Shown: piece after piece, positions 1-64,000 of the stretch
How positions within the stretch are numbered: the first letter of the stretch is position 1
Layout of the letters: every line of letters starts with the position of its first letter
DNA from: a virus
DNA: 64,000 nt
Virus record (IMG/VR): IMGVR_UViG_3300045988_175595
Coordinates: 101,597-165,596 of that record
Strand: one strand, 5' to 3'
Made by a program: the position numbers and the translations under genes
Notes under the pieces: generated by a model
The model's database searches: none
What the model was told of the DNA's origin: nothing
The model's input: the letters and a program-made list of their open reading frames with translations, nothing else

Positions 1-7260: not shown

Positions 7261-8382
7261 TTAATTTGCTTTAAAATTATAAATTGGTTTAATTATTTTT
7301 ACAATATCAACTGTATCTTTAATATTGTTTATAATTTCTTCTGAAGGTTTATATGCACCTTTAGATTCGTCTATTGTTGCATTATTACAAGTTGAACTAA
7401 AAATATTATTTTCTTTCATTGCATTAATATCATCTTCAACTTTTAACAATTCTTTAGCTTTAGAACGGCTCAAGATTCTACCTGCACCATGAGGAGCAGA
7501 ATAATTCCAATCTGGATTTCCTTTTCCTATAGCTATTATGCTACCATCTATTCTATTTAATGGTATTATTACTTTTTCTCCTTTTTTTGCAGATATAGCT
7601 CCTTTTCTTAATATTTTATTAGCTAAATCTATATAGTTATGAATTGTTGTAAAATGACTTTCTTCTTCCCAATTCATTTTATTGATTATAGTATCTGCAA
7701 TAGCCTCTCTATTAAATTGAGCATAAGCTTGTGCTATACCCATATCGTAAAGATAATTTTTTAAATTATCTCCTTGTAAATAGCATAAGGCTTTTGGAAC
7801 TTTATTTATTTTCGGATCATCATTTATTTCTTTAATAGCTAAATTTTGATAATATTCAGCTATTTGTTTTCCTAAACAACTTGATCCAGAATGTATAACT
7901 AAATATATATTATTTTCTGAATCTTTGTTCATTTCTATAAAATGATTTCCTCTACCTAATACACCTATAGATTTTTTTGCTATGTCTATATTTATATTAG
8001 ATTTACATTTTAATAGAGATAAATCTACATATTTATTATATGGATGTTCTTTATCTCTTATATTGGTTCCGTTAGGGATATATTGTTTTATACATTCATC
8101 TACTTTCTGTAAATCAATGTCCTCTAGTTTTTGTTTTAATTTTACTACAAACATTCCACAACCTATATCACTTCCAACTAAATTAGGAGTAACTTTGTCA
8201 TCGATTGTCATTGTAGTTCCTATTGTACACCCCGCGCCTGCATGTGTGTCTGGCATAATCTTTATAACAGAATTTTTATATGCCTCTTGATTACACAATT
8301 CAATAATTTGTGATATTGCCTCTTGGTCTATATCAAATGTATAAACTAAAGCAGTATTATATTGTCCTTGTAAAGGTATCAT
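7261..8382 (-). CDS. rtcB: RNA 3'-phosphate/5'-OH ligase RtcB (compact 373-aa form)
   Basis: Motifs MPDTHAGAGCTIGTT, GRGNHFIE and HSGS match the RtcB metal- and GTP-binding signatures. Confidence 0.8.
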   Translation of the reverse strand: MIPLQGQYNTALVYTFDIDQEAISQIIELCNQEAYKNSVIKIMPDTHAGAGCTIGTTMTIDDKVTPNLVGSDIGCGMFVVKLKQKLEDIDLQKVDECIKQYIPNGTNIRDKEHPYNKYVDLSLLKCKSNINIDIAKKSIGVLGRGNHFIEMNKDSENNIYLVIHSGSSCLGKQIAEYYQNLAIKEINDDPKINKVPKALCYLQGDNLKNYLYDMGIAQAYAQFNREAIADTIINKMNWEEESHFTTIHNYIDLANKILRKGAISAKKGEKVIIPLNRIDGSIIAIGKGNPDWNYSAPHGAGRILSRSKAKELLKVEDDINAMKENNIFSSTCNNATIDESKGAYKPSEEIINNIKDTVDIVKIIKPIYNFKAN

Positions 8383-8424
8383 TTAATAACACCTCTTTCT
8401 ATTTTTTATTTCATTTATAAGCTA

Positions 8425-8715
8425 TTAAAGAGTAACATCTTTCATTACTTCTCTAAATAATTTTATTTTCTTTTGAAAAACATCTAATTTATATAATTCT
8501 CCACCATAGCTAGTAGATGAAGTAATCATAAATTCTTGAGAACGTGGCCTATATATTAAATTAATTCCTTCTTGAATTACAATTTCTTCATATACGCCAT
8601 TTTTATCATATTTTTTTCTTGATAATTTTCCTAATGTAACATCATTATCAATAAATTTTGCTTTAATTACCTTAAGGTAACTTCGCCATTCTGATTCATT
8701 ATTTATACTTATCAT
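8425..8715 (-). CDS. Hypothetical protein
   Basis: 96-aa ORF in the track with no recognisable motif. Confidence 0.4.
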   Translation of the reverse strand: MISINNESEWRSYLKVIKAKFIDNDVTLGKLSRKKYDKNGVYEEIVIQEGINLIYRPRSQEFMITSSTSYGGELYKLDVFQKKIKLFREVMKDVTL

Positions 8716-8856
8716 AAATAACTTCTCCTTAAGTAAATATTAAAACTATATTAAAATTTACTTTATATATTTTATTATTATTTTTATTATATATTAATCT
8801 TATTTTTTGCAATTTAATAATACGCTATGATTATCTTTTATTGCTATATTATATTG

Positions 8857-8888
8857 TAAACAAGGATTAAGTATCCTCAAGTTTATCC
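8857..8888. promoter_or_regulatory. Copy a of a conserved ~35-bp dyad promoter/operator-like element (minus-strand AAACTTGAGG-N19-AATATAAT)
   Basis: Plus-strand sequence taaacaaggattaagtatcctcaagtttatcc. On the minus strand TTGAGG is followed 19 bp later by AATATAAT. Confidence 0.4.
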
Positions 8889-8977
8889 AAAAAATTTATT
8901 TTTAAATTCAATTAAGTTTATAATCCTTGTTACACTATGAACTTAGATTATTTATATATTATTTTTTATTAGCTATT

Positions 8978-9016
8978 AAACTTGAATTAAGGAATTAGTT
9001 CCCCTCAAGTTTAATC
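8978..9016. promoter_or_regulatory. Copy b of the same dyad element
   Basis: Plus-strand sequence aaacttgaattaaggaattagttcccctcaagtttaatc. Confidence 0.35.
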
Positions 9017-9168
9017 ATATAAAACCTATAAAGTAATTTTAATTATTTTCATTATTGTCTAAAAAATCTTGATATTTTATTTTTAATTTATCAATATCAA
9101 AATTTTCTAATATATTTATCATTGTGTCAATTTCTTTTTCTTCTTGATGCAAAAATAATTCTATTATA

Positions 9169-9531
9169 TTATAATCCATGAGTTGTTTGTTCTATTTTTC
9201 CTGTTGTAGGATTTCTAGAAAAAGTGTCTCCATATAAATTTGTAAATTCAACCATATCATTAGTAATTAATGGTCCTGACGGAAAATCTCCTGGACCTTC
9301 TATTGGAAAAATATTTGGACCAAATACTCTTTCCTTTGATTCTAATTTTGCTACTCTTATTTCTAATTCTTCGATCTTTTTTTTTAAATGTTCTATTATA
9401 GAACTTTGATCTTCTTTTTTATTCTTTTTTTCTTTAAATTTGATTGATTGATAACATATTGTATTATCTCTACAATCAAAACACATACCTTTACATCTTA
9501 TTCCTTGGTTATATTGTTCTTCGGAAATCAT
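9169..9531 (-). CDS. Hypothetical Cys-containing protein
   Basis: 120-aa ORF with CKGMCFDCRDNTIC near the N-terminus. Confidence 0.4.
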   Translation of the reverse strand: MISEEQYNQGIRCKGMCFDCRDNTICYQSIKFKEKKNKKEDQSSIIEHLKKKIEELEIRVAKLESKERVFGPNIFPIEGPGDFPSGPLITNDMVEFTNLYGDTFSRNPTTGKIEQTTHGL

Positions 9532-9890
9532 TTTTGTCTCCTATTTTGCCAAGTTCTAAAATTTTGGATTTTAGATAATAAATCTTTTGCTTTTCCATCA
9601 AAACAAATAGTTCTATCATCAATATTTAATAAAGCTGGCTGTTTTTCTTTACAAACATTATCAACAACTATATTATATTTATCTAGCCATTGTTTAATAG
9701 CTTGTATACCTTCTTCTGTAGAACATCTTGAAGATACAATTACTACAGAATAGCCTGCATTTCTTATTTCTTCTATTGCTTCTTGTATACCTTCTACTGG
9801 CGGATCAGGTATATTTGTAATTCCCTTCCAACCAGAAGTATAACTATGAATAACTCCATCAAAGTCAAATTGAATTATTTTTTGTGCCAT
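9528..9890 (-). CDS. Small HAD-superfamily hydrolase/phosphatase
   Basis: HAD motif I FDFDGVIHSY near the N-terminus. It overlaps the upstream ORF by 4 nt. Confidence 0.5.
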   Translation of the reverse strand: MAQKIIQFDFDGVIHSYTSGWKGITNIPDPPVEGIQEAIEEIRNAGYSVVIVSSRCSTEEGIQAIKQWLDKYNIVVDNVCKEKQPALLNIDDRTICFDGKAKDLLSKIQNFRTWQNRRQK

Positions 9891-10139
9891 AATATATCCT
9901 TTCTTTATATATATTCTATACTTGTCACCAAGGGGTTATTGTTTTTAAAAAGAAATATAACTCTTCTATTAATGACAATATTATAAATGCAAAATAATAA
10001 TGTTCAGTAGTAAAAGAAGTATTAAATATTTTATTAATAATATTTAATATAAAAATATTAAAGTTAAAAATTGTTAAAAAATAAGCAAATAGTAAATTTA
10101 CTAAAACATTTAAAACAATATCCATAATCTTTCCGTTAC

Positions 10140-10292
10140 TGAAAACTTATAAAAAGTTATAAAATAAACTTTTACGTTTCATTCTTGATTCAACGTGACC
10201 TATTTCACTATATAAGCTACTCTAGTTTGGTATATCACTCCACAAGCGTAAATTCCCGACTAACTATCGGTACATATCTATAATTGCTTTCA
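10140..10292 (-). ncRNA. Candidate TnpB-associated omega RNA (reRNA) / IS right end
   Basis: This segment is locally GC-richer than its surroundings (ttgattcaacgtgacctatttcactatataagctactctagtttggtatatcactccacaagcgtaaattcccgactaactatcggtac). It is placed where TnpB guide RNAs are normally encoded. Confidence 0.4.
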
Positions 10293-11465
10293 TTATGCTA
10301 CATTATAGATTGCTGAATCTTTTAAATTTAATGATGCTTGATAATCTCTATCTATTATATTTCCACATTCTGGACAAATATAAATTCTATCACTAAGTTT
10401 CAAATCTTTTTTAATAGAACCACATTCATGACATAACTTGCTTGAAGGGAAATATCTATCAACAATTCTTAATTCTATATTATTCCATTTACACTTATAT
10501 TCTAATTGTCTGCGAAATTCATATAATTTCTGTTGTTGAATAGCTTTAGATATATGCTTATTTTTTATCATACCACTTATATTTAAATCTTCTATTGTAA
10601 TAAACATTGGTTTTCTGTTTACTATTTCAGAAGTTACTTCATGTAAATAATTATCTCTAATGTTAGTTAGTCTATGATTTAATTTTAAAAGTCTTTTTTC
10701 ACTTTTTACAATATTACTTGTTTTGCAGTAACTATCTCCTTTCTTATTTATTAGATATTTTTTAGATATCTTACGTTGTAACCTACGTTTTCTTTTCTCT
10801 AATTTTCTTATCCTTTGTGTTTTATTTATATTATTATAAATATTTCCATCAGAACATATTGCTAAATCTTTAACACCTAAATCTATTCCTATTCCTTCAT
10901 TTGTAGGTATTTCTATATTATCTTCATATTCAATACCAACACATATAAACCAATTAACTCCGTCATAAACCACATGAGGATTTATATATTTACAATTAGT
11001 AGGTATTTTATTCTTTTCTGATAATTTAACCCAATTTAATTTAGCTTTATTTTTCTTTTTACTTGTTGCAATATTCTCTAATTTAACATGAGTATCAGTA
11101 AATTTAATTTTTATATTATCTACATAAAAACTAGGTCTGTCTAACTTTTTTGATTTAAATTTAGGAAATTTAGATTGTCCTTTAAAGAATCTTTTATAAC
11201 TCATACAAGCATCTTTAATAGCCTGTTTAGTTACATTATTACTTATAGAATATAGCCACTTATATTCTTCTTGTTTTTTTAATTTAGTAAATTCTTTTCT
11301 TAACTCATAGTCAGAAATAAATTTACCACCATTTTTATAATTTTCTTGTTGTCTAGCTATTGTCCAATTATAAGCAAATCTTTTTACTCCACAAAACTGA
11401 AACATCTTTGTCTGTTGTTTATTATTAGGCTTTAACTTAATCTTTAATGTTTTTATCATCCTCAA
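10293..11465 (-). CDS. tnpB: TnpB (IS605 OrfB-family RuvC-like nuclease with C-terminal zinc finger)
   Basis: GIDLGVKDLAICSDG RuvC-I-like motif and CHECGS...CPECG zinc finger. Confidence 0.75.
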   Translation of the reverse strand: MRMIKTLKIKLKPNNKQQTKMFQFCGVKRFAYNWTIARQQENYKNGGKFISDYELRKEFTKLKKQEEYKWLYSISNNVTKQAIKDACMSYKRFFKGQSKFPKFKSKKLDRPSFYVDNIKIKFTDTHVKLENIATSKKKNKAKLNWVKLSEKNKIPTNCKYINPHVVYDGVNWFICVGIEYEDNIEIPTNEGIGIDLGVKDLAICSDGNIYNNINKTQRIRKLEKRKRRLQRKISKKYLINKKGDSYCKTSNIVKSEKRLLKLNHRLTNIRDNYLHEVTSEIVNRKPMFITIEDLNISGMIKNKHISKAIQQQKLYEFRRQLEYKCKWNNIELRIVDRYFPSSKLCHECGSIKKDLKLSDRIYICPECGNIIDRDYQASLNLKDSAIYNVA

Positions 11466-11907
11466 TCAACTCCTTTACCATTTTTCTAGTTTTATTCGCA
11501 CGTTTTCCTTGTAATTTACAACTAAACACAGTAATTATTTGAACTAAATCTTCCACTAATTCTTGTTGCTCTGATTTTTTAGTGGTATCAACTATTTCTA
11601 TTTCACAATTATAAAGACTTGCTATATATTCAACTAACTCAAATCCAAATCTTAATAATCTATCTTTATATAATACGACTATTTTTTCTACTTTATTTTG
11701 AGTTATTAATCTAATTAATTGTCTCAATCCTTTCTTTTTATAATTAATACCACTACCTATATCTGATATTATTTCAAAGGGTTTACCTTGTGACAATAAA
11801 TACATTCTCATATTTTCAATTTGTCTTTCTAAGTCATCTTTTTGTTTATGAGAACTAACTCTACAATATCCTATTATTTTTTTATCTAATATTGGATTTA
11901 AATTCAT
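11437..11907 (-). CDS. tnpA: IS607-type serine recombinase TnpA
   Basis: The resolvase catalytic region YCRVSSHKQKDDLERQ, with a 156-aa length, is typical of IS607 TnpA. Confidence 0.7.
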   Translation of the reverse strand: MNLNPILDKKIIGYCRVSSHKQKDDLERQIENMRMYLLSQGKPFEIISDIGSGINYKKKGLRQLIRLITQNKVEKIVVLYKDRLLRFGFELVEYIASLYNCEIEIVDTTKKSEQQELVEDLVQIITVFSCKLQGKRANKTRKMVKELIEDDKNIKD

Positions 11908-11969
11908 AACTTGATTTAATTGTTCATGTGAATAATATCTATATCCATTAGTTGAAGTATGATGAGGCT

Positions 11970-12254
11970 TTAATTAGTTCTTTTTATTTTCATTATATAT
12001 TCTCTATCATCATCATCTTTAAAATATAAAGCATCTTTAAAAGAAGTAAATTTATTATCTGCATATTTTTTTAATAATAATAACATTCTTACTCCTTGTG
12101 CTATATATTTTGGTTTATTTGATGTTAAGTTCTTTTGACCAACAAAATAATAGAAATTATATAAAGAATATAAATTAATTTTTGCTATTTCTTCTCTTTT
12201 TTCAAATAAGCTATTAATAAGAAGTTTTGATCTTTCATTTAATAGCTTATTCAT
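11970..12254 (-). CDS. Hypothetical protein; the frame stays open upstream, so it may be a fragment of a gene disrupted near the IS
   Basis: 94-aa ORF. The same reading frame remains open for at least about 16 codons upstream of the annotated Met. Confidence 0.3.
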   Translation of the reverse strand: MNKLLNERSKLLINSLFEKREEIAKINLYSLYNFYYFVGQKNLTSNKPKYIAQGVRMLLLLKKYADNKFTSFKDALYFKDDDDREYIMKIKRTN

Positions 12255-12572
12255 TTTAATATCATTAGAAAATAAAATCTGAATAGCAGATCCATTACCT
12301 TTTACAATTAAATTAATTAATTTTCTTATATCAGATACTTCTGTATCTACTAATATTGTAATATTTTCTTTACTATATTGTCTTTTAAAATATAAATCAT
12401 TAAAAGAAGGACATAAAAAAACTCTTTATATCTACATTAGATTGTTCATCATTTAAATTATATAAATGAGAACCTATAGATACAGAAAATAATTCTAATC
12501 TATCTTGATTTTCTTTATTTGTATCAATTATATTTTTAATGCAACTATTGCATAACATATATATTTCTCCTT

Positions 12573-13052
12573 TTAATTTTCTATAGGAACATAAATATGA
12601 TATTTAAAATCAATAGGAAGATTATCTTCTACTATTTTACTTTCTTGTTTACTATTACAGTAAATTTTACAAGAAAGAACTTTTTCCATCTTAGTATTAT
12701 ATTCTATAGAAGTTTTTACAGGTAAATTAAGTTCTCTAATTTCATCAGCAAACGTTTTCCCTTCATTAAGAGGAGCAGTAATTTCAAAGATATATAATTT
12801 ATCTCTTTCAGATTTCTTTATAATTATACCTGGTATATATGTACCTAAAAATGTTGCTATACACATAGATATAATACTATATAAAGAATTATCTTTTGTT
12901 AATTGAACTACTCCTAATAAATAAAAGAATGTAGATAAGGCATTAAAAATGCCCCCAATAAAAAATTTTTCTTTTTGTAAATATATTGTTTTACAAGTAC
13001 TAAGGGCATTATCTAATGCTTTTAATGTAAATGCTATTAATATTCTTAACAT
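12573..13052 (-). CDS. UPF0316/DUF2179-like membrane protein
   Basis: An N-terminal MLRIL start with two transmembrane segments and a soluble C-terminal domain resembles the YebE/UPF0316 family. Confidence 0.4.
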   Translation of the reverse strand: MLRILIAFTLKALDNALSTCKTIYLQKEKFFIGGIFNALSTFFYLLGVVQLTKDNSLYSIISMCIATFLGTYIPGIIIKKSERDKLYIFEITAPLNEGKTFADEIRELNLPVKTSIEYNTKMEKVLSCKIYCNSKQESKIVEDNLPIDFKYHIYVPIEN

Positions 13053-13055
13053 TAA

Positions 13056-14837
13056 TTATACAACTGTTTTATCTGATTCAACTGAGTTTAATTCAATAAT
13101 ATCATTAAGATATTTTAACTTAATTCCTGTATTCTTAGATAAAGCCATAGAATAAGCTAATCTAATTGTATTCTTTATAACTCTACCGTTTATTTCATGT
13201 TTTGCTAACATAGGAATATTATTATATACTTCTTCTTCTATTCCTACTTTATTTGTACATTTTGCCTTGTTTAATATACTTTCCCATATATTAGCTCTTA
13301 CATCAGCTGTTAAACTAGCATATTCAATTGCTGATGTACATCTAGAGATAAAGGCTTCGTCTAGATTATCTTTAAGATTAGTAGTCATGAACATTATTCC
13401 ATTATATCTTTCTAATAATCTTAAGAATATAGCTGTCATTGCATTTCTTTCTAGATTCATATTATCTCTTCTAGTAACGAATGCATCTACTTCATCAAAT
13501 AAAACTACTGCATCCCATGCTGTAGCTATTTTCATTACTTGACTTAAGTTTTCTTCAAGTTGTCTTGGTTGAGTTCCTAATTCTCCTACAGATACAAAAT
13601 ATAAAGGTTTCTTTAAATATTCTGCAACTGATTCTGCTGTCATGGTTTTTCCACAACCAGCTGGTCCATATAATAAGAAGATCTTTCCTTCTCCTTTTCC
13701 AGCAATACTATCTAATGAAGGCATTTCATTAGTAAGTGCAGCAATAATAATATCTTTATAGCTATCCTTTATCTTTAATTCATTAAATGATTGTGAAGCA
13801 AATACAATATCGTTAACATTTTCTATTGACATCTTACACCATTCCTTGTTATTGAATGAGAATCCATAAACTACTGGAGAACATTGCCAATAATTATTTT
13901 CATCTAATGATATTCCTTTATTTTCTTCTGAGAAATCTATTCCATCATACCAATCATCATCAAGACTAGGATTCATTTCTCGGAAATTAGTTATATCTAT
14001 CATAACTCTTCCATTTATATTTGTTCTGTCGTTAGAGAAAAATCCAAATGTGTATGCAAATCCATCATAATATGAATATGTTGTATCTACATATTTCAAG
14101 TATTTCTTTCCTCTTTCAGTATATTTTTGAATGCTATCTTCAGTTAATTCTTCTACGTTAACCAAATCATTTAATTCAAGAATTTCTTCTATTACAGGTA
14201 CTTTAACATAAATATTATGTTTTAGAAATACATTTCCATTAAATGAAATTATTTCTAGACAAAGAGAAAGACTTTCACCGAAGAAAGATCTAGAATAGTT
14301 AATACTTTTTAATGTTCCAGCATAAGTATTATTTTCAGAATCTTTTACTGCAACTTTTTTATTTGGTCTTAATTTATTATATACATAAGTAAACAATGGA
14401 AGTCTTAATGGCTTTTCTAATTCATCTATATTCTTTATATTATTTAAAATATAGCTTAAATAACTATTAAGAATATAGCAAATAAAATCATTTTGATCAT
14501 CTGAGCTTATTGTTGAATCTTCTTCCTCTTTTAATTTTTCTATTATATCTTTAGCTCTAGATGCAAAATGATTTGCATTATTTTGAATAGTTCTTAAAGC
14601 TCTATCTTCTCCATACATTAATTCAAGAGCTTTGTACTCTTTCTTCTCTTTATAATAATATCCAAGAATATCATCTGAATACATACTATATCTTACATCA
14701 TCATCTGGTATCTCAAATATTAAATCTCCTTTATCAAATTTAATAGAGAAACCAGGATGCTCCATATCTTTTATTATTTTAGGAATTTTTAATTTCTCCA
14801 TTATTTCTATTTCATTTTTGTTTAATAAATTACTCAT
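13056..14837 (-). CDS. AAA+ ATPase with a large unknown N-terminal domain
   Basis: Walker A LLYGPAGCGKT, Walker B VLFDEVDAF and the downstream arginine-finger region are present. Confidence 0.7.
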   Translation of the reverse strand: MSNLLNKNEIEIMEKLKIPKIIKDMEHPGFSIKFDKGDLIFEIPDDDVRYSMYSDDILGYYYKEKKEYKALELMYGEDRALRTIQNNANHFASRAKDIIEKLKEEEDSTISSDDQNDFICYILNSYLSYILNNIKNIDELEKPLRLPLFTYVYNKLRPNKKVAVKDSENNTYAGTLKSINYSRSFFGESLSLCLEIISFNGNVFLKHNIYVKVPVIEEILELNDLVNVEELTEDSIQKYTERGKKYLKYVDTTYSYYDGFAYTFGFFSNDRTNINGRVMIDITNFREMNPSLDDDWYDGIDFSEENKGISLDENNYWQCSPVVYGFSFNNKEWCKMSIENVNDIVFASQSFNELKIKDSYKDIIIAALTNEMPSLDSIAGKGEGKIFLLYGPAGCGKTMTAESVAEYLKKPLYFVSVGELGTQPRQLEENLSQVMKIATAWDAVVLFDEVDAFVTRRDNMNLERNAMTAIFLRLLERYNGIMFMTTNLKDNLDEAFISRCTSAIEYASLTADVRANIWESILNKAKCTNKVGIEEEVYNNIPMLAKHEINGRVIKNTIRLAYSMALSKNTGIKLKYLNDIIELNSVESDKTVV

Positions 14838-14858
14838 GTTACATCAACCTTTCCTTTT

Positions 14859-15464
14859 TTATTTGTTTTTAAATTTTTCTACTATGTATAAACTGCTTAA
14901 AGCTGTTTGTGTTCCTATAATATTGTTTTCTATAAAATCAGCTACATCTTCTAACTTTACTTTAATAGCTGACTCTATTATTTCTTTTCCTACTGTATTT
15001 TCATTTGTAAAACTACCAGTAACTTTTGCTAGATAAATACTAACTGCTTCATCCGATATTCCGATGGAATCATATGCTGCACCTAATATTTTTTCTGTAC
15101 TTAAAACTTCTAATCCTGTTTCTTCTGCTAATTCTCTTATAATAGCTTCTTCTATATTTTCTCCTTCTTCTATTAATCCTGCTGGAAAACCATATTCAAA
15201 GCTATTAATAGCAGGTCTATATTCTCTGATAAATAGTAATTCATTACTATCTTCAAAATATGGGGCTATAACTATTCCATTAGATTTAACAGAATAATCT
15301 TGATAACTAGCTCTTAATGCTGCCATATCTTCTGGTTTATTTCTTGTAACCATATAATAACTATTAGTATCTTTACTTGTGCTATCTTTTCTATATTTGA
15401 TTTCACAAAATCTAAGATAGTCATTATTGGAATCCAAGATTTTTACTTCTTCTAATCTTGGCAT
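14859..15464 (-). CDS. NUDIX hydrolase (ADP-ribose / NAD-related pyrophosphatase candidate)
   Basis: Nudix box GFPAGLIEEGENIEEAIIRELAEETGL. Confidence 0.7.
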   Translation of the reverse strand: MPRLEEVKILDSNNDYLRFCEIKYRKDSTSKDTNSYYMVTRNKPEDMAALRASYQDYSVKSNGIVIAPYFEDSNELLFIREYRPAINSFEYGFPAGLIEEGENIEEAIIRELAEETGLEVLSTEKILGAAYDSIGISDEAVSIYLAKVTGSFTNENTVGKEIIESAIKVKLEDVADFIENNIIGTQTALSSLYIVEKFKNK

Positions 15465-15709
15465 TATTCATCATCCTCCTTTACTTTTAAATATATATAT
15501 AAAGTATAAAATTATTAACTATTTATTTGTTTTGTTTTTATTTATATATTTTTAGTACACTATGACAAAAATATATTTCTTATTTATTTAAATTTTTCTT
15601 TTTATATCAACCATCAACTAACTTGTTAATAGCTTATATAAAAAGAAAAAAGAGGCAATATAAGCCTCTTAAATCTTATATTATATTAATATAGATTGTC
15701 AATTTATTT

Positions 15710-16189
15710 TTAGCCTACAGAAACTGATCCTTCTTCAACTTCTTTTACATTTATATCACTATTTAAAATGTTAAAAGTTGCATTAAATCCATCTACTAGA
15801 ATTTGTCCTTCTACAGATATAGGTTTTTCATCTAATTTTTCAGTATTATGTCTTATTATATTATAAATATGACTATACTTTTCTCCTAATGTTCTTGCTA
15901 CTTCAGCAATACTTCTATATCTATGTATTTCTGGATTTTTTAAATCAATTATTGGAACACCTCTTTTTATTCTGCGTTCTTTTGTTGTAATCGATTTCTT
16001 TTTACCTGTTTCAATTTCTTTTGGTTTTACTTTATTATGTATTTTGTTTTCCTTCTTTTTTAAATCTTTCCTTAATCTTTTTTGTTTTAATTTTTTAGAA
16101 TTCTTCTTTGTCATTTTTTGTTCATACCTCCATAATAAAAAATAAGCTATTAATAGCTTATAATAAGTATTTTTATTTAAAAATGACAA
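15710..16189 (-). CDS. Lys-rich putative DNA-binding protein (HTH-like C-terminal region)
   Basis: A KKxK-rich N-terminal region and GVPIIDLKNPEIHRYRSIAEVARTLGEKYSHIYNII resembling a NUMOD/sigma-region-4-like HTH. The true start may be an internal Met. Confidence 0.35.
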   Translation of the reverse strand: MSFLNKNTYYKLLIAYFLLWRYEQKMTKKNSKKLKQKRLRKDLKKKENKIHNKVKPKEIETGKKKSITTKERRIKRGVPIIDLKNPEIHRYRSIAEVARTLGEKYSHIYNIIRHNTEKLDEKPISVEGQILVDGFNATFNILNSDINVKEVEEGSVSVG

Positions 16190-16207
16190 TCTATATTATT
16201 TTCAACT

Positions 16208-16642
16208 TTATAAATCTTTTACTAATATAGTTTCATTTAATGTTTCTATTTTTTCTATTCCAGCATTAATAATTAATCTACTACATATAGTACAAGGTTT
16301 AGGATTTAATATTTCTTCATTTTTTTCTTTATCAAATCCATATAAATATAATGTACTTCCTATCATATCTTTTCTTGATGCAGATATTATTGCATTCATT
16401 TCTGCATGAACAGAAGCACAAAGTTCATATTTTTCGCCACTTGGTACATTAAGTCTTTGTCTTTCACATTGACCTATATCATTACAATTTATTCTACCTC
16501 GAGGCGAACCTGTATAACCTGTTGCTATTATTTCATCATTTTTTACAATAATAGCTCCATAATTTCTTCTTAAACATGTTCCTCTTTGAGAAACTGCTTT
16601 TGCTATATTTAAATAATATTCTTTTTTATCGATTCTACTCAT
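16208..16642 (-). CDS. dCMP deaminase (cytidine/deoxycytidylate deaminase zinc-binding family)
   Basis: HAEMNAI and PCTICSRLI zinc-ligand motifs. Confidence 0.75.
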   Translation of the reverse strand: MSRIDKKEYYLNIAKAVSQRGTCLRRNYGAIIVKNDEIIATGYTGSPRGRINCNDIGQCERQRLNVPSGEKYELCASVHAEMNAIISASRKDMIGSTLYLYGFDKEKNEEILNPKPCTICSRLIINAGIEKIETLNETILVKDL

Positions 16643-16664
16643 TAGTAGTAAGCTCCTTATATTA

Positions 16665-16696
16665 TTGATTTAAGACATTAAGTTGCCTCAAGTTTA
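16665..16696. promoter_or_regulatory. Copy c of the dyad promoter/operator-like element, 20-60 nt upstream of the dCMP deaminase start
   Basis: Plus-strand sequence ttgatttaagacattaagttgcctcaagttta. The minus strand reads CTTGAGG-N19-AATAATAT-aaggag-ATG. Confidence 0.45.
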
Positions 16697-16867
16697 CTTA
16701 TCTATAACAAGTTCTAATAATCCATAACCTGTATGGTCTAAAACTACTAAGCTTTTTTCGTCTTTTATAGTGATATCACAAGAACCAAATTTTTTTAATG
16801 TTTCTGCTACTTCTTCTGCTGTTTTATCACTATAATCAACAGTTTTCATCAATGTAACATTATTCAT
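16694..16867 (-). CDS. Small hypothetical protein (57 aa)
   Basis: Hand-translated MNNVTLMKTVDYSDKTAEEVAETLKKFGSCDITIKDEKSLVVLDHTGYGLLELVIDK, flanked by two copies of the dyad element. Confidence 0.35.
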   Translation of the reverse strand: MNNVTLMKTVDYSDKTAEEVAETLKKFGSCDITIKDEKSLVVLDHTGYGLLELVIDK

Positions 16868-16885
16868 ATTTATTCCTTTTTATTA

Positions 16886-16917
16886 TTGACTTAAAGAATT
16901 AAGTCCCCTCAAGTTTA
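16886..16917. promoter_or_regulatory. Copy d of the dyad promoter/operator-like element
   Basis: Plus-strand sequence ttgacttaaagaattaagtcccctcaagttta, with the internal inverted repeat GACTTAA..TTAAGTC. Confidence 0.45.
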
Positions 16918-16975
16918 AATATATAAAAACAAAAAAGAATAGCTATAATTAATAGCTATCCTTTAATAATTTATT

Positions 16976-17932
16976 TTATTGTTTAACGGCTACACCATGT
17001 CCATCTATAGTATAACCATATATAGTAATATCATGTGCCATTTGGCCATTACTATATAGTAAATAATCTTTCCCTTGATCTTTTATCCAACCTGTAGCCA
17101 TACTTCCATCAGGGTTAAAATAATACCATTCATTATCTATTTTTAACCAACCTATTTGCATAGCTCCATCTGAATTCATATAATACCATTTACCTTCAGT
17201 AAGTATCCATCCAGTTTTCATTGAACCATCATTTTCATCACCTAAATAGTACCAATTTGCACCATTTGAATATTGCCATCCATAAAGCATATATCCTTCA
17301 GTATCGAAAAGATACCATTCATTATTAATTTTTTCCCAATCATTAGAAGTATAACTTCCATCTGAATGTTTATACCACCAACCTCTACTATCTAAAATCC
17401 ATTCTCCTTTTTTAGATTCTAGAGTTTGTCCAGTTAATCCTTCTACTATTTCTGTAGAGATAACTTCTTCTCCTATGCTATTATATAAATAGCTATCAGA
17501 AGAATCTACAAAACATATTTCGATTAACATAGCAGTAGATTTTGGTCTTTTTACCATAGCTAAATTTGACCCATCTTTAATTCCTCTATTTCTAAATCCT
17601 AAAGAAACTAAGTTATTCAATACAGCTCTTGCTTCTGGAATTTCTTTTGCTCCATAAGTAAATACTTCTGAACCAATTCCTCCACCTGCATTAGCATGTA
17701 AACTAACACACATATCTACATTATTTATATCTGCTTTATTATATCTTTGATATAAACTATCATTAACGCTTGAAGCATTTTGAGGTCTTAATCTAATAAC
17801 TTCATGACCTAATTGTATTAATTTTTCGATTATTAATTCTCCAACTGAATTAATAATTGTTTCTTCTGCTATATTTCCAACAGCACCTCTATCTGGACCT
17901 ACTCCATGACCTAAATCAATAGCAAATTTCAT
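16976..17932 (-). CDS. Endolysin: N-acetylmuramoyl-L-alanine amidase (Amidase_3) with C-terminal clostridial/choline-type cell-wall-binding repeats
   Basis: An N-terminal MKFAIDLGHGVGPDRGAVGN amidase_3 signature, followed by 5-6 repeats of the GW(I/L)xxxGxWYY(F/M)xxDGxM type. Confidence 0.8.
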   Translation of the reverse strand: MKFAIDLGHGVGPDRGAVGNIAEETIINSVGELIIEKLIQLGHEVIRLRPQNASSVNDSLYQRYNKADINNVDMCVSLHANAGGGIGSEVFTYGAKEIPEARAVLNNLVSLGFRNRGIKDGSNLAMVKRPKSTAMLIEICFVDSSDSYLYNSIGEEVISTEIVEGLTGQTLESKKGEWILDSRGWWYKHSDGSYTSNDWEKINNEWYLFDTEGYMLYGWQYSNGANWYYLGDENDGSMKTGWILTEGKWYYMNSDGAMQIGWLKIDNEWYYFNPDGSMATGWIKDQGKDYLLYSNGQMAHDITIYGYTIDGHGVAVKQ

Positions 17933-17997
17933 ATAAAATTTTCATCTCCTATTATTAGTAATAATTTTACTTAATATTATTACTAATAATATTATTA

Positions 17998-18519
17998 TTA
18001 TATACTTTTATCTAAATTAGCTATTAATTTAACAGCTTTTTTAGCAGAAGTATATACTTGTTTTATATTAACTTTTTTTATTGCTTCTTCTGGTGGATAT
18101 AATTCACTATATTCAGGAATAGGAAAACAAATACAATAGTCTCCTATTTCTCCTGTATTTAAATCTTTTCCCATTCCTTTTGCTGGAGATATTCCTTCAT
18201 CTTTTATCATAAGCTCATCAAATGTTTCTATTCTTTCATCATAAAATATTGCATCAGTTGACACAATAATATCGTTAGGGAATAAGCTTTTAACTGCTTC
18301 CCATTTTTCTTTTACATTTAATGCAGTAATAGTATCATTTAATGAACCTATAGATACTATATTTTTTAAATCTATTTCACTTAATAAAGTACCTAAAAGG
18401 GGACCAAAACTGTCACCTAATCTTTTTTCTGTACCTATATTAAATAATATTATTCTTTTATTTGTGTCTTTAATTTCTTTTTTTATTTGTTTTAAAAAAT
18501 TTTCCTCTGTTAAATACAT
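17998..18519 (-). CDS. YyaC-like (DUF1256) sporulation-protease-family protein
   Basis: The motif IGTEKRLGDSFGPLLGTLL resembles the YyaC GTDRSTGDALGPLVG motif. Confidence 0.45.
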   Translation of the reverse strand: MYLTEENFLKQIKKEIKDTNKRIILFNIGTEKRLGDSFGPLLGTLLSEIDLKNIVSIGSLNDTITALNVKEKWEAVKSLFPNDIIVSTDAIFYDERIETFDELMIKDEGISPAKGMGKDLNTGEIGDYCICFPIPEYSELYPPEEAIKKVNIKQVYTSAKKAVKLIANLDKSI

Positions 18520-18596
18520 CTTTCTTTTTCCTTTCTAATATAATATTTTATTATGTCTTACTTTATTTGTTCTTAATATTTTATTAGAAGGTAATT

Positions 18597-18953
18597 TTAT
18601 TTTTTTATTTGTTTTTGGGGGCTCTTTTTTTTTACTCTAAAATGATCTTTTATATCAATAAAGAATCCTCTTTCTTCTATTTCTTTTGTTATAAAATCAG
18701 GAATACCATAATATTTAAATAACATAAGTTTTCTTTCATTATTTAAAAATTCTTCACTTGTTTTTCCATCTTTATAACGATTATAATTATAATCTAATTT
18801 TTTTAAATAATTATTTAGAATAAATTTAGGTATATTACATAAATGACTATCTTTTAAGTCTTCTACATAAAATTCGTCCCCATTATATGTTTCCCATGTT
18901 CCTTTAGAATAATTTTCCAGATATAATTCTCGTATTTTCTTTACAAGATCCAT
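18597..18953 (-). CDS. Hypothetical protein
   Basis: 118-aa ORF. Confidence 0.4.
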   Translation of the reverse strand: MDLVKKIRELYLENYSKGTWETYNGDEFYVEDLKDSHLCNIPKFILNNYLKKLDYNYNRYKDGKTSEEFLNNERKLMLFKYYGIPDFITKEIEERGFFIDIKDHFRVKKKSPQKQIKK

Positions 18954-18959
18954 AAGCTA

Positions 18960-19445
18960 TTAACTTAAGCTTTTGCATATACTTCTATTTGCATATAGAT
19001 TAGGATTATCTTTCTTTGTTTCTTTTACTTTTCCATAGTCTATACCATTTTTAGAATATGCTACAACTACTTCTCCAATTTTATGTTCTTTATCTGATTT
19101 GAACCAATAAATCTTTCCATTTGGTTCAAATTCAATTCCATAAACAGTATAATCTGGAATTGGAACATCTTTCAATAATGTATTATAAGCAATAATAGCT
19201 TCTTTTATTTTAGCTGCTATTAATAAAGCTGCATAATTATCTATTTCTTCATCAGAAGTATTATCTGAAACAATAATTTGAGATTGTGTAATCTTTATAT
19301 CTACTCCGTTAATAGGAGCTATTCCTAGATATAAAGCTAATGAATCAGTTAATGGTAAATAATCATCATTATTTCCTTTTACATTTATTGAAACCTTATT
19401 TCCTGTTACATTTACATCTGCATTTATTCCTTTACAATATTGCAT
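18960..19445 (-). CDS. Hypothetical protein
   Basis: 161-aa ORF. Confidence 0.4.
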   Translation of the reverse strand: MQYCKGINADVNVTGNKVSINVKGNNDDYLPLTDSLALYLGIAPINGVDIKITQSQIIVSDNTSDEEIDNYAALLIAAKIKEAIIAYNTLLKDVPIPDYTVYGIEFEPNGKIYWFKSDKEHKIGEVVVAYSKNGIDYGKVKETKKDNPNLYANRSICKSLS

Positions 19446-19460
19446 ATAATTACCTTCTTT

Positions 19461-20009
19461 CTATTTTTCTAGTTCTTTTATTATTTTTTCTACTATTATA
19501 TCACAACCTTCATCAGTTGGTTCTACAACACTATATTCTATTGCTTTTTCATCTAATAAATTTTTCAATTTATTATCATTTGCAATAGCCTCTTCTACTG
19601 TTTTTTCGTTTCTGCCATTTGGATTAAATTTATGAATTCTTTTTAAATAAAAATTCATATTATTGAATTCATTAAATTTATCAATAACAGTTTGAATAAA
19701 ATGTGGCCTTTGTTGAGGATCGTATAGAGCAGATAAAACAATAGGACTATCTACGATAACAACATTTACTTTATCATATACTCTAAAGATTTTCCATAAT
19801 TGTTTACCATAAATATAATCTTGGCAATTAAAAACAGAACTTCTTCCTTCCCAAACCATATCTTTTACCCATTCTTGGATATTTTCACATTCTATTCCTC
19901 TTTCTTTTAATTTAGCAAATATTTTACTTGCGCAAGTGGATTTTCCTATTCCACTTCCTCCTAATAAATTTACTACTATATGTTTATCTTTATTCATATA
20001 GCTATTCAT
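19461..20009 (-). CDS. P-loop NTPase, putative nucleoside/nucleotide kinase
   Basis: Walker A NLLGGSGIGKST near the N-terminus with a small kinase-sized fold. Confidence 0.5.
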   Translation of the reverse strand: MNSYMNKDKHIVVNLLGGSGIGKSTCASKIFAKLKERGIECENIQEWVKDMVWEGRSSVFNCQDYIYGKQLWKIFRVYDKVNVVIVDSPIVLSALYDPQQRPHFIQTVIDKFNEFNNMNFYLKRIHKFNPNGRNEKTVEEAIANDNKLKNLLDEKAIEYSVVEPTDEGCDIIVEKIIKELEK

Positions 20010-20033
20010 CCCCCTTTATATTTGATATAAAAA

Positions 20034-20066
20034 AGACTTGAGACATTAAGTCACCTCAAGTTCTAA
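20034..20066. promoter_or_regulatory. Copy e of the dyad promoter/operator-like element, upstream of the kinase gene
   Basis: Plus-strand sequence agacttgagacattaagtcacctcaagttcta, with inverted repeat acttgag/ctcaagt. Confidence 0.45.
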
Positions 20067-20069
20067 TTT

Positions 20070-20276
20070 TTAATAGCTTATAAATTTAGATTCCATATTT
20101 ATAAAGTCATATTGTGGACCTAACTCAATACATTGAGTAGTATCTTTACATTTAGGACAATATATAGTTTTTATATGTCCTTTTTTCTTCAATCTAACCA
20201 TATTTCTTTGTATAGGAATTAGTTGACCACAACATGTACATTTTAACATAGTCATTGTTGTTTTCATTATTATCAT
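20070..20276 (-). CDS. Small zinc-ribbon protein
   Basis: CTCCGQ...CPKCKD, four Cys in two CxxC pairs. Confidence 0.45.
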   Translation of the reverse strand: MIIMKTTMTMLKCTCCGQLIPIQRNMVRLKKKGHIKTIYCPKCKDTTQCIELGPQYDFINMESKFISY

Positions 20277-20827
20277 TCCTTTTTATTTTTGATTTTTAAA
20301 TATTCTATTCCAAAATATATATTATCTAATGTTATACCTAAAAACATAAATATAAAACTAATAACTAATGGTATATTAATTATTATACATATACTAGATC
20401 CTAATAATGTAGCTATACTTGAATATATTTGTATATCATTATCATATCTATTTCTACTTTCTTTATTACTATATTTAATAGCTTTTAACGTATTTCCTCC
20501 TATTAATATATTTTTACTTATAGCAGAAAATATTAATGTATCTAATATATAAAATCCTATTAAATTATTATATATAGTTGCTATTATTACAGCTATTACA
20601 TATAGTATAGCTTCAGCTATTAAGAAAATAAGATAATAATTAAACAGTATATCTTTATATTTATTCCATAGATGTCCTATAACTATAGTAAATATACATA
20701 TAATCATACTATTAATAGCTATTAACTTATAGTCTATTGCATCCATTATGTGTTTTTGTATACATGGATAAGATATAGAGTAGAATATTGTCGAGAAGAA
20801 TGTTGCTTTTATTAAGTTATCTTTCAT
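20273..20827 (-). CDS. Polytopic membrane protein
   Basis: Multiple hydrophobic segments. Confidence 0.45.
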   Translation of the reverse strand: MKDNLIKATFFSTIFYSISYPCIQKHIMDAIDYKLIAINSMIICIFTIVIGHLWNKYKDILFNYYLIFLIAEAILYVIAVIIATIYNNLIGFYILDTLIFSAISKNILIGGNTLKAIKYSNKESRNRYDNDIQIYSSIATLLGSSICIIINIPLVISFIFMFLGITLDNIYFGIEYLKIKNKKE

Positions 20828-21426
20828 TCATTACTTTCACCATTCTTTCTTATTAATTTATTATTTAATTTTTATACTTTTTTGAATATTAGTCTTGACG
20901 AATGAATATGAGGAAAGATACAGTTTTTGAAGTTGTGGACACATTTTTGGACATAAAAACCCTTAATCGTAAAGACTAAAAGGGTTATGTAAAAACATAC
21001 AGTTTTTGTTTTGAATTGTATCTTTGTTACATCTATATCAGCTATTATAACTTAATTGTATCATTTCTGCCCCTAATACAACGAATTTAATAATTCTTAT
21101 TATAATATTAGCCATCTTCTTTATCGAAGATCAGAACTACCAGCCTCATATTTATTTTAACCTCGTAGGGAGTCTCACCTTGCTATGCACACGAGGGGTT
21201 TATACTTATAGGATATAGTCTATAAGTATAGATTTACCCCTTGCCCTTTGTTGACTTTTTTCACAACGTGGGGAGATAGACACCTTTTACGATAGGTTAT
21301 TTTTATGTGATTATTCCTTCTCAACACAACCTTATAGGATTTTTCGATATTAAATTATTAAAATTACTTATTTTTACTTTAATTTTTATACTTAATTAAT
21401 TAGAGTAAAAAATAGATATTTTTTTA

Positions 21427-21455
21427 TTGACATTGTATTTATTATTTGTTATTAT
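21427..21455 (+). promoter_or_regulatory. Near-consensus sigma70-type promoter on the plus strand (TTGACA-N17-TATTAT)
   Basis: Read directly from the sequence: ttgacattgtatttattatttgttattat. Confidence 0.5.
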
Positions 21456-21459
21456 AAAT

Positions 21460-21586
21460 ACATAAAGGTTAGTTTTATAAAGCAATTTATATTTCTACTT
21501 TACAAAACCTAAAAAACTTAATAAACATTATTTGAGAGTCTTTTATATTTTACTTTTCCACGGCAAGAATATAAAAGACTTTTTTC
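21460..21586 (+). ncRNA. Candidate small RNA between the plus-strand promoter and an intrinsic terminator
   Basis: No ORF is present. A 13-bp stem agtcttttatatt/aatataaaagact with a T6 tract lies at 21537-21586. Confidence 0.3.
21537..21586 (+). terminator. Rho-independent terminator hairpin with U-tract
   Basis: Inverted repeat with loop ttacttttccacggcaag, followed by tttttt. Confidence 0.5.
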
Positions 21587-21864
21587 TTGTATTTAATTTT
21601 ACACTATTTTTTCTTTTTTGTCCATATATATTTAAAATATATATTATTATACCTACAAATCATACTATTTTTATATTAATGAAAGGATGATGTATATGAT
21701 TAAACATTTCAGCTAAATTATTTAATCTTTTTATTAATATGACTTGTAGATATAATATTATATACTTACAAAAACTAACACCCTTAAAAAAAGAAACAAA
21801 TAACGGCCAAATTATTTAAATATTTTATTTAAAGAGTGTTAGTTAAATTATATATTATTATATT

Positions 21865-21900
21865 AATTTCGCTAAATTTGTGTTTAGCGAAATATTTTAT
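21865..21900. terminator. Terminator-like hairpin (11-bp stem atttcgctaaa/tttagcgaaat) just past the stop of the 21904-22089 gene
   Basis: A perfect inverted repeat followed by a T-rich tract on the plus strand. Confidence 0.45.
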
Positions 21901-21903
21901 TAT

Positions 21904-22089
21904 TTAAAATATTAGAATTACTTCTATTATTATTAATAAGAAGCATAAGTAAAATTGAAAAGCTATAAAAGCAAAAAAAGCTATTACGAAACATATTAAT
22001 CCAAAAACTAATCTTAAAGTAAAAGCTATATTCTTTTTTATATATATTGAAAATGCTATTGTTAATAATAATGCTATTAATTCATACAA
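21904..22089 (-). CDS. Small membrane protein
   Basis: 61-aa hydrophobic ORF. Confidence 0.35.
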   Translation of the reverse strand: MYELIALLLTIAFSIYIKKNIAFTLRLVFGLICFVIAFFAFIAFQFYLCFLLIIIEVILIF

Positions 22090-22091
22090 TA

Positions 22092-23201
22092 TTAATATCT
22101 TCTTTCTATTGATTCAGTATCTATAATAAATATAGATATAATACTTATTATAGTTAATATTCCTAATATAACTTTACTAATTTTAGATAATTCAATTTGT
22201 AAATATGAAAAATCAGCAAATTGTTTTCTTTCATATTTATCTTCAATAGATTTTCCTACTAAATCTATTTTCTCAGATAATGAAAGATCTTCTTTTGTCA
22301 TTATATTTTTTACTTCATATTTACAATCTTCTGATTCAGACCAGCTAAATGGATAACTCCAAATAATTTTATTATTATCGTCTGTTCCAAATGTTACTAC
22401 AAAATCATTTTTGTTACCATTTTGCCATAAATCTTGTAATGCTATTCCATAATCTTGTGTAACATTACCAAGATTTACAAAAATAACATTAACTTGTTTA
22501 TATGATTTTACATTATCTATATTATTAGGATTATTTGTATTATTTAAGTATGAGTTTAATTTATTTACTTGATTAATAATATCTTCTTTATCTTCAATAG
22601 TTTCTCCAATATATCTAGTTATACAATAATTTTCTACATTTTTAGGATATTCGGGTAAATTTGGATAAGTATCTAAATTTATATCTGTATGCTTATATAT
22701 TGAATAACTAGCTTGTACTTTATTTTCATAAGTGTGTATACTAGCTGTTGGTCTACCTATTGGATAAAATTCTTCTAATTCTTTATCTGAATTTACAAAA
22801 GAATCAGTAAATATTCTTCCATCTGGAGCTTGTCTAACATAAAAAGTACCATCATCTGTTGTTTTAATATAATTTTCAGCATCATGATGCTCCCAATATC
22901 CAGGATGATGTTTTATTTTTGTATGGACATTACCCTTAGAATCAGTTTCTGTTATTTCTTCATCCCAAGGTTCATGCCATTCGTCCCATTCCTCTTTATG
23001 ATTTACTGAGACGATTTCTCCAGACCATACTTCTTTACATGATGTTTGACATTTATAATCAATAAATACTACAATACTTCCTATTATTAAATTAGCTATT
23101 AATAATATAATAACTAATAATATTTCAACATGTTTACTAACTACATATTTAATAAAACTGGCTAGACATATAAAAAATAGAAAAATAAATAAAGTATTCA
23201 T
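22092..23201 (-). CDS. Membrane-anchored hypothetical protein
   Basis: N-terminal transmembrane segments with a large extracellular domain. Confidence 0.45.
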   Translation of the reverse strand: MNTLFIFLFFICLASFIKYVVSKHVEILLVIILLIANLIIGSIVVFIDYKCQTSCKEVWSGEIVSVNHKEEWDEWHEPWDEEITETDSKGNVHTKIKHHPGYWEHHDAENYIKTTDDGTFYVRQAPDGRIFTDSFVNSDKELEEFYPIGRPTASIHTYENKVQASYSIYKHTDINLDTYPNLPEYPKNVENYCITRYIGETIEDKEDIINQVNKLNSYLNNTNNPNNIDNVKSYKQVNVIFVNLGNVTQDYGIALQDLWQNGNKNDFVVTFGTDDNNKIIWSYPFSWSESEDCKYEVKNIMTKEDLSLSEKIDLVGKSIEDKYERKQFADFSYLQIELSKISKVILGILTIISIISIFIIDTESIERRY

Positions 23202-23755
23202 TAATCTATACTTATATCTGTTTCTATTCCAGATTCATATGAACCAGCAGTAGCATCTGAAATTATAATATCTTTTGTAGGATCTAATTCTTGTCTACCA
23301 GTTAATGTTTTCATGATTAGATGAGTATCAATATAACTATTATATTCTCTAGCTATATCTGCTAAAGCTTTTTGATTATTATCAAAAGAGTTTCTTCCTG
23401 ATACTATTTCATCAGAAAGTTTATTATACACATCTGCTGATAAAGATGGATTCTCTTCTTTAATAGCTTTAAATAAAAGATTTTCATCTTTATTTCTTCC
23501 TTCTATTAAAGAAGTATATACGTCTTTAAAATGTTCAGCTTGTTTATCTGTAACTTGAGTAAGCTGTTTTACTTTCGTCCACATTGCACTATGATTTGAC
23601 TTGTTAGCTGCTAATTGAGCTTCATATCTTTTTTCAATTTTTACTGCAGTATTTCTCTGACCGTATATAATTCCTCCAGATATTACTGCTATTAATAATA
23701 AACCTGCTACAATTATCGAGGCGATTGCTCCGCCTCCAACTTTATTTTTTTCCAT
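23201..23755 (-). CDS. LemA-family-like membrane protein
   Basis: An N-terminal transmembrane segment plus a helical domain resembling LemA. Confidence 0.35.
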   Translation of the reverse strand: MEKNKVGGGAIASIIVAGLLLIAVISGGIIYGQRNTAVKIEKRYEAQLAANKSNHSAMWTKVKQLTQVTDKQAEHFKDVYTSLIEGRNKDENLLFKAIKEENPSLSADVYNKLSDEIVSGRNSFDNNQKALADIAREYNSYIDTHLIMKTLTGRQELDPTKDIIISDATAGSYESGIETDISID

Positions 23756-23769
23756 TTATATCTTCTCCT

Positions 23770-24801
23770 TTAAAATAAATCAATAAATAATACTCTTATT
23801 CCAACTATTTCATCTTGTTCATTTTTATATGTTAAATAAGTTGAAATATCTATACCTCCAGTAGAACTAACCACTCCTCCTGGAATAATACCTGCTTCAT
23901 CTTGTTGTGATATTACAGTATCACAACATTTTCCATAATATTTTTCTCTTTTATTATTATATATATCTCCAAAATTATTTTCTGGTATATAATCTTCTGG
24001 AAAAATATTATCATTTCTAAAATAAGATAATTTAGAAATTACAATCATATCATTATCTGTTATAATTTCTATGTCTCCACCTTCTCTTTTTCCTTCATAA
24101 AATATACTAAATATTTCATTATTTTCTTTAAATTCTTCATGTCTAAAGACTAATTCAGTATTTTTATTGTCTTCTTTTTTTATTATTTCTGCAGTCCATA
24201 AACCATGTTTTACATCTAGTATATTATAATTATTTTTTTTATTTATCATATGTTCTAAAGGTGAAGCAATTATTATCTCTTCATCAATATTTATTGTACC
24301 TAATGGAATTGTTTCTATTTCTGTATCATCTATTGCTTTTAACAATTCTCCAAAAGGAGTATCTTTTAACTTTATAAAAATATTTTCATCGCTAAAAGGA
24401 TCTAGTTCTAATCTGAATACCTTTCTATCAAACAATGAATATATAATTTCTGCAATTATTCTTATTTCTGAAATTAATAAGTATACTTCTTCATCAATTT
24501 CAGAATAAATAATATCTTCATTAGATAATGAAGTTATATTTGCTTCTTCTTTTGTGTCTTTATTAATAGCTGATATTAAATATTCTGAATCTTCATCATC
24601 AAAATCAAATTCAAATGATATTATATATTTAGATTCTTTTGAATTATTTGATTTATCTGCTTCTAATAATTGATTTAAAATTCCTATATACTCAGAAGAA
24701 AAAATCTCATCTAAAGAATGAGATTCAAGAATTTCTTGAATTATTCTATCTTGAGTGTATTTTTTTAAAATATTAATAACATTCATTTTTTTATCCCCCA
24801 T
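23770..24801 (-). CDS. Acidic hypothetical protein
   Basis: 343 aa, D/E-rich. Confidence 0.4.
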   Translation of the reverse strand: MGDKKMNVINILKKYTQDRIIQEILESHSLDEIFSSEYIGILNQLLEADKSNNSKESKYIISFEFDFDDEDSEYLISAINKDTKEEANITSLSNEDIIYSEIDEEVYLLISEIRIIAEIIYSLFDRKVFRLELDPFSDENIFIKLKDTPFGELLKAIDDTEIETIPLGTINIDEEIIIASPLEHMINKKNNYNILDVKHGLWTAEIIKKEDNKNTELVFRHEEFKENNEIFSIFYEGKREGGDIEIITDNDMIVISKLSYFRNDNIFPEDYIPENNFGDIYNNKREKYYGKCCDTVISQQDEAGIIPGGVVSSTGGIDISTYLTYKNEQDEIVGIRVLFIDLF

Positions 24802-24804
24802 TAT

Positions 24805-25251
24805 TTAAAAGCAAAATTTATGCACAAAAAATTTACAATCTTCATATAAACTATTTAATCCTTCTTTTGCTACTTGCTCTATAATATCTTTTTGGCTATT
24901 TATTGTGTTTTCTTTAGCAAAACAATCTGTAAATGTATCAAATTTTTTTATATAATTTACTAATTGTTTATTACTTACTAAATAAATATACCATAAATAT
25001 TTATAATATGCAGTTAAATATTTTAAAGAAAATATTTGATTATTAACTTTAAAATCTATTAGTTTATATTCATTCTTGTATTGCCAGTGTTTTGCTTGTT
25101 TAAAATTTTCTGGATGTAAAATTTTTTGATTATACAAAAATTTTTTTAATAATTGATATCTATCTTCTATAGATATATTATTTATTTTTGCATATAAGGC
25201 TGAAAACCTTTTATCTCCCTTACTACTACATTCTAAATTCATAATTGTCAC
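24805..25251 (-). CDS. Hypothetical protein
   Basis: 148-aa ORF. Confidence 0.4.
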   Translation of the reverse strand: MTIMNLECSSKGDKRFSALYAKINNISIEDRYQLLKKFLYNQKILHPENFKQAKHWQYKNEYKLIDFKVNNQIFSLKYLTAYYKYLWYIYLVSNKQLVNYIKKFDTFTDCFAKENTINSQKDIIEQVAKEGLNSLYEDCKFFVHKFCF

Positions 25252-25456
25252 CTCTACATGACATTTTTGTATTTATACTTTATTAATATATCCTCCAATC
25301 TTTCAATCTTATACCATCCTAACCAATCTTTATCCTTATTTTTTGATTCCTTTATTAATTGGTTTAATTCCTTAGTATATAATTCTTTTTCATCCATGAA
25401 AAATCCCCCTGAAAAATATATTTAATATTTTATTATTTGAAATCTTGGAATATTAT

Positions 25457-26110
25457 TTATATTATATTAATATCGTTCATAATTGTAAGCATAATAAATG
25501 CCGTACAATTTTCTCTATCTTTTGTATTTTCATTTCTTATAATATAATCAGCTTGTTCTTTTAATTCTCTTATTTCTCTTTTGTCATTTAACATGCGTTG
25601 GCAAAAAGAATAAACCTTTTTATCTGTTATATCATTTTTTTCTCTTTCTATCATTCTAAAGAGTCTTGTTTTTGCTGTAGTTGAAATATAAATGATTCTA
25701 ATTATATCATTTATATCATAACCTTCATTTCTTACATATTTTTTAAAATTTGATATGCCATTTGAATCTAAGGTTATTAAATATACATTATCTGATTCTA
25801 AGTCAATAGAATCTTTTAATGTACCATATCTTTTAATATTACCTTCATCATCTTTAGTTTCAGTATATTCGATAAATTTATCTTCTCTTATATATTTATC
25901 GAAATCTTCTTTTGTTTTAAAATAATAATCTTTACCATAGAATTCATTAGATCTTTGTTGTCTATCTGTATATGTAACAACTTTATTTATTTTTATAGTA
26001 GAAGGAATACTATATTGTTTTGATAAACTTGTTAATGTACAGTTAATTAAATCTGTTTTTCCTACTGAGCTTGGCCCACTAAAAATATAAATCTTACACA
26101 TGCTATACAC
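25457..26110 (-). CDS. Guanylate-kinase-like / dNMP kinase P-loop protein
   Basis: IYIFSGPSSVGKT P-loop, with the downstream TTR..R..E..G.DY.F pattern. Confidence 0.55.
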   Translation of the reverse strand: MYSMCKIYIFSGPSSVGKTDLINCTLTSLSKQYSIPSTIKINKVVTYTDRQQRSNEFYGKDYYFKTKEDFDKYIREDKFIEYTETKDDEGNIKRYGTLKDSIDLESDNVYLITLDSNGISNFKKYVRNEGYDINDIIRIIYISTTAKTRLFRMIEREKNDITDKKVYSFCQRMLNDKREIRELKEQADYIIRNENTKDRENCTAFIMLTIMNDINII

Positions 26111-26127
26111 TCCTTTATTTTAATTTA

Positions 26128-26607
26128 TTATTTACCAGATGTATAATATCTGATTAAATCATCTTTAAAAATTTCTATAGCTTTATCTGTTACTTCCTTA
26201 CAACTAAATGATATTGCACCAAAACAATAATTTTGTTCATCAGGTAATGATATTAACTTATTTTGTTTTCTATCATAATAAATTGTCCATACACCATCAA
26301 GAGATATTACATCATTTTCGTAAGCAAATATTTCTAATTCTCTATGAAGTTTAATTTCAAATGCTTTTCTTTCTGCTTCTTCTTTTGTTTTAAAACAATT
26401 TTTTGCTTTGAAAATATATTCATTTGTAATGTTCCCCCAAAAAATTAAAGAACAAACATTTAAATTTCCATCAATATACCAATATAATTCTTTTTCTTTT
26501 GGTATCCATATTTTTCTTTTTTCATGTTTTTTCTTAAAATCTTCAATTTTTTGAAGACATTCTTCTTTTAATATCTCTAATTCTTTTTCAATGTCCATAT
26601 TTATCAC
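26128..26607 (-). CDS. Hypothetical protein, paralog of 33061-33567
   Basis: The segment KTKEEAERKAFEIKLHRELEIFAYEN is shared (compare KTKEEAERKCFEIRLHRKLELFALEN). Confidence 0.45.
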   Translation of the reverse strand: MINMDIEKELEILKEECLQKIEDFKKKHEKRKIWIPKEKELYWYIDGNLNVCSLIFWGNITNEYIFKAKNCFKTKEEAERKAFEIKLHRELEIFAYENDVISLDGVWTIYYDRKQNKLISLPDEQNYCFGAISFSCKEVTDKAIEIFKDDLIRYYTSGK

Positions 26608-26613
26608 CTCTTT

Positions 26614-26970
26614 TTATTTTATATTAAAATTAATATCATCTATTTTTTCATTGTCAAAAAATATAGAAATATTAATTTTTTTACTTCCTGGAACTAATCC
26701 TGCATTAGCTGTTAAAGAAATCCTTAAATTTTCTTTAAGAACTTCTTTTATTAAATTTTTTTCTTCTGTTTTCTTCTCTTCTTTATATTCATTTGCTTGA
26801 GCTATTATATCATCTTCTAATGGTTTATCAATAGGATCAATTATTTCTCCTATTTCTTCTTTATATATGCAATTATTGATTTCTTTTAAATTATTTCTTT
26901 TTACAATAGAACACCAACCATAATTATTATTTTTGCAATTTTTACAGAAATAATCTTTTTTATTTGCCAC
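26614..26970 (-). CDS. Hypothetical protein with N-terminal CxxC...C motif
   Basis: CKNCKNNNYGWCS. Confidence 0.35.
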   Translation of the reverse strand: MANKKDYFCKNCKNNNYGWCSIVKRNNLKEINNCIYKEEIGEIIDPIDKPLEDDIIAQANEYKEEKKTEEKNLIKEVLKENLRISLTANAGLVPGSKKINISIFFDNEKIDDINFNIK

Positions 26971-27217
26971 AATTATTCCTCCTTAAAAATCTTCAAAGTC
27001 ATAAATCTCTTTATAACATTTAATAACTTTACTTTCTTTTACTAATTTTTTCTACCATTATTAAATTCTATTAATAGCTTTTTCTTTGTTTCTAAACCTA
27101 AAAAATCAAAATATCTTTTTTCGCCTATAATTTTACATTCTTTTGTTAATAATCCAAAGAAATAAATATAATAGTGTGTTTCTTTCTTTTTCAAATAATA
27201 ATCACCTTCTTCGCATA

Positions 27218-27592
27218 TTATTTTATTAACTCAATATATGTATCTATATGATTTAAAAAATTTTGCAATGAATTTCTTATTGAATTTTCATATTTATATA
27301 TATCTCCAAAGAATATTATATTTTTTGTTTTTTTACAACATTCTATTATTTTCTTTATCATATTTATATTTCTATTATTTTTTAATAATTGATATGTTTT
27401 TTCTTTAGCTTGTATGTATACTTTATTTTCATCTCTTACCCAAGTATATTGTTTTTTATAATGAAAATAAATTAATACTTGAATTAAATTTTCTTTATCT
27501 TCTAATAATATAGAAAGATTGTTTCTTATTTCTAATGCTTTTTTATTTGTATATGTATTTTGTTTGTTTATATAATTAGCTATTAATTCCAT
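27218..27592 (-). CDS. Hypothetical protein
   Basis: 124-aa ORF. Confidence 0.35.
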   Translation of the reverse strand: MELIANYINKQNTYTNKKALEIRNNLSILLEDKENLIQVLIYFHYKKQYTWVRDENKVYIQAKEKTYQLLKNNRNINMIKKIIECCKKTKNIIFFGDIYKYENSIRNSLQNFLNHIDTYIELIK

Positions 27593-27663
27593 AATTACTC
27601 CTTTATGTAAATAAGAAGGGACATAAAAATATGCCCCAACTCTTATCTTATTTCTTAATTTAA

Positions 27664-28431
27664 TTAAACATCAGTAGTTCCTTCTATTTGTTCAGAATTT
27701 GAATTACCTTTTAAGCTTTCAATATAAGCTTTTCTATCTTGAACTCTCATATTGTTCTTAATTCTGTTTAATTTAAAATCTCTAGAATTTTCATAGATAA
27801 CTTTTGAGCCAATTGCTTGTTCTTCAGCTTCTTCCATGCTTTCTTTTACTTTAGACATTAATTTATCAGTGCCATCTATATCTTTAAGTTTATCCATGCT
27901 GTCATATACTTTTTGAACCTCAAGATTCATTTTTAGCTTTTGAATACTCATTTTTTTCTCTTGTTTTAATTGATTTATTCTGTTTTGGATCTCAGTATTA
28001 AGTTCTTCTGCTTCCTCCATTTTAGGAGTGTATATTCTTATTTGTTCTTGATAAGCATCCATTTGTTCTTTTAAAAGACAAACTTCATCAGCTAATAACA
28101 TAGCATTTTCTTCGTCTCCGTCTTCTACTAGTCTTCTACATTCTTTATCTAATCTTTCGTATTCTGCTTGTGCTTTTTTTAAATTATTTTCTGCCATTTT
28201 TACTATTCCAGTAAATTTCTTATAACTATCATTAATTATCTTATAGTTATCTTTTGCCTTCTCGATTTGTTTATCATAAATTGCTTCTGCTGCTTTTGGA
28301 TTCTTAGCTGCATTTCCAATTCCTAAACCAATCATACTTCCTGCTAACGATAATAATTTTCCTCCATTTCCTGTAACTACTACTAAAAATAATGCTACTC
28401 CTGCTCCAATTTCTAAACAAGTTAATAACAT
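27664..28431 (-). CDS. Membrane-anchored coiled-coil protein (PspA/IM30-like)
   Basis: An N-terminal transmembrane segment and a long heptad-rich helical region. Confidence 0.3.
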   Translation of the reverse strand: MLLTCLEIGAGVALFLVVVTGNGGKLLSLAGSMIGLGIGNAAKNPKAAEAIYDKQIEKAKDNYKIINDSYKKFTGIVKMAENNLKKAQAEYERLDKECRRLVEDGDEENAMLLADEVCLLKEQMDAYQEQIRIYTPKMEEAEELNTEIQNRINQLKQEKKMSIQKLKMNLEVQKVYDSMDKLKDIDGTDKLMSKVKESMEEAEEQAIGSKVIYENSRDFKLNRIKNNMRVQDRKAYIESLKGNSNSEQIEGTTDV

Positions 28432-28478
28432 AAAACATCTCTCCTTTTTAAAAATTATTGTATATATTTTTTATTTAG

Positions 28479-29009
28479 TTATTGTCTTTTTTCTTCTTCT
28501 CTATCTTTCATTTCTTCTTCAAAAATTTCAGTTATATCTTTAAAATTCTTATTTAATAACTTCATTTTTTCTAAGTCTTCAAGAGCTTCTTCTTTTGTTA
28601 TTCTTTCTTCATCTACAAAAACTGAATACAATACTGCTACTCCACATTTATATCCTTGTTCAAATGTGCTTTTATTATAAAGTCTCATTCTTTTTACATC
28701 TTTAGGAACTTCATCTTTATCTTTGTCTAAAATACCTATACATACAGCTGTTAAACTATCAGGTTCTAATTCTGTTTTACCTGCATCTCTAACTGTATAT
28801 TTTGGATATTTATTAGCATATTCTTCTAGTTTATTTTGTGGACAATCTAATACTATTTTAGTTTGATTACTTTCCATATGTTTGCTAATTAATTCTTTAT
28901 CTTCACAATTATAAAGATAAGATTCAATAGCATGTCCCACTTGACCTGCTACTTTACCTGAAGACATTTTTAAATCTCCATTAACAAGTATATACATTGC
29001 TAAATTCAT
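28479..29009 (-). CDS. Peptidyl-tRNA hydrolase, PTH2 family
   Basis: YILVNGDLKMSSGKVAGQVGHA and RDAGKTELEPDSLTAV match the conserved PTH2 motifs. Confidence 0.65.
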   Translation of the reverse strand: MNLAMYILVNGDLKMSSGKVAGQVGHAIESYLYNCEDKELISKHMESNQTKIVLDCPQNKLEEYANKYPKYTVRDAGKTELEPDSLTAVCIGILDKDKDEVPKDVKRMRLYNKSTFEQGYKCGVAVLYSVFVDEERITKEEALEDLEKMKLLNKNFKDITEIFEEEMKDREEEKRQ

Positions 29010-29020
29010 ATTTACCCCTC

Positions 29021-29275
29021 CTATTGTTTAGCTGTTGGTTTATATCTTGAATCCCATTCATTATGAGAAAAATCATCATAATCTTTGCTTGCTCGGATAT
29101 AAAGACTAAATAATTCCTTAACAGCTAATCTCTCATCTTTTTCTACTTTTTCAATAAATTCAGATTTATTTTCAACTTTCTTACAATCTGGTTTTAAAGA
29201 TTTAATTGCAATTACTAAATCTTCAACTTTTGTTCTTAACTTTTTTTCTTGTTCAATAATTTCTAAAGTTGTCAT
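29021..29275 (-). CDS. Hypothetical protein
   Basis: 84-aa ORF. Confidence 0.35.
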   Translation of the reverse strand: MTTLEIIEQEKKLRTKVEDLVIAIKSLKPDCKKVENKSEFIEKVEKDERLAVKELFSLYIRASKDYDDFSHNEWDSRYKPTAKQ

Positions 29276-29293
29276 TTAATCATCTCCTTTTTA

Positions 29294-29905
29294 TTATACA
29301 TATAGATTGTTTTCTTTTATATAATTAAATGTAGAATTAGCTATTAAATCTTCACATTGATCTTCATAGAATTGATCAATTCTATTTCTTACTTTAGTAG
29401 AAGATATTTCATTAGCTATTATATTAGTAACTATAATCTTATCTTTATATTTACTTAACAGCTTAGAATTATCTACTATTTCTACTAAATTATCATCATT
29501 TCTATTGAAAACCATTACATTATAGCTCTGTAAAAGCTCTTCTCCATTATACCAGTTTTCTATATCAGCTAAAACATCTAAACCTATTACTGGTATAATT
29601 TCTAAGCATAACACTCTACTTAAAAAGTCTAACAATCCTTTTAATGAAAAAGTTTCAAGATTAAAAAGACATGAAATATTAAGAACTTCAACTCCAGGAA
29701 TATTTAGATTTTTAATCATATTTATTCTGTGCTGAATGTCTACAAGTTCTGGTTTAATAGCTCTATAAAAGTTAGGCATTGGAGCTACAAATACTTTTTT
29801 AGCATCATAATCTTTTAATAAGCTATTAATAAGTAATTTATGACCTAAAGTTATAGGATTAAAACTACCATCATATAAATATATTGTTTTTCCCATTTTA
29901 ATCAC
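29294..29905 (-). CDS. Nicotinamide/nicotinate mononucleotide adenylyltransferase (NMNAT/NadD-like)
   Basis: YDGSFNPITLGHKLL (the (H/T)xGH motif) and ISSTKVR (the ISST motif). Confidence 0.7.
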   Translation of the reverse strand: MIKMGKTIYLYDGSFNPITLGHKLLINSLLKDYDAKKVFVAPMPNFYRAIKPELVDIQHRINMIKNLNIPGVEVLNISCLFNLETFSLKGLLDFLSRVLCLEIIPVIGLDVLADIENWYNGEELLQSYNVMVFNRNDDNLVEIVDNSKLLSKYKDKIIVTNIIANEISSTKVRNRIDQFYEDQCEDLIANSTFNYIKENNLYV

Positions 29906-29921
29906 CTCTACTTTTTTATTC

Positions 29922-30323
29922 TTATCTATCTGGAATTTTGCAAATAGAATAATCTATATGTCCATCGCTACATGCCCAATAATAATAACTTAGAGTTCCT
30001 TCTCCTACTTTTACATATTGATCATGTTTCATTATACAGTCAGTCTTACCAAAATAGTAATCCTTACCGTCTATTGACATAAAACCTCTTGCTGCACAAC
30101 CATCAAATTTATCAAAGTAATACCAATTATTTCCTATATATTCCCAGCCACAACCTTTTGTGCCATCATCGTATTGGTATTCCCAGGCGCCTTTATATAT
30201 TCCACCTGTTATTGACAAATCGTATCCTTCATGTGGAATCCATGTTCCTGCTGATGCTGGAATAATTAATGAATTAGCTATTAACAGCATACTAACTACT
30301 GTTTTAATTATTTTCTTTTTCAT
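29922..30323 (-). CDS. Secreted protein with cell-wall-binding (choline-binding-type) repeats
   Basis: Signal peptide, then GWEYIGNNWYYFDKFDG..GFMSIDGKDYYF repeats. Confidence 0.5.
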   Translation of the reverse strand: MKKKIIKTVVSMLLIANSLIIPASAGTWIPHEGYDLSITGGIYKGAWEYQYDDGTKGCGWEYIGNNWYYFDKFDGCAARGFMSIDGKDYYFGKTDCIMKHDQYVKVGEGTLSYYYWACSDGHIDYSICKIPDR

Positions 30324-30474
30324 AATTTAATCCTTTCTTTTTTCTTGATATTTTTGTTATTTTACCTGTAATTTTTATTACTTTTCTAGGTTTAATATTT
30401 AATTTTTCTATTTTTGTTTCTCCTTCATTTGGTTCTTTTTTTATTTTATTTTGCCATCGCATAAAAATTATCTT

Positions 30475-31152
30475 CTATGATTTATTATCTTTTGAATTAA
30501 CTTCTTTAGTATATTTATTAATAGCTTCTTTCCATTCTTCATTTTTTGGAATAAATATATCTCCATCATGTCTTATAAAACCGCATAAGACATGTACTAA
30601 TTCTCCAAATCTTAAATCAGGTACTTTTTTCCATAATTCATAAAATTTTGTTATTAAATCGAATTTTTCTGAATGTACATTGTCTTTACCAAAAATATCT
30701 TCTAATGAAAGAGTAATAATTTCACCTTTATCTATTGCTGTATCAAATTCTTCCATTCTTCGTTCTAGTTCTTTTTTTGCTTCTATTAAATTATCTTCAG
30801 TATAGCCATTAAAAGTTATCTGCCACAAAATAATAGCTAATACTTCTTTTTCTGATAATACTTCGAATGATTCAGGTCTTATTTCTTTACCTAACCATTC
30901 TCCCCAGGATATATAATCCAGTCCCCAAATTTGACCAGTATTATCTATTCCTTCACAGCAATAACCATTAAAACCATTTTCGTCTGCATAAGTAATAATA
31001 TCTATTCCATCGTATTCTATTATTTCTTGTTTTTCTTTTAGCTCTTCTATTGCGCTTCTATAACTTTCTTCATCTGATTTTTCATCATATTTTAGAATTG
31101 CTTCTATAATAGAATCAGTTGTATATTTAGAAAGTAAATTCTTTAATGTCAT
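30475..31152 (-). CDS. Hypothetical protein
   Basis: 225-aa ORF. Confidence 0.4.
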   Translation of the reverse strand: MTLKNLLSKYTTDSIIEAILKYDEKSDEESYRSAIEELKEKQEIIEYDGIDIITYADENGFNGYCCEGIDNTGQIWGLDYISWGEWLGKEIRPESFEVLSEKEVLAIILWQITFNGYTEDNLIEAKKELERRMEEFDTAIDKGEIITLSLEDIFGKDNVHSEKFDLITKFYELWKKVPDLRFGELVHVLCGFIRHDGDIFIPKNEEWKEAINKYTKEVNSKDNKS

Positions 31153-31223
31153 AAGAAAATCATCTCCTTATTTTTATTGTTATGGAAAGGGGTTTATGCG
31201 AACACCCCTTAAAACGCTTTATA

Positions 31224-32756
31224 TTATTCTTCTACAGAGTTAGTTGTTTCTGTTTCTTGAATAATTGTAGGATCATTATTAGATGTAGCAATTTTACCTC
31301 CAATAACTCCTCCTATAAGACTCTTAAGATCTAAACCAATAGTATCTTTTAATCCTTCAGAAATCTTATTTCCAGTTTTCATTATACCACCAATTAATTC
31401 AGCTTCATTGCCTGTACCATACATTGTTATCTTATCAACTTTGCTTAATGGTTCTGCAACATTCTTGTATATTTCAGGTAATTTGTTTACAACAAGCTCA
31501 ATTACAGCTGCTTGTTGCATTTTATTCATTGCCTCTGCTTTCTTTTCAAGACCTTCAGCTTCAGCGAATAAGTTTGCTTTTGTTGCTTCTGCAGTAGCTT
31601 TACCAGCAAGTTCAATACCTTTAGCTTCATTTTCTTTAGCTATTAATTGAGCAGCAGCTTTTGTTTTAATAGCTTCTGCTTCCTGTTCCATTTCATATTT
31701 AGTTGCTTCTGCCTTTTTAGCTCTTTCTACTTTATCTGCTTCTGCATTTTTTTCTCTTGTATAAAGCATTGCATCTGCTTCTTGTTGCATTTTATATTTT
31801 TCTGCATCTGCTTGTTTCTTTATAGCAGCATCTAATTCTTGTTCTTTAACATTTGCTTCTTTTTTCTTAAGCTCAATTTCCTTATCTTGCTTAGCTATAT
31901 CAGCTTCTGTTTTAGCAATTTCTATTACTTTTCTTTGAGCTTCTTTTTGAATTTCATATGCAGCATCAGCTTCTGCTTGAGCTGAATCAGATTGTTTCTT
32001 TAATTCTGCTTTCTTAATAGCTAATTCATTATTCTTTTCTGCTATAGCTTGTTCTGAAGCTACTCTTGCATCATTTGCAGCTTTTGATGCTTCAGATTGT
32101 ACTATTGCAACTTCTTTATCAGCATTTGCTTTTGCTATACTAGCATTTTTCTTAATTTGAGACATATTATCTTGACCTAAAGCAGTAATTAAATTATTTT
32201 CATCTTCTAGTTTTTGGATATTGCATGATTCTATCCAAATACCTAAAGCATTCATATCTTTTTGAGCTTTTGATTGAACTTCATCTCCAAATGCTTTTCT
32301 ATCGTTACATAGATCTTTTAAATTCTGTGTACCGATAATTTCTCTCATATTACCTTGTAAAGAATCTGTTAATGCATCTCTAATTGAATTACTTCCCATA
32401 TTTAAGAAGTTTTTCATAGCAGCTTTTACCATTTCTTTTGTTATGCCTTTTTCTTCATTAATATCTGAATCAGTTAAAACTCTTACTTTTGCAACAGCGT
32501 CTATATCCACACCAATAAAATCCTTGGTTGGAATAAAACCATTAGTTTTAATATCAATAGATATTTGTTTTAATAGTAATTCATCCTTTCTTTCAAAGAA
32601 TGGAACTCGGAATCCAGCTCTTCCTACTAAAACTCTAGGCTCTTTTTTAATACCTGAAATTATAAAAGCTTTATTTGTTGGTGCTTTTACATAACCAAAA
32701 ATTAATAATACTGCAGCTAAAATAATAACTACTCCTCCAATTCCTAATAATAACAT
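31224..32756 (-). CDS. Flotillin / SPFH (band-7) family protein with long Ala/Glu-rich coiled coil
   Basis: An N-terminal transmembrane segment, an SPFH-like region (ISGIKKEPRVLVGRAGFRVPFFE) and a long A/E/K coiled coil. Confidence 0.6.
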   Translation of the reverse strand: MLLLGIGGVVIILAAVLLIFGYVKAPTNKAFIISGIKKEPRVLVGRAGFRVPFFERKDELLLKQISIDIKTNGFIPTKDFIGVDIDAVAKVRVLTDSDINEEKGITKEMVKAAMKNFLNMGSNSIRDALTDSLQGNMREIIGTQNLKDLCNDRKAFGDEVQSKAQKDMNALGIWIESCNIQKLEDENNLITALGQDNMSQIKKNASIAKANADKEVAIVQSEASKAANDARVASEQAIAEKNNELAIKKAELKKQSDSAQAEADAAYEIQKEAQRKVIEIAKTEADIAKQDKEIELKKKEANVKEQELDAAIKKQADAEKYKMQQEADAMLYTREKNAEADKVERAKKAEATKYEMEQEAEAIKTKAAAQLIAKENEAKGIELAGKATAEATKANLFAEAEGLEKKAEAMNKMQQAAVIELVVNKLPEIYKNVAEPLSKVDKITMYGTGNEAELIGGIMKTGNKISEGLKDTIGLDLKSLIGGVIGGKIATSNNDPTIIQETETTNSVEE

Positions 32757-33060
32757 AGAATTTCCCCCTTTAAATTATAATTTTTATTTTAATATATTAT
32801 TTATTAGCTATTTTATCTGGTATTAAATCAAATCTTTTTAATAAAGGTAATATTTGATTTTCTAAATTTGTTTACTAAAATTCTATTTGTTTTTCTTTTT
32901 ATAGATAGAATGTTTTTATCTTTACTAAGAAAAACACCTGCTGCTGAATTTATATAAATTATACAATTTTTAAAATGTACTCTATACATGATTCCTTTGA
33001 TTGTCTCAATCAACATTTTAATTATCTCTTAAAATCCTTATATTCATTATAACATACCCC

Positions 33061-33567
33061 CTATTTATTACTTGTAAAATATCTGATTAACTCATGTCTA
33101 AAAGTTTCTAATGCTTTTTCTGCTATTTCTTTTGAAGTGAAATATACTTGTCCAAGATCTTTAAAACTATAAACTTTATCTATGAATATATTCCCATCTA
33201 TACGATAACTTATAATGTACTTTTCGCTGTGAATATTTAAATCAATTTCTGCATCATTATTTTCTAAAGCAAACAATTCTAATTTTCTGTGTAATCTTAT
33301 TTCAAAACATTTCCTTTCTGCTTCTTCTTTTGTTTTAAAATAGTTTCCAAAATTTATAAATTCTTTATCTATGTCACTATTAAAAAAATTATACGTAAAA
33401 ATATCACCATTAGCAAAAATCGTATAGTATTTTTCACCGAATTTATTAGGTTTAAAAACCTTCTTATCACATTCTTCAATTTGTTTCTTAATATCAGCAA
33501 CCTGTGTATTAAAATCTTTCTCTAATTGTTTTAACTTGTTTAATAGTTCTTCTTTATTTTTATTCAT
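33061..33567 (-). CDS. Hypothetical protein, paralog of 26128-26607
   Basis: Shared motifs as noted for 26128-26607. Confidence 0.45.
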   Translation of the reverse strand: MNKNKEELLNKLKQLEKDFNTQVADIKKQIEECDKKVFKPNKFGEKYYTIFANGDIFTYNFFNSDIDKEFINFGNYFKTKEEAERKCFEIRLHRKLELFALENNDAEIDLNIHSEKYIISYRIDGNIFIDKVYSFKDLGQVYFTSKEIAEKALETFRHELIRYFTSNK

Positions 33568-33794
33568 AACATCAATCCTTTTAACTTTTCTTAATAAAAC
33601 CTTTATTACATACCATCTAAGTATTATACAGTGAATTCTTCAATCAAAATTTTAAATGTCTTATCACATCCATTACTTTTTATTATTATTTCATTTTCTT
33701 TTAATCGCTTATCTGCACCTGGGAAAATAGTATAAGATATATCCTCAGCCTTAGAAATTTCTCTCGTAACTATACTTAAATCATTTCTCCTTTT

Positions 33795-34256
33795 TTAAGA
33801 TTCAAAGAAAATGTAAGTCCATACAGCTACTGTAGCTATTCCACCTATGTTCATAATAGTACCATCATTAACAGCTGATCCATAAAATAAAGTAGAAACA
33901 CTAGCAATACCTAAAGCGATAGATATAAATGAAAGTATATCGCCAAATGTTTTTCTAGCTTTTTTACCTTTTTGCTTTTTTTCTACATGATCTCTATTTT
34001 CTTTATAAGTTAGCTCTTTCCAATAACATTGAATTTCGCTATTTCTTGTACTTCTTTTTGCATAAATATCATCTTCTTTAAAACATTCAATAATATCATC
34101 AATTATATCTTTATCAGAATAATCAATTTCTAGTTTACATTGATAATATCCTTCACTATTTTTTTCTTTTATATAATTAAAATATTTCTGATATCGTTCT
34201 TTTAGCTTGTCTTCTCTTTCACTATATAAAGATAAAATGTCATTTGTCTCATTCAT
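33795..34256 (-). CDS. Hypothetical C-terminally membrane-anchored protein, paralog of 34622-35062
   Basis: Shared DIYA..CYW..LTY motifs and a C-terminal transmembrane segment. Confidence 0.4.
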   Translation of the reverse strand: MNETNDILSLYSEREDKLKERYQKYFNYIKEKNSEGYYQCKLEIDYSDKDIIDDIIECFKEDDIYAKRSTRNSEIQCYWKELTYKENRDHVEKKQKGKKARKTFGDILSFISIALGIASVSTLFYGSAVNDGTIMNIGGIATVAVWTYIFFES

Positions 34257-34261
34257 TATTT

Positions 34262-34620
34262 TGCCCCCTTTTCTTTTATCATTGCTTTATATTCATCCAA
34301 TTTCATAGGTAATTTATCTTCACCTATGTATGGAATATAAGTTGTTCTACCTGAATATGTTACAAATTTATGATAAATAATATTCGTTTTAGTATCTACC
34401 CAAATTTGTTTTTTTCAGTAGAAATATGTCCATCTTTATAATATTCAGTAAAAGTTGAATCATATCCTGTATAAATATAATCACTTATACATGTAGAATT
34501 ATTATTCATTATTTCATTTTTTGTAGTTTCTTCCATTGCGTCACATCAAATAAAAGAAAGTAACATTGTGCTAATAACTAATAATGATAATATTTTTTTA
34601 TTTATTATATTTTACCTCCT
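34262..34620 (-). pseudogene. Disrupted lipoprotein-like ORF (in-frame stop or frameshift near a T7 homopolymer)
   Basis: The minus-strand read gives a signal-peptide-like start (MNKKILSLLVISTMLLSF) but is interrupted. A T7 run lies at about 34413-34419 and no intact ORF is reported. Confidence 0.3.
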
Positions 34621-34621
34621 A

Positions 34622-35062
34622 TTAATCTATTGCAAATAAACAAATAATTGATACTATTAATCCTGCTATTAATAGCCACATTAAAAGTGCTGTATGATGT
34701 ATTATCATATAAACTGTAAAAGCTATTAAAGCAATAATTCCAATTATTATTCCAATTTTAAATGAATTTAATGATCTTTTAGCTTTTTTAGCATGTTTCT
34801 TATTTAAAGAATAAGTTAAATCGCCCCAATAGCAATATAATCTTCCTTTACTATCTATTTCTGCATAAATATCTTGTTCTTTTAATTCTGCAATTATACT
34901 ATTTATGCATTTTTCTTCATTTGAATATAAAGATATAGTTGCTTCAACACATCCATCATCATTATTGTATTCTTTTATTTCTCTAATGATTCTATCTGAA
35001 TTTTTATTGTCGCAACTTTGTCTTTTGTTATACAGATCCATTATTAAATTTTCATTACTCAT
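34622..35062 (-). CDS. Hypothetical membrane-anchored protein (paralog of 33795-34256)
   Basis: 146-aa ORF. Confidence 0.4.
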   Translation of the reverse strand: MSNENLIMDLYNKRQSCDNKNSDRIIREIKEYNNDDGCVEATISLYSNEEKCINSIIAELKEQDIYAEIDSKGRLYCYWGDLTYSLNKKHAKKAKRSLNSFKIGIIIGIIALIAFTVYMIIHHTALLMWLLIAGLIVSIICLFAID

Positions 35063-35202
35063 ATTTTTTACCTCCTAATCTATCAATATTATACTAAAGT
35101 AGAAAATAATCCATATAATTTATCTTCTACAAATCTGCCTATTAACATAGAGGCAACTAATACTATTCCTTTTATTAATAATAGCATATAAACACTTCCT
35201 TT

Positions 35203-35529
35203 TTATAGTTTTTTTAGCATTTTTCCAAAAATATTATTTCTACTAATCCAGCCATTTACATGACCATGATTATTTGATATTTGATAAGTACCATTTTTTA
35301 CAGCTGATATTAAATGACAATAATAATGTCCTTTAACTTTACAAAATACAATATCTCCTTTTTCTAATATTGTGTTTTCTTTTACAGGTGTCATAAGTAC
35401 AGCCTGTCCACTTTTTAATTTAGGAGTCATTGATTGTCCATATCCAACAAGGATTATATTTTTGCCTTCTTTTAATTTATCAGCAGATATCTTATTCTCT
35501 TTTCCTTTGTAATATTTTTCTTTATCCAT
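35203..35529 (-). CDS. S24/S26-like peptidase domain protein (LexA/signal-peptidase fold)
   Basis: VGYGQSMTPKLKSGQAVLM resembles the Ser-nucleophile region GDSMxP. Confidence 0.4.
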   Translation of the reverse strand: MDKEKYYKGKENKISADKLKEGKNIILVGYGQSMTPKLKSGQAVLMTPVKENTILEKGDIVFCKVKGHYYCHLISAVKNGTYQISNNHGHVNGWISRNNIFGKMLKKL

Positions 35530-35618
35530 ACTTATCAGTCCTTTATATATTAAATATAATATTAGCTTTTAATAGCTAATACTTTAGTTAATATATAATA
35601 TAAAAAGAGGCATATTAA

Positions 35619-36206
35619 TTATGCCTCTTTAACAAATTCCATAATTCTATTTAATTCTTTTTGTGTATCTACAATAACTAAACTTCTACCTGCATGTAAT
35701 TCATTACCATACCATTCTCCAGCCCAATTTATTGGTCTTATATAATATTTATTATCTGTTGTTTTTCCAAATAATAATTGAATATTATTATTGTTTGCTT
35801 GATATTCTTTTATTGATTCTGCTTTTTCCATAATTAATACATCTGTTAATAAATTATAAGCTGTTAATAAACCAGCTCTATCATCAAGTAGTATATTATA
35901 ATATACTTTTCTGCCATTTGGCATTCCTTCTACTCCTTCATTAACATAATCACATGGAATATTATTATTAATAATATAGCTCCATATTTCTTTGTATCTT
36001 TCTGGTTTACTAGCAGTAAAACAAATAAAAGTTGCTTTATCTTTCCATTGTCTTAATAGATTAATTACATCATTATAATTTCTATCTTTTTTATGAAAAT
36101 CATAAATAGTATCATCAAAATCGTAAGCTATAATAAGCTTACCATATTTTTTATACTCTTTATATAATCTATCAAGACAATTATTATAATTTAGATAATA
36201 ATCCAT
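35619..36206 (-). CDS. HAD-like hydrolase domain protein
   Basis: IIAYDFDDTIYDF DxDxT motif. Confidence 0.4.
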   Translation of the reverse strand: MDYYLNYNNCLDRLYKEYKKYGKLIIAYDFDDTIYDFHKKDRNYNDVINLLRQWKDKATFICFTASKPERYKEIWSYIINNNIPCDYVNEGVEGMPNGRKVYYNILLDDRAGLLTAYNLLTDVLIMEKAESIKEYQANNNNIQLLFGKTTDNKYYIRPINWAGEWYGNELHAGRSLVIVDTQKELNRIMEFVKEA

Positions 36207-36958
36207 TATTGATTAACTGATAATGGAATACAATAAGGCATTGGTAATAACTTATGCATATTTTCTTTATGCATTTTATCTATCTTATTCTTAACAGCTT
36301 GATCTTCACATACTCCTTCTCTGATATATTTATCAAGAACTTCGTATGAGAATCCTAACTTATCTTCATCTGTTTGTCCACAAAGACCATCTGTTGGTAC
36401 TTTGTTTATAAACTTATCTGGCAATCCTAATTCCTTGCCTAAAGCCTTAACTTCTTGAACTGTAAAATGAGATAATGGAGAAAAGTCTCCAGCTCCATCT
36501 CCGAACTTTGTTGCATATCCAACCCAGTCTTCTGAAAGATTACAAGTATTGGCAACTCTGCCGCCAACTATTCCGCTAATTCCATAAAGTGTTGACATTC
36601 TTATTCTTGCTGGTGTATTTATTGTAGCTACATCATTTATTTTTAAGCCTGTATGGCTAATTGTTTCAAATAAAGATTTAGTTGTATCACCTATATTTAC
36701 AGTATAAGCAGTAATTCCTAGATGCTTAACAAGATCTTTTGCATAATCAATGTCAGATTGTTCTCCATCTGGCATTAATACTCCTATTACTCTATCTTTT
36801 CCTAATGCTTTAACACATGCTGCCGCTACTGTTGTGCTATCTTTTCCTCCTGATAATCCTACAACAGCTTTTGTTTCATCTGATCCATTTCTTCTAAAAT
36901 ATACTTTTATCCATTCTATAAGATTATTTAATTGTTCTTTTGCATCAAATTTATACAT
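36206..36958 (-). CDS. nadE: NH3-dependent NAD+ synthetase NadE
   Basis: PP-loop VVGLSGGKDSTTVAAAC, 250 aa. Confidence 0.8.
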   Translation of the reverse strand: MYKFDAKEQLNNLIEWIKVYFRRNGSDETKAVVGLSGGKDSTTVAAACVKALGKDRVIGVLMPDGEQSDIDYAKDLVKHLGITAYTVNIGDTTKSLFETISHTGLKINDVATINTPARIRMSTLYGISGIVGGRVANTCNLSEDWVGYATKFGDGAGDFSPLSHFTVQEVKALGKELGLPDKFINKVPTDGLCGQTDEDKLGFSYEVLDKYIREGVCEDQAVKNKIDKMHKENMHKLLPMPYCIPLSVNQ

Positions 36959-36982
36959 AATAAATACCTCACTTTCTGTTTT

Positions 36983-37243
36983 TTATAATGGAAATTCTTT
37001 TGTTTTTTCCATTATAATTCCACTTAATGTTCCTAAGACATATAAAATTTGTTCTTTTTCTGTTAAATCTTTAAAAAAACTATCTTCTTCAGATAATTCT
37101 TCTTTAATATTTTCTTTTACAAACTCATTAAAAGATAATCTTTTGCTTAATTCATCTAATACTATATTATAAGCATTTTCTATTCCTTGTATTATTTCTA
37201 ATTGTTTTTTTGTAAAATCTAAATTTTCAATATTTTCTAACAT
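36983..37243 (-). CDS. Hypothetical protein
   Basis: 86-aa ORF. Confidence 0.35.
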   Translation of the reverse strand: MLENIENLDFTKKQLEIIQGIENAYNIVLDELSKRLSFNEFVKENIKEELSEEDSFFKDLTEKEQILYVLGTLSGIIMEKTKEFPL

Positions 37244-37254
37244 TATAATTTCTC

Positions 37255-37509
37255 CTAATATTTTTTAAATGGACTTCTATTCATCCATTCATGTAATTTA
37301 CTATCTTCATATATTTTTTCATAGAATAGATATATAGAATAAATTGAAAATCCTATAATAGTTCCAGGTAAGAAAATAATACAAGATATTATCTTACCAT
37401 TTGTCATGCATTCTATTCCATAATAACTTATATCAGTAATTACATCTATCGTCATTACAATACAAGCACTAATGTAAAAACATAGTGCTAACATTAAAAA
37501 AATTAACAA
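37255..37509 (-). CDS. Small membrane protein
   Basis: 84-aa hydrophobic ORF. Confidence 0.35.
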   Translation of the reverse strand: MLIFLMLALCFYISACIVMTIDVITDISYYGIECMTNGKIISCIIFLPGTIIGFSIYSIYLFYEKIYEDSKLHEWMNRSPFKKY

Positions 37510-38979
37510 TTAAAAATTGCCTCCATTTAATCTTTCTCTTATTGTTGATAAACTTTCTTCTTTTAATAGCTTACCATCTTTAAATACTGGTTTAAGCAAA
37601 TTATGTTGATCTTCATATGCTTTATTCCAACTATAACAATCAGCATATGTTATTTTGTCATTATCTAAATAAACAACACAACAGCCTTTTTGAGATTTTT
37701 TGAAACTGCCTTCTTTAGGATTTTTAAAAATTAGAGTTGGCTTATCATCCAACTCACAATAAGTTGCTTTGATACACATACTAAATGTATCTCTAGTAAA
37801 TGGTTTTAATACGCCATTTTCTTCTATTGCCTGCATTGAAAATGACCCTACTCCTAGAGCAACATTATTACAAGCAAATCCATTAGCTATTAAAATTTCA
37901 TAGATTTCTTTGCAGCGTTGTACAGTTATGCTATCTCCATATATAGCTTTAACATGCGGATCTAAAATTTTATAACCTTTACTATTTACTGTTCCTCCAA
38001 AGATATCCCATAATTTAAAGACTGTCTTTGTTACAACTTCAACGCAATCTCCGCTATCTCCGCGGACTAAAAAACAACCATTATGATTTAATATTTCTTC
38101 TTTTAATTGAGGTAGAACATTTTCTACAATGTTCCAGTAATCATAGCTATCTAACACAGCTGAAAAGCTTGTATTAGGATATATTTCTGTTAAAAGTCTT
38201 CTTAATAAAGTTATTTCATCGCCATCAGCAGAAAAGTTTGAACACATTACTGAATGTTCTGTTGATACTGCTCCTAATAATACTGGTTCTTTAGTACAGT
38301 CACAGTTGTAATTATCTTCTAGATAAATTATTGCTGGAACCGTTGCACTATTTAAGAATGATAGTGCCCAACCAGCTGAGCTCTTAATAGCTGACTGTAG
38401 GCATTCTTGCCCACGAAAACTAAAATCTCCTAAAGCTTTAGATCTAGGTATATCATCATCTACAGAAATATCATAATACTTGTTTACAATATCTCTATAT
38501 GTGCTTCCTACAGTTGCTGAGATCATTGGATGCCATATTTCAGCCGATATAAGTGATTCTAATGCTTGAGGTAACCATGCAAAATCTGGATGTGTATTTG
38601 TAATACAAAACATAGGAACATGTATTGGCACTTTAGTTCCTTCTGGAAGCGATAAAACTTCAATAGGTAAGTAACCTAATTCATGAAGTTTTCTAATTTT
38701 TTCGCTTGAATAAGCTCCTTTTCCAAGACTTGCAGATAAAACTCTATCATATTCATTTACTACTTCTTCTAAATCTTTCTTAAAGAAATATTCAGTGAAA
38801 TAGTCAATGAGATATGTTTTAATAAACCCTTGCAAACCAAACATGACTACTTTTGGCCACATATCTACTCTACTCATTCTTGGAGTAAAATAACTAGCAC
38901 TTTTTGTTATATTTTTTGGTAGCATATCGCTATGACATGCTTTATAAAAATCTATTAATAACATTGGATTTGTTTTCAT
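37510..38979 (-). CDS. Nicotinamide phosphoribosyltransferase family protein (NAMPT/NadV-like, or NARP1 Namat-like)
   Basis: 489 aa with the N-terminal DFYKxxH pattern (LIDFYKACHSD) typical of the NAMPT/PBEF family. Confidence 0.6.
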   Translation of the reverse strand: MKTNPMLLIDFYKACHSDMLPKNITKSASYFTPRMSRVDMWPKVVMFGLQGFIKTYLIDYFTEYFFKKDLEEVVNEYDRVLSASLGKGAYSSEKIRKLHELGYLPIEVLSLPEGTKVPIHVPMFCITNTHPDFAWLPQALESLISAEIWHPMISATVGSTYRDIVNKYYDISVDDDIPRSKALGDFSFRGQECLQSAIKSSAGWALSFLNSATVPAIIYLEDNYNCDCTKEPVLLGAVSTEHSVMCSNFSADGDEITLLRRLLTEIYPNTSFSAVLDSYDYWNIVENVLPQLKEEILNHNGCFLVRGDSGDCVEVVTKTVFKLWDIFGGTVNSKGYKILDPHVKAIYGDSITVQRCKEIYEILIANGFACNNVALGVGSFSMQAIEENGVLKPFTRDTFSMCIKATYCELDDKPTLIFKNPKEGSFKKSQKGCCVVYLDNDKITYADCYSWNKAYEDQHNLLKPVFKDGKLLKEESLSTIRERLNGGNF

Positions 38980-39012
38980 TATAAATTCCTCCTTTAATAC
39001 AAAAATAATGAT

Positions 39013-39294
39013 TTATAGTTCTTTTTCTAATACATTATTTTCATTTAAGATATTATTTTTTATATCTTCAACTATTTTAATATGACCTTTAATAGCTTGA
39101 ACATTAGTATCATATTGTTGTATAACTATCCATTCTCCATTTTTAATATTTTTATTGCTTATAGCAGTTTCATAAGGATATAATGAATATTTAATAAAAC
39201 AAGTACTAACTATAAAATCTTTTATTTTTGTATTTTCAATTTTCATTTCTACATATTCTTTTACTTTTTTGTTTCTATTAAATAAATTAAACAT
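39013..39294 (-). CDS. Hypothetical protein
   Basis: 93-aa ORF. Confidence 0.35.
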   Translation of the reverse strand: MFNLFNRNKKVKEYVEMKIENTKIKDFIVSTCFIKYSLYPYETAISNKNIKNGEWIVIQQYDTNVQAIKGHIKIVEDIKNNILNENNVLEKEL

Positions 39295-39299
39295 AATAT

Positions 39300-39710
39300 T
39301 TACTTAATAATTACAGATCCACCCGCATCAATTTCTCCTTCATGCTTTCCTTGGATCTGTACTGATCCTCCACAATCAATACTTCCATTAACATCTCCAG
39401 ATATTTGTACTGATCCTCCACAATCAATAGTGCCTCCAACATTTCCTACAACTTCAACGCTGCCATTACAATTAATTTCTTGTACATCACCTTCAACTTT
39501 AATATTAACAATAGAATTTGAATTGAAAGTCATGTCTTTATCTTCTAATTCTTTTCCATTGACAAAAACTTTGCCATTTACAATGCTAATGTTACCATTA
39601 GCCTGTATTTGTTTTCCATTTATAGTAATTGTTCCATTATTACAAGAAATAGAATTACAATTACTATTAGTTATATTAAATTTACTAAAGAAATCTTTCA
39701 TTATATTCAT
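39300..39710 (-). CDS. Bactofilin-like (polymer-forming cytoskeletal, DUF583) protein
   Basis: Repeated G(S/N)V(E/Q)(V/I)xG(D/N)V beta-helix repeats. Confidence 0.5.
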   Translation of the reverse strand: MNIMKDFFSKFNITNSNCNSISCNNGTITINGKQIQANGNISIVNGKVFVNGKELEDKDMTFNSNSIVNIKVEGDVQEINCNGSVEVVGNVGGTIDCGGSVQISGDVNGSIDCGGSVQIQGKHEGEIDAGGSVIIK

Positions 39711-39717
39711 TCCTTTC

Positions 39718-40530
39718 TTATAATGTAATATCAGTTATTTTACTATGCTGATCATGTCTTAAACTGTTAGTTGTATATATGTGATCAACATAATCAGTTT
39801 TAAGTAAATCACCAGCATGTATATTGTCTTCACAATGAGAACAATAAAAAATAACTGATTTTGCTCCCAATTCTTTAAGTTTTTTTGCAGCAAATAATGT
39901 AGTATAACCTTTAACGCATAGATCATCTACAATAAGTATATTTTTATCTTTTACAATATAATCACCTATTATATCATAATCTGTAATTCTGCCATCATCA
40001 AGATCTCGGTGCTTATTACCCCAGAACTTTGGCAAATCTATTGCTGAAAGTACTTCTGAGTATTTTTTATACGCTCCTACATCTGGCATAAATATTGCAT
40101 CTATATTATTTGCTTTTTCTCTTTCATCATCTATAACTTGTCTAACATAATAAGTTAAATCAAGTTGAATTATTCTTTCTAATGCTCCAACTGATACATT
40201 AGAATGAGGATCTAATACAAATATTTTAGAGAAGTTTAAGCTATTAATAAGCTGTGCAAAATATTTGCATGTAAACATCTGATTATATGTTTCTCTATCC
40301 ATTCTTTCATATGGAATATAATACATATATAGATTAACTTGTGTATTGGTTGGATATTTTTCGTCTATATATTTCTTAAGAAATATTAGATTCATTATAT
40401 CTATTGAATTATCATAAAATAATTCAATTTTTATATCATTATCACAATTTACTGATAATGGTGCGATTTTTATTTCATTGTTTGGAAATAATGAATATTT
40501 TATTTCAACATAATTATTTACTTTAATCAT
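39718..40530 (-). CDS. Ribose-phosphate pyrophosphokinase (PRPP synthetase) family protein, possible ADP-ribose pyrophosphokinase (Adps-like)
   Basis: FVLDPHS (DLHA-like) region and DDLCVKGYTTLFAAKKLKELGAKSV resembling the PRPP-binding loop. Confidence 0.55.
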   Translation of the reverse strand: MIKVNNYVEIKYSLFPNNEIKIAPLSVNCDNDIKIELFYDNSIDIMNLIFLKKYIDEKYPTNTQVNLYMYYIPYERMDRETYNQMFTCKYFAQLINSLNFSKIFVLDPHSNVSVGALERIIQLDLTYYVRQVIDDEREKANNIDAIFMPDVGAYKKYSEVLSAIDLPKFWGNKHRDLDDGRITDYDIIGDYIVKDKNILIVDDLCVKGYTTLFAAKKLKELGAKSVIFYCSHCEDNIHAGDLLKTDYVDHIYTTNSLRHDQHSKITDITL

Positions 40531-40542
40531 TTTTTGTTCTCC

Positions 40543-41163
40543 TTATATTATTTCAATTTGATTACTTTTCATAGCTATTAAAGCAGCTTTATGATTTTCT
40601 GGTGTTGTTCCTGCGCAACACTCTGAATCTACTATTATTTTTGCTTCTGGTAAATTAGCTTTTAAACCAATAGCATTTGAAAGTACGCAAATATCTGTAC
40701 ATAATCCTACTATTTCAATTTGTACATCTTTTCCCATTTCTAATTGAGTTTGAATATTTTCGTCATCCATGAAAAAATCATCATTTTGTTTTGTCAAATA
40801 ATCACAGAATAGATCATCCCATAAATTAATACTTCCAAATGTAGGCTTTTCATACTTTGTAATTCTACCTTCTAAATTAGAAAATAAAGGTACATTTTGT
40901 AATTCTTTTTGAACCTCTTCTTGTAACTTCCAGCCATCTGTATCTTTTATACAGTGTTTTATTGGTAAATTTTTTCCTTCTTGAGTTTCAAGATAATTAT
41001 CAAAATGTGTATCTTGAGTAATAAGAATTTCAGCATTTTCATCTTCTTTGTATTTTTTAATTTTTTCAATAACTTTAGGTACAATAGCTTGTGCCTCTTT
41101 TGTTCCTAATGCTCCATTTATGAAGTCTTTTTGCATGTCTACTACTATTAAATATTTTTGCAT
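40543..41163 (-). CDS. Isochorismatase-family hydrolase, likely nicotinamidase PncA
   Basis: LIVVDMQKDF, a catalytic-Cys region GLCTDICV, and a length of 206 aa. Confidence 0.6.
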   Translation of the reverse strand: MQKYLIVVDMQKDFINGALGTKEAQAIVPKVIEKIKKYKEDENAEILITQDTHFDNYLETQEGKNLPIKHCIKDTDGWKLQEEVQKELQNVPLFSNLEGRITKYEKPTFGSINLWDDLFCDYLTKQNDDFFMDDENIQTQLEMGKDVQIEIVGLCTDICVLSNAIGLKANLPEAKIIVDSECCAGTTPENHKAALIAMKSNQIEII

Positions 41164-41188
41164 AATAAATTCCTCCTAATTATCTTAA

Positions 41189-41503
41189 TTAAAATTTTTG
41201 ATATTCTTCACTATTCATATTAGCTTCTTTTAAATCAGCTTTTTTGAATATTTCATTCCAGTCTTTATATTTATTTAAATTTTCAGCATGAATAAATAAA
41301 TCATATTCAGCTTCAATTTCTTTAGTAGTTCCATATCCATTTTCTGAAGGACAGCTACCTATTTCAAATTCATTATGTCTTTCTAAATTTCTAAATATTA
41401 TAATCATCCCATTGTCAGAATATCTATTCATATGTATAGCAAAACTATCTATTTGTATTAAATTTGTTTTATTTTTAGATATATAAATATCTCCTAATCT
41501 CAT
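41189..41503 (-). CDS. Hypothetical protein
   Basis: 104-aa ORF. Confidence 0.35.
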   Translation of the reverse strand: MRLGDIYISKNKTNLIQIDSFAIHMNRYSDNGMIIIFRNLERHNEFEIGSCPSENGYGTTKEIEAEYDLFIHAENLNKYKDWNEIFKKADLKEANMNSEEYQKF

Positions 41504-41698
41504 TATTATTTTACCTTTCTTTTTTTATATATTCCTTACATTTAATATCTATTCCAATAAAATCAGAATAAATAATTAAACTTTTGTCTGAATTAATTTG
41601 TTTAATAACATCATTATATTCTTTTCTAAGACTGCATACATTTTTATGAATACATTCACTACATTCTCTATTTTCTAATGTCATTAATATCCTCTCCT

Positions 41699-42181
41699 TT
41701 ATTGATTAACTTCTAATATACTATCTTCTGGAATATATATCTCATATTCATTATTAATAACAAATTTGAATATGAGATTATTCAAAAAGTTATTTTTAGG
41801 CTGCATTTGATATTTTACTATTTTATTTTCTGTTGAATTATATCTTTCAATTTCATCTTCAAATAATTCAATGGGTATTATTTCTTGTTCTGTTTCTATG
41901 TTTATTTTATATACTTTTTTATTATCTTTATTGCAAGTAAGCATAGTATAATCTTTGTTGTCTATATTTACAACAGATATTTTATTTTCGAAAAGAATTA
42001 TTTTTTCTTTTTGAATACCTAAATCAGTAATTATTCCAGAAACTATTAATAATAAAATAAATATAATAATACCAGATATTAAACTAAAAAAAATTGATTC
42101 TAATATTGTATTATGTTCATCTTTTATTGAAGAAATAAAGAATATAATTGCTACTAATATAGTTATTATTGTAAATATCAT
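41699..42181 (-). CDS. Membrane protein
   Basis: Two N-terminal transmembrane segments. Confidence 0.4.
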   Translation of the reverse strand: MIFTIITILVAIIFFISSIKDEHNTILESIFFSLISGIIIFILLLIVSGIITDLGIQKEKIILFENKISVVNIDNKDYTMLTCNKDNKKVYKINIETEQEIIPIELFEDEIERYNSTENKIVKYQMQPKNNFLNNLIFKFVINNEYEIYIPEDSILEVNQ

Positions 42182-42340
42182 TCTTTTTGTTCCTCCTTTT
42201 TTGATTTTTCTTCTATTTGTTTTTTAGTAAGTTCATTTAGCATTCTTCTACCAAACATTTGGTAGTCTTTCTTCTTATGGTTTAATAAATCTTCTATAGT
42301 TATTATTTTATTGTCCATAATGAATGCCTCCTATTATTTA

Positions 42341-42634
42341 TTAAAGTTTTTCACCAGTATTAATATCTTTATCATTTTTACTTGAATCCCAAGGATCAAC
42401 GTAAACTCTTTTGAATCCTAATTTATCTAGTTCTTCTAATTCTTCGTCTTCAAAAGTATAATGTTTACTTTGTGTAAATACTCCTAATTTCCAATCTAAT
42501 TTTTCTCCAGTTTCTGCATCTAATACTTTAATATAAGATTTTAAAGAATCTTGTCCATTACTATATCCATTTACAGTTACTAATTCATTTCTTTGTATAC
42601 TTAATATATATAATTCTTGATTTTTATTTTTCAT
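42341..42634 (-). CDS. Hypothetical protein
   Basis: 97-aa ORF. Confidence 0.35.
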   Translation of the reverse strand: MKNKNQELYILSIQRNELVTVNGYSNGQDSLKSYIKVLDAETGEKLDWKLGVFTQSKHYTFEDEELEELDKLGFKRVYVDPWDSSKNDKDINTGEKL

Positions 42635-42700
42635 TTATATCACCTTTTATTCTTTTATTTTGGAAAAGATTTTTATAGATTTGCACCCTTTTAAAACTTT

Positions 42701-43099
42701 TTATTCTTTTTCTATTAATTCAAAATTATCTTCTCCTATGTATTTAAATGTAAATTCATTGTCTTTTTTTATTTCTTGCATATAATAATCTTTATCGCAA
42801 CATTGAAATTCTACACTTTTAGTATAATTATTATATCTTAATAAATAAATTCTGTTACTAAGCGTAACAATATATTCTTCTATCATAGTGAATATATATA
42901 AATTATTTTTTTTAGCTAAATTTAACAATTGAAGTCTATTATTCATTATATCTTCTATTCCTAAAAGTATTAAAAAATAATAATCTTTTTGTTGATTATA
43001 TTCTTTTTTATATAATTGAATAATTTCTTCCATACTAAAAAACTTTTTACTTTGATTTTTTTTATAAATATTTTCTATTAATTCCATATTATCCTCCAT
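42701..43099 (-). CDS. Hypothetical protein
   Basis: 132-aa ORF. Confidence 0.35.
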   Translation of the reverse strand: MEDNMELIENIYKKNQSKKFFSMEEIIQLYKKEYNQQKDYYFLILLGIEDIMNNRLQLLNLAKKNNLYIFTMIEEYIVTLSNRIYLLRYNNYTKSVEFQCCDKDYYMQEIKKDNEFTFKYIGEDNFELIEKE

Positions 43100-43169
43100 A
43101 TAAATAAGCTATTAATAAGTAGCTTAGATCTATCTACTATTAATAGCTTATGTTATTATTTATAGAGTT

Positions 43170-43427
43170 TTAATTTGCAGCAACTTTTTCTTGATTATTT
43201 TTGCAATTCTTATTGATACATACTTTACAAATTTCAGCCTCAGGCTTATCTTTTAACTGATTTATATTAAAACCTTTTTCTGTTATTAACCCATGTTTTT
43301 TACATAGGTCATATTTTAACACTGTACCTTTTTTAAACAATTTTGCTGATGCAGCTCTTAATTGATCTCTTAAATCTTCTCCTGCTAATATACTTTCTTC
43401 TTTTCTTTTTTTAATATTTTTCTTCAT
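43170..43427 (-). CDS. Hypothetical Cys-containing protein
   Basis: CKVCINKNCKNN. Confidence 0.35.
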   Translation of the reverse strand: MKKNIKKRKEESILAGEDLRDQLRAASAKLFKKGTVLKYDLCKKHGLITEKGFNINQLKDKPEAEICKVCINKNCKNNQEKVAAN

Positions 43428-43639
43428 AATATAAAATCCTCCTCTATATTTTGACTAACTCATTTTGCATTAATCAAAAAAATAATATTTTTAAAATAAA
43501 ACTTATTATAAAGATAAAAATTAATCCAACTACTAAACCTCCAATTACTCCAAAAACTATTAATAGCTGAATTAATCTTTTATATCCTTTAGGTAAATAA
43601 TTATTATTCAAATTAATCATCCTTTACCTTATTTATTCT

Positions 43640-43916
43640 TTTTTATATTCTTTGATGATTACTTCTCCTTCTAAGATTCCAAAGTTACTATCTTCTTTAA
43701 AAGAATAATTTTCAGCATTTTCATCTTCTCGCATATCACGAGTAAGAATCCAAAGACTTCCATCATCTTTCCATGTACATTCCTGTAACTTTTATCCTTT
43801 TTCTAAATCTACTTTGGTTGTTCCACCAAAGTTCTTAGCTGCATAATTACAGCCACATAAATTACTTAATATTCCTATTGCTAAGATGCTTGATAGTATT
43901 ATTTTCTTTTTCATCT
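43640..43916 (-). pseudogene. Lipoprotein-like ORF interrupted by an in-frame stop
   Basis: The minus-strand read is MKKKIILSSILAIGILSNLCGCNYAAKNFGGTTKVDLEKG, then a stop (TAA at about 43797), then KLQECTWKDDGSLWILTRDMRED.... It has a lipobox-like LCGC. Confidence 0.3.
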
Positions 43917-44263
43917 TTCTTTATCTCCTCAATATATTCTTTAAATGTACAATCAACTTCTTTGATTATAACTTTTTCTAAGTCTAATCTTAAGTCGTTG
44001 ATTTTTAAAATTAGAGTAGTATTTAATTCTTCCATTATCTTCTTTTGTATTTCTTCACTCTTTAATTGATTATCTTCTTCTATTAATAGCTTACTATTTA
44101 TTTCATTGTATTTAGATAATGTTTGATTATATTTTCTTAATTCAATTATATGATTTATTATTAAGAATATTAATCCTAATCCAATGATAATAAGAGTAAT
44201 TCCAATTATATCTATCATATTATTCTGCCCCCTTATAATCTTCTTCTTTATATACTGGGACAT
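43862..44263 (-). CDS. Membrane-anchored coiled-coil protein
   Basis: 133-aa ORF with a transmembrane segment and a heptad-rich region. It overlaps the pseudogene region in another frame. Confidence 0.3.
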   Translation of the reverse strand: MSQYIKKKIIRGQNNMIDIIGITLIIIGLGLIFLIINHIIELRKYNQTLSKYNEINSKLLIEEDNQLKSEEIQKKIMEELNTTLILKINDLRLDLEKVIIKEVDCTFKEYIEEIKKDEKENNTIKHLSNRNIK

Positions 44264-44762
44264 GAATTTTATATTTTATTTTAGATATATCTGAATTCAT
44301 TTCTTCTCCTAATAATTTATTAGTGAAATCAGACTTTATCTTTTTATCATATTTTTCGATAAACATATCTTCTTTTGTTTCTACTTTTTCATCATGAACT
44401 ATTTCACACTTATCTTTTAATAAGCTAGTACATTCTATTTCTCCAGTATCAGTAGAAAAAGTAAAAACTGTATAATAGTCTTCACTTTCGTTTAGACCAT
44501 AATACATTTTATTAGTTTGAATTAAAACATCTTCTTTTTCTGCTAAACTTTCTATAATAGCTCCAGATATAGCATATAAAATCATCCAAGCAAGAAATGA
44601 TACAATTAAAAACAAGAAAAGTAAAGCTGCACAATCTCCTCTTTTTAAACGATCTCTATTATGCTTTATTTTATCTTTTTTTCTATCATTTATTAAATCT
44701 ATTATAAATATTATATTTATTAATACAACAAAACTTATAATAATATTATTTAACAACCCCAT
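44220..44762 (-). CDS. Membrane-anchored hypothetical protein, paralog of 44795-45316
   Basis: Shared C-terminal motif KLLG...K.KY.IHVPV. Confidence 0.4.
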   Translation of the reverse strand: MGLLNNIIISFVVLINIIFIIDLINDRKKDKIKHNRDRLKRGDCAALLFLFLIVSFLAWMILYAISGAIIESLAEKEDVLIQTNKMYYGLNESEDYYTVFTFSTDTGEIECTSLLKDKCEIVHDEKVETKEDMFIEKYDKKIKSDFTNKLLGEEMNSDISKIKYKIHVPVYKEEDYKGAE

Positions 44763-44794
44763 ATTATCACCTCACTTTATAATCTATTAATAGC

Positions 44795-45316
44795 TTATTC
44801 TTCTTTAAACTTTATTTCAGTTCCTACTGGTACATGAATATAATATTTATCATTTTTTATATAAATATCTGTGCCTAATAATTTAATGATAGTATCTGAG
44901 GTATATTTTTTACCTATTGTTTCTATATATATATCAGAATCAGTTTTTACCTCTTCATCTTCTATAATTTTAACTTCTGATTTCTTAAATTGTACTTTTT
45001 CTTTTTCTGTTGTATCTTCATTTTTTATATTTGTTGTATAATAATAATTTTTTTCATCTCTTTCGTTTTCTTCTTTGTATATTCCATAGTATGTTTCTTG
45101 TGTCTTATATACAAATTCTTCTGTATTAGCTGAACCACTTATTGCTACATTTAATATAAATCCTATTAATAAACTACTTAAAATAATTAAAAAATCAAAA
45201 CATAAAAATGCTTCAAATCTATCTTCTATATCATCAAATGCACAAATAATTATAATATTTGCTATTATTACTATTAATAATGTAACACATATTATAATTT
45301 GATTTAATAAACACAT
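44795..45316 (-). CDS. Membrane-anchored hypothetical protein, paralog of 44220-44762
   Basis: As for 44220-44762. Confidence 0.4.
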   Translation of the reverse strand: MCLLNQIIICVTLLIVIIANIIIICAFDDIEDRFEAFLCFDFLIILSSLLIGFILNVAISGSANTEEFVYKTQETYYGIYKEENERDEKNYYYTTNIKNEDTTEKEKVQFKKSEVKIIEDEEVKTDSDIYIETIGKKYTSDTIIKLLGTDIYIKNDKYYIHVPVGTEIKFKEE

Positions 45317-45592
45317 AGTTAAATTCCTCCTTTCAATATTAAAATAGGAATTATTTTCTTAAATTTTCTTTTTCAACAATAAAATTTATTTTTCTCCCCC
45401 TTACTAATAAAGTTCTTTTTCTAATTCTTCTATTCCAGTTTTAATAAGAGTTAATTGAGTTTTTATATATTCCTTATCAATTTCTTCTTTTTCTATATTT
45501 TCTGAAATTTTAGAATATGCATAGCGTATATTTTCTACTGAATTTCTAATAGTATTTTTCTTTTTATTTTTCATACTATTCACCCCTTTATT

Positions 45593-46258
45593 TTATACAT
45601 AGAATTCTTGCATATCATCTAGTCTTAGACAAGCTAAATATCCATCTCTAGCACATGCACCACAATCTATATATATATTATTATTTATTTTGACTATTCT
45701 ATTTTCTCCACATATATTTTTAGTCATAGTATGTCCATATATATGTATATAATCTTTATAAGTTGGCCCGCCTATATTATCTCTATCCCATAGACAATAT
45801 TCTTCTTCTTGTCCACTTATAAAATCTTCTATACTTAACATATTAGAATAATTAGGTAGAACTATAGTAGAAGCATGAGCTAATATATATTTATTATCTA
45901 CTACTTCTACTATAGGTAAGCTTTTAATAAAGTTATAAAATTCTTTAAAACTTACTTTTTGTCTATACATATTTCTTTTTGTATATCTACCACCATTATA
46001 TTTCCAATCACTATAATTATAATCTAAATTTTGTTCTATATATTCTTGAAACATTAATTCATGATTACCTTTTAGTAAATGAATACATTCTTTATTCTCT
46101 AATATATGTTTATATATTTCCATACTATATAATCCTCTATCTATAATATCTCCTAATATATAGAGTTCATCCTTTGTTGTGTCAAATTTTATTAATTCTA
46201 ACATAGATATATATTTATAATATTCTCCATGTAAATCTGACATTACATATTTACTCAA
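45593..46258 (-). CDS. Ser/Thr protein phosphatase (lambda-PPase-like calcineurin-fold metallophosphoesterase)
   Basis: SDLHG, GDIIDRG and GNHE motifs. Confidence 0.7.
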   Translation of the reverse strand: MSKYVMSDLHGEYYKYISMLELIKFDTTKDELYILGDIIDRGLYSMEIYKHILENKECIHLLKGNHELMFQEYIEQNLDYNYSDWKYNGGRYTKRNMYRQKVSFKEFYNFIKSLPIVEVVDNKYILAHASTIVLPNYSNMLSIEDFISGQEEEYCLWDRDNIGGPTYKDYIHIYGHTMTKNICGENRIVKINNNIYIDCGACARDGYLACLRLDDMQEFYV

Positions 46259-46276
46259 TTATTCTTTCCCTCTCTT

Positions 46277-46777
46277 TTAATAGCTTATATTTACTCTATA
46301 AACTATATCTTTATAATAAGTTTTTCTTATATGAATAAAAAAGTTATCTATTAATCTGACAACCTTTTTATCACTTTTATATTTAAATCCATTTCCTTCA
46401 TTATCCCAAAAAAGACCGTCATAGCGATCTTTAAACTCTTTTTCGCCACAATATGCTAGAAGAGTATGACTTATAGAATGTTTATTATCAAGCCAAAAAG
46501 AATAATCATTTGTTTCTTTTTGAATTTGATTTAATATTCTTCTTGCTTTTGGATCAAAATATTTTAATAATACTAAAACTGCTTGTAAATCATATTTCTT
46601 TTCTTCTTCATATTCTGATTTACTACCTTCTATTAAGTCTCTTACAGCTTTATTTATTTTTTGTTCTTCTTTCATATTATCAATTATATCTTTTATATTA
46701 TTTTCTTCTAAGATATTATTAATATCTTTTTCATTATTATGTTCTCCATCATATCTTAATACTTTTAATTTTATCAT
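46277..46777 (-). CDS. Hypothetical protein
   Basis: 166-aa ORF. Confidence 0.4.
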   Translation of the reverse strand: MIKLKVLRYDGEHNNEKDINNILEENNIKDIIDNMKEEQKINKAVRDLIEGSKSEYEEEKKYDLQAVLVLLKYFDPKARRILNQIQKETNDYSFWLDNKHSISHTLLAYCGEKEFKDRYDGLFWDNEGNGFKYKSDKKVVRLIDNFFIHIRKTYYKDIVYRVNISY

Positions 46778-46857
46778 GAATTTTTATCTTTCTCCTTTTT
46801 ATTATATTTATATATAAAAATAAGCCATATAAATTATGACTCCTTTAATAGCTTATT

Positions 46858-48279
46858 TTAAAAATCACTTTGAAGATTTAATAATTTAGCAAATTTTAGC
46901 TGTGATTTTAGCAATATTTCTACTAAATTTCTTCTTATATATTCACTATAGTTTTCATTAAAATTATTTATATCATTTACTTCTTGTGAATATTTGACAA
47001 CATATTCAGAATCCCATCCTGAACCTTCTTTTACTAAAAATTCTATTTTAATTATACTATTGTCTTTTAATGTACAATAGATTTTATTCCCATTTTTTAA
47101 TTCAGATTCTGAACTATATTTTCCATCTCTATTTCTATTATCTTCAATTGCTTTAAAAATATAAGAAATAGCTTCAGATAATTTATTTTTTACAGTATTA
47201 TCTAATCCATTATCTATATCTGTTATTTTATATTTCAATAAGATATTTAATGGATTAATTTTATTTAAGTCTTTATTAGTTATAGTAATGCCTTTCATAT
47301 CGAAGATCATATCATCTATATCGGCTCCCCAACATAGACCTACTATTGCATTTGCATCTGAATTAGTAATATTAGTACCGTTTTTAACGGCAAAACAAAT
47401 TGGATCTAACCTTTCATATAAAGATTGTATTTCTTGTTGTTGTTTAATAATTGTGTTCTTTAAATTCTCTTGTTCTTCTTTTGCTTTATTTTTTATTTCT
47501 TCCATCTTTTTTTCTTGTTCTTGGAATCTTTTAATCATTTCATTTTCAAGAGAATTTATTTTTGAGGACATCTTATTGATTCTTTTATTAATCATCTGCA
47601 TATTTTGATTGAAATTTTCATTTATACTCTGAATATTTTCATTATTAATTTTATTTGCAAGATATAGATTTTTCTGTGACGGAATTAATAACTCCAATGT
47701 TTCAAACATTGTATCAAAATATTCAGGATAAAAAATATCTCTTATTTTATCTGATTTTACTTGCTCCCATACAGAATAATATGGTATTGGACATAATATA
47801 TACATATCATATTCTGTAGTAAAATCATTTTTTAATGCTGTCTTAAACATTTCAAGACCTTTTTTTAAGTCGTCTTTATTTTCTTCCAGCACAAATAATT
47901 TATCTATTTCTGTATATTCAATAGGTATAATAACCATATTAAATTTTTCAGCTAAATCTCTTGCATCAGATAATTTTATTTTTGGAAGCTTATCAAGCAA
48001 AGTATATGCATCTTCCTTAATTCCATCTATAGAATAATATCCTTTTAATGTTGAAGGAAATCTTTCTTTATTTTCCCAGTAATTTTTTCTAAGTTTATTT
48101 GATCTATATTTAAGCTGCGCATTTATTATATCTTCTATACTATCTTTTTTATCTATTATTCTTCTAATAGATAATGCAGCTTTTTGAAGTTCAAGAATAT
48201 CTTCAAGTTCCTTACTATCATTCTTTAAAACATTTACAGCTTTAGTATCGAATTTTAATCCTTGTAATATATTCGACAT
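46858..48279 (-). CDS. Hypothetical protein with central coiled coil
   Basis: 473 aa with a K/E/Q-rich heptad region. Confidence 0.4.
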   Translation of the reverse strand: MSNILQGLKFDTKAVNVLKNDSKELEDILELQKAALSIRRIIDKKDSIEDIINAQLKYRSNKLRKNYWENKERFPSTLKGYYSIDGIKEDAYTLLDKLPKIKLSDARDLAEKFNMVIIPIEYTEIDKLFVLEENKDDLKKGLEMFKTALKNDFTTEYDMYILCPIPYYSVWEQVKSDKIRDIFYPEYFDTMFETLELLIPSQKNLYLANKINNENIQSINENFNQNMQMINKRINKMSSKINSLENEMIKRFQEQEKKMEEIKNKAKEEQENLKNTIIKQQQEIQSLYERLDPICFAVKNGTNITNSDANAIVGLCWGADIDDMIFDMKGITITNKDLNKINPLNILLKYKITDIDNGLDNTVKNKLSEAISYIFKAIEDNRNRDGKYSSESELKNGNKIYCTLKDNSIIKIEFLVKEGSGWDSEYVVKYSQEVNDINNFNENYSEYIRRNLVEILLKSQLKFAKLLNLQSDF

Positions 48280-48303
48280 ATTATAATCATCCTCTCTTAA
48301 ACA

Positions 48304-49683
48304 TTATATTTCTCTTTTTATTTTATTATTTTTTGTAGTTTTTTCTAAAATCTCTGCATTTATAGCATTTGTTTTAGCAAATGCTCTTAAGCTTTTAATC
48401 TTGTTTTCATCTGTAGTATATATTGAAGTAACATAATTTGTAGCTTCTTCAAGACTTATTTCTAAGCTATTAGCTAGTTTGCAAATTGTTTCTATTTCTG
48501 CTCCAGTATAATTTGTTTCTTCAATATTTATATCATCCTCAATATTATATTTTTCTTTATACATATTAAGAATATTTCTTTTTGTTTCATTTTTAGGCAT
48601 GTCTACAAAAAATATAGCATCCCATCTTCCACTTCTTAAATATTCTGATGGAAGACATGATATATCATTTGCAGTAGCTACAACAAATGTATCACTTTTA
48701 TGACTTTGGAGCCATTTTAAAAATTGTCCTCCTTGTCTTTTTGATACGGAATCTCCATTTGAAGAAGTCCCTGATAATCCTTTCTCTATTTCATCTATAA
48801 ATAAAATAGATTTTTTAAATCCATCTATTATTTTAAGAGCTTCTCTTGTGTTCTTTTCAGTTTCTCCAACATAGCTTCCCATAAGATTACCAAAATCTAA
48901 ACTTATTGTAGTTCTATTAGTTTCATTTCCTAATGATTCTGCAAAAGCTGTTTTACCTCCACCAGGCACTCCTAATATTAATATTCCTTTAGAATTTCCT
49001 TTTTCTATAACTTTTTTACAAAAGTTTTTCATTACATCCATTCCACATATATCTTTAAATGTTTTATCTCCTTTAAAGATATCAAGTATTCCACTTTTTG
49101 TTACAATAGAATATTTAATATCTTCAATGTATTTTTTATCTATTGTTTTAGTGTTATATATACTATTCCAGATAGCATTCTTAAATTCAAACTCATTTAG
49201 TCCTAATCCAATTTGTGCTATTTGTTCTTTTTCTTCTTCTTTCATTTTTATTTTATGATTCTTACTTTCTTTATTTATTATATTAATAAAGTCTTCTTTA
49301 TTTGGAAGAGGAAGAACTACTACTTGAAAATAATGACTTATTTCCATTGGAATATTAATAATTGGAGACACAATAATAATATTATTATTATTTATAATAT
49401 TATTGCTTACTGTATTAGCTAATGCTCGCCAATTTTTAACTTCTTTAATATCACAATGGAAATCTTTCATTATTAATATTGTATTCTCTTTATCTTCAAT
49501 GAAAGAAAAAGGATCTTCTGCAAAACATTCATCTGTTTCATTAGAATATATATTCTTATCAATATCCCAAATATATATTTCTTTTTCACTTAATGATTTT
49601 ATTAACTTTTCGGCTCTTTCATATTCCTTGGTTTCAATCCATATTATAGGATTATTCCCAATTATACTTTCTTTTAAATCCAT
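48304..49683 (-). CDS. AAA+ ATPase (classic AAA clade)
   Basis: Walker A GVPGGGKTAFAESL, Walker B ILFIDEIEK, and sensor/arginine-finger region ATANDISCLPSEYLRSGRWD. Confidence 0.7.
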   Translation of the reverse strand: MDLKESIIGNNPIIWIETKEYERAEKLIKSLSEKEIYIWDIDKNIYSNETDECFAEDPFSFIEDKENTILIMKDFHCDIKEVKNWRALANTVSNNIINNNNIIIVSPIINIPMEISHYFQVVVLPLPNKEDFINIINKESKNHKIKMKEEEKEQIAQIGLGLNEFEFKNAIWNSIYNTKTIDKKYIEDIKYSIVTKSGILDIFKGDKTFKDICGMDVMKNFCKKVIEKGNSKGILILGVPGGGKTAFAESLGNETNRTTISLDFGNLMGSYVGETEKNTREALKIIDGFKKSILFIDEIEKGLSGTSSNGDSVSKRQGGQFLKWLQSHKSDTFVVATANDISCLPSEYLRSGRWDAIFFVDMPKNETKRNILNMYKEKYNIEDDINIEETNYTGAEIETICKLANSLEISLEEATNYVTSIYTTDENKIKSLRAFAKTNAINAEILEKTTKNNKIKREI

Positions 49684-49714
49684 ATTATCCTTCCTTTCTC
49701 TTTCTCTTAATAGC

Positions 49715-50800
49715 TTATTTTATTCCTTTTTTATCAAAAATAAAACCAATAGGAAATTTATATTCTTCTATTGGTTCTTTCTTATAGAAATCAGTATAAC
49801 ATAAGCCATCATCGTTGATGACATATTCTATACCTCTTGTTACTGCGCCTGTTTCTTCTACTCCTTTTATCATAAAGATAAAAAATCCTTCTGGATCTGA
49901 TAATCTACACCATAAACTATCATTAGTATCTTCATATTGAATAGTATGAATATCTTTTCTATTAATTGTTTGTTGCATATATTCTTTAAATTTACTATTT
50001 TTCCAGAATACATTATTTCTTATTCTTAAACTTTGAAAACCAGCTTCTTTACACCAGAATATAAAATTATTTAAGAATATATTAAATTTTGATATATCTT
50101 TATGGATAACACATACTGCAGATGCATCTATTCCTATATCTAATAATTTAGCTATTAAATTTCTATATTCTTCTATACTTAATGATTTAGTTCCTAATAT
50201 TTTATCTCTTTCTTCTTTATCATAATGATGTATAGAGATATTAATATAATCAATTACTCCTTTAAAATATGGAATAACTTTATCTAAATTAAATCCATTT
50301 GTAGTTATTGTAATTCTACAAATTTTATCCTTTAAATAAAATCTTCTTAACTTTAATAATACTTTTATTAATAATTTAGTATCAAAAGTAGGCTCATTTC
50401 CTGTAATGTCCAATGAAATTGGCTGCCTACCATTTATCTCCATTATTAAATATTCTAATGAGTTAATAAAGTTATTTAAGAATTCTTCTTTATTATAACT
50501 CATTACATTATTATTTTTATTATAACAGAATTCACATTTAGCATTACATCCACTTGGAATTACTAATTTTACTGTTATAACATTATTAAAGTCTTTTCTA
50601 TAAGTATAGTCTTTTAATATATTTAATTGATTCAATGCTTTTATTTTTATTTCAGCATTTTCATTTGTATTATATAATTGTCTTAATTCTTCTTCAGTAT
50701 ATTTAAAATCATTAAGATTCTTATATATTTCTATCCAATCATTTTTAGGCTTAAGTTGTTTATAAAAATTCACTTCTTGTTTTACTTTTTCCCATTTCAT
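49715..50800 (-). CDS. Radical SAM enzyme of unknown function
   Basis: CNAKCEFCYN (Cx3Cx2C) and the ITGNEPT (GGEP-like SAM-binding) motif. Confidence 0.6.
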   Translation of the reverse strand: MKWEKVKQEVNFYKQLKPKNDWIEIYKNLNDFKYTEEELRQLYNTNENAEIKIKALNQLNILKDYTYRKDFNNVITVKLVIPSGCNAKCEFCYNKNNNVMSYNKEEFLNNFINSLEYLIMEINGRQPISLDITGNEPTFDTKLLIKVLLKLRRFYLKDKICRITITTNGFNLDKVIPYFKGVIDYINISIHHYDKEERDKILGTKSLSIEEYRNLIAKLLDIGIDASAVCVIHKDISKFNIFLNNFIFWCKEAGFQSLRIRNNVFWKNSKFKEYMQQTINRKDIHTIQYEDTNDSLWCRLSDPEGFFIFMIKGVEETGAVTRGIEYVINDDGLCYTDFYKKEPIEEYKFPIGFIFDKKGIK

Positions 50801-51155
50801 TTTATATACACCTTCTTCTTTATTTTTTTATTAGCTATTAATATACTACTAAATCAGTATTACATATATCTATTATTTTTAATATATTTTCTCCTACTAC
50901 ATTACATAAACTTACTACACCATAGCAGGCTAAAAAATATATTATTGTTTCCATTATATTCCCATTATTTAATAGCATAATAACAACCTAATTCTATTGC
51001 TTCTTCATTGCTTATACCTAATCTTTCTAACATTTCTCTTCTTTCAGGCATATAACTTGCACCTATACAACTATCTAATATCCAATCTAAACATATTCTT
51101 GCTATCTCTTCTTTTCTTTTTTCTTTCATATATTTTTATCTCCTTATTATATTAT

Positions 51156-51356
51156 TTAATCTATTATTGGTTCTGACCATATTAAATCTACCCATTCTTC
51201 CATTGTATAAAATTGTAATTCTCTATTTTTATGTCCTTCTTCTAATTCTTTAATGGTTTTATATGTTCCGTCTGCAAACCCTATTTTATCTCCAAATACT
51301 ATTCCTATTTGTGGATTTCTTGCATATTCTGCTTCTGCTACTATTACTTTTTTCAT
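51156..51356 (-). CDS. Hypothetical small protein
   Basis: 66-aa ORF. Confidence 0.3.
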   Translation of the reverse strand: MKKVIVAEAEYARNPQIGIVFGDKIGFADGTYKTIKELEEGHKNRELQFYTMEEWVDLIWSEPIID

Positions 51357-51393
51357 GAATTTATATTCTTTATCTATTTTTATCTCCTCCTTA

Positions 51394-51885
51394 TTAGATA
51401 TTCATCCACCAAAAATCTACATCAGTATTTTTTCCATATATATCTTTATGTTCATATATCTCTTCTCCATAACATTCTTCTCTTCTTATACTTATTAATT
51501 TTCTATTCTCTATATCGATCTTATAATATCTTATGGCGGCATATCTTAATTTCTTCCTTACTTTTCTTTCACATAGTCTTATTGGTATCCATCTAAATGT
51601 ATCTTCTTCTACTTTATTATCTCCATAGAATATTCTTATCTTCCCTTTATTATCTTTCTCTTCTATTGGATTTAATATAGTATTCTCTCTATATGTATAT
51701 AATTCATCTATATCTACATTCTCTTCTCCTAATATATCTTCCATTTTTATCTCTTCAAGTAATACTTCTATTTCTTCTTTTGTTTCTATTTTTATTAATA
51801 TTATATTTTTATTTATCCATTTCTTTATCTCTTCTACTATATTCTTTCCTTCTTCATTTTTACTTTTTCCTATTATTCTTTTCAT
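51394..51885 (-). CDS. K/E-rich hypothetical protein, N-terminal domain paralogous to 51981-52220
   Basis: Shared pattern I.KKI.K..ILI.I.....E..L..IK. Confidence 0.35.
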   Translation of the reverse strand: MKRIIGKSKNEEGKNIVEEIKKWINKNIILIKIETKEEIEVLLEEIKMEDILGEENVDIDELYTYRENTILNPIEEKDNKGKIRIFYGDNKVEEDTFRWIPIRLCERKVRKKLRYAAIRYYKIDIENRKLISIRREECYGEEIYEHKDIYGKNTDVDFWWMNI

Positions 51886-51980
51886 ATATATTTCGCCCCC
51901 CCCACTTATTATTTATTCCTTTTTCTTTCTTTAATAGCTTATTATTCTCTTATTATTTTTAATCTATCTATATTATATTT

Positions 51981-52220
51981 TCATTTATCTTCTCCTTCTT
52001 CTATCTCTCTTCTTAATGTTATTATTGTCTTATCTTCATAATATTTATATATTAATCCTCCATATCCTATTTTCTCTTTTATTTTTTTTAATACTAATTC
52101 TAATTCATTTAAACTTCTTATTCTTATTAATATTGTCTCTTTATCTATTTTCTTTTCTATGTATCTTAATATGTCTTTTTTATCTTCTATGTCTTCTATT
52201 ATTTTATTCATTATCTCCAT
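51981..52220 (-). CDS. K/E-rich hypothetical small protein
   Basis: 79-aa ORF. Confidence 0.3.
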   Translation of the reverse strand: MEIMNKIIEDIEDKKDILRYIEKKIDKETILIRIRSLNELELVLKKIKEKIGYGGLIYKYYEDKTIITLRREIEEGEDK

Positions 52221-52430
52221 TTCTCTTTTTCTCCTTTCTTCTTACTTTATTATGTATATATTTATTTTACTACTAGTAATACTATTCTTCTTTATTTTTA
52301 CTATTCTTTATTGTTTTCTTTATTCTATCTTATTCTCTCCTTTTAATAGCTTATTTCTTCTTCTTTTACCTTTCTTTTCTTCTTTTTATGTTTATTTTTT
52401 TAAAACGGAGTCTTAAACTATAAATAATTA

Positions 52431-52560
52431 AATAAATATAATATATATTATTTTAACCAAATAAATATAATATATATTATTTTAACCAGCTAAATATAAT
52501 ATATATTATTTTATATTATTTAAACCAGCTAAATATAATATATATTATTTAAACCAGCTT
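52431..52560. repeat. Four tandem direct repeats (iteron-like) of about 29-38 bp: TAAATATAATATATATTATTT(TA)AACCAGC
   Basis: Read directly at 52431-52460, 52461-52490, 52491-52528 and 52529-52558. Confidence 0.7.
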
Positions 52561-52974
52561 ACGCTCGAAAAAATTATTACTTTTTCTTATAAATATTAAA
52601 ACGGGCTCTAGCGACCTATTTAATAATAAAAATAGGCACTCGTGTATACCCACACAATAAGCCATAAATAATATCATACAATTCAAAATAGATGTATTTA
52701 AATAGATAATTAAATATAAAGCGATTTAAGAGAGATAAAAGATATATATGTATAGGGATACAAGGGACGAAATAAAAAACGTATATAATAAAAACTAACG
52801 TTAAAAAAATACTAACGCTAAAAAAGAGATAAGGGCTCGCTAACGCTCGCCCTCGTATGTAAGTTAGTCCGATACTATTTAGGCACTCGTGTATAAACGT
52901 GTCCATAAAAAGACAAGTATTAACTAAACTTAGGAATTAGTATTGAATTGTAAATAGAAAGTTTAAACAAATAA

Positions 52975-53007
52975 CCCGTAATAAGATAGCGATAGCTTTT
53001 TGTTTTT
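52975..53007. promoter_or_regulatory. Copy of promoter-like motif CGTAAT(C/T)AAGATA-N5-8-TTTTTGTT (minus-strand AACAAAAA..TATCTTGATTACG)
   Basis: Plus-strand sequence cccgtaataagatagcgatagctttttgttttt. Confidence 0.35.
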
Positions 53008-53981
53008 AAAAAAAGTTTATATAATAAATAGATAGTTTAGTTTAATACTTGTAAAAATATTAAATAATCTATCTATAATATAAACTTATATTTTTTGTAT
53101 GGAATAAGAGATATATAAAAATAAATATCTAGAATAAATTATATATATCTCTTATGTGGGGTTAATAATGATTAAACACTTTTGCGATGCCCAACTATGT
53201 TCTCTTCGTCTTTTCTGAGATTAAGGGCCCAACCTTATTATATTTTTGGTTATTATATATAATAAGGATTTTTAATTGATTTTAGCATTTTTGACACTCT
53301 TGCCTTATCAATTTATTATTTAAATGTAAGGTTTATTAAATTATTTTTATTCTTTACCTAGGATAGAATAATAATTTAATAATTTCTATCTTGTTTTATT
53401 AACAAATTATTAATCAGATAGATATAAATTAATAATTGTTAAGTGAGTCAACATTCACATCATCTTATACATTTATCACTTACAAATTATATAAGAATTT
53501 AGGAAAAGTATTTATTGGCTACTTCCTTGACCTTTTTAATTTTATTTTTGTGTTATTAAGGTGTTATTAAGCGAAACTGTACATTATATAAAAAGAAAAA
53601 CATTAAAAAGCCAATAAAAAACAAAAGAAAAAATTAGGCAACTAAATTAATTTAAAATTACTATTATGATTTCCTTTGCCTTTCTTAATTTATTTTTTAT
53701 TTAATTTAATATTTTTTTTGGAACTATACAACTAGCTCCTTAAATCATATAAGCTGTTAAAAGTGGTATAGAAACTTACTCTTAATAGCTTATATGATAT
53801 TAGCAACCAATTGATAATAAAAAATAATATATTTATATATAATACTTTAAACCCTCAAGGCAAATCAGTCCTTTTTATATTGAGCTTATATATAATCATT
53901 ATACTAGCTATCTATCGCATAATGAATCACTCCTCTCTTAATTATCAATTAATTTATTTTTGAAAGTGATTTAATAGAAAA

Positions 53982-54797
53982 CTAATTATTTATATGGATA
54001 CCAGAACCACCCATTTTATTTCTTTGATGATTAACTTTTCTTGTTATAGTATTTTTAGCATTCAATATTTGATTGCTTGCCTTTAACAATTCTGGGTCTG
54101 TTGTCATAGCAGTTTTTGTTTCTTCTACTGCTTGGACACCAGAATTTAATAATGATGCACCTATTTTAATAGCTGAATGGAACAATCCTTTACCTAAATT
54201 CATTGCTCCTTTTCCTGCTATTTTAGCTACAGGAGTAACTAACTCTGTTGCAATATAATTAGCAGAGTCAGTAGTTGTTTTAACAGCTCTATCTGTAACA
54301 TCAACTGATTTATTAATTATATTTTCAGCTGTATACTTTTTCTGGATTTTTGCATATTCCATAGGAGTAACATTTTTAATATTTAATTCTATGATATCAG
54401 ATTTTAGATTTTTACTAATCTTTGTTTCTGTTATACCTATAGAAGATAACCAATTATCAAACTTTTGCGCATTCAAAGTCTGATAAAAATCTAAAGTTAA
54501 ATCATAATTATCTACTTCTTGTAGTTTTTGTTCTCTTTTTATTCTTTTTAAGTTATCTTCTTCTTGTTGTATTCCTTCTACTGTTTGTTGAAAGAATTCT
54601 TGTTTTTGTGCTGAAGCAACTACTTTTTCTTCTGGAGTAGATGTATCAATTACTTCTATTTTTCCTTGTTTCTCTAATATATTTAATGTAGCTATAACAA
54701 GGTTAATATCTTCAAGTGGCAAACTTAATTTTTCTGCTAATTCTGGAACAGAGTAAGTTTTTTGCTGATATTTTATCATATCATTAAAATTAATCAT
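53982..54797 (-). CDS. Hypothetical protein
   Basis: 271-aa ORF. Confidence 0.4.
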   Translation of the reverse strand: MINFNDMIKYQQKTYSVPELAEKLSLPLEDINLVIATLNILEKQGKIEVIDTSTPEEKVVASAQKQEFFQQTVEGIQQEEDNLKRIKREQKLQEVDNYDLTLDFYQTLNAQKFDNWLSSIGITETKISKNLKSDIIELNIKNVTPMEYAKIQKKYTAENIINKSVDVTDRAVKTTTDSANYIATELVTPVAKIAGKGAMNLGKGLFHSAIKIGASLLNSGVQAVEETKTAMTTDPELLKASNQILNAKNTITRKVNHQRNKMGGSGIHINN

Positions 54798-54799
54798 TA

Positions 54800-55027
54800 T
54801 TAAACTGCCTCCTTATTCCTTTCCTCTTCAATTTCTTTTGATGCTTTTTCAGCTGTTAACATAGCGTCTTTAATGCCTTCAACTAATTGTGGCAAATCCT
54901 TAACTATTTCCTTTTGTGCTTGATGAAGTTCTTTTATTTCTGCAGGATTAAAAGTTGCTCCTATTACTATATTTTCAAGCTTAACTTCATTGATTTCTAT
55001 TTTTCCTAAATTGATATTAAATTTCAT
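54800..55027 (-). CDS. Hypothetical small protein
   Basis: 75-aa ORF. Confidence 0.35.
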   Translation of the reverse strand: MKFNINLGKIEINEVKLENIVIGATFNPAEIKELHQAQKEIVKDLPQLVEGIKDAMLTAEKASKEIEEERNKEAV

Positions 55028-55049
55028 GTTTTATTCCTCTTTTCTTTAA

Positions 55050-55517
55050 TTAATTTTTTGCTGGGGCTAACATTAAACTATTAACTCCAATTCTGGCTAA
55101 TTTATCTGTATATTTATTCATTTCTTCATCTTTAGATAATAATCCTTTTTGATGAGAAATTATATTATGCATTCTAAATCTGCCAGCTATTTTATTACAT
55201 AATGGTTCTATTTTGTCCCATAAATCTCGATTACTCTTTCTTTCTGAATAACCAATTACTCCTGAGACTAATGATTCATTATCACAATATATATCAAATT
55301 TTACACTTGATTTATATTTTGATATTATTAATAAAACTTGATAAAAAGCCTCCAATTCTGCTCTTATTGCTGATTGTGGCCCTTTTCTTAATTTTCCGTT
55401 GGCTTGTTGTTCAATATTATATTCTTTATCACATATAATATATCCCCACCCTCCAACTAAGGTTTTGTCTTTCATCAATTTGCAAGCTCCGTCTGTGTAT
55501 ACTTTAAGCTTTTTCAT
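55050..55517 (-). CDS. rnhA: Ribonuclease HI
   Basis: VYTDGAC (catalytic D), ELEAFYQVL (catalytic E) and IYCDNESL (catalytic D) in RNase H order. Confidence 0.65.
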   Translation of the reverse strand: MKKLKVYTDGACKLMKDKTLVGGWGYIICDKEYNIEQQANGKLRKGPQSAIRAELEAFYQVLLIISKYKSSVKFDIYCDNESLVSGVIGYSERKSNRDLWDKIEPLCNKIAGRFRMHNIISHQKGLLSKDEEMNKYTDKLARIGVNSLMLAPAKN

Positions 55518-55692
55518 ATGGATGTTTTTCTCCTAATATTATTAAGTTTCTTGCTTTAAATCCAAACTTCCTTTGAAAAAAATACCTAGCTTGCTTTTCT
55601 GTTTTTGCAAAGAAGTTTTCATAAGTAAATATTTCATTTACTACTCCCACAACAGTATATTCGTTAAGGGTACAATCCATATCTACAATCAT
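55504..55692 (-). CDS. Hypothetical small protein
   Basis: 62-aa ORF. Confidence 0.3.
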   Translation of the reverse strand: MIVDMDCTLNEYTVVGVVNEIFTYENFFAKTEKQARYFFQRKFGFKARNLIILGEKHPYEKA

Positions 55693-55934
55693 ATAGATTA
55701 ACCTACTTTCTTTTTGTTCATTTGCTGTTCTATATATTTCTTTCCTTGTGCCTTAATTTTCCCATTTGATTTTAGAAACATTTCTGGCACAAATATTTCT
55801 TTTGCTCCTCTCGTAATTATGATTCCTCCATTTACTTTTTTGAACTTTTCTTTCATTTCTTTATTTCCCCCTACTTATTATTTTTTTTGTTATTAGAGAC
55901 TACTATAATTAAACAGTAGTCTCTTTTTTTTATG

Positions 55935-56477
55935 CTAATAAATAGCACGAGTTCCACTAACACTAGCAATATTACTAGAAATACTTTCAGAATATCTCTT
56001 CTGAACTTCTGTCCAACATGCTGATGAGTATGCGTCATTTTGCCTTGTATATTCACTAACTTTTATTAGCTTATTTGCGTCTGCTTTTGTTTCTTCAGAG
56101 ATTTTACATGTCATTATATCTCTAAGGACATAATCATCTCCTTTTTCTTTCCATAATTCATTCCATTTTTTTAACAATTTCATATCTGTTTCTGATACTG
56201 GTTGACCTTTACTATTAAGACCAGTCTTTAACCAGAACTTATAACCTCCGTTATTTAAGAACTGATATGTGTTGCTATTAATGAATATAGGCACCACATT
56301 AGTTAATTCTGTAGTGTCAGCCTTTTCAATATAAGTGATAAGATTTCTCAAAGCTGTATTGTCCTCTGTGTCTCCTTTTGGTGTGAACTCTAACCACATT
56401 GATGAGTGATTTGTCACATCAAACTCGATTCCAACAGAGAACGAACCCTTACTTGCAATATAAATTCTTTTTTCCAT
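55935..56477 (-). CDS. Hypothetical protein
   Basis: 180-aa ORF. Confidence 0.4.
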   Translation of the reverse strand: MEKRIYIASKGSFSVGIEFDVTNHSSMWLEFTPKGDTEDNTALRNLITYIEKADTTELTNVVPIFINSNTYQFLNNGGYKFWLKTGLNSKGQPVSETDMKLLKKWNELWKEKGDDYVLRDIMTCKISEETKADANKLIKVSEYTRQNDAYSSACWTEVQKRYSESISSNIASVSGTRAIY

Positions 56478-56609
56478 AATATTTACCTTCTTTCTACCCG
56501 TTTCGGGATTTTTGAATTCCTGTTTCGACTACCAATATTTTCTTAACATAGTCATCATCAGTGGGGCTGTTTCTCCCCAGACAGGATAAATAAAAAACTA
56601 CACTAAACT

Positions 56610-56636
56610 CGTAATCAAGATAGCGTAGCTTTTTGT
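56610..56636. promoter_or_regulatory. Copy of the CGTAATCAAGATA...TTTTTGTT promoter-like motif, about 130 nt upstream of the 55935-56477 start
   Basis: Plus-strand sequence cgtaatcaagatagcgtagctttttgtt. The minus strand gives TTGATT-N17-TTTTAT. Confidence 0.4.
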
Positions 56637-56814
56637 TACCTATTATATTGTATCAAAATAATCATTAAAAGGTGTTGAGAACCATGGACAACTTTTGTCA
56701 GAACAATAATGATTCTCAACATTTCCTTCTTCTGTATATTCTATTTCTATTGGTTTACCACATATAGGACACTTTTTGTTATTTGATATTTTTATATCCA
56801 TTTTTATTGTCCTC

Positions 56815-57228
56815 CTATATTACTTGATTATAATATGATTTCTTTTCTTCTTCTGTTTGAAGTTCTGATGGACTAAATCCACATTCTTTACAGAACTCTT
56901 CTAATTTATTCTTTTTGTTTACAACCATTGTCCCTCCACATGATGGACATAATTTTGTTGTAATTTGATATGGATTATCTATCATACTATCTTGTATATC
57001 TGTTATCATTTTGACAACATTACAAGCTTTAAGAGTACCTTGTATAGATATTCTTTTTGTACTGATGTTATAATAAATACCATTCTTTACTTTAGTAGTA
57101 TTATCGGCACTCATATGTACGTCAGTACTTTTGTAGATAAAGAAATCCACCTCACTATTATCAATACAATCAACTTGATAACCTCTTTTTTGTAGATTTC
57201 TTTTTATTCTTTCTAACATTTCAATCAT
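56815..57228 (-). CDS. Zinc-ribbon protein
   Basis: CPSCGG...CKECG near the C-terminus. Confidence 0.4.
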   Translation of the reverse strand: MIEMLERIKRNLQKRGYQVDCIDNSEVDFFIYKSTDVHMSADNTTKVKNGIYYNISTKRISIQGTLKACNVVKMITDIQDSMIDNPYQITTKLCPSCGGTMVVNKKNKLEEFCKECGFSPSELQTEEEKKSYYNQVI

Positions 57229-57257
57229 CTCCTAAATATTTATTTTTACATATAACA

Positions 57258-57287
57258 CGTAATTAAGATAACTACGTTTTTTTGTTT
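57258..57287. promoter_or_regulatory. Copy of the promoter-like motif, 30 nt upstream of the 56815-57228 start
   Basis: Plus-strand sequence cgtaattaagataactacgtttttttgttt. Confidence 0.4.
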
Positions 57288-57387
57288 ATATAGCTTTTAA
57301 TAGCTTATTTTATTAATCGTTTTTTTACATAGTAGAACTTTTTGTCTCTATATAAAATATTTTTTGTTTTATTATTTTTACACAACT

Positions 57388-57416
57388 CGTAATTAAGATA
57401 ACTTAAGTTTTTTGTT
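57388..57416. promoter_or_regulatory. Copy of the promoter-like motif
   Basis: Plus-strand sequence cgtaattaagataacttaagttttttgtt. Confidence 0.4.
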
Positions 57417-57455
57417 GTGGGTTTATATCAAAAATTAAAAAATTTATACTTAATC

Positions 57456-57490
57456 CGTAATCAAGATACCCGTAGGGTTTTTGTGTGAAG
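57456..57490. promoter_or_regulatory. Copy of the promoter-like motif
   Basis: Plus-strand sequence ccgtaatcaagatacccgtagggtttttgtgtg. The minus strand gives TTGATT-N17-TTTTTA. Confidence 0.4.
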
Positions 57491-57604
57491 GTTTCAAATA
57501 TCCTTCAGTTTTTTCAAAAAGTCTAGGGTAACTTTTTGTTTGTTTCCGAAGGATATTTTTCTCTTGTCCCCGAAGGGGGCTGAACATACTTCTCTAGCTC
57601 CATC

Positions 57605-58798
57605 TCACTCTACTATATATGTGTGTCCATCCTCTCTATTAAATATTTTATCTTCTTTATCTATAACAATAACCATGAAATTATTATCTACTTGATCCAT
57701 AAAGAAGTTTCTAAAATATCGTTTAGTACTATCTATTCCACATTCTCCATAAGTCTTTTTACCTGCTGGATGTGGTTGATTACTTATATCTATACATTTC
57801 AATGTCTCTCCTTTCTCATTTTCTAATTTTATCTTTCCTATCTCAAATGTTACATATATATGATTTTCTTTTCTTAATTTATATTTATTATTTGAAGATA
57901 TAGTACATTCTTTATTCTTATCTTCAGTTCTTATTTCTTGCACTGGTTTATTATTTTCTTTTTCTTCTTTCTTTTCTTTAAATGATATTATCTTAGCTAC
58001 TGCTACCTCTTTGCTACTATTAGTTATTAAAGAATGTACTCTTTCCCAAGCTTCTTTAACACAAAAGCTTAATCTATCTCTATAAGCTGTTTTCTTAAAT
58101 AATTCATCTTCTGCTTCATATTTTCTTCTTAATTTATGAGCTAATTTAAATACATAACTTCTTATCTTATTATTATTTAATTTTATATCTTGTTTTTTAG
58201 TTTCATCTTTTGCTACTGCTATTTCATCTTCAGCATTATCTACTATTTTTGTTTCTTTAGGTGGAGTAATATCATTATTAAATTTATCACTCATATCACT
58301 TTCATTTGGATTTACTAATTTAACATTAGCTTCTTCTACTAATTTTAAAGTAGATTGGTGTTTAATACTATTTTTACTTAAACGTTTTCCATTAAGCATG
58401 AATGTAAATACAACAGCATAGTTATTCATAATATATTTAACACATTTAAATTTTCTTATAATTTTTTCATCTGTATTTAGCATATGAGTATATATTTTTT
58501 GCGCCGCTATTTTTAGTTCTTTATTGTATACTTCCATATAAGGTAAAGCTTTGCCATTAAAATAAAAGTCTATTATTTCATTTCCATTGTTTAATTTTAA
58601 TAATATAGTTTTACCATTTGTATACATAGTCCAGTTTTCATAACTTGAAAGATGAACTGAACCTCCATCTAAATATCCTTTTTCTTCATTAAAGAATCTT
58701 AATATATTTAATACTTGTTCTTCTCCTATTAATTCTCTTGCTTCTTTTAATATAACTCCTATTGGTAATTGTTTGTTCATAATAAATCTTCCTTTCAT
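57605..58798 (-). CDS. Hypothetical protein
   Basis: 397-aa ORF. Confidence 0.4.
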   Translation of the reverse strand: MKGRFIMNKQLPIGVILKEARELIGEEQVLNILRFFNEEKGYLDGGSVHLSSYENWTMYTNGKTILLKLNNGNEIIDFYFNGKALPYMEVYNKELKIAAQKIYTHMLNTDEKIIRKFKCVKYIMNNYAVVFTFMLNGKRLSKNSIKHQSTLKLVEEANVKLVNPNESDMSDKFNNDITPPKETKIVDNAEDEIAVAKDETKKQDIKLNNNKIRSYVFKLAHKLRRKYEAEDELFKKTAYRDRLSFCVKEAWERVHSLITNSSKEVAVAKIISFKEKKEEKENNKPVQEIRTEDKNKECTISSNNKYKLRKENHIYVTFEIGKIKLENEKGETLKCIDISNQPHPAGKKTYGECGIDSTKRYFRNFFMDQVDNNFMVIVIDKEDKIFNREDGHTYIVE

Positions 58799-58865
58799 AT
58801 TTAAAAATTAAAATAATAAAAAAGAGAGAGTACGAAACTCTCTCTTATATAAATCATAAATAGAA

Positions 58866-61800
58866 TTATTTAGGCATTACTATTCCATCCATTAATATTC
58901 TATTTAATTCATCTTGTTTACTTTCTTCTTTAGTTTCTTCTACTTTTAAAGTATTTTGAGGCATAGCAATACCATCTAATAAAATATTACTATTTGGTGT
59001 TTCTTGATCTTTATCTATAGCAACTTCTCTTTCTACAGATGTAGGCATAACAATACCATCCATTAATATATTATTAATATTATTATTGTTAACTGGAGTA
59101 GAAGATAGAGAAATATTATTTGTAGGCATATTTATTCCATCCATTAATATACTATTTATCTTTTCTTTGTTTTCTTTAATAACTGATGCTTGTTCTGCTG
59201 CTATATCATATAGTCCATCAGCGTTAAGATACATACAAGTTGATTTTTCAGAAACAAAGAAATTAATTGTTGCTGTTTTAAAATCTATACTATCTAAAAC
59301 GTTTGCAACATAGCTATTAATAGCTAGATTACACACTTTAAATTCTGCACCTGTAGAAGTTACTGCCATTATTACATTGTAATCAGATTTACCAGTGTAA
59401 ATATTTTGATCTGCTTTAATATATTTATATTCTACTATTGTAGCATTTCTTAATTCTTGAGAAACACCTTGTTTAGTTATTGGAAGATAAACTCCTTTAT
59501 TATAATTAGAAGTTGAAACTTTTCTTTCAGTTTCTACAAAGTATTTACCATTGCCATCTGTAATAACAACACCATCATCAAAAGTAGCTTTCTTATTATC
59601 AAAAGTAATAAATTCATTATCTTCAGTTATTCCATGTCCTTTATTAGCTGATACATGTTTACCTAATAAATCAGGAAGATAAACAACTTTCTTATTATCA
59701 TCTATAGCACAAATGATTCTTTCAGCGGCAACTATATTTAATCCTTCTGATTTTAAGAATGCAACTAATTCTTTTTCAAATATAGTTATTAAATTAGTAT
59801 TAACTGTAGCACAAGATTCAATATCTTTTTCATAGCTATCAATACTATAGCATACAATAGCTCTTCCTATTTCTTCTGGAGTTAATACAGTTTCAGCTGA
59901 TAATAATGATAATTCAGCATAGTTTCTACAAACTTCTAAGATAGTTGTTTTTAAATATTTCTTAGTTGTTATCTCTTGTTCTTCATCTTTATCTTTTATA
60001 TTGATACAAGTTAATTCTTTAAGAGTTTCGTTTATATTTATATTCATTCTCATAATAGTTCTTAATAACTTATCAATATTAAATTTAGAAGTTTTATCTT
60101 TATCTCCTACGTTTATGTCATCTTCTTGAGTTTTTATCTTTTGTCTTAATTCATTTGATTCTGCACTTTTTATTTGAATTTCTAATTCTTTTGCTACCAT
60201 AACAATAGCTAAGTTCGCATAATCAACTAATTCATTTCTTATTGCTCCTAATGGATCAACAATACAAGGAATCTTTTCTTGATTATATTCAAACATAAAT
60301 TCTTCTTCTGTCATTTCATCAGTTACTAAGAATTCTCCAGTTGCAGAAGCAGCTAATTTATTTTTTAATAATGGTAAATTAAAGAAATTAGTTTTAGTGT
60401 ATTCTCCTTCTATTATTTCATTTAGTATTTCTACATTTTCTTCAAATAACATATCATTTGTTTCTTTCTCTTCATAAATATCTAATGGAGCTGTTAACAT
60501 GTTCTTATATGAACCACAAGCTCTGATTACATCTTTTAAGTTAAACATATCAACAACCTTGTACATGTTTTTAGCTGCATCAATAGAAGTTTCTCCTGGA
60601 TATCTATTACAATATAAAGTATCTTCTAAGAAAGCTATAGTTTCTTGTAATGTTCCATTTCCTTCTTTGTATCTTAACATAACTTCTTCACACATTCTCT
60701 TACTTAAAGTAACTTGAGTTCTAGTTTGTCCATTTCTTAATCTATAAGTTTTATATGATTTATCTGTTTTTACTGGAGAGATATAATCTTTAGTGTGTTC
60801 AACTCCAAAGAACATAGATATTGTTTTAACTATTTTATCTTTAACATTATCTGAAACATTTGGAGATATTAATGCTAAATATAATAATGCATTATTATAG
60901 AATCCAGTAGATATAAAACCTATAGGAGCAACTGGATTTAAGAAGTAATCTAATATTAATCTACCAGTATTTTCAAATGTTATACTATAGTTTCCATCAA
61001 AATCTTTAACACAAGAACTTTGACTGTTTTGAGCATCAACTTTCATATTATTTTTACCTATATTAGATTTCTTACTAATACCAAAAGCGGCTTTCTTCTT
61101 ATTAACAGCTGACTCTTCTTTCTTTATTACAGATTTATTACATCTACCAAATGAAGTTGCAAAACCAGATAAGAATTTAGCAATACTTAAAGAGTTTAAT
61201 GATTCATAGTGACTAATATCTCCTTCATCTGGATCGTTTTCATCTAATGATCTATCAACAATAGTACCAAAATCAGTAATTTGAGATAATATATCAACTA
61301 CTTGTTTATCTTTAAATATTTGCATAGAGTCTATATCAAAGTCAGCTCCATCATGTTTTTCCATGAAATAGTGACAAGCTGGAATTAATATAAATCCATC
61401 CATATCTAATACATAATCAGTTAAGAACTTCTTAGCATTATTAGTTAAATTCATCCTTTGTATTCTATCTAATAATTCTTCTGTACCTACAACTTTAAAA
61501 GTAGTAACAGCTTTATGACCACTGATTGGATGTCTTGCTGCTGATACTTTTTCTATTTCTCCTGCAACTAATGAATGAGAATAACATTCACCATCATCTA
61601 ATAATCTAGTACCAAATATAGGAGCTGGATCTGCTTGAATAACAGTATAGTCTGCATCAACATCTACTCTTAACATATTTAATAAGTTACCAGTAGAAGT
61701 AACTATATTATTAAGAATTGATTTAACAACTCCAGGGAAATAAGCTAATATTTCTTTTGGTGATAATTTATATAACCAAGTTGCAGTTTGTTGATCATTA

Positions 61801-63875
61801 TTGTATCTAATAAATTTACTAGTATCAACATCTACTGATTCTATATTTGAACCATCGTCTGATAATTTAATATAGATACCTAATTCTTCGAATTTAGCCA
61901 TTATTGTTTTCTTAGCTCTTTCTAATAATAATTCTGTAGCTTGTTCTTCGTTTTGAATTAACATCATAAAGTTAATAACCATATTTAATCCTGTATTTGC
62001 TTCATGTGCTTTCTTTAAGCATACTAAATCAAATTCATTATCATGTTCTACTAACTTCATACAGTTTTCATCAAATACACCATCTAATTTACTCATAGCA
62101 TCATCAAGTTCTTCTTTAGATAATTCATTAATATCTAAATCTTCACCGTCTATTACTAATTTAGCTACAGATGCATTATTTTCTAATAAAGCTAAAGCTA
62201 ATGTTTCTAAGTTCTTTCTCTTTTGTATTTGAGATGAGTTCTTATTTCCGCCTCCTCTTGCTTGTAAACAAATACCTAATAATTCTTTATTAGATACTGA
62301 TAAGTTACATTGTTGTAAATATTCTAATACCATTTCAACAGATATGAAACAAGTACCATCTTTTGTATTGCTACAATCAATAACATTTGCATTTTCATTT
62401 TGAGTATAAGGAGTAAAGTAATCGTTTTTATTGTATCCAGCTTTATGAGCTATATTATTAAATACAATATAGTTTCTTACTCTACCTATCTTTTTAGATG
62501 GAGTAGAAACCATCATAACTCTTGTCATAGCTTTGAATAATTTAACTAATGAATTATATTTAGCAAATTCAACAGTTCCATCTTCATTCTTTTTAGTTAC
62601 AAATGACATAGAAAATGCATTGTTTGAAGCTTTGTCTAATAATTCAATTCTTCTATCAACATTTGTTAATTCTGTATCTCCATGTTTAAAAGTATTAACA
62701 GCTGCTAATGAAATAGAACCTGTTCTTAATCCAGATGGAGTTACTCCTAATAATTGGTATTCAATTGCATATTCACCTTCTCTTACATAATTCTTTATTT
62801 CTGATCTTGTACAGAATACTGATCTAGATAATCCAGATTTCATTCTTATAATGAATATTCTAGTATCTTTTTGATGACAACCAATCATTATCTTGAATAA
62901 GTTTATTAATTTCTTCTTATTGTTTCTTAATTGTGTTCCCATAGATATACTACAAATTTCTTCTGTATATTTACCTTCAAGAGTCATAGCTTTATCAGCC
63001 ATTACACCTTCTTTTGTTTCACAAGCTCTTAATAATTCTGATTCTTGAAGAGGTTCAACCATTACTGCAACTCTTAATTCTTCTGTATTATAATCAGTCT
63101 TATAAGCTTCTAATTCTATTCTGTTCTTTAATACAACTTCCATTTCTTTAGTGAACATTTCAAAAGCTTTTTGTTTTATATAACTCTTAGTCTTTGAAAC
63201 AGTCATGAAATCAGCTATTAATTTTGCTTTAGCTTGTGAGTTTGGTAAATATTGAATTAAGAAGTTAAATTCTTTTATATCTAAGTCTGCTACTTTCTTA
63301 TTAGCTAATACTTGAGCTTTTAATGAATTAACAGCAAACTTTCTGATGTTTTTATTTCTCTTAGCTACTTCTTCTGCTGCAAAATGTTTCTTATCAAAAG
63401 CATCTTTAACTACTTTACTCATTGGAGCATATAAATCATAGTTTATTTCTTCATATACTGATTCCATGATTTCATCTTTAATTGTTTCTTTAGTTTCTTT
63501 TATCTCTTCTACTTTTACTCCTTTGTTGTAAGCTGCTACAGCTTTCTTAATATTTTTTACTACTATTTCTGCTTCTGTTATTGTATCTTTATTTTCATCT
63601 AAGATAGTTGGTATTATAACTTCATCTCTTATTACTTTTGTGATGTGTTTTGATCCTTCAGCTAATTCATTTACTCTTCTTACTACTACTTCCATATTTA
63701 ATCCCCCGTTTATTACTGTATTATTCATTTTTACTCCACCTTCCATTACTTCATTGTTTACTACTGTGTTATTGTTATTATTCATTGTATTTTCCCCCTT
63801 TAAAGTTGTGTTTACCATTTCATTGTTTTTTGTGTTCATCATTTTCTTTTCCTCCAATTTTTCATATATATACAA
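58866..63875 (-). CDS. Giant (1669 aa) protein with a beta-prime-like catalytic loop; candidate single-subunit multisubunit-type RNA polymerase (YonO-like or crAss-like two-barrel RNAP), with C-terminal tandem ILMDGIxMP repeats
   Basis: The motif HDGADFDIDSMQ (protein residues about 840-850, DNA about 61330-61365) resembles the universally conserved beta-prime NADFDGDQM Mg-binding loop and the DxDxD triad of crAss-like and YonO RNAPs. There are four C-terminal repeats of (N/R)IL(M/L)DGI(N/V/A)MP(T/Q/K). Confidence 0.45.
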   Translation of the reverse strand: MYIYEKLEEKKMMNTKNNEMVNTTLKGENTMNNNNNTVVNNEVMEGGVKMNNTVINGGLNMEVVVRRVNELAEGSKHITKVIRDEVIIPTILDENKDTITEAEIVVKNIKKAVAAYNKGVKVEEIKETKETIKDEIMESVYEEINYDLYAPMSKVVKDAFDKKHFAAEEVAKRNKNIRKFAVNSLKAQVLANKKVADLDIKEFNFLIQYLPNSQAKAKLIADFMTVSKTKSYIKQKAFEMFTKEMEVVLKNRIELEAYKTDYNTEELRVAVMVEPLQESELLRACETKEGVMADKAMTLEGKYTEEICSISMGTQLRNNKKKLINLFKIMIGCHQKDTRIFIIRMKSGLSRSVFCTRSEIKNYVREGEYAIEYQLLGVTPSGLRTGSISLAAVNTFKHGDTELTNVDRRIELLDKASNNAFSMSFVTKKNEDGTVEFAKYNSLVKLFKAMTRVMMVSTPSKKIGRVRNYIVFNNIAHKAGYNKNDYFTPYTQNENANVIDCSNTKDGTCFISVEMVLEYLQQCNLSVSNKELLGICLQARGGGNKNSSQIQKRKNLETLALALLENNASVAKLVIDGEDLDINELSKEELDDAMSKLDGVFDENCMKLVEHDNEFDLVCLKKAHEANTGLNMVINFMMLIQNEEQATELLLERAKKTIMAKFEELGIYIKLSDDGSNIESVDVDTSKFIRYNNDQQTATWLYKLSPKEILAYFPGVVKSILNNIVTSTGNLLNMLRVDVDADYTVIQADPAPIFGTRLLDDGECYSHSLVAGEIEKVSAARHPISGHKAVTTFKVVGTEELLDRIQRMNLTNNAKKFLTDYVLDMDGFILIPACHYFMEKHDGADFDIDSMQIFKDKQVVDILSQITDFGTIVDRSLDENDPDEGDISHYESLNSLSIAKFLSGFATSFGRCNKSVIKKEESAVNKKKAAFGISKKSNIGKNNMKVDAQNSQSSCVKDFDGNYSITFENTGRLILDYFLNPVAPIGFISTGFYNNALLYLALISPNVSDNVKDKIVKTISMFFGVEHTKDYISPVKTDKSYKTYRLRNGQTRTQVTLSKRMCEEVMLRYKEGNGTLQETIAFLEDTLYCNRYPGETSIDAAKNMYKVVDMFNLKDVIRACGSYKNMLTAPLDIYEEKETNDMLFEENVEILNEIIEGEYTKTNFFNLPLLKNKLAASATGEFLVTDEMTEEEFMFEYNQEKIPCIVDPLGAIRNELVDYANLAIVMVAKELEIQIKSAESNELRQKIKTQEDDINVGDKDKTSKFNIDKLLRTIMRMNININETLKELTCINIKDKDEEQEITTKKYLKTTILEVCRNYAELSLLSAETVLTPEEIGRAIVCYSIDSYEKDIESCATVNTNLITIFEKELVAFLKSEGLNIVAAERIICAIDDNKKVVYLPDLLGKHVSANKGHGITEDNEFITFDNKKATFDDGVVITDGNGKYFVETERKVSTSNYNKGVYLPITKQGVSQELRNATIVEYKYIKADQNIYTGKSDYNVIMAVTSTGAEFKVCNLAINSYVANVLDSIDFKTATINFFVSEKSTCMYLNADGLYDIAAEQASVIKENKEKINSILMDGINMPTNNISLSSTPVNNNNINNILMDGIVMPTSVEREVAIDKDQETPNSNILLDGIAMPQNTLKVEETKEESKQDELNRILMDGIVMPK

Positions 63876-64000
63876 TTTTTAGTTTTTAAAGAACTATAAC
63901 TTTTTTTAGTTTATTATTCTTTAAGTCATAACAATCATCTCCTTAATATATTTGTGTATTTGTTAATACACATTTAAGGAGACAAATGATTGTCCCCTTA

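What the first reader, a model, noticed from the sequence alone, without database searches (positions are those of the whole stretch)
7261..8382. Compact phage RtcB immediately downstream of the tRNA island
The 373-aa RtcB has intact metal/GTP motifs (MPDTHAGAGCTIGTT, GRGNHFIE). It is shorter than typical bacterial RtcB, which is about 400-480 aa. Its placement next to the tRNAs and the Ro/Y-RNA-like pair suggests it reseals tRNAs cut by host anticodon nucleases, or splices the permuted tRNA-like elements. A small HAD phosphatase (9528-9890) lies nearby.
Basis: partly seen in the sequence, partly recalled or inferred. Interest (0 to 1): 0.5.

Follow-up and report, generated by a model that had tools for sequence, protein, structure and literature searches.

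The report
Phage RtcB RNA ligase beside tRNAs
A large gut phage carries an ordinary-sized, catalytically complete RtcB RNA-repair ligase next to its tRNA genes and a Ro-like protein, most likely to reseal tRNAs cut by bacterial defences; the only unusual feature is a moved RNA-gripping arginine.

Summary
The ORF is real: 7261-8382 on the minus strand, 373 aa, RtcB (Pfam 8.9e-61; PHROG 1075 8.5e-130; predicted fold TM 0.8 to human and archaeal RtcB). All metal ligands, the guanylylated histidine and the GMP contacts are present.

Compactness is not special. About a third of its 120 nearest relatives are 380 aa or shorter. The residues missing relative to E. coli or Pyrococcus are scattered loops, not a domain.

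RtcB lies transcriptionally upstream of the tRNA array, not downstream. A conserved TTGACA/TATACT promoter sits between them. RtcB followed by a tRNA-Tyr-led array is kept in the two nearest lineages (73% and 62% identity), one of them also with the Ro-like gene.

The neighbouring DUF2828/vWA protein folds like Ro60 and is followed by a sub-threshold YrlA-like RNA. The block is therefore a phage version of the bacterial rsr-Y RNA-rtcB repair operon merged with a tRNA island. This is a known kind.

One real oddity: the near-universal arginine that clamps the 5'-OH strand (E. coli R189) is Ser here and Gly in the nearest relative. Both have a rare Arg two residues before the catalytic Asn-His.

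tRNA resealing is plausible but untested. Splicing of permuted tRNA-like elements has no support.

The parts
7261..8382 (-). RtcB 3'-phosphate/5'-OH RNA ligase CDS, 373 aa. Key residues: D72, C75, N146, H147, H164, H248, H298 (guanylylation site), R302, R306, K345. Deviant residues: S168, R144, I134.
8390..8396 (-). Shine-Dalgarno-like AGAGGTG, 7 nt before the RtcB ATG
   Evidence: read directly from the sequence
8425..8715 (-). 96-aa ORF of unknown function immediately upstream of RtcB. It is kept next to RtcB in the same-phage assemblies L001, L002 and L004. No family hit.
9102..9130 (-). Promoter-like site TTGACA-17-GAAAAT upstream of orf96-rtcB (consensus match only)
7200..7228 (-). Sigma-70-type promoter TTGACA-17-TATACT between the RtcB stop codon and tRNA-Tyr. 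TTGACA and the -10 element are conserved in L086 and L088.
3401..7165 (-). tRNA array of 17 ARAGORN tRNAs led by tRNA-Tyr(gta), plus Rfam-only tRNA-like hits at 4848-4915, 5090-5181 and 4773-4831
1536..3092 (-). Ro60-like protein: DUF2828 helical ring domain plus DUF7788/vWA domain
   Evidence: Pfam; PHROG 850; AF2 pLDDT 86.6; Foldseek Ro60 1yvr E 1.2e-8 and Rsr 2nvo
960..1069 (-). YrlA-like (bacterial Y RNA-like) RNA with T-arm, acceptor-like hairpin and D-arm. 36.4 bits, below the gathering score of 69.
720..810 (-). Second tRNA-like element with the same order (T-arm GTAGGTTAGATTCCTAC, hairpin, D-arm-like). Weak.
621..699 (-). tRNA-Cys(gca), last gene of the co-directional block
580..611 (-). 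Intrinsic-terminator-like hairpin (14-bp stem plus T-run) closing the block
9528..9890 (-). 120-aa minimal HAD phosphatase-like protein (DFDGV motif). Relation to RtcB is uncertain.

Best explanation
The gene encodes a functional GTP- and Mn2+-dependent RtcB ligase. [quoted passage not shown]

It belongs to the accessory region of a roughly 245-kb, 25%-GC phage from the human gut, probably infecting a clostridial host. It heads a co-directional block (about 580-9130, minus strand) made of RtcB, a promoter, a tRNA array of about 20 genes, a Ro60-like protein, one or two YrlA-like tRNA mimics, tRNA-Cys and a terminator.

The most likely role (inferred, not shown) is counter-defence for translation, in three layers. 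The phage replaces tRNAs with its array. It reseals tRNAs cut in the anticodon loop by metal-independent host ribonucleases, which leave exactly RtcB's substrates. It uses the Ro-like/Y-RNA particle to handle, scaffold or decoy damaged tRNA. This is the phage counterpart of the Salmonella rsr-yrlBA-rtcBA operon.

The enzyme's 5'-OH-strand grip is remodelled. The usual clamp arginine (E. coli R189, P. horikoshii R238) is Ser168. An Arg has appeared at position 144, whose backbone in P. horikoshii RtcB touches the same phosphate. I infer that the arginine has been relocated and ligation retained.
For: Shown:
- Family membership and fold.
- Every metal, GMP and histidine residue aligns with E. 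coli and P. horikoshii RtcB (residue roles from PMC8051266).
- Purifying selection, dN/dS 0.27-0.34.
- Identical CDS in four independent assemblies.
- Conserved synteny: RtcB, promoter, then a tRNA-Tyr-led array in L086 (73% identity, followed by a DUF2828 gene) and in L088 (62% identity).
- L035 (49% identity) has RtcB at the end of an array of 15 or more tRNAs that contains a 39%-identical Ro-like gene.
- Ro60 fold of the 1536-3092 protein and a YrlA-like RNA downstream.
- Surrounding genes are counter-defence or host-takeover types: NAD salvage, NADAR, PTH2.

From the literature:
- The Salmonella operon responds to tRNA halves ending in cyclic phosphate (PMC7790460).
- Jumbo phages pair tRNAs with RtcB or Rnl ligases and sometimes a TROVE protein (PMC7824862).

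Arginine relocation:
- Position 168 is Arg in 119 of 122 nearest homologues and in 80 of 80 viral RtcBs. It is non-Arg only in the query and in P0002.
- Those two alone among these sets have Arg144.
- The Ser200 backbone and the Arg238 side chain of P. horikoshii RtcB bind the same phosphate.
Against: - No experiment links any phage RtcB to tRNA repair.
- Only 11 of 80 viral RtcB loci have any tRNA within 10 kb. tRNA adjacency is lineage-specific, not a general property of phage RtcB.
- The tRNA array has its own promoter, so co-regulation is not shown.
- R189A in E. coli slows the sealing step 200-fold. If Arg144 does not compensate, this enzyme may seal poorly.
- About 20 cellular RtcBs have Arg144 and still keep the clamp arginine, so Arg144 is not in itself a sign of compensation.
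- RtcA, Archease and RtcR were not found among the 54 window ORFs scanned against Pfam.
- The YrlA hit is below Rfam's gathering score.
Confidence: 0.6

Rival explanations
1. General RNA repair or quality control rather than tRNA resealing. RtcB together with the Ro-like/Y-RNA particle would repair or triage rRNA and mRNA cut by host toxins (MazF-type, colicin-type) or damaged during infection. tRNA adjacency would only reflect a shared 'translation maintenance' island.
For: RtcB substrates in bacteria are not settled, and Rsr/Y RNA act with PNPase in structured-RNA decay. The tRNA array has its own promoter. Most viral RtcB loci lack nearby tRNAs. PTH2 elsewhere in the window suggests broader care of translation.
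Against: RtcB sits directly against tRNA arrays in several unrelated phage lineages. There is no PrfH partner, and the PrfH-type RtcB model scores 111.5 against a cutoff of 271.8.
Confidence: 0.2
2. The loss of the clamp arginine changes the chemistry. The enzyme would mainly hydrolyse cyclic phosphates and guanylylate 3'-phosphate ends (RNAppG capping), or would join only a special 5'-OH partner, rather than act as a general sealing ligase.
For: E. coli R189A slows sealing 200-fold but slows RNAppG formation only 3-fold (PMC8051266). S168 or G168 is unique to this clade among about 220 RtcBs examined. The family-conserved R134 (P. horikoshii R190, another 5'-OH strand contact) is also lost in the query.
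Against: Arg144 lies where the backbone already touches the same phosphate. The gene is under purifying selection. R302, R306, K310, R259 and K260 are retained. The 134 position varies in distant active RtcBs; E. coli has Asn there.
Confidence: 0.1
3. Maturation of phage RNAs. RtcB would join ends made by self-cleaving ribozymes, or splice or circularise the tRNA-like and Y-like RNAs of the island.
For: A pistol ribozyme (63.6 bits, above its gathering score) sits inside the tRNA array next to RtcB in L035. A skipping-rope RNA sits in the L088 array. Two conserved non-tRNA elements lie in the window's array.
Against: No ribozyme family scored at E<=1 in window 1-9300. No tRNA introns or split tRNAs were reported. 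The YrlA topology needs no ligation.
Confidence: 0.07
4. DNA-end transactions. RtcB would cap or join DNA 3'-phosphate ends during phage replication or after host nuclease attack.
For: E. coli RtcB ligates 5'-OH DNA and caps DNA 3'-phosphate ends in vitro.
Against: The context is entirely RNA: tRNAs, a Ro-like protein and a Y-like RNA. No DNA-repair partner is adjacent.
Confidence: 0.03

Closest known systems
Phage 'tRNA splicing ligase' RtcB family (PHROG 1075), e.g. Bacillus phages BCP8-2, Janet and CAM003, plus Listeria phages and mycobacteriophages
   Same: Full-length match (E 8.5e-130). 50-53% identity to Bacillus phage proteins of about 394 aa. Same catalytic residues. 699 phage records carry a homologue.
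   Different: This clade alone replaces the HSGS-R clamp arginine and carries Arg144. It is tied to a tRNA-Tyr-led array and a Ro-like gene, whereas most family members in IMG/VR have no nearby tRNA.
Salmonella Typhimurium rsr-yrlBA-rtcBA RNA repair operon
   Same: A Ro-type ring protein, tRNA-mimic Y RNA(s) and RtcB on one strand. That operon is linked to tRNA halves ending in cyclic phosphate.
   Different: No RtcA or RtcR was found here. The Ro-like protein is a DUF2828/vWA form recognisable as Ro60 only by fold. A tRNA array of about 20 genes lies between RtcB and the Ro-like gene. The setting is a phage.
E. coli RtcB (408 aa) and P. horikoshii RtcB (481 aa), the characterised enzymes
   Same: 32% identity to E. 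coli RtcB. Predicted fold TM 0.78-0.80 normalised to the query. D/C/H/H/H metal ligands, guanylylated His and Asn-His all conserved.
   Different: 35 aa shorter than E. coli and 108 aa shorter than P. horikoshii, through scattered loop and hairpin deletions and a shorter N-terminus. E. coli R189 / P. horikoshii R238 is Ser. P. horikoshii S200 is Arg. P. horikoshii R190 is Ile.
T4 Pnkp/Rnl1 repair of PrrC-cleaved tRNA-Lys (own knowledge; reviewed in PMC3400036, listed)
   Same: The proposed biological logic: a phage enzyme reverses anticodon-loop cleavage by a host defence nuclease.
   Different: Unrelated enzymes and chemistry. T4 uses heal-and-seal through 5'-P/3'-OH ends with ATP. RtcB joins 3'-P/5'-OH ends directly with GTP.

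Membership tests
RtcB (Pfam PF01139) | Profile match above the curated threshold over the whole domain | tested here: met
   206.8 bits against a cutoff of 27; residues 40-371 cover profile positions 15-425 of 426
RtcB (Pfam PF01139) | Binuclear metal site: Asp, bridging Cys and three His (E. coli D75, C78, H168, H185, H281) | tested here: met
   D72, C75, H147, H164 and H248 align and are invariant in 122 of 122 sequences. Residue roles from PMC8051266.
RtcB (Pfam PF01139) | Histidine that forms the covalent GMP adduct (E. coli H337, P. horikoshii H404) | tested here: met
   H298 in SAPHGAGR, with R302 and R306
RtcB (Pfam PF01139) | Arginine clamping the 5'-OH strand phosphates (E. coli R189, P. 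horikoshii R238) | tested here: not met
   Ser168 (codon AGT). Arg in 119 of 122 homologues and in 80 of 80 viral RtcBs. This residue aids sealing; it does not define the family.
RtcB (Pfam PF01139) | RtcB fold | tested here: met
   AF2 pLDDT 93.3. Foldseek against 8odp and 4dwq: E 8e-25 to 1e-23, TM normalised to the query 0.78-0.80.
RtcB (Pfam PF01139) | GTP/Mn2+-dependent 3'-P/5'-OH ligation activity | not testable with these tools
   Needs biochemistry
PrfH-associated RtcB (NCBIfam TIGR03073 release_rtcB) | Score above the model cutoff and an adjacent prfH gene | tested here: not met
   111.5 bits against a cutoff of 271.8. No release-factor-like neighbour.
NCBIfam PRK09588 short RtcB equivalog | Score above the equivalog cutoff | tested here: not met
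   146.5 bits against a cutoff of 407. Related, but not this equivalog.
Rsr/Y RNA/RtcB repair operon | Ro60 (TROVE plus vWA) protein on the same strand | tested here: inconclusive
   No Pfam TROVE hit and no PDB sequence hit. The full-length fold matches Ro60 and Rsr: E 1e-8 to 2e-6, TM 0.44-0.57.
Rsr/Y RNA/RtcB repair operon | YrlA-type Y RNA within a few kb of the Ro gene on the same strand | tested here: inconclusive
   RF02553 hit at 960-1069(-), full model length, 36.4 bits, E 4e-5, below the gathering score of 69. It lies 470 nt downstream of the Ro-like gene.
Rsr/Y RNA/RtcB repair operon | RtcA cyclase and RtcR activator | tested here: not met
   None among the 54 window ORFs scanned against Pfam. 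Smaller ORFs were not all scanned.

The most novel reading that the evidence does not exclude
This small phage clade has rebuilt the 5'-OH-strand binding site of RtcB. Both P. horikoshii-type phosphate-clamp arginines are lost (R168 to S or G; R134 to I or K), and a rare Arg has been gained at 144, next to the catalytic Asn-His. This may have changed what the enzyme will join. It might act only on a particular broken tRNA loop or a Ro/Y-RNA-presented substrate, or it might stop at 3'-ppG capping. That would make it a specialised rather than a general RNA ligase.
Probability: 0.2. Interest if true: 0.5.

Novelty: new member of a known kind. Interest (0 to 1): 0.3.

Why it matters
Phage RtcBs are annotated in hundreds of genomes but, as far as my searches found, none has been tested. 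This one sits in a tidy module of ligase, spare tRNAs, a Ro-like ring protein and a tRNA mimic, in a gut jumbo phage that also carries NAD-salvage and other counter-defence genes. It would therefore be a reasonable model for asking whether phages repair, replace and decoy tRNAs at the same time. The natural loss of the conserved 5'-OH clamp arginine offers a ready-made test of how RtcB positions its nucleophile strand. Apart from that, the finding is ordinary.

Tried and rejected
1. Compactness as a distinct trimmed-domain form: rejected. The subfamily spans 365-453 aa. The 396-aa clostridial forms differ only by a roughly 23-aa helical insert after residue 186. Differences from E. coli are five short loops.
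2. PrfH-type ribosome-repair RtcB: rejected.
3. Intron, intein or split gene: none here. Some Bacillus phage homologues are split over about 2.1 kb.
4. Ribozymes or tRNA introns as substrates in the window: none found.
5. Strict covariation of Arg144 with loss of Arg168: only one direction holds. A degenerate DNA search for GRGNHFI[ED] gave 0 hits in IMG/VR. It gave 161 stretches in genomes and metagenomes. Most were chance matches in short ORFs. About 20 were true RtcBs, and all of them keep Arg168.
6. General enrichment of tRNAs near viral RtcB genes: weak, 11 of 80 loci.
7. Near-identical phage in the INPHARED collection: none. Only the IS607 element matches, at 76% to Enterocloster phage CB457P1.
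8. Sequence-level link of the DUF2828 protein to Ro60: none. Only the fold comparison worked.
9. Measuring the distance from Arg144 to the phosphate site: not possible, because model coordinates are not exposed.

Full report
**1. Observation**

The ORF at 7261..8382 is real, ATG-initiated and 373 aa long, but it lies on the minus strand. AGAGGTG sits 7 nt upstream of the start.

It matches several RtcB models:
- Pfam RtcB at 8.9e-61, one stretch spanning profile positions 15-425 of 426.
- PHROG 1075 'tRNA splicing ligase' at 8.5e-130, full length.
- NCBIfam short-RtcB models, below their equivalog cutoffs.

The exact protein occurs on seven contigs from human-gut metagenomes, the longest 245 kb. 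The CDS is 100% nucleotide-identical in four independent assemblies. Against its two nearest lineages dN/dS is 0.27-0.34. It is a real, selected gene.

**2. Catalytic residues**

I aligned the protein with E. coli RtcB (taken from MG1655) and with a family profile against P. horikoshii RtcB. The following residues correspond:

| Role | E. coli | P. horikoshii | This protein |
|---|---|---|---|
| Metal ligand | D75 | D95 | D72 |
| Bridging metal ligand | C78 | C98 | C75 |
| Contact to 5'-OH | N167 | N202 | N146 |
| Metal ligand | H168 | H203 | H147 |
| Metal ligand | H185 | H234 | H164 |
| Metal ligand | H281 | H329 | H248 |
| GMP adduct | H337 | H404 | H298 |
| Conserved basic | R341, R345 | not mapped | R302, R306 |

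Residue roles are from PMC8051266. All these residues are invariant in 122 of 122 nearest homologues and in 81 of 81 viral sequences.

**3. Compactness**

Compactness is not a distinguishing feature.
- Among the query, E. coli RtcB and the 120 best homologues, lengths run from 365 to 453 aa. The mode is 396 aa, and 39 sequences are 380 aa or shorter.
- The 396-aa clostridial chromosomal forms differ from the query by one helical insert of about 23 aa after residue 186.
- E. coli RtcB (408 aa) differs by five short loop insertions.
- P. horikoshii RtcB (481 aa) has a longer N-terminus and several insertions: about 30 aa before the GxGNHF motif, about 14 aa between NHFxE and HxGS, and about 33 aa before the C-terminal half.
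- The AF2 model (pLDDT 93.3, pTM 0.92) superposes on human and P. horikoshii RtcB with TM 0.78-0.80 normalised to the query and E down to 8e-25.

No domain has been removed. Surface elaborations are missing.

**4. An unexpected deviation in the 5'-OH strand site**

In P. horikoshii RtcB bound to a 5'-OH oligonucleotide, several groups hold the strand:
- The Ser200 backbone amide binds the first phosphate.
- Arg190 binds the second phosphate.

The E. coli equivalent of Arg238, R189, when changed to Ala slows sealing 200-fold but slows RNAppG formation only 3-fold (PMC8051266).

In the query these positions are Ser168 (codon AGT), Arg144 and Ile134. Their conservation elsewhere is as follows.
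- Position 168 is Arg in 119 of 122 nearest homologues and in 80 of 80 IMG/VR viral RtcBs. The exceptions are the query, its identical database entry P0001, and its nearest relative P0002 (73% identity), which has Gly.
- Those same sequences are the only ones in either set with Arg at 144, where Gly occupies 117 of 122.
- A degenerate DNA search for G-R-G-N-H-F-I-[E/D] found nothing in 2.9 million viral contigs.
- In cellular genomes and metagenomes it found about 20 true RtcBs with Arg144, and all of them retain the clamp arginine.

The most economical reading is that Arg144 arose first, as it has elsewhere, and made the old clamp dispensable. The old clamp then drifted to Ser or Gly. This is inference. 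I could not measure the geometry, and the two sequences share ancestry, so this may be a single evolutionary event. The alternative, weakened sealing or altered specificity, stays open.

**5. Context**

All tRNAs are on the same strand as RtcB: 18 from ARAGORN and up to three more tRNA-like hits from Rfam. RtcB is therefore upstream of the array in the direction of transcription.

The 96-nt spacer contains TTGACA-17-TATACT (11 of 12 consensus positions). This promoter-like site is conserved in L086 and L088.

Reading downstream from RtcB, the block contains:
- the tRNA array, 7165 to 3401;
- a 518-aa DUF2828/DUF7788 protein at 1536-3092;
- a YrlA-like RNA at 960-1069: full model length, 36.4 bits, E 4e-5, below the gathering score of 69;
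- a second T-arm/hairpin/D-arm element near 720-810;
- tRNA-Cys;
- a strong terminator-like hairpin at 580-611.

The DUF2828/DUF7788 protein shows no sequence similarity to any solved structure. Its AF2 model (pLDDT 86.6) nevertheless matches Ro60 and D. radiodurans Rsr over its full length (E 1e-8 to 2e-6, TM 0.44-0.57). PHROG 850 calls this family 'RNA-binding protein'.

The T-arm-before-D-arm order is the native topology of YrlA RNAs, which are encoded near Ro60 orthologues on the same strand in more than 250 bacteria and phages (PMC4201824). It implies no splicing.

**6. Conservation of the linkage**

- P0002's contig (L086) has RtcB, the same promoter, tRNA-Tyr 95 nt downstream, about eight tRNAs, and then a DUF2828/DUF7788 gene.
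- P0003's contigs (L087, L088; 62% identity) have ParA-ParB-orf45-RtcB, the promoter, then tRNA-Tyr, Asn, Ser, Ser and Thr. Their upstream genes (DUF1256, dCMP deaminase, NUDIX, AAA_28) match those of the window. This is the same phage lineage.
- L035 is a 124-kb viral contig whose RtcB is only 49% identical. It has RtcB at the end of an array of 15 or more tRNAs that encloses a 39%-identical Ro-like gene.
- In the wider sample only 11 of 80 viral RtcB loci have any tRNA within 10 kb. Eight of those place RtcB directly against or inside an array: L022-25, L028, L035 and L061.

The linkage therefore recurs and is conserved in this lineage, but it is not general for phage RtcB.

**7. Host and genome**

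- The window is 25.5% GC.
- It encodes an Amidase_3/choline-binding endolysin typical of Gram-positive hosts.
- The nearest RtcB and DUF2828 relatives are clostridial.
- An IS607-type element (TnpA, TnpB and a RAGATH-18 RNA) is 76% identical to one in Enterocloster phage CB457P1.
- The rest of the window is rich in counter-defence or takeover genes: Nampt, Nmnat-like, NadE, nicotinamidase-like, PRPP-synthetase-like, NADAR, PTH2, NUDIX.

**8. Mechanism**

Shown: the protein is an RtcB with a complete active site, next to a tRNA island and a Ro-like/Y-like pair.

Established knowledge: RtcB joins 2',3'>P or 3'-P ends to 5'-OH ends through His-GMP and RNAppG intermediates. Metal-independent ribonucleases, including anticodon nucleases, produce those ends. 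The Salmonella rsr-yrlBA-rtcBA operon is induced by tRNA 5' halves ending in cyclic phosphate. Jumbo phages are described as supplementing tRNAs with RtcB or Rnl ligases and occasionally a TROVE protein.

Inferred: the phage uses RtcB to reseal cleaved tRNAs, the array to replace them, and the Ro-like/Y-like particle to triage, scaffold or decoy. I put this at about 0.6.

Rivals:
- broader RNA repair, 0.2;
- altered chemistry after loss of the clamp arginine, 0.1;
- maturation of phage RNAs, 0.07;
- DNA-end chemistry, 0.03.

The maturation idea draws a hint from a pistol ribozyme inside the L035 array. In the window nothing supports it.

The nearby 120-aa HAD protein has only weak similarity to polynucleotide-phosphatase-type HADs. 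A 3'-phosphatase would destroy RtcB's substrate end, so I do not count it as a partner.

**9. Verdict**

This is a genuine and probably active phage RtcB of a known phage family, in a known kind of arrangement: an RNA-repair ligase with tRNAs and a Ro/Y RNA pair. The 'compact' angle is ordinary, and the 'splicing of permuted tRNA-like elements' angle is unsupported. The one feature worth a specialist's attention is the apparent relocation of the 5'-OH-strand arginine. Interest 0.3. Novelty: new member of a known kind.

Noticed in passing
window 10182-11907 (-): An IS607-type mobile element: serine-recombinase TnpA (11437-11907), TnpB (10293-11465) and a RAGATH-18 RNA (10182-10246, 69.2 bits). 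It is 76% identical over 1.8 kb to Enterocloster phage CB457P1 and lies between the HAD operon and upstream genes.
   Followed up: partly
window 960-1069 (-) and about 720-810 (-): Two tRNA-mimic elements (T-arm, hairpin, D-arm) downstream of the Ro-like gene. The first matches Rfam YrlA below threshold. A recurring 'AACAGCA' motif is scattered through 800-1510.
   Followed up: partly
window 4848-4915, 5090-5181, 4773-4831, 3480-3548 (-): tRNA-like hits seen only by Rfam, not by ARAGORN. They include a 92-nt match to the tRNA-Sec model (39.6 bits, below the gathering score of 47).
   Followed up: no
window 5624-5721 (-) and 6441-6632 (-): Two non-tRNA elements inside the tRNA array are conserved with L086: 84% over 98 nt, which is higher than the RtcB CDS, and 70% over 195 nt. 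The first shows apparent compensatory changes in a hairpin. No Rfam match.
   Followed up: partly
L035 9006-9068 (+); L088 8284-8362 (+): A pistol self-cleaving ribozyme (63.6 bits against a gathering score of 34.5) and a skipping-rope RNA (49.7 against 36.7) sit inside the tRNA arrays next to RtcB in related viral contigs. Pistol cleavage leaves 2',3'>P and 5'-OH ends, which are RtcB's substrates.
   Followed up: no
window 29294-29905, 36206-36958, 37510-38979, 39718-40530, 40543-41163 (-): A near-complete NAD+ salvage set: Nmnat-like cytidylyltransferase, NadE, Nampt, PRPP-synthetase-like and nicotinamidase-like genes. This suggests countering of NAD-depleting defences.
   Followed up: no
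window 24805-25251 and 28479-29009 (-): A DarT1-associated NADAR-like protein (a possible reverser of DNA ADP-ribosylation) and a PTH2 peptidyl-tRNA hydrolase. The latter is another tRNA and translation-rescue function.
   Followed up: no
window 58866-63875 (-): A 1669-aa ORF with no Pfam or PHROG hit.
   Followed up: no
phage records H1, H3, H5, H6, H29 (Bacillus phages BCP8-2, CM1, BMBsp2, JBP901, PHZU0001): RtcB homologues are split into two tblastn pieces spanning about 2.1 kb. This suggests an intron, intein or homing-endonuclease insertion in those phages.
   Followed up: no
window 5204-5279 (-): tRNA-Ile with anticodon TAT, alongside tRNA-Ile(gat). There are also tandem duplicates of tRNA-Asn(gtt) and two tRNA-Phe(gaa).
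   Followed up: no

Follow-up and report, generated by a model that had tools for sequence, protein, structure and literature searches.

A five-copy, hairpin-forming intergenic repeat in a gut jumbo phage, tentatively read as a transcript-level regulatory stem-loop

Repeated intergenic motifs of 20-35 bp in phages are most often promoters. N4-type hairpin promoters extrude from duplex DNA as a hairpin whose stem has 5-7 bp and whose loop has 3 nt. Y1 transposases use hairpins of single-stranded DNA. The stoperators and start-associated sequences of mycobacteriophages are 13-17 bp long, form no hairpin and occur in 10-30 copies, the stoperators being bound on DNA by the phage repressor. Early phage mRNAs carry RNase III processing hairpins, such as the T7 R1.1-type sites and those of Bacillus phage SP82, which usually consist of a helix of about 20 bp with an internal loop. 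Lambda-type nut sites are found in two copies, placed after promoters and before terminators. A protein that reads one face of an RNA hairpin is expected to leave the 5' arm and loop invariant and the 3' arm merely complementary. In the PeSL (promoter-early stem-loop) elements of T4-like phages, a separate G/C-rich terminator stem-loop is followed by a sequence that equals the sigma-70 consensus (Arbiol et al., 2010, PMC2839356; Comeau et al., 2014, PMC4122927). Each cassette runs from the stem-loop terminator through an AT-rich UP region to an early promoter of sigma-70 consensus (PMC2839356), and these elements have been shown to supply homology for cassette shuffling (PMC2839356; PMC4122927). 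The promoter of the ECF factor sigma-E is GGAACTT-N16-TCAAA (Rhodius et al., 2006, PMC1312014).

Here, we describe a hairpin-forming repeat of about 30 bases that is present in five copies between genes of a gut jumbo phage (Table 1), whose host, judging by the choline-binding amidase endolysin, is probably a Gram-positive Firmicute. The window, that is, the whole stretch of DNA that was analysed, is 64 kb long. All five copies lie on the minus strand, which is the sense strand of the neighbouring genes, and all are intergenic, yet the region is 88% coding. The core AAACTTGAGG is found at 8875-8884, 9003-9012, 16686-16695 and 16907-16916, and it reads GAACTTGAGG in copy E (20054-20063). Invariant in every copy are AACTTGAGG, an A three bases on, and TAAT; all five are exact matches to the longer pattern ACTTGAGG-NNN-MYTAAT (5 matches observed versus 0 in 300 shuffles). 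A covariance model made from the five copies, run over the whole window with filters off, scored these same training sequences at 46.5-61.7 bits, the next best hit being at 17.5 bits. These matches bear out an earlier, sequence-only reading of this DNA, which had noticed five copies of a common minus-strand core.

Elsewhere, we found no further copies in IMG/VR, JGI metagenomes or GTDB genomes, where the pattern RAACTTGAGGNNAMYTAATNYYT gave single scattered matches only (22 in GTDB genomes and 41 in JGI metagenomes). These matches contained no regularly spaced array, and a CRISPR repeat or a mimic of a solitary CRISPR unit was rejected, with the qualification that the strict pattern misses diverged repeats. 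Rfam 15 gave no match on the elements at the gathering threshold, nor any at E<=1 over 8000-22000. The contigs of the population are identical (clonal). No relatives were found to carry the element, so that the stem has no phylogenetic covariation in its favour. The element is an ordinary kind of phage feature, and its sequence is new.

Table 1. Positions of the five repeat copies and of adjacent features in the window.
Feature	Position	Strand	Sequence or context	Covariance-model score (bits)
Copy A	8978..9012	-	AAACTTGAGGGGAACTAATTCCTTAATTCAAGTTT	55.1
Copy B	8858..8884	-	AAACTTGAGGATACTTAATCCTTGTTT	46.5
Copy C	16888..16916	-	AAACTTGAGGGGACTTAATTCTTTAAGTC	61.7
Copy D	16667..16695	-	AAACTTGAGGCAACTTAATGTCTTAAATC	58.9
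Copy E	20027..20063 (element 20063-20035 + T-run)	-	GAACTTGAGGTGACTTAATGTCTCAAGTC then TTTTTTAT	51.6
57-aa ORF	16694..16867	-	flanked by direct copies C and D (221 nt apart)	
Terminator-like hairpin + T-run	16934..16964	-	3' of endolysin gene, directly upstream of copy C; inverted pair of AGCTATTAA-type motifs	
ATAAGCTATTAA motif	20070..20081	-	6 nt upstream of copy E	

Copies A and B form a tandem pair within a 323-nt gap ahead of an ORF96-RtcB-tRNA block. Copy A starts 26 nt past the stop of ORF 9039-9179 and lies 297 nt upstream of the ATG at 8715 (ORF 8425-8715); copy B, 128 nt downstream of copy A, is 169 nt from the same ATG. Copy C follows a terminator-like hairpin at 12 nt and precedes the ATG of the 57-aa ORF by 49 nt; the TAA stop of that ORF is overlapped by the first bases of copy D. 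Copy D in turn precedes the ATG of a dCMP deaminase (Pfam PF00383) by 53 nt, and copy E, 6 nt past the stop of ORF 20070-20276, precedes that of a P-loop kinase (AAA_28; nicotinamide riboside kinase in a JGI source) by 54 nt. The distance from element to start codon is thus nearly constant (49-54 nt) for copies C, D and E, in which the hairpin stands 20-26 nt ahead of the ribosome-binding site or, by another count, of the ATG. These four downstream genes had been named correctly in the sequence-only reading. The 57-aa ORF is an ORFan, its sole match among 5.8 billion protein clusters being itself, and accessory genes are present in the region around C and D. A coordinated role for a small gene set is plausible, given the common orientation, the intergenic sites, the near-constant spacing and the placement of one copy just past a terminator. 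The idea of one promoter class serving a small regulon therefore survives in part: there is one class of cis-element, intergenic, oriented as the genes and evenly spaced before three starts, but a sigma-70 nature is not supported.

That earlier model invoked a promoter for host sigma-70 (sigma-A) in which TTGAGG serves as the -35 box and an ATAAT-like sequence as the -10 box, and in which a palindrome is embedded as the operator of a phage repressor or activator. We consider this model very improbable. It draws on the agreement of TTGAGG with TTGACA at 4/6 positions, on AATAAT at N19 in C and D, on TACAAT at N16 and TATAAT at N21 in copy B, and on a perfect GACTTAA/TTAAGTC dyad in C. But the (A)ATAAT/TATAAT hexamer at N19, thought to be shared by the copies, is present as AATAAT in C and D only, the position reading AATATA in B, AAGTTT in A and TTTTTT in E, and AT-rich hexamers of this kind are expected by chance in a genome of 25% G+C. 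Spacings of 19-21 nt also fall outside the functional range of 16-18 nt, and there is no single spacing at which copies A and E join the others in having a -10-like hexamer. At N16-18, where no hexamer is conserved after TTGAGG, we found nTCAAT, TCAATA and CAATAA; nTCAAT comes closest but is without the critical A at position 2, present only in copy B (TACAAT, N16), and a sigma-70/sigma-A promoter was rejected. A consensus scan placed the sigma-70-like sites of the region at chance level (104 versus 107 expected), and none of the five elements was among the best 60 of these 104. Moreover, a transcription start after the N19 hexamer would put the ribosome-binding sites of C and D at the extreme 5' end of the RNA. 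The operator component fared no better: the GACTTAA-N-TTAAGTC dyad is perfect in C and 6/7 in E, but it is degraded in D and in A, and B lacks it. Unequally conserved half-sites and a variable 3' arm that relies on G-T/G-U pairs do not fit an operator for a dimeric DNA-binding protein. The Lys-rich HTH protein at 15710-16189, proposed as a DNA binder, had no Pfam or PHROG match.

What all five copies do share is a dyad formed by (A)CTTGAGGnn, the invariant 5' arm, and nnYCTYAAGT, the 3' arm, which varies. As sense-strand RNA, every copy forms a hairpin in which the invariant UUGAGGnn arm faces a variable, pyrimidine-rich 3' arm with many G-U pairs. The predicted folds have the same architecture in 5/5 copies (-6.8 to -15 kcal/mol, z -1.5 to -4.6), with loops of 4-8 nt and stems of 8-10 pairs (14-16 in copy A, the strongest at -15 kcal/mol, z -4.6). 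The hairpin of copy B combines GAGGAU/AUCCUU with AAAC/GUUU around a UU bulge (-7.1 kcal/mol). Copy D reaches -6.8 kcal/mol as RNA versus -0.4 kcal/mol as DNA, copy C adopts a different dyad with DNA parameters, and the antisense strands of C and D take another fold that is weaker than the sense one. An N4-type hairpin promoter was rejected on the loop lengths of 4-8 nt, the G-T-reliant stems and these DNA folds of D and C. The two sides of the hairpin are unequally conserved: every copy has the invariant 5' arm and loop but a 3' arm of its own, and the pairing is retained. Columns 27-30 hold a pyrimidine in every copy, facing G/A. At the two non-conserved positions of the 5' arm, column 17 pairs with column 26 as A-U, G-U, C-G, G-U and U-G, and column 18 with column 25 as U-A, G-U, A-U, G-U and G-U, as read off the alignment after a one-base shift of copy B. 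With n=5 related sequences, the pair statistics are weak: 82% of cells are paired versus 78.5% in shuffles, and 40/500 shuffles did equally well. The hairpin leaves two invariant bases unexplained, T29 and C35, which stand at the 3' end of the helix or past it.

Copy E differs in that its 10-pair stem is followed by CTTTTTTAT (T6), and it scores as intrinsic-terminator-like, being one of only three such sites in 12.7 kb; copies A, B, C and D are hairpins without a T-run. L179, the sole related contig found (kinase 64% identical), has an unrelated hairpin plus T-run in the slot upstream of the kinase, so that in both phages this slot holds what may act as a transcript-level hairpin. Near the elements we also observed motifs related to ATAAGCTATTAA, reading AGCTAWTAA, at 8966-8974 (3 nt past copy A) and 16949-16957 (within the terminator before copy C). 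The ATAAGCTATTAA motif is far commoner than the five-copy element.

Our tentative best explanation, held at somewhat less than even confidence and drawn from sequence, is that one lineage-specific regulatory stem-loop cassette, acting in the transcript and comparable to PeSL, is present in five copies. The selected feature would be the sense-strand stem-loop in which AAACUUGAGG-nn-ACUUAAU pairs with nnYCUYAAGU, and its site of action would be RNA rather than a sigma-70 promoter with an operator. This reading is favoured by the common RNA architecture, by an invariant 5' arm and loop whose pairing is kept by a variable 3' arm, by the reliance of that pairing on G-U (as in the RNA and DNA energies of copy D), by the hairpin with T6 of copy E and the similar arrangement in L179, by the lack of a conserved -10 element at canonical spacing, and by the direct copies around the ORFan, as in PeSL cassettes (PMC2839356; PMC4122927). 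We propose that RNA is the functional form and that the hairpin is the recognition site of a sequence-specific factor encoded by phage or host, marking the boundaries of small gene cassettes and setting the fate of the transcript. With a U-tract behind it, as in copy E, the outcome may be attenuation or termination; ahead of the ribosome-binding site, as in C, D and E, processing or stabilisation may give a defined, protected 5' or 3' end. As a by-product, the repeats might supply homology for cassette shuffling, with the 57-aa ORFan lying between two direct copies. Against the transcript-level reading stand the weak pair statistics, the short and weak stems (-7 kcal/mol), the U-tract in a single copy and the invariance of T29 and C35. 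The G-U pairs may also reflect C-to-T decay of a formerly perfect palindrome, the 5' arm being kept for DNA binding by a protein or RNA polymerase. Copy C, past its terminator, would be transcribed by read-through only, unless it is itself a promoter, and no candidate RNA-binding factor was identified.

Its near competitor, which we regard as possible if rather unlikely, is a phage-specific promoter class in which AAACTTGAGG together with T29 and C35 is read on DNA by a phage sigma factor, activator or RNA polymerase, with transcription starting just past the element. The intergenic, gene-oriented placement agrees with this, as do distances of 49, 53 and 54 nt to the ATG in C, D and E, which would leave 5' UTRs of 15-25 nt. 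Copy C lies where a new transcription unit would begin, a slot that the ATAAGCTATTAA motif also takes after the terminator at 15670-15650, and the tandem pair A and B precedes the ORF96-RtcB-tRNA block. One concrete version is ECF-sigma-like, with AAACTT/GAACTT as the -35 box, a 16-nt spacer and TYAAG as the -10 box, the dyad being incidental or a second regulatory layer; GAACTT/AAACTT, 16 nt and TCAAG/TTAAG resemble the E. coli sigma-E promoter (PMC1312014). Measured against that consensus, the -35 box matches at 5-6/7 positions and the -10 at N16 at 3-4/5 in four copies, but at 1/5 in copy B, which has TGTTT in place of TYAAG. Conservation peaks in the would-be -35 and spacer (GAGG, ACTTAAT) and is lowest at the would-be -10. 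Beyond elements A, C, D and E, AACTT-N16-TYAA has no sense-strand match in the window (8 in total versus 6.6 expected). No sigma factor or RNA polymerase gene was found among the approximately 60 window proteins scanned, with 181 kb of the genome lying outside the window. A promoter of this kind would also leave the retained complementarity of the 3' arm unexplained, and copy E would be a promoter that resembles a terminator.

We also considered a REP/PATE-like or PeSL-like palindromic homology patch, which would spread among intergenic sites and move small cassettes without a dedicated regulatory role. The two direct pairs, A-B (128 nt apart) and C-D (221 nt apart), flank short segments, one of them the ORFan; the element is confined to one phage lineage, and its hairpin form recalls the single-stranded DNA hairpins of Y1 transposases. 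Nevertheless, we think such a repeat improbable. The window encodes no Y1 (IS200/RAYT) transposase; its sole transposase is an IS607-type serine recombinase with TnpB, and the element bears no relation to the ends of that IS. IS200/IS605-type or REP ends were likewise rejected, the transposase genes being only a serine resolvase-type TnpA (PF00239) and TnpB, with dissimilar ends. There were no target-site duplications and, in a clonal population, no empty sites for comparison. Copy D has no stable DNA hairpin, and a strictly invariant 5' arm beside a 3' arm that drifts points to functional constraint more than to recent copying.

A bolder extension of the transcript-level reading, to which we assign little probability, is that the hairpins are docking sites of an undescribed RNA-level control system in a Firmicute jumbo phage, with a phage protein reading AAACUUGAGG..ACUUAAU. 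If so, that protein would switch termination, processing or translation at cassette boundaries by a nut/boxB-like or Cas6-like logic. The promoters otherwise used by this phage appear to be compact and of a non-sigma-70 kind (ATAAGCTATTAA and AT-rich AR9-like repeats).

Among described systems, the element resembles PeSL as a short, repeated intergenic stem-loop with promoter-like sequence that clusters in accessory-gene regions, with direct copies flanking ORFans and placement where one transcription unit ends and the next begins. Unlike PeSL, it has no sigma-70 consensus, its hairpin overlaps the conserved box, the U-tract is present in one copy only, and copies C, D and E leave no room for a promoter between hairpin and ribosome-binding site. 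Like RNase III sites, it comprises a few sequence-related intercistronic stem-loops, on the sense strand only and near the next ribosome-binding site, but its predicted stems are shorter than the helix of about 20 bp, even at the 14-16 pairs of copy A. The sigma-E promoter is matched in 4/5 copies by GAACTT/AAACTT followed, after exactly 16 nt, by TCAAG/TTAAG/TTAAA/TTAAT, but here the spacer is better conserved than the -10, the window yielded no ECF sigma gene, and the host, going by the endolysin, is probably a Firmicute. Mycobacteriophage repeats are similarly short, asymmetric and oriented beside the stop or start codons of some genes, but differ from this element in its hairpin and its five copies. 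In contrast to nut/boxB sites, the element lacks a boxA-like partner and copy C follows a terminator, and neither an N-like nor a Q-like gene was identified; what the element shares with these protein-binding hairpins is an invariant 5' arm and loop with a 3' arm that is merely complementary.

The five copies of the ~30-base hairpin-forming intergenic repeat (copies A-E, listed in the table) constitute a real, non-random family. AAACTTGAGG occurs four times and GAACTTGAGG once, on the minus strand only, and an extended pattern, ACTTGAGG-N3-MYTAAT, matches all five copies exactly (five observed, none in 300 shuffles). In a MAFFT alignment of the copies, the invariant positions are AACTTGAGG, A19, TAAT, T29 and C35. 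The five sequences were also used to build a covariance model, which, run over the whole window with no filters, scored them at 46.5-61.7 bits; because it finds nothing else above 17.5 bits, the family numbers precisely five in the 64 kb, spread over three loci within 8.8-20.1 kb. Sequence matches and covariance model thus bear out the sequence-only reading's claim of five minus-strand copies of a shared core. All five are intergenic, though the surrounding region is 88% coding.

Table. Coordinates of the repeat copies and of further features in the window
Feature	Position	Strand	Remarks
Copy A	9012-8978	-	starts 26 nt past stop of ORF 9039-9179
Copy B	8884-8858	-	128 nt beyond copy A; 169 nt upstream of ATG at 8715
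Copy C	16916-16888	-	49 nt upstream of ATG of 57-aa ORF
Copy D	16695-16667	-	overlaps stop codon of 57-aa ORF; 53 nt upstream of dCMP deaminase ATG
Copy E	20063-20035	-	starts 6 nt past stop codon; 54 nt upstream of kinase ATG
RtcB ligase	7261-8382	-	RNA-repair/translation block
PHROG 'RNA-binding protein', 518 aa	1536-3092	-	DUF2828 + DUF7788 + VWA domains
HAD domain, 'Swiss-army-knife RNA repair' type	9528-9890		weak match; near RNA-repair block
PTH2 peptidyl-tRNA hydrolase	28479-29009		near RNA-repair block
IS607-type insertion sequence inside phage	10131-11968	-	
Serine-resolvase TnpA of IS607-type insertion	11437-11907		PF00239
TnpB-like gene of IS607-type insertion	10293-11465		phrog_506
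RAGATH-18 RNA	10182-10246	-	69 bits; just downstream of TnpB-like gene
ATAAGCTATTAA (examples)	57297-57308, 53782-53793, 52343-52354, 51931-51942, 49707-49718, 46845-46856, 46277-46288, 44787-44798, 43140-43151, 20070-20081, 16150-16161, 15626-15637, 12239-12250	-	
ATAAGCTATTAA (examples)	1516, 8417, 12206, 16142, 18952, 29818, 43104	+	
Second repeated element	57468-57455, 57400-57387, 57270-57257, 56622-56609; variant ~52988-52975	-	
Hammerhead-like sequence	56517-56587	-	in gap 56478-56642
GCTGGTTTAAATAATATATATTATATTTA tandem copies	52430-52578	-	upstream of ORF 51981-52220
Non-coding gaps, ~1.07 kb each	20828-21903, 52907-53981		

The same reading had interpreted the repeat as a promoter with an ATAAT-like hexamer 19 nt on and an embedded palindromic operator; in sigma-70 terms, TTGAGG would be the -35 element and the hexamer the -10 element. 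The hexamer is AATAAT in copies C and D only; at this position copy A has AAGTTT and copy E TTTTTT, and copy B lacks it at N19, with TATAAT at N21 and TACAAT at N16 instead. The GACTTAA/TTAAGTC dyad is perfect in copy C and not in the other four. The region has no more sigma-70-like matches than chance predicts (104 found, 107 expected), and none of the copies is among the sites listed. The sigma-70 promoter-plus-operator model is weak, since no -10 element (a hexamer with A at position 2) is conserved across the copies 16-18 nt after TTGAGG, and we consider it very unlikely. The 'Lys-rich HTH protein' suggested as a candidate DNA-binding protein (ORF 15710-16189, minus strand) starts with TTG and matches nothing in Pfam or PHROG. 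Its true start probably lies further downstream, because the gene is called as 134 rather than 159 aa on identical ENA contigs and because a palindrome, ATAAGCTATTAATAGCTTAT (16142-16161), falls inside the disputed 5' part.

Other known promoter types were also compared. The arrangement AAACTT/GAACTT, 16 nt, TYAAG resembles the E. coli sigma-E consensus GGAACTT-N16-TCAAA (PMC1312014), but copy B fails at the -10 element and conservation is higher in the spacer than in the -10; an AACTT-N16-TYAA-type pattern has no sense-strand match in the window beyond copies A, C, D and E. Promoters of jumbo phage AR9 follow AAATATATATTAT-N6-G, the early consensus of its virion RNA polymerase, or AACA-N6-TA/G (PMC5312081), and were rejected as unlike the copies. 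A scan of ~60 proteins from the window, which spans about a quarter of the genome (64 of 245 kb), revealed neither a sigma factor nor an RNA polymerase.

When folded as sense-strand RNA, all five copies are predicted to form the same hairpin: the 5' arm, (A)CUUGAGGnn, is invariant, the 3' arm that pairs with it is nnYCUYAAGU, and the loop between them contains ACUUAA(U), with energies of -6.8 to -15 kcal/mol and z-scores of -1.5 to -4.6. The 3' arm differs in each copy and pairing is kept: columns 27-30 are pyrimidine in all copies, opposite G/A, and pair 13-30 is G-U in four. Across the five copies, the first unconserved 5'-arm position (the 17-26 pairing) reads A-U, G-U, C-G, G-U and U-G, and the second U-A, G-U, A-U, G-U and G-U, with copy B moved by one base relative to its place in the gapless model alignment. 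For the 17-26 pairing alone, base composition gives an estimated chance of ~0.01. Over these five related sequences, the formal pairing count is not significant (82% of cells paired versus 78.5% in shuffles, with 40 of 500 shuffles reaching as high a value); slid controls reached at most 52% but are biased, as the structure was derived from the same five sequences. Folded with DNA parameters, copy D loses the hairpin (-0.4 kcal/mol) and copy C switches to the other dyad, and the antisense RNA of C and D gives a weaker, different fold. Because the DNA and antisense folds fail or differ, the sense-strand RNA hairpin is the sole predicted structure common to all five copies.

On both strands of 8300-21000, only three terminator-like sites were found (15670-15650, 16964-16934 and copy E), and a second scan agrees. 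The T-run of terminator 16964-16934 ends 12 nt before copy C, and the far more abundant motif ATAAGCTATTAA fills the equivalent slot after terminator 15670-15650. From this layout, one unit would comprise copy E, the genes from the P-loop kinase through the endolysin, and a terminator; another would comprise copy C, the 57-aa ORF, whose only homologue is itself, copy D, the dCMP deaminase and one further ORF, and a terminator. A promoter of a phage-specific class is a serious, close rival, which we regard as possible though on the unlikely side: the constant 49-54 nt from element to three start codons, the position of copy C just past a terminator, and the tandem copies A and B ahead of the RtcB-tRNA block all favor it. 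We lean instead, tentatively and at somewhat less than even chances, toward a stem-loop cassette that is lineage-specific and intergenic, has sequence constraint on its 5' arm and loop, and most likely acts on the transcript. Such a hairpin could bind a factor and thereby attenuate, process or stabilize RNA at cassette boundaries.

We also observed GAGG, 7 nt and then AUG (copies D and E), AUU (A and C) or AUC (B). In copies A, C and D, AUN-NCU-UAA forms a two-codon mini-ORF (e.g. C 16893-16885, D 16672-16664); in copy E the AUG frame spans 14 codons and ends 5 nt before the kinase's second ATG. A mini-ORF design (GAGG-N7-AUN, codon(s), stop) was rejected, as AUG is present in only two copies; these frames are probably a by-product of the hairpin sequence.

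The window has a G+C content of ~25%, and its minus strand carries nearly all genes. These include 18-19 tRNA genes and RtcB, enzymes of NAD salvage (NAMPT, PRPP synthetase, NAD synthetase and the nicotinamide-riboside-kinase-like P-loop protein), a dCMP deaminase and an amidase endolysin with choline-binding repeats. Because of this gene content, and because a 245,223-bp contig contains the kinase sequence, the window belongs to a jumbo phage whose host is a Gram-positive gut bacterium. To our knowledge, jumbo phages of gut Firmicutes have hardly been studied, and we know of no transcription signals described for them. The tRNA genes lie in an RNA-repair/translation block (621-8382, minus strand), with copies A and B in the gap at its head. 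Human gut assemblies in ENA hold fragments identical to the phage; in 14 assemblies its contigs are 99.9-100% identical and the elements unchanged. No close relative was found among GenBank phages, and the only window DNA resembling one is the IS607-type stretch (76% identical to Enterocloster phage CB457P1), whose RAGATH-18 RNA is presumably the guide (omega) RNA of TnpB.

Exact-pattern scans of IMG/VR, JGI metagenomes and GTDB genomes gave isolated matches only, most of them coding or due to chance; none of the contigs had several copies. Homologues of the dCMP deaminase (79 loci in IMG/VR) and of the kinase come from unrelated phages, and contigs carrying neighbor-gene homologues lack the motif (best covariance-model score at most 17.6 bits). 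L179, the only related contig found, encodes a kinase that is 64% identical; before it, in the slot of copy E, lies an unrelated, ordinary terminator-like hairpin with a T-run (L179:9960-10001, GGAATCC-TATTAA-GGATTCC plus TTTTATTT). No Rfam family matched the element at the gathering or an E-value threshold, and its literal sequence appears in the literature only in unrelated primers. A purely recombinational or selfish repeat is improbable; no Y1 transposase gene was found in the window.

The 12-mer ATAAGCTATTAA occurs 20 times in the window (0.18 expected) and its 9-mer core AGCTAWTAA 74 times (6.5 expected). Nearly all occurrences of the 12-mer fall between genes, and many overlap the stop codon upstream; the next start codon follows after 19-70 nt. 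Some are arranged as inverted pairs or palindromes (16142-16161, 43104-43151, terminator 16964-16934), and the motif follows terminators 15670-15650 and 35630-35604. The related contig carries this motif type too (14 cores in 10.6 kb), and an IMG/VR scan for relatives gave singletons only among the matches listed. As a candidate for the main promoter or regulator-binding site of the phage, ATAAGCTATTAA is much stronger than the five-copy element.

Further intergenic features were observed. A second repeated element, ACAAAAAnC...TATCTTRATTACGnGTT, has five copies; it shares CTTAAT with the loop of copies A-E, its copy at 57400 starts with AAACTTAAGT, and the folds predicted for its copies do not agree with one another. 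It may represent a sister class of signal. A type III hammerhead ribozyme-like sequence (CUGAUGA...GAAAC) immediately follows one copy of the TATCTTGATTACG element; Rfam RF00008 matches this sequence at 32.6 bits (E=4e-4), short of its gathering score, 48.5. GCTGGTTTAAATAATATATATTATATTTA stands in four tandem copies with periods of 29 and 39 nt; because its AT-rich core resembles the AR9 early consensus AAATATATATTAT-N6-G (PMC5312081), it is a hint that a non-canonical RNA polymerase of the phage's own may be in use. Of the two long non-coding gaps, the first is unusually G+C-rich at ~21060-21360 (minus strand), where a long hairpin is predicted (fold z-score only -1.75) and no Rfam family matches at E<=1; this stretch could be an uncharacterized ncRNA or an origin region.

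The five-copy element co-marks a small set of units: RtcB and the tRNA block, the ORFan, the dCMP deaminase, and the NAD-salvage kinase through the endolysin. Together with the far more abundant ATAAGCTATTAA, it provides concrete sites for mapping 5' and 3' RNA ends. It does not open a long-standing question; it is a lineage-restricted case of a common phenomenon, phage-specific intergenic regulatory repeats. The nearest documented analogue is the PeSL (promoter-early stem-loop) cassette of T4-like phages, from which copies A-E differ in lacking its defining sigma-70 consensus and its order of stem-loop, then promoter.

Follow-up and report, generated by a model that had tools for sequence, protein, structure and literature searches.

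We find that the tnpA/tnpB unit carried by this large gut phage is very probably a 5′-truncated, immobilised copy, about 1.84 kb long, of an IS607-family element from the ISFba1-like clade, whose TnpB guide RNA derives from the RAGATH-18 motif. The copy runs on the minus strand from 10133 to ~11973 of the window (the whole 64-kb stretch of DNA analysed), with a tnpA ORF, a tnpB ORF overlapping it by 23 nt and then the scaffold of the guide RNA (reRNA or omega RNA); its right end is intact and its left side is a deletion scar. All features claimed in a first-pass annotation proved to be present on the minus strand, at or within a few bases of where it had placed them. Its view of an inserted IS607 element stands insofar as this is a tnpA/tnpB unit of a mobile family, but has to be amended in that the element is not intact: its left end and 29 tnpA codons are deleted. 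Mobility is evident for the family, not for this copy, from related copies in unrelated contexts in one phage and three bacterial genomes, namely the Enterocloster phage CB457P1, Anaerovorax (aminotransferase gene/hisB), Clostridium sp. (DUF2264/GH2 genes) and a Clostridium MAG. With the left end absent, the copy is a fragment of an IS607 family member rather than a complete one, and with part of tnpA lost as well, it is an immobilised relic, which its own TnpA could presumably no longer excise or move.

A tnpA remnant without a left end

The tnpA remnant (11437-11907, minus strand) is an ORF of 156 aa that begins at an internal Met and encodes the serine-recombinase catalytic domain only. It contains the motif GYCRVSS..DDLERQ, matches Pfam Resolvase (6.4e-20), and scores 185 bits (cut-off, 110 bits) against NCBIfam NF033518 'IS607 family transposase', of which only profile positions 54-187 of 187 are covered. 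TnpA is therefore of the serine-recombinase IS607 type, as had been proposed from the YCRVSS motif, a point fixed beforehand as one on which the proposal could fail. The remnant shares 85% identity with the TnpA of CB457P1 (221 aa) over residues 30-208 of the latter; this full-length homologue has a catalytic domain related to the TnpA structures of ISC1904, ISC1926 and IS1535. In full-length TnpA, residues 5-58 form a MerR-like HTH, and intact relatives consist of MerR_1 plus Resolvase; the N-terminal half of this DNA-binding domain is gone from the remnant. Codons 30-52 of tnpA (LKPHHTSTNGYRYYSHEQLNQV) persist in frame as an untranslated remnant (11908-11973, minus strand), preceded by a stop codon, and it is here that BLASTP and tblastn alignments to full-length TnpA start. 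The deletion junction lies at ~11967-11973, DNA similarity to the CB457P1 copy starting at ~11967; set against full-length relatives, the copy is short of a left end of ~106 nt and of tnpA codons 1-29.

The GG terminus of the element is present at the right end (10134-10133), and the left end is absent both at the locus and from the whole window. A sub-terminal 20-nt right-end motif (TTTATAACTTTTTATAAGTT on the minus strand; 10144-10163), of which intact relatives carry an inverted copy in their left end, occurs here in a single copy: it is the sole exact match in the window, and the other matches carry three mismatches, as expected by chance. With left-end queries from three relatives, 10144-10163 was again the sole significant match in the window, and a search across all 64 kb for a left end or an HTH-coding fragment displaced by inversion or rearrangement found none. 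A weak 20-aa match on the non-coding strand at 33616-33675 (E 0.014, relaxed settings) was discarded as chance.

TnpB and its guide RNA

The tnpB gene (10293-11459, minus strand) encodes a full-length, 388-aa predicted RNA-guided endonuclease, with matches in Pfam, NCBIfam (guided_TnpB, 303 bits) and the PDB. The ORF listing extends it to a TTG at 11465; the 388 aa are counted from the ATG, a start supported by an exact protein look-up, which failed from TTG and succeeded from ATG. Its Pfam domains are HTH_OrfB_IS605, OrfB_IS605 and Cas12f1-like_TNB (PF12323, PF01385, PF07282). The RuvC triad D193/E290/D372 is intact and aligns with the catalytic positions of ISFba1, and the zinc finger has CHECG at 343 and CPECG at 362. 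The RuvC motif, the zinc finger and the overlap with tnpA, all first noted from the letters alone, are borne out. The closest solved structure is that of ISFba1 TnpB (PDB 8IAZ; E 2.6e-86 over residues 2-388, 44% identity), whose chain has an Ala at the third catalytic position, which we take to be the D371A mutant. TnpB shares 70% amino-acid identity with that of the CB457P1 copy, and dN/dS is 0.16 in this comparison and 0.05-0.08 for the tnpA remnant against relatives, values that speak of constraint at the family level only and are uninformative on selection since truncation, since dS against relatives is saturated (1.3-3).

Directly after tnpB, the reRNA scaffold and the right end of the element (10133-10292, minus strand) comprise a 5′ hairpin, a RAGATH-18 core, a 3′ hairpin and a terminal GTAACGG. 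The core (Rfam RF03064; 10182-10246, minus strand) begins 46 nt past the tnpB stop codon on the same strand and matches the full model (1-71) in cmscan at 69.2 bits (gathering score, 44.9), with an E value of 9.5e-12 for the whole 64-kb window. RAGATH-18 likewise lies downstream of tnpB in other loci (L001, L002, L003, L006, L007, L008, L036, L037 and L038). The scaffold is conserved in five close and two distant relatives, and in the alignment of seven homologous loci 14 of the 26 predicted pairs show compensatory changes. At the right-end boundary, the five close relatives are identical through ...TTTTCAGTRACGG and lose similarity right after it (ACGG). The first-pass annotation had located a candidate omega RNA 3′ of tnpB, which the covariance search upholds, and had based this on a GC-richer, structured sequence; these cues are not significant by themselves, given that the region has a GC of 0.31 versus a window mean of 0.255, which 14% of 160-nt windows equal or exceed, and folds no better than shuffled sequence (z-score -0.11). 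It is the covariance model and the covariation, not the GC or folding cues, that establish the reRNA.

The predicted guide (AAAGATTATGGATATTGTTT; 10113-10132, minus strand), for which we infer a length of 20 nt, consists of the phage DNA that directly follows the right end on its 3′ side; the start codon of a 66-aa ORF lies within it. For ISFba1, the non-conserved stretch beyond the scaffold serves as guide, with an optimum of 20 nt (PMC11061315). No further guide target with up to three mismatches and an adjoining Shine-Dalgarno-like motif occurs in the window. A promoter and terminator scan was uninformative: promoter-like sites were rarer than in shuffled sequence, and terminators were absent.

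Flanking genes and the probable insertion site

On the left, the element abuts an RlaP-like nucleotidyltransferase pseudogene (11970-12558, minus strand), made up of a 52-aa ORF (12400-12558) and a 94-aa ORF (11970-12254) that are joined by a frameshift in a run of seven Ts (12415-12421), seen in independent assemblies. The repaired product, of 195 aa, matches the phrog_388 nucleotidyltransferase (3.3e-15) and Pfam RlaP (9.4e-05). A word-indexed homologue search with this product gave no match; tblastn against phages detected a 243-aa homologue in Bacillus phage Mater and one of 260 aa in Alicyclobacillus phage KKP_3916. Both align in two frames, and their alignments end at residues 182 and 187, respectively, which correspond to 11973-11982 of the window. 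The pseudogene thus lacks ~60-70 C-terminal codons and ends at the same junction as the tnpA remnant; one deletion probably removed both its 3′ end and the left end of the element, to judge from the sequence, although it is conceivable that the nucleotidyltransferase is a variant of naturally lesser length. The 94-aa ORF and the neighbouring stretch of ~300 bp had been suggested to be the remains of the insertion-target gene. They do belong to a damaged gene, but its damage is more likely a by-product of the deletion that shortened the element than a sign that the nucleotidyltransferase gene was the insertion target.

The probable original target lies on the other side, at a hydrophobic 66-aa ORF (9925-10125, minus strand) whose start codon is 7 nt past the right end. 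In relatives, a gene of the same orientation has its ATG 6-11 nt past the right end, and the left-junction sequences of three intact relatives are AGAAGG, TGAAGG and AGGAGG. Because these relatives sit between the Shine-Dalgarno sequence and the start codon, we place the original target, by analogy, probably at the ribosome-binding site of the 66-aa ORF and not in the nucleotidyltransferase gene; the empty site and the deleted DNA are, like this target, reconstructions by analogy only. Copies of the IS607/RAGATH-18 clade have the Shine-Dalgarno sequence on one side and the start codon on the other.

These data make it highly improbable that the nucleotidyltransferase gene has only recently received an IS607 element that is complete and still mobile. 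Such an element would be in keeping with the uninterrupted tnpA and tnpB ORFs, the intact right end and reRNA, and the damage to the adjoining gene, but would leave unexplained why the left end is absent, why the TnpA HTH is without its first 29 residues and has an in-frame stop upstream, why the 3′ remainder of the nucleotidyltransferase gene is not to be found beyond the right end, and why relatives insert at Shine-Dalgarno-ATG junctions and not within genes. Moreover, proteins identical to this TnpA and TnpB were found in this one context only.

Insertion-free relatives were sought in four ways. Megablast of 9500-13100 against INPHARED matched the IS alone; an IMG/VR search with the neighbouring 593-aa ATPase found no relative; an exact 29-nt right-flank pattern had 0 matches in IMG/VR and JGI metagenomes; and exact look-ups of five flanking or internal proteins returned solely contigs with the same structure, and no empty site. 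From 15 other ENA gut metagenome assemblies, 22 short contigs collinear with the window were recovered, which cover both junctions and the frameshift, and 21 of them are 99.9-100% identical to it; the exception, L026 (99.0%), differs only at one end, inside tnpB. The assemblies belong to the ERZ2661xxx and ERZ9xxxxx series, and contig names in the latter carry PRJNA217052. The arrangement is the same in every recovered metagenomic contig of the phage. That the locus is an assembly chimera, a bacterial IS joined to phage DNA, has a negligible probability: IS elements often break or mis-join assemblies, and in one sample contig ends do diverge inside tnpB, but independent assemblies cross both the left junction (L018-L022, L024-L028) and the right one (L015, L016, L023, L031-L035), and 17 of 19 junction-crossing contigs are 99.9-100% identical, the divergence of the other two (L026, 99.0%; L031, 99.85%) being clustered at the contig end inside tnpB.

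Possible activity and relation to known systems

In the history that we propose, the element would have inserted co-directionally 7 nt upstream of the ATG of the 66-aa ORF, at the GG within its Shine-Dalgarno sequence. A later deletion would have run from the nucleotidyltransferase gene, which lost its 3′ end, through intergenic DNA and the left end, including the promoter-like sequence known from the CB457P1 copy, as far as tnpA codon 29. As all phage genes are co-directional, read-through transcription from them could plausibly cover tnpB and the reRNA, and from their sequences the two may still assemble an RNA-guided nuclease. The guide (AAAGATTATGGATATTGTTT) would match the ribosome-binding-site and start region of the 66-aa gene in insertion-free genomes, and the resident copy would be spared because AACGG at the right end replaces the Shine-Dalgarno-like target-adjacent motif (GRAGG/AGGAG). 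If active, the nuclease would, like that of other TnpB elements, cut empty sites and recombination would copy the element in (restorative homing), possibly during co-infection. The element may equally be a recent relic, still undecayed. A more far-reaching proposal is that this lytic phage keeps the tnpB/reRNA cassette, without a left end and independent of TnpA, as an RNA-guided counterpart of a free-standing phage homing endonuclease that cuts the Shine-Dalgarno/start region of the 66-aa gene in insertion-free co-infecting relatives, with the Shine-Dalgarno sequence as target-adjacent motif, leading to gene conversion or competitor exclusion, and that the clade targets ribosome-binding sites generally; we consider this unlikely.

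A relic decaying without function, in which tnpB and the reRNA are intact through recent truncation and nothing is expressed or active, is a serious possibility that we put somewhat short of an even chance. Our copy has lost the promoter-like sequence (TTGACT-17-TATAAT) of the CB457P1 left end, the population varies too little for selection to be seen, the tnpA remnant is equally undecayed though useless, and 30% of the TnpAs at such loci are pseudogenes (Ren et al., 2024; PMC11061315). Against it stand the plausible read-through from co-directional phage genes and six copies (L006, L007, L036, Twort, phiSA012 and ours) in which tnpA has decayed differently while a full-length tnpB and RAGATH-18 are kept, which suggests that tnpB/reRNA outlives tnpA by a selfish or useful activity of its own. 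It is very unlikely that TnpB has been domesticated, either as a nuclease-dead, TldR-like regulator or as a means of attacking the DNA of the host or of competitors with a non-homing guide. Derivatives of TnpB that phages encode and that act in regulation are known, and all recovered contigs of the phage carry the copy; yet its RuvC triad is intact, unlike that of TldR, its guide is plain right-end flank as in any IS copy and has no other match in the window, and its scaffold and protein look like those of any mobile relative.

Whatever its activity, the truncated IS607 copy is an ordinary relic of an already published IS607 TnpB/reRNA system and holds little new biology. For annotation, it supplies a right end at 10133, a predicted guide at 10113-10132, a left side to be read as a deletion scar and a tnpA to be read as a non-functional remnant, and it explains two small neighbouring ORFs as one nucleotidyltransferase pseudogene of the phage RNA-repair gene set. 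The siting between Shine-Dalgarno sequence and start codon, together with the survival of tnpB/reRNA beyond tnpA, could interest researchers in TnpB biology and phage competition, comparable tnpB/RAGATH-18 remnants occurring in other phages such as Twort and phiSA012.

Among known systems, the IStrons of Clostridia (group I intron plus IS605/IS607 plus TnpB) resemble our copy in having a tnpB with a 3′ guide RNA, in their AT-rich Firmicutes background and in inserting co-directionally beside or inside genes, but have a group I intron, and the insertion here is outside coding sequence; an IStron reading was rejected, as no group I intron match was found in the window at Rfam gathering thresholds. 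ISDra2 TnpB (IS200/IS605; PDB 8BF8/8H1J) is a homologous RNA-guided nuclease (E 1.5e-44), likewise with an omega RNA at the element 3′ end, a guide from the flank and a proposed role in restorative homing; it differs in its Y1 HUH partner transposase, a scaffold without RAGATH-18 and an AT-rich target-adjacent motif (TTGAT) in place of a G-rich, Shine-Dalgarno-like one. The CB457P1 copy (OP172753.1), 75.8% identical in DNA over 10130-11967 of the window, has the same gene order and right end up to ACGG, is likewise carried by a phage, lies ~6 nt upstream of an ATG, and has a RAGATH-18 match of 79.4 bits; unlike ours, it is complete (~2.06 kb), retaining its left end, a promoter-like sequence and the MerR HTH of its 221-aa TnpA, and has another flanking context. 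Its genes are annotated merely as 'hypothetical proteins'.

The tnpB remnants of the Staphylococcus phages Twort and phiSA012 (Herelleviridae), annotated as 'transposase', encode a TnpB ~56% identical to ours with RAGATH-18 downstream, their tnpA is absent or a fragment, and their right end (...ACAACGG) is 8-11 nt upstream of a start codon; the phage family and host are different, and what is left of tnpA there is the HTH part, if anything, as opposed to the catalytic part here. In phages, tnpB and the reRNA have repeatedly outlived tnpA.

The ISFba1/IS607 RAGATH-18 systems (Ren et al., Cell Res 2024, PMC11061315) have a TnpB of ~390 aa followed by a 5′ flank, RAGATH-18, a 3′ flank and the guide, and a G-rich target-adjacent motif, AGGAG or GAGGG (PMC11061315); the side on which this motif would lie, the left flank, is deleted in our copy. 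Compared with ISFba1, our copy has 44% protein identity, a 3′ flank of ~49 nt versus 64 nt, a deleted left end and tnpA HTH, a phage location and an activity that is predicted from sequence. It has in common with these systems the ~390-aa TnpB with RuvC triad and zinc finger, the motif ~45-50 nt past the tnpB stop with conserved 5′ and 3′ scaffold flanks, a guide from beyond the right end, an upstream serine-recombinase tnpA, and the Firmicutes/human-gut setting.

Genes and left side of the element

Every gene in and around the element is encoded on the minus strand. The 156-aa tnpA ORF (11437-11907, -) contains a GYCRVSS...DDLERQ serine-recombinase motif, matches Pfam Resolvase (6.4e-20) and NCBIfam NF033518 'IS607 family transposase' (185 bits, cut-off 110), and overlaps tnpB (10293-11459, -; 388 aa from ATG), which confirms the overlapping pair of IS607-type serine-recombinase TnpA and TnpB proposed in the first-pass annotation. 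TnpB has HTH_OrfB_IS605, OrfB_IS605 and Cas12f1-like_TNB domains, scores 303 bits against NCBIfam guided_TnpB and aligns end to end, at 44% identity, with its best solved relative, ISFba1 TnpB (PDB 8IAZ; E 2.6e-86). Its RuvC triad (D193, E290, D372) and both CxxC pairs are kept, and the intact catalytic residues rule out a TldR-type dead TnpB; an IStron was also rejected, no group I intron being detected in the window at Rfam gathering thresholds.

The closest relatives found lie in Enterocloster phage CB457P1, where DNA identity across window 10130-11967 is 75.8%, and in Anaerovorax odorimutans, a Clostridium MAG and Clostridium sp. Marseille-P2415, whose TnpBs are 61-69% identical; at E < 1e-30, 260 phage records contain a TnpB homologue. 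TnpA of CB457P1 (221 aa) is MerR-type helix-turn-helix (HTH)-like at residues 5-58 and resembles IS607-family catalytic domains at residues 60-204, and that of the Clostridium copy comprises MerR_1 and Resolvase. The window TnpA aligns to the CB457P1 protein from residue 30 only (85% identity) and matches the NCBIfam IS607 profile at positions 54-187 only; the 63 nt in front of the annotated tnpA ATG still code in frame for residues 30-52 (LKPHHTSTNGYRYYSHEQLNQV), but a stop codon precedes them. At the DNA level, similarity to CB457P1 starts at ~11967. Intact relatives have a left end of ~106 nt with an inverted copy of a 20-nt right-end motif, and in CB457P1 this left end also includes a promoter-like TTGACT-17-TATAAT; neither a left end nor a coding fragment for the missing HTH was found anywhere in the window. 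Because there is no left end and tnpA aligns from residue 30 only, the window copy is truncated, with ~193 nt of the element gone. The remaining TnpA is without its DNA-recognition helices and, judging by how IS607 TnpA is known to be built, the copy would be unable to move by itself. Elsewhere, tnpA leftovers differ, consisting of the HTH only, a C-terminal scrap only, or nothing (fetched loci L006, at 1757-2020, L007 and L036, and phages Twort and phiSA012). About 30% of the TnpAs beside TnpB/RAGATH-18 loci are pseudogenes (PMC11061315).

Guide RNA, right end and insertion site

RAGATH-18 is the core of the reRNA (guide RNA) of IS607-family TnpB nucleases (Ren et al., Cell Res 2024, PMC11061315). 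These RNAs accompany IS607 TnpBs averaging 390 aa, mainly in gut Firmicutes, and in the TnpB-bound RNA, RAGATH-18 lies between a 5' and a 3' flank, followed by a guide from DNA outside the element (PMC11061315). The 160-nt non-coding reRNA scaffold 3' of tnpB (10133-10292, -) matches RAGATH-18 at its centre: the core (10182-10246, -) covers the whole Rfam model at 69.2 bits (gathering score 44.9; E 9.5e-12 in the 64-kb window) and, when seven homologous loci are aligned, 14 of the 26 predicted reRNA pairs keep their pairing through two-sided changes. The omega RNA postulated at this position is thereby borne out, but not by the cues that had suggested it: GC, said to be raised, is 0.31 (window mean 0.255), a value that 14% of 160-nt windows equal or exceed, and the minimum free energy of the supposedly structured region is not below that of shuffled sequence (z = -0.11). 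The existence of the RNA region rests on the covariance model and covariation. RAGATH-18 also lies downstream of tnpB in the CB457P1, Anaerovorax, Clostridium MAG and Clostridium sp. copies, and an IMG/VR viral contig (L003) has, in addition, a RAGATH-17 RNA (7069-7164, 114 bits) ~2.7 kb downstream of its tnpB/RAGATH-18 unit.

The five sequences compared are near-identical up to ...TTTATAACTTTTTATAAGTTTTCAGTRACGG and unrelated directly beyond. Since all five sequences lose similarity at this point, the right end is placed at window 10133, with GG at 10134-10133, in agreement with the GG in which IS607 elements end (PMC13565253). With the right end so placed, the predicted guide would be the next ~20 nt, AAAGATTATGGATATTGTTT (10132-10113), for which there is no second near-match within the window. 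It overlaps the start codon of a 66-aa ORF (9925-10125, -), so that one transcript would serve both to mature the reRNA and to translate this gene. The region (9925-10132) is extremely AT-rich (GC 0.16), and the small protein is strongly hydrophobic and has no family match.

IS607 TnpB recognizes AGGAG or GAGGG as target-adjacent motif (PMC11061315). We compared Shine-Dalgarno (SD)/ATG junctions at window 10125-10134 with the right and left junctions of loci L001, L006 and L008, Twort (L037) and phiSA012 (L038). The right end lies 7 nt from a co-directional ATG in the window copy (66-aa ORF; left flank deleted), in Anaerovorax (hisB, Pfam IGPD 1.6e-65; left flank TGAAGG) and in Clostridium sp. 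Marseille-P2415 (GH2 glycosidase gene; left flank AGGAGG), 6 nt in CB457P1 (left flank AGAAGG) and 8 nt in Twort, and 11 nt from the annotated start of co-directional gp094 in phiSA012, the last two having no intact left flank. In six of the eight RAGATH-18-clade IS607 copies examined, the right end is thus 6-11 nt 5' of a co-directional ATG. Judged over the eight loci, AGGAG looks like an SD sequence, with these elements apparently sitting between SD and start codon, a point that we did not find stated in the searchable literature. By analogy, the original target was probably the ribosome-binding site of the 66-aa ORF, and not the nucleotidyltransferase gene on the other side.

Neighbouring pseudogene, phage context and population

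The 94-aa ORF and ~300-bp stretch beside the left side had been proposed as possible remains of the insertion-target gene; a damaged gene it is, frameshifted and 3'-truncated, but the SD/ATG position of the relatives makes it an unlikely target. The 52-aa ORF (12400-12558, -), the 145 nt between and the 94-aa ORF (11970-12254, -) form a single gene, the first being the 5' and the last the 3' part of a nucleotidyltransferase pseudogene. Shortening the T7 run at 12415-12421 by one T yields a 195-aa protein that matches phrog_388 nucleotidyltransferase (3.3e-15) and, just short of the cut-off, Pfam RlaP (9.4e-05), and aligns without a break to the nucleotidyltransferases in 106 phage records. Two frames, switching at ~12424, are needed to align the homologues of Bacillus phage Mater (243 aa) and Alicyclobacillus phage KKP_3916 (260 aa), and the alignments break off at residues 182 and 187 of these proteins, precisely at the stop codon beside the IS junction; hence the gene is frameshifted, and 3'-truncated where the IS is 5'-truncated. 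Nothing in the window, the part past the right end included, corresponds to the last 60-70 residues of the two homologues. One deletion across the 3' end of the gene and the 5' end of the IS would be the simplest account. The frameshift is a genuine mutation, not a sequencing error, since it is identical in the four independent Illumina assemblies covering the site (L012, L014, L018, L020).

The window content is that of a large phage, with 19 tRNA genes, RtcB, a DUF2828/DUF7788 'RNA-binding protein', endolysin, guanylate kinase and NinI-like phosphatase; none of the ORFs scanned was identified as a capsid or terminase gene. The tRNA array (621-7165, -) adjoins RtcB (7261-8382) and the DUF2828/DUF7788 gene (1536-3092), and these three together with the RlaP-like pseudogene look like a phage tRNA/RNA-repair module that has lost its RlaP component. 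An NAD salvage/synthesis cluster (36206-40530, -) encodes NAD synthetase, nicotinamide phosphoribosyltransferase and ribose-phosphate pyrophosphokinase, a type of cluster characteristic of large lytic phages. A 1669-aa ORF (58866-63875, -) has no PHROG or Pfam match.

Look-ups of exact protein matches gave 22 short contigs belonging to 15 further ENA assemblies, those with a named source being gut metagenomes, and found identical TnpA and TnpB proteins in this one context only. Each of the 22 is collinear with the window, with an identity of 99.9-100% in 21 and of 99.0% in L026. Because these contigs span both junctions of the element and the frameshift site, an assembly artefact or private mutation is excluded. 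The differences in L026 (window 11217-11292) all lie at one contig end inside tnpB, and those in L031 (10872-10913) cluster likewise, with one extra at 9763 common to L032; this suggests that diverged tnpB copies in the community of sample ERZ2661646, possibly in the host, confuse assembly there. Searches of INPHARED, IMG/VR and JGI metagenomes yielded no empty-site allele.

Possible activity and relation to known systems

The copy thus retains tnpB, scaffold and right end intact, with tnpA disabled and two features of complete IS607 elements, the left end and the TnpA HTH, absent. Transcription of tnpB and reRNA would now rely on read-through from upstream phage genes, and TnpB would bind the scaffold and carry the flank-derived guide. 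The resident locus would be spared, since right-end AACGG stands in place of the SD-like GRAGG; a genome with uninterrupted SD and start would be cut and then repaired from the IS-bearing copy, that is, the restorative homing previously described for TnpB. The cassette may instead be a young relic. Family-level dN/dS is low in tnpB (0.16) and just as low in the useless tnpA remnant (0.05-0.08), and dS is saturated; residual activity is favoured by at least six copies in which tnpA has decayed in differing ways while full-length tnpB and RAGATH-18 were retained. That the cassette is an RNA-guided homing or competition module with ribosome-binding sites as target-adjacent motifs seems to us improbable. 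The features of the IS607 TnpB/RAGATH-18 nuclease module are present, and the element is a new but degraded member of this published system, with the same tnpB and RAGATH-18 layout and vestigial tnpA as in Twort-like and Kay-like Staphylococcus phages.

Follow-up and report, generated by a model that had tools for sequence, protein, structure and literature searches.

Gene content and layout of the NAD operon

The window, i.e., the whole analysed stretch of 64,000 nucleotides from the IMG/VR virus record IMGVR_UViG_3300045988_175595, belongs to a large gut phage with a genome of ~245 kb or more, which carries many metabolic and RNA-repair genes. An ORF check of the window found all six NAD-related genes of the initial annotation on the minus strand, each as a single copy, with identical coordinates and with profile matches to the families named there. 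Four of them lie in one compact operon (35619-41163, genes spaced by -1 to 33 bp) with the core order PncA–Adps–Namat–NadE and, at its end, a HAD-like gene and then a terminator. NadD is located 6.3 kb and the Nudix gene 20 kb from this operon, so that the description of the set as dispersed fits these two genes but not the other four. No PncB-like sequence was found in the window. Macro and RyR domains were not detected either. The features are:

40543-41163, minus strand: PncA-like nicotinamidase, 206 aa, gene 1 of the module (Pfam isochorismatase)
39718-40530, minus strand: Adps-type Prs homolog, 270 aa (Adps HMM, motifs)
39300-39710, minus strand: bactofilin-like/beta-solenoid ORF (phrog_3163), 136 aa, inserted between Adps and Namat
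39013-39294, minus strand: 93-aa ORF within the operon
37510-38979, minus strand: Ala-type Namat, 489 aa (Namat clade)
37255-37509, minus strand: hydrophobic ORF, 84 aa
36983-37243, minus strand: 86-aa ORF
36206-36958, minus strand: NadE, NH3-dependent NAD+ synthetase, 250 aa (PF02540, TIGR00552)
35619-36206, minus strand: HAD-like small phosphatase with C-terminal extension, 195 aa, start overlapping the NadE stop
35604-35630, minus strand: terminator-like hairpin, 11-bp stem then T-run, closing the operon
29294-29905, minus strand: NadD-type NaMN/NMN adenylyltransferase, 203 aa (TIGR00482)
14859-15464, minus strand: Nudix hydrolase of the ADP-ribose pyrophosphatase type, 201 aa, unlinked, pathway role putative

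The 136-aa ORF has no homolog in 79 related phage loci, and the 93-, 84- and 86-aa ORFs likewise lack conservation in relatives.

Core enzymes and the nicotinamide pocket of Namat

The first protein of the operon has an isochorismatase fold (Pfam E 5e-21), and the catalytic and Zn-site residues D9, D51-x-H53, H70, K106 and C159 align to its best PDB match, the P. horikoshii nicotinamidase 1ILW. Its predicted reaction is nicotinamide + H2O -> nicotinate + NH3. NadE is a single-domain enzyme of the NH3 type (PF02540, E 1e-55; TIGR00552, 183 bits) with the P-loop SGGKDS starting at residue 36, and its PDB relatives are NAD synthetases throughout. Its reaction is NaAD + ATP + NH3 -> NAD+ + AMP + PPi; to our knowledge, the known substrates of NadE are deamidated only (NaAD, and NaMN in Francisella-type enzymes). 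NadE-like sequences turned up in 53 of 50,697 phage records, PncA-like ones in 10 and NadD-like ones in only 6, which puts the gene set far from chance.

NARP1 consists of Adps and Namat and is known from the phages SpβL1, Bas63, Fado and ICP1 (Osterman et al. 2024). The protein at 39718-40530 belongs to the Prs family, yet scores below every curated Prs cut-off (TIGR01251, 95; cut-off 113). With an HMM built from 71 Adps adjoining classical Namat it reached 231 bits, compared to 202 for ICP1 Adps and 117 for E. coli Prs, and it matches the Adps of Bacillus phage Hakuna with 160 bits but B. subtilis Prs with 40. The motifs RMDR, DPHS and K-x-R-D-x-x-x-G of the Adps type are present together with the truncated C-terminus, and in the ribose-5-phosphate loop the Prs-invariant DT is changed to VK (VDDLCVKGYT). 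By these signatures the protein is assigned as Adps, with the predicted reaction ADP-ribose + ATP -> ADPR-PP + AMP. Between modules, Adps lineages have been exchanged and the Namat clade has stayed coherent, which fits an unchanged Adps step.

The product of 37510-38979 scores 428 with the NAMPT family model NF006629 (cut-off 405). Its alignment scores are 400 bits against SpβL1 Namat (9W5X) and 137-152 bits against cellular NAMPTs. It shares 45% identity with the crystallised SpβL1 enzyme and 28% with the KVP40-like and RB43 Nampt, and lies in the tree in the Namat clade, apart from the KVP40-type Nampt clade. Neither protein thus groups with ordinary Prs or NadV, and the proposal of the initial annotation that the pair is of NARP1 type holds.

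The nicotinamide pocket is, however, remodelled compared to NARP1. The amide-binding Asp (D215 in SpβL1, D219 in human NAMPT) is replaced by A212, and the window enzyme has G184, N210, G236 and S239 where SpβL1 has H187, G213, S239 and A242. The catalytic residues H242, R306, D308, F186, R189, D10 and Y12 and the AMP/adenine contacts R37, S379, F380 and T395 are kept; overall, ribose, phosphate and catalytic contacts are all unchanged and adenine contacts mostly. The Namat-specific residues R40, S391, F392 and T398 (SpβL1 numbering), which differ in Nampt, are retained, and at 190 the Namat-specific Ser is present instead of the Nampt state. Ala-type enzymes have Cys or Ala in place of the clamp tyrosine Y396, followed by an insertion of 9-26 aa, which in the window Namat places 9 aa in the selectivity-clamp helix.

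Of the 79 IMG/VR loci of the module clade, 78 have Ala and one has Ser at position 215, and the bacterial loci have Ala in 80/80; the classical Namat loci, in contrast, carry Asp in 80/80, with no PncA or NadE in the vicinity of any. Asp215 does not vary among 87 classical Namat and 4 Nampt and is present in 0/162 module-linked sequences, i.e., in the sampled sequences the association of pocket remodelling with PncA/NadE linkage is complete. As the Ala-type is essentially one clade (100% bootstrap, Phass-1 excluded), this association rests on few independent events. Ala-type and classical enzymes differ in 10 of ~480 columns, and five of these (187, 213, 215, 239 and 242) surround the nicotinamide amide; 215 and 242 contact NAM directly in the SpβL1 crystal structure, and at all five, classical Namat and Nampt both have the ancestral state. 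In human NAMPT Asp219 hydrogen-bonds nicotinamide and sets the specificity, and the inhibitor-resistance sites H191, G217 and A244 correspond to positions 187, 213 and 242 of the same pocket. D219S switches the substrate, but D219A does not; it loses nicotinamide activity and is inactive, and the remaining pocket changes of the Ala-type must therefore compensate. The remodelled pocket points to a different chemistry with nicotinate and NaAD, and not to NARP1 plus redundancy; the predicted reaction is ADPR-PP + nicotinate -> NaAD + PPi. One Ala-pocket sub-clade with PncA and NadE has the Nampt-like Gly at the three AMP/phosphate contacts 190, 362 and 391 and no clear Adps, and the Ala pocket can therefore probably work with PRPP.

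Distribution of the module in phages and bacteria

In 67 of the 79 related IMG/VR phage loci, PncA, Adps and NadE all lie no more than 8 kb from the Namat homolog, and in nearly all of these loci Adps is only ~31-40% identical to that of the window. NadE is linked to Ala-type Namat in 73/79 phage and 71/80 bacterial loci, and a PncA homolog adjoins it in most loci of both kinds. Phass-1 carries the module with overlapping genes and a Namat of 33% identity, and MT835544 carries it in permuted order. PncA and NadE, regarded as extra genes in the initial annotation, belong integrally, and with conserved synteny, to a four-gene module.

On bacterial chromosomes, mainly of Clostridia, the four-gene module is present in 69/80 loci, in housekeeping neighbourhoods. 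NrtR, a repressor that senses ADP-ribose as its effector, is linked to it in 64/80 bacterial but 0/79 phage loci and usually comes after the operon. Nearly identical operons are found on chromosomes of the likely host group; the phage operon is therefore a captured host pathway, which copies an operon of gut Clostridia chromosomes but lacks its regulator NrtR, and the idea of a toolkit independent of the host is not quite right. We infer at least nine transfers between phages and bacteria.

Outside the conserved module, NadD and the Nudix gene represent lineage-specific extras and cannot be counted among the genes of a conserved toolkit. NadD is absent within ±8 kb of 79/79 related phage loci, from Phass-1 and from the bacterial operons of the module, and the Nudix gene is absent near the same 79 loci and in the Phass-1 neighbourhood. 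The window NadD scores slightly under the cut-off of TIGR00482 (104.5 bits; cut-off 112.45), but its motifs T-x-G-H (T-L-G-H) and ISSTxxR (ISSTKVR) are intact and its best PDB match is S. aureus NadD. Speculatively, it could adenylate NaMN formed when the enzyme uses PRPP. The Nudix protein has a complete Nudix box (residues 96-118) and ADP-ribose pyrophosphatases as best PDB matches, and its similarity to NrtR is confined to the Nudix box.

A proposed route to NAD+ via NaAD and its alternatives

With a probability of about 0.5, the operon encodes a nicotinic-acid ("deamidated") version of NARP1 that would rebuild NAD+ via NaAD. Cleavage of NAD+ would yield ADP-ribose and nicotinamide, PncA would deamidate nicotinamide to nicotinate, Adps would pyrophosphorylate ADP-ribose to ADPR-PP, Ala-type Namat would join nicotinate and ADPR-PP to NaAD (nicotinate adenine dinucleotide), and NadE would amidate NaAD to NAD+. 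The last step would cost one more ATP and thus make the route irreversible. The gene identities, the conserved catalytic residues, the operon structure and the synteny across diverged phages and bacteria are observed; from these we infer the substrates of Adps and Namat, the NaAD intermediate and the counter-defence role. The phage would most plausibly maintain NAD+ in infection with this module, including against NAD+-depleting defences. As the NrtR-regulated chromosomal homologs serve bacterial housekeeping salvage, this counter-defence role is extrapolated from NARP1. In the literature searched no description of a nicotinic-acid NARP1 module was found.

Several observations run against this proposal: human D219A is inactive, the Ala pocket also occurs in the sub-clade without a clear Adps, the association of pocket and gene linkage rests on few independent events, the window has NadD, for which there is a need only with NaMN as the intermediate, and the clamp is altered by the loss of Y396 and the insertion (in SpβL1 Namat, clamp mutations reduce ADPR-PP use). 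NadD and the loss of Y396 fit a PRPP-based analogue of the Preiss-Handler route, which we consider unlikely. There, the Ala-type enzyme would be a NAMPT-fold nicotinate phosphoribosyltransferase that replaces PncB and forms NaMN, the Prs-like protein would supply PRPP, NadD of phage or host would make NaAD and NadE would finish, leaving ADP-ribose unused. The missing PncB, the Ala-type loci without Adps but with Nampt-like Gly, the PRPP activity that SpβL1 Namat retains, the housekeeping context of the bacterial copies and the long-standing interpretation of Prs-nadV operons as a PRPP route agree with it. However, by its scores the Prs-like protein is an Adps, and it lacks the Prs-invariant Asp-Thr, the window Namat has R40, S190, S391, F392 and T398 and not the Nampt states, and NadD, part of the canonical operon, is absent from the module in the 79 phage loci, Phass-1 and bacteria. 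Very improbable is an ordinary NARP1 beside unrelated salvage genes, essentially the reading of the initial annotation, in which Namat still uses nicotinamide, the pocket changes are neutral or tune something else, and PncA and NadE feed the Preiss-Handler route of the host in parallel. Adps, the Namat clade membership and the intact catalytic residues are in line with it, but Asp215 is missing from every module-linked sequence, human D219A loses nicotinamide activity, the co-transcribed PncA would consume the substrate of Namat, and the 80 classical NARP1 loci have neither PncA nor NadE. The observation in the initial annotation is confirmed and its interpretation partly supported.

With either the NaAD or the PRPP chemistry the purpose may differ, and a host-captured general auxiliary metabolic module is a serious if somewhat improbable candidate. 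It would raise NAD+ for jumbo-phage infection or recycle ADPR from NAD-consuming enzymes of the phage and not act against immunity, as the near-identical NrtR-linked Clostridia operons in housekeeping neighbourhoods, the repeated transfers (at least nine inferred) and the large genome (~245 kb or more) with its many genes for metabolism and RNA repair suggest. Against this, counter-defence by the homologous two-gene NARP1 was shown experimentally in several phages, ADPR is scarce except when NAD+ is cleaved, and NrtR is systematically lost in phage copies.

Compared to known systems, the proposed nicotinate route shares with NARP1 the adjacent, co-directional Adps-type and Namat-clade homologs, the Adps motifs and truncated C-terminus, the Namat catalytic core, most of the adenine clamp and presumably the ADPR-PP intermediate. 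It differs in having four instead of two core genes, in D215A, the four further pocket changes and the altered clamp, and in the predicted product NaAD instead of NAD+, which requires PncA upstream and NadE downstream. NARP1 is carried by some bacteria (Osterman et al.; Lan et al.), but the window-type module is frequent on chromosomes of bacteria, where it comes with NrtR. Bacterial prs-nadV-nrtR operons (Shewanella, Acinetobacter) likewise place a chromosomal pair of Prs paralog and NAMPT-family enzyme under NrtR; they are described without PncA or NadE, whereas the Clostridial and phage modules have both and the Ala pocket. In NARP2 the KVP40 Nampt NadV acts with the Nmnat-Nudix protein NatV. 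The window also encodes an enzyme of the NAMPT family together with an adenylyltransferase and a Nudix protein of the ADPR-pyrophosphatase type, and PRPP is usable by Namat-type enzymes too, but its NAMPT homolog belongs to the Namat clade, its adenylyltransferase is of the NadD and not the NadM type and is unfused to Nudix, and neither of these two genes is conserved in relatives.

The canonical Preiss-Handler operon pncA-pncB-nadD-nadE under NrtR, e.g., in Clostridium acetobutylicum (Rodionov et al. 2008), resembles the module in having PncA first and NadE last, NrtR in the bacterial copies and the deamidated logic from nicotinate over NaAD to NAD+. PncB and NadD (PRPP, NaMN) are swapped for Adps and Ala-type Namat (predicted ADPR-PP to NaAD), so that the route is complete only if NaAD is made directly. 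If the predicted chemistry is true, ADP-ribose would be recycled, whereas the Preiss-Handler operon consumes ribose-5-phosphate and ATP.

Accessory enzymes that broaden the usable inputs are known from NARP1-AP (Adps, Macro phosphatase Adpp and Namat; Vibrio phage Gary) and the RyDEP-extended NARP1 of mycobacteriophage DyoEdafos. Those serve the ADP-ribose side (ADPR-1''P, cADPR) with unchanged Namat chemistry, whereas the window accessories serve the pyridine side and Namat itself is altered. The window operon also ends in a phosphatase-like gene of the HAD type, which is a recurrent NARP1 accessory gene; homologs adjoin Namat in Hakuna, Phass-1 and 11/80 classical loci. Speculatively, the enzyme may prepare a phosphorylated ADPR derivative. 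D29-x-D31-x-T33, K100 and D108-D109 do not vary among 26 homologs, and the AF2 model (pLDDT 89) gave weak Foldseek matches to the HAD phosphatases 2OBB, T4 PNK, Pnkp1 and lipin.

The NAD gene set and its Adps-Namat pair

All six NAD-related open reading frames named in the initial annotation were found on the minus strand, and their families were confirmed with Pfam and NCBIfam.

NAD-related genes of the window (assignments from Pfam/NCBIfam)
40543-41163 (-): isochorismatase-fold PncA-like protein
39718-40530 (-): Prs-family protein, below every curated Prs cut-off
37510-38979 (-): NAMPT-family protein
36206-36958 (-): NadE, single-domain
29294-29905 (-): NadD-type adenylyltransferase
14859-15464 (-): Nudix hydrolase

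The window covers only part of a phage genome. Its G+C content is about 25% and its large ORFs lie nearly all on one strand. It encodes an array of 18-19 tRNAs, RtcB, TnpB, a virion structural protein and an amidase endolysin that bears choline-binding repeats, and a 245-kb contig carries one of its proteins unchanged. From these features we conclude that the source is a large phage whose host is a Gram-positive gut bacterium. NAD genes are rare in phages: among 50,697 records NadE-like proteins were found in 53, PncA-like proteins in 10 and NadD-like proteins in 6.

The Prs-like and NAMPT-like proteins had been proposed to form a NARP1-type pair, in which Adps converts ADP-ribose (ADPR) to ADPR-PP and Namat joins ADPR-PP with nicotinamide to NAD+. 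This assignment held for both proteins, and the grouping with ordinary Prs and NadV, named as the alternative, was looked for and not found. An HMM built from 71 Adps adjoining classical Namat scored the window protein with 231 bits, ICP1 Adps with 202, E. coli Prs with 117 and B. subtilis Prs with 95, and the window protein failed all NCBIfam Prs cut-offs. In a neighbour-joining tree it is placed among phage Adps with a weak deep bootstrap (14%); as the poor support between Adps and Prs comes partly from two partial Prs sequences, the HMM score comparison was used instead. The protein has 270 aa and only 17 residues behind the TNS motif, compared to 44 in E. coli Prs, and has thus lost the C-terminal α11-α12 module of Prs, a truncation described in PMC13586617 as a signature of the Adps family. 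Catalytic Lys185 and the acceptor residues Arg87, His121, Asp161, Asp212 and Asp213 (ICP1 numbering) are all kept (K in NKHRD, R in ERMDR, H in DPHS, D in PDVGA and DD in VDDL), which indicates competence but not specificity, because these residues are common to Prs. Asp216 of ICP1 is Val in the window protein and Ser in the Adps-clade homologs of Hakuna and of a Staphylococcus phage. The motifs which separate phage Adps from Prs, namely RMDR, DPHS, the extended K-x-R-D hairpin and the truncated C-terminus, are present. About 1,500 phage genomes of the groups carrying classic NARP1 were matched by the protein, and the Namat homolog is located three genes downstream on the same strand. The Prs-like protein is therefore probably an Adps, predicted to convert ADPR with ATP to ADPR-PP.

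The NAMPT-like protein scored 400 bits to the SpβL1 Namat 9W5X (crystal structures 9W5X/9W5W; PMC12774641) versus 137-152 bits to cellular NAMPTs. Its identity to SpβL1 Namat is 45%, and the neighbour-joining tree, in which a long branch parts Namat from Nampt, places it with the Namats. In difference to NARP2, it falls outside the KVP40 clade, with 28% identity to the KVP40-like and RB43 Nampt. NARP2 further needs an Nmnat; the window has the NadD-type adenylyltransferase at 29294-29905, and related loci lack it. For NARP3, which consists of PnuC and NadR, no Pfam match to the PnuC transporter or to a NadR-like bifunctional enzyme was obtained among the 46 window ORFs scanned.

A changed base pocket linked to PncA and NadE

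In SpβL1 Namat the nicotinamide pocket is formed by Phe189, Arg192, Asp215, Ala242, Arg306, Asp13' and Tyr15', where Asp215 provides a hydrogen bond. The window Namat keeps five of these seven residues; Asp215 is replaced by Ala (A212 in the window protein) and Ala242 by Ser (S239). Both exchanges are found in all 162 homologs linked to the module, with Ser instead of Ala at position 215 in one sequence and Ala in all 80 bacterial ones. In an alignment of 82 module-linked and 87 classical Namats with 4 Nampt sequences, only 10 of about 480 columns cleanly separated the two Namat types, and five of them cluster at the pocket (H187G, G213N/K, D215A, S239G and A242S in SpβL1 numbering). At all five positions the ancestral residues are common to classical Namat and Nampt. 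In human NAMPT, Asp219, the equivalent of Asp215, forms a hydrogen bond to nicotinamide and determines which substrate is accepted; the exchange D219S 'switches the substrate affinity', and the D219A enzyme has no activity. H191, G217 and A244 of the same pocket, corresponding to positions 187, 213 and 242, are known inhibitor-resistance sites.

The ribose and phosphate contacts and the catalytic His (EHS, H242) are unchanged in the Ala-type Namat. A loss of the catalytic His at W204 of the window protein was considered and rejected, as this Trp aligns with H207 and the His of the EHS motif is kept. The Namat-specific contacts of the AMP half, Arg40, Ser391, Phe392 and Thr398, which are other residues in Nampt, are kept as well. 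The selectivity clamp was compared to its reference motif, an SCL with the stacking Arg40 and an SCH of the form GSXΦXΦXΦTRD whose third and seventh positions are aromatic. R37 (Arg40), G-S-F (390-392) and TRD are present in the window; at position 7 (Tyr396) the window has Ala, and most relatives have Cys. This position is followed by an insertion of 9 aa in the window, ending in P-F-TRD, and of 9-26 aa across the Ala-type proteins; the Phe of P-F-TRD might stand in for the lost tyrosine. Judged from the alignment, the change sits on the pyridine-amide side, which loses a negative charge and gains hydrogen-bond donors. Such a pattern would be expected if the enzyme had switched from the neutral amide to nicotinate with its carboxylate, and it argues against nicotinamide as the preferred base of the window Namat.

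On the minus strand PncA and Adps are followed by two small ORFs, Namat, two further small ORFs, NadE and a HAD-like ORF. The gaps range from -1 to 33 bp, and behind the last gene lies a strong terminator-like hairpin. PncA carries the catalytic triad D9, K106 and C159 and the metal site D51, H53 and H70, which align to P. horikoshii PncA except for K106, placed by motif only. Because its score for the NCBIfam PncA equivalog is far below the cut-off (28 versus 174), it is classified on sequence as a divergent member of the nicotinamidase family. NadE scored 183 bits with TIGR00552 (cut-off 64); it has 250 aa with an SGGKDS P-loop at residue 36 and no glutaminase domain. The operon's small ORFs were searched for Macro and RyR domains and gave neither, and an Rfam scan revealed no NAD riboswitch.

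PncA and NadE had been regarded as extra genes beside the pair. They rather belong to the same unit, since PncA, Adps, Namat and NadE occur together in 67 of 79 related IMG/VR loci, and most of the others are truncated contigs. Adps in these loci is typically only about 31-40% identical to that of the window. The annotated gut phage Phass-1 has all four genes, overlapping and with NadE unannotated, and MT835544 has them in permuted order. A megablast search against the phage collection gave no nucleotide-level relative of the operon among deposited phages. In 80 classical Namat loci, sampled in the same way from the same collection as a control, Adps was present in 76 and PncA or NadE in none. 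The NadD and Nudix genes are absent within ±8 kb of the 79 related phage loci, and were rejected as conserved members of the pathway; they do not lie near the module in Phass-1 or MT835544 either, and a NadD homolog is absent from Phass-1 altogether. Likewise, the window Nudix protein was rejected as an NrtR remnant, as the likeness is confined to the Nudix box.

The Adps of the window (39718-40530, compared with L019 and L098) groups with the Adps of L098, an SPβ-like classical NARP1 locus, and apart from most of the Adps that accompany Ala-type Namat. An exchange of Adps genes between module types thus seems to have taken place, and swapped Adps lineages beside a coherent Namat clade fit an unchanged Adps step.

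Some observations concern single loci. The Phass-1 'hypothetical protein' WIC39685.1 (OQ749652.1 96860-97783; 6861-7784 of the sampled locus L008) is a NadE homolog, 46% identical to that of the window; Phass-1 belongs to a 'code 15' clade and carries a suppressor tRNA. A phage sub-clade (L089, L092-L096) has PncA, Namat with the Ala pocket and NadE but no clear Adps, and shows Nampt-like Gly at three AMP/phosphate contacts; it may be a PRPP-using version of the module. L095 (7397-14719) and L089 (3769-11363) adjoin a PurA-like adenylosuccinate synthetase gene, L095 in addition an IMPDH/GMP-reductase-like gene; the PurA homolog prompts the question whether modified purines are involved.

Bacterial operons and a proposed route via NaAD

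Relatives of the window Namat were also found in bacteria, in 170 matching stretches when one genome per species was scanned. In the best 80 of these 170, the bacterial Namats are 69-78% identical to that of the window and derive mostly from Lachnospiraceae, Ruminococcus and other Clostridia, including the isolates Pseudoruminococcus massiliensis and Filifactor villosus. PncA, Adps and NadE are all present in 69 of the 80. Neighbouring genes such as DnaE, PfkA, ProC, asd and dapA, called from N-terminal ORF sequences only, are housekeeping and chromosomal. The gene behind NadE encodes NrtR, a Nudix-type repressor, in 64 of 80 bacterial loci but in none of 79 phage loci, 14 of which adjoin tRNA arrays; on these counts it was rejected that the IMG/VR relatives are mis-called bacterial fragments. 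The complete pncA-adps-namat(Ala-type)-nadE-nrtR operon of gut Clostridia is seen among loci L178-L257, for example in L244 (6621-11213) and L184 (6623-12315), the latter with a long glutamine-dependent NadE. Because phage and bacterial Namat sequences interleave, with at least nine transfers inferred, and NrtR occurs in the bacterial copies only, we read the phage operon as a captured host pathway without its regulator. ADP-ribose is the effector of NrtR, and induction by ADP-ribose fits, without proving, an ADP-ribose-consuming pathway.

In the canonical NrtR-regulated Clostridium operon, pncA-pncB-nadD-nadE, pncA and nadE are common to both arrangements, whereas pncB-nadD is replaced by adps-namat in the module. 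Known NadE substrates are deamidated. With substrates and the NaAD intermediate inferred from sequence, PncA would convert nicotinamide to nicotinate, Adps would use ATP to turn ADPR into ADPR-PP, the Ala-type Namat would join ADPR-PP and nicotinate to NaAD, and NadE would produce NAD+ from NaAD, ATP and NH3. The Ala-type Namat would then be a nicotinate ADP-ribosyltransferase, an activity not described before, and the module an unrecognised fourth route of NAD+ reconstitution, bypassing PRPP, NaMN and NadD. It would serve NrtR-controlled ADPR recycling in gut Clostridia and regulator-less counter-defence in their large phages. We give this reading as a whole a probability of about 0.45. It would explain the co-transcribed nicotinamidase, which would otherwise destroy the substrate of Namat, the constant presence of NadE, and why no adenylyltransferase belongs to the module.

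That the operon is an ordinary NARP1 with neutral pocket substitutions is very unlikely, given an Asp that is invariant in 91 nicotinamide-type sequences and absent from the 162 module-linked ones. In a PRPP-based route the Ala-type enzyme would take the place of PncB and NadD would be required. The NadD gene of the window, the lost clamp tyrosine and the sub-clade combining the Ala pocket with Nampt-like glycines and no clear Adps would agree with this. However, the Prs-like protein is an Adps by its scores, the Namat-specific contacts are kept and NadD is missing from the module everywhere else, and we consider this route less likely. Both donors may be usable by the Ala-type enzyme, and NadD would then mop up NaMN.

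A serious if less probable alternative to the counter-defence part of the NaAD reading is that the same chemistry serves a general metabolic purpose. The Ala-type Namats form essentially one clade (100% bootstrap), which the very divergent Phass-1 protein joins weakly, so that the association of pocket and gene linkage reflects few independent events; it persists over deep divergence (33% identity). All trees are neighbour-joining trees from modest alignments.

A full-text literature search that paired NARP1 or Namat with nicotinamidase, NadE or NaAD gave nothing relevant. Osterman et al. report no phage with both NARP1 and NARP2, and bacterial NARP1 comes up in their work only as an open question. 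In the extended NARP1 operons described to date, the added gene encodes a Macro phosphatase or a RyR glycosidase, both on the ADP-ribose side, and in a 2022 survey of viral NAD+ systems NadV, NadM and NadR are the only entries. If the NaAD route is true, the pyridine side of NARP1 is open to rewiring just as the ADP-ribose side is, and the NAMPT/Namat family has a new specificity (nicotinate and ADPR-PP to NaAD) with a handful of residues, D215A, A242S, G213N, H187G and S239G, as predicted determinants. Abundant Clostridia of the human and animal gut (Lachnospiraceae, Ruminococcus and others) would then have an ADP-ribose-recycling NAD+ pathway, hidden by current annotation as 'ribose-phosphate pyrophosphokinase' and 'nicotinate/nicotinamide phosphoribosyltransferase', which matters wherever niacin and NAD metabolism of the gut microbiome is predicted from genomes. 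NAD+ depletion is among the commonest outcomes of bacterial antiphage immunity and NARP1 is, to our knowledge, the most widespread phage answer to it. The module also bears on the rules for detecting anti-defence genes and on the design of phages resisting NAD+-depleting defences in Gram-positive hosts.

The HAD-like gene and further gene content

The last gene of the operon belongs to a HAD-like family whose proteins have about 135 aa and share an invariant DxDxT, Lys and DD (window 35619-36206; L011, 5443-5853; Phass-1 locus L008, 7784-8203). Besides the window, Bacillus phage Hakuna (gp64), Phass-1 and 11 of 80 classical NARP1 loci carry such a gene next to Namat. In PHROGs the family bears the label 'phosphoheptose isomerase'; the HAD fold was assigned mainly from the invariant motif set, as Foldseek matches are weak (best E 2e-3). 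By analogy to the Macro-domain protein Adpp, it may be a further NARP1-associated phosphatase.

Elsewhere in the window, the array of 18-19 tRNA genes (621-7165) lies directly upstream of the RtcB RNA ligase gene (7261-8382), and a PTH2 peptidyl-tRNA hydrolase (28479-29009) and a DUF2828/DUF7788 vWA protein (1536-3092) are also encoded; together this set looks like tRNA supply and RNA repair. Immediately downstream of the TnpB gene (IS605 OrfB/Cas12f-like, 10182-11465) and on the same strand a RAGATH-18 RNA (69 bits) was detected, presumably the guide (ωRNA) region of TnpB. The 1669-aa ORF at 58866-63875 has no Pfam or PHROG match, and further large orphan ORFs include 57605-58798 and 23770-24801. 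Other auxiliary genes encode two AAA+ ATPases, a radical SAM enzyme, a calcineurin-like phosphoesterase and a guanylate kinase (13056-14837, 48304-49683, 49715-50800, 45593-46258 and 25457-26110). Finally, PspA/IM30-like, DUF6557 and 510-aa flotillin/SPFH proteins are clustered (27664-28431, 30475-31152 and 31224-32756), a group with a membrane-remodelling flavour that is uncommon in phage.
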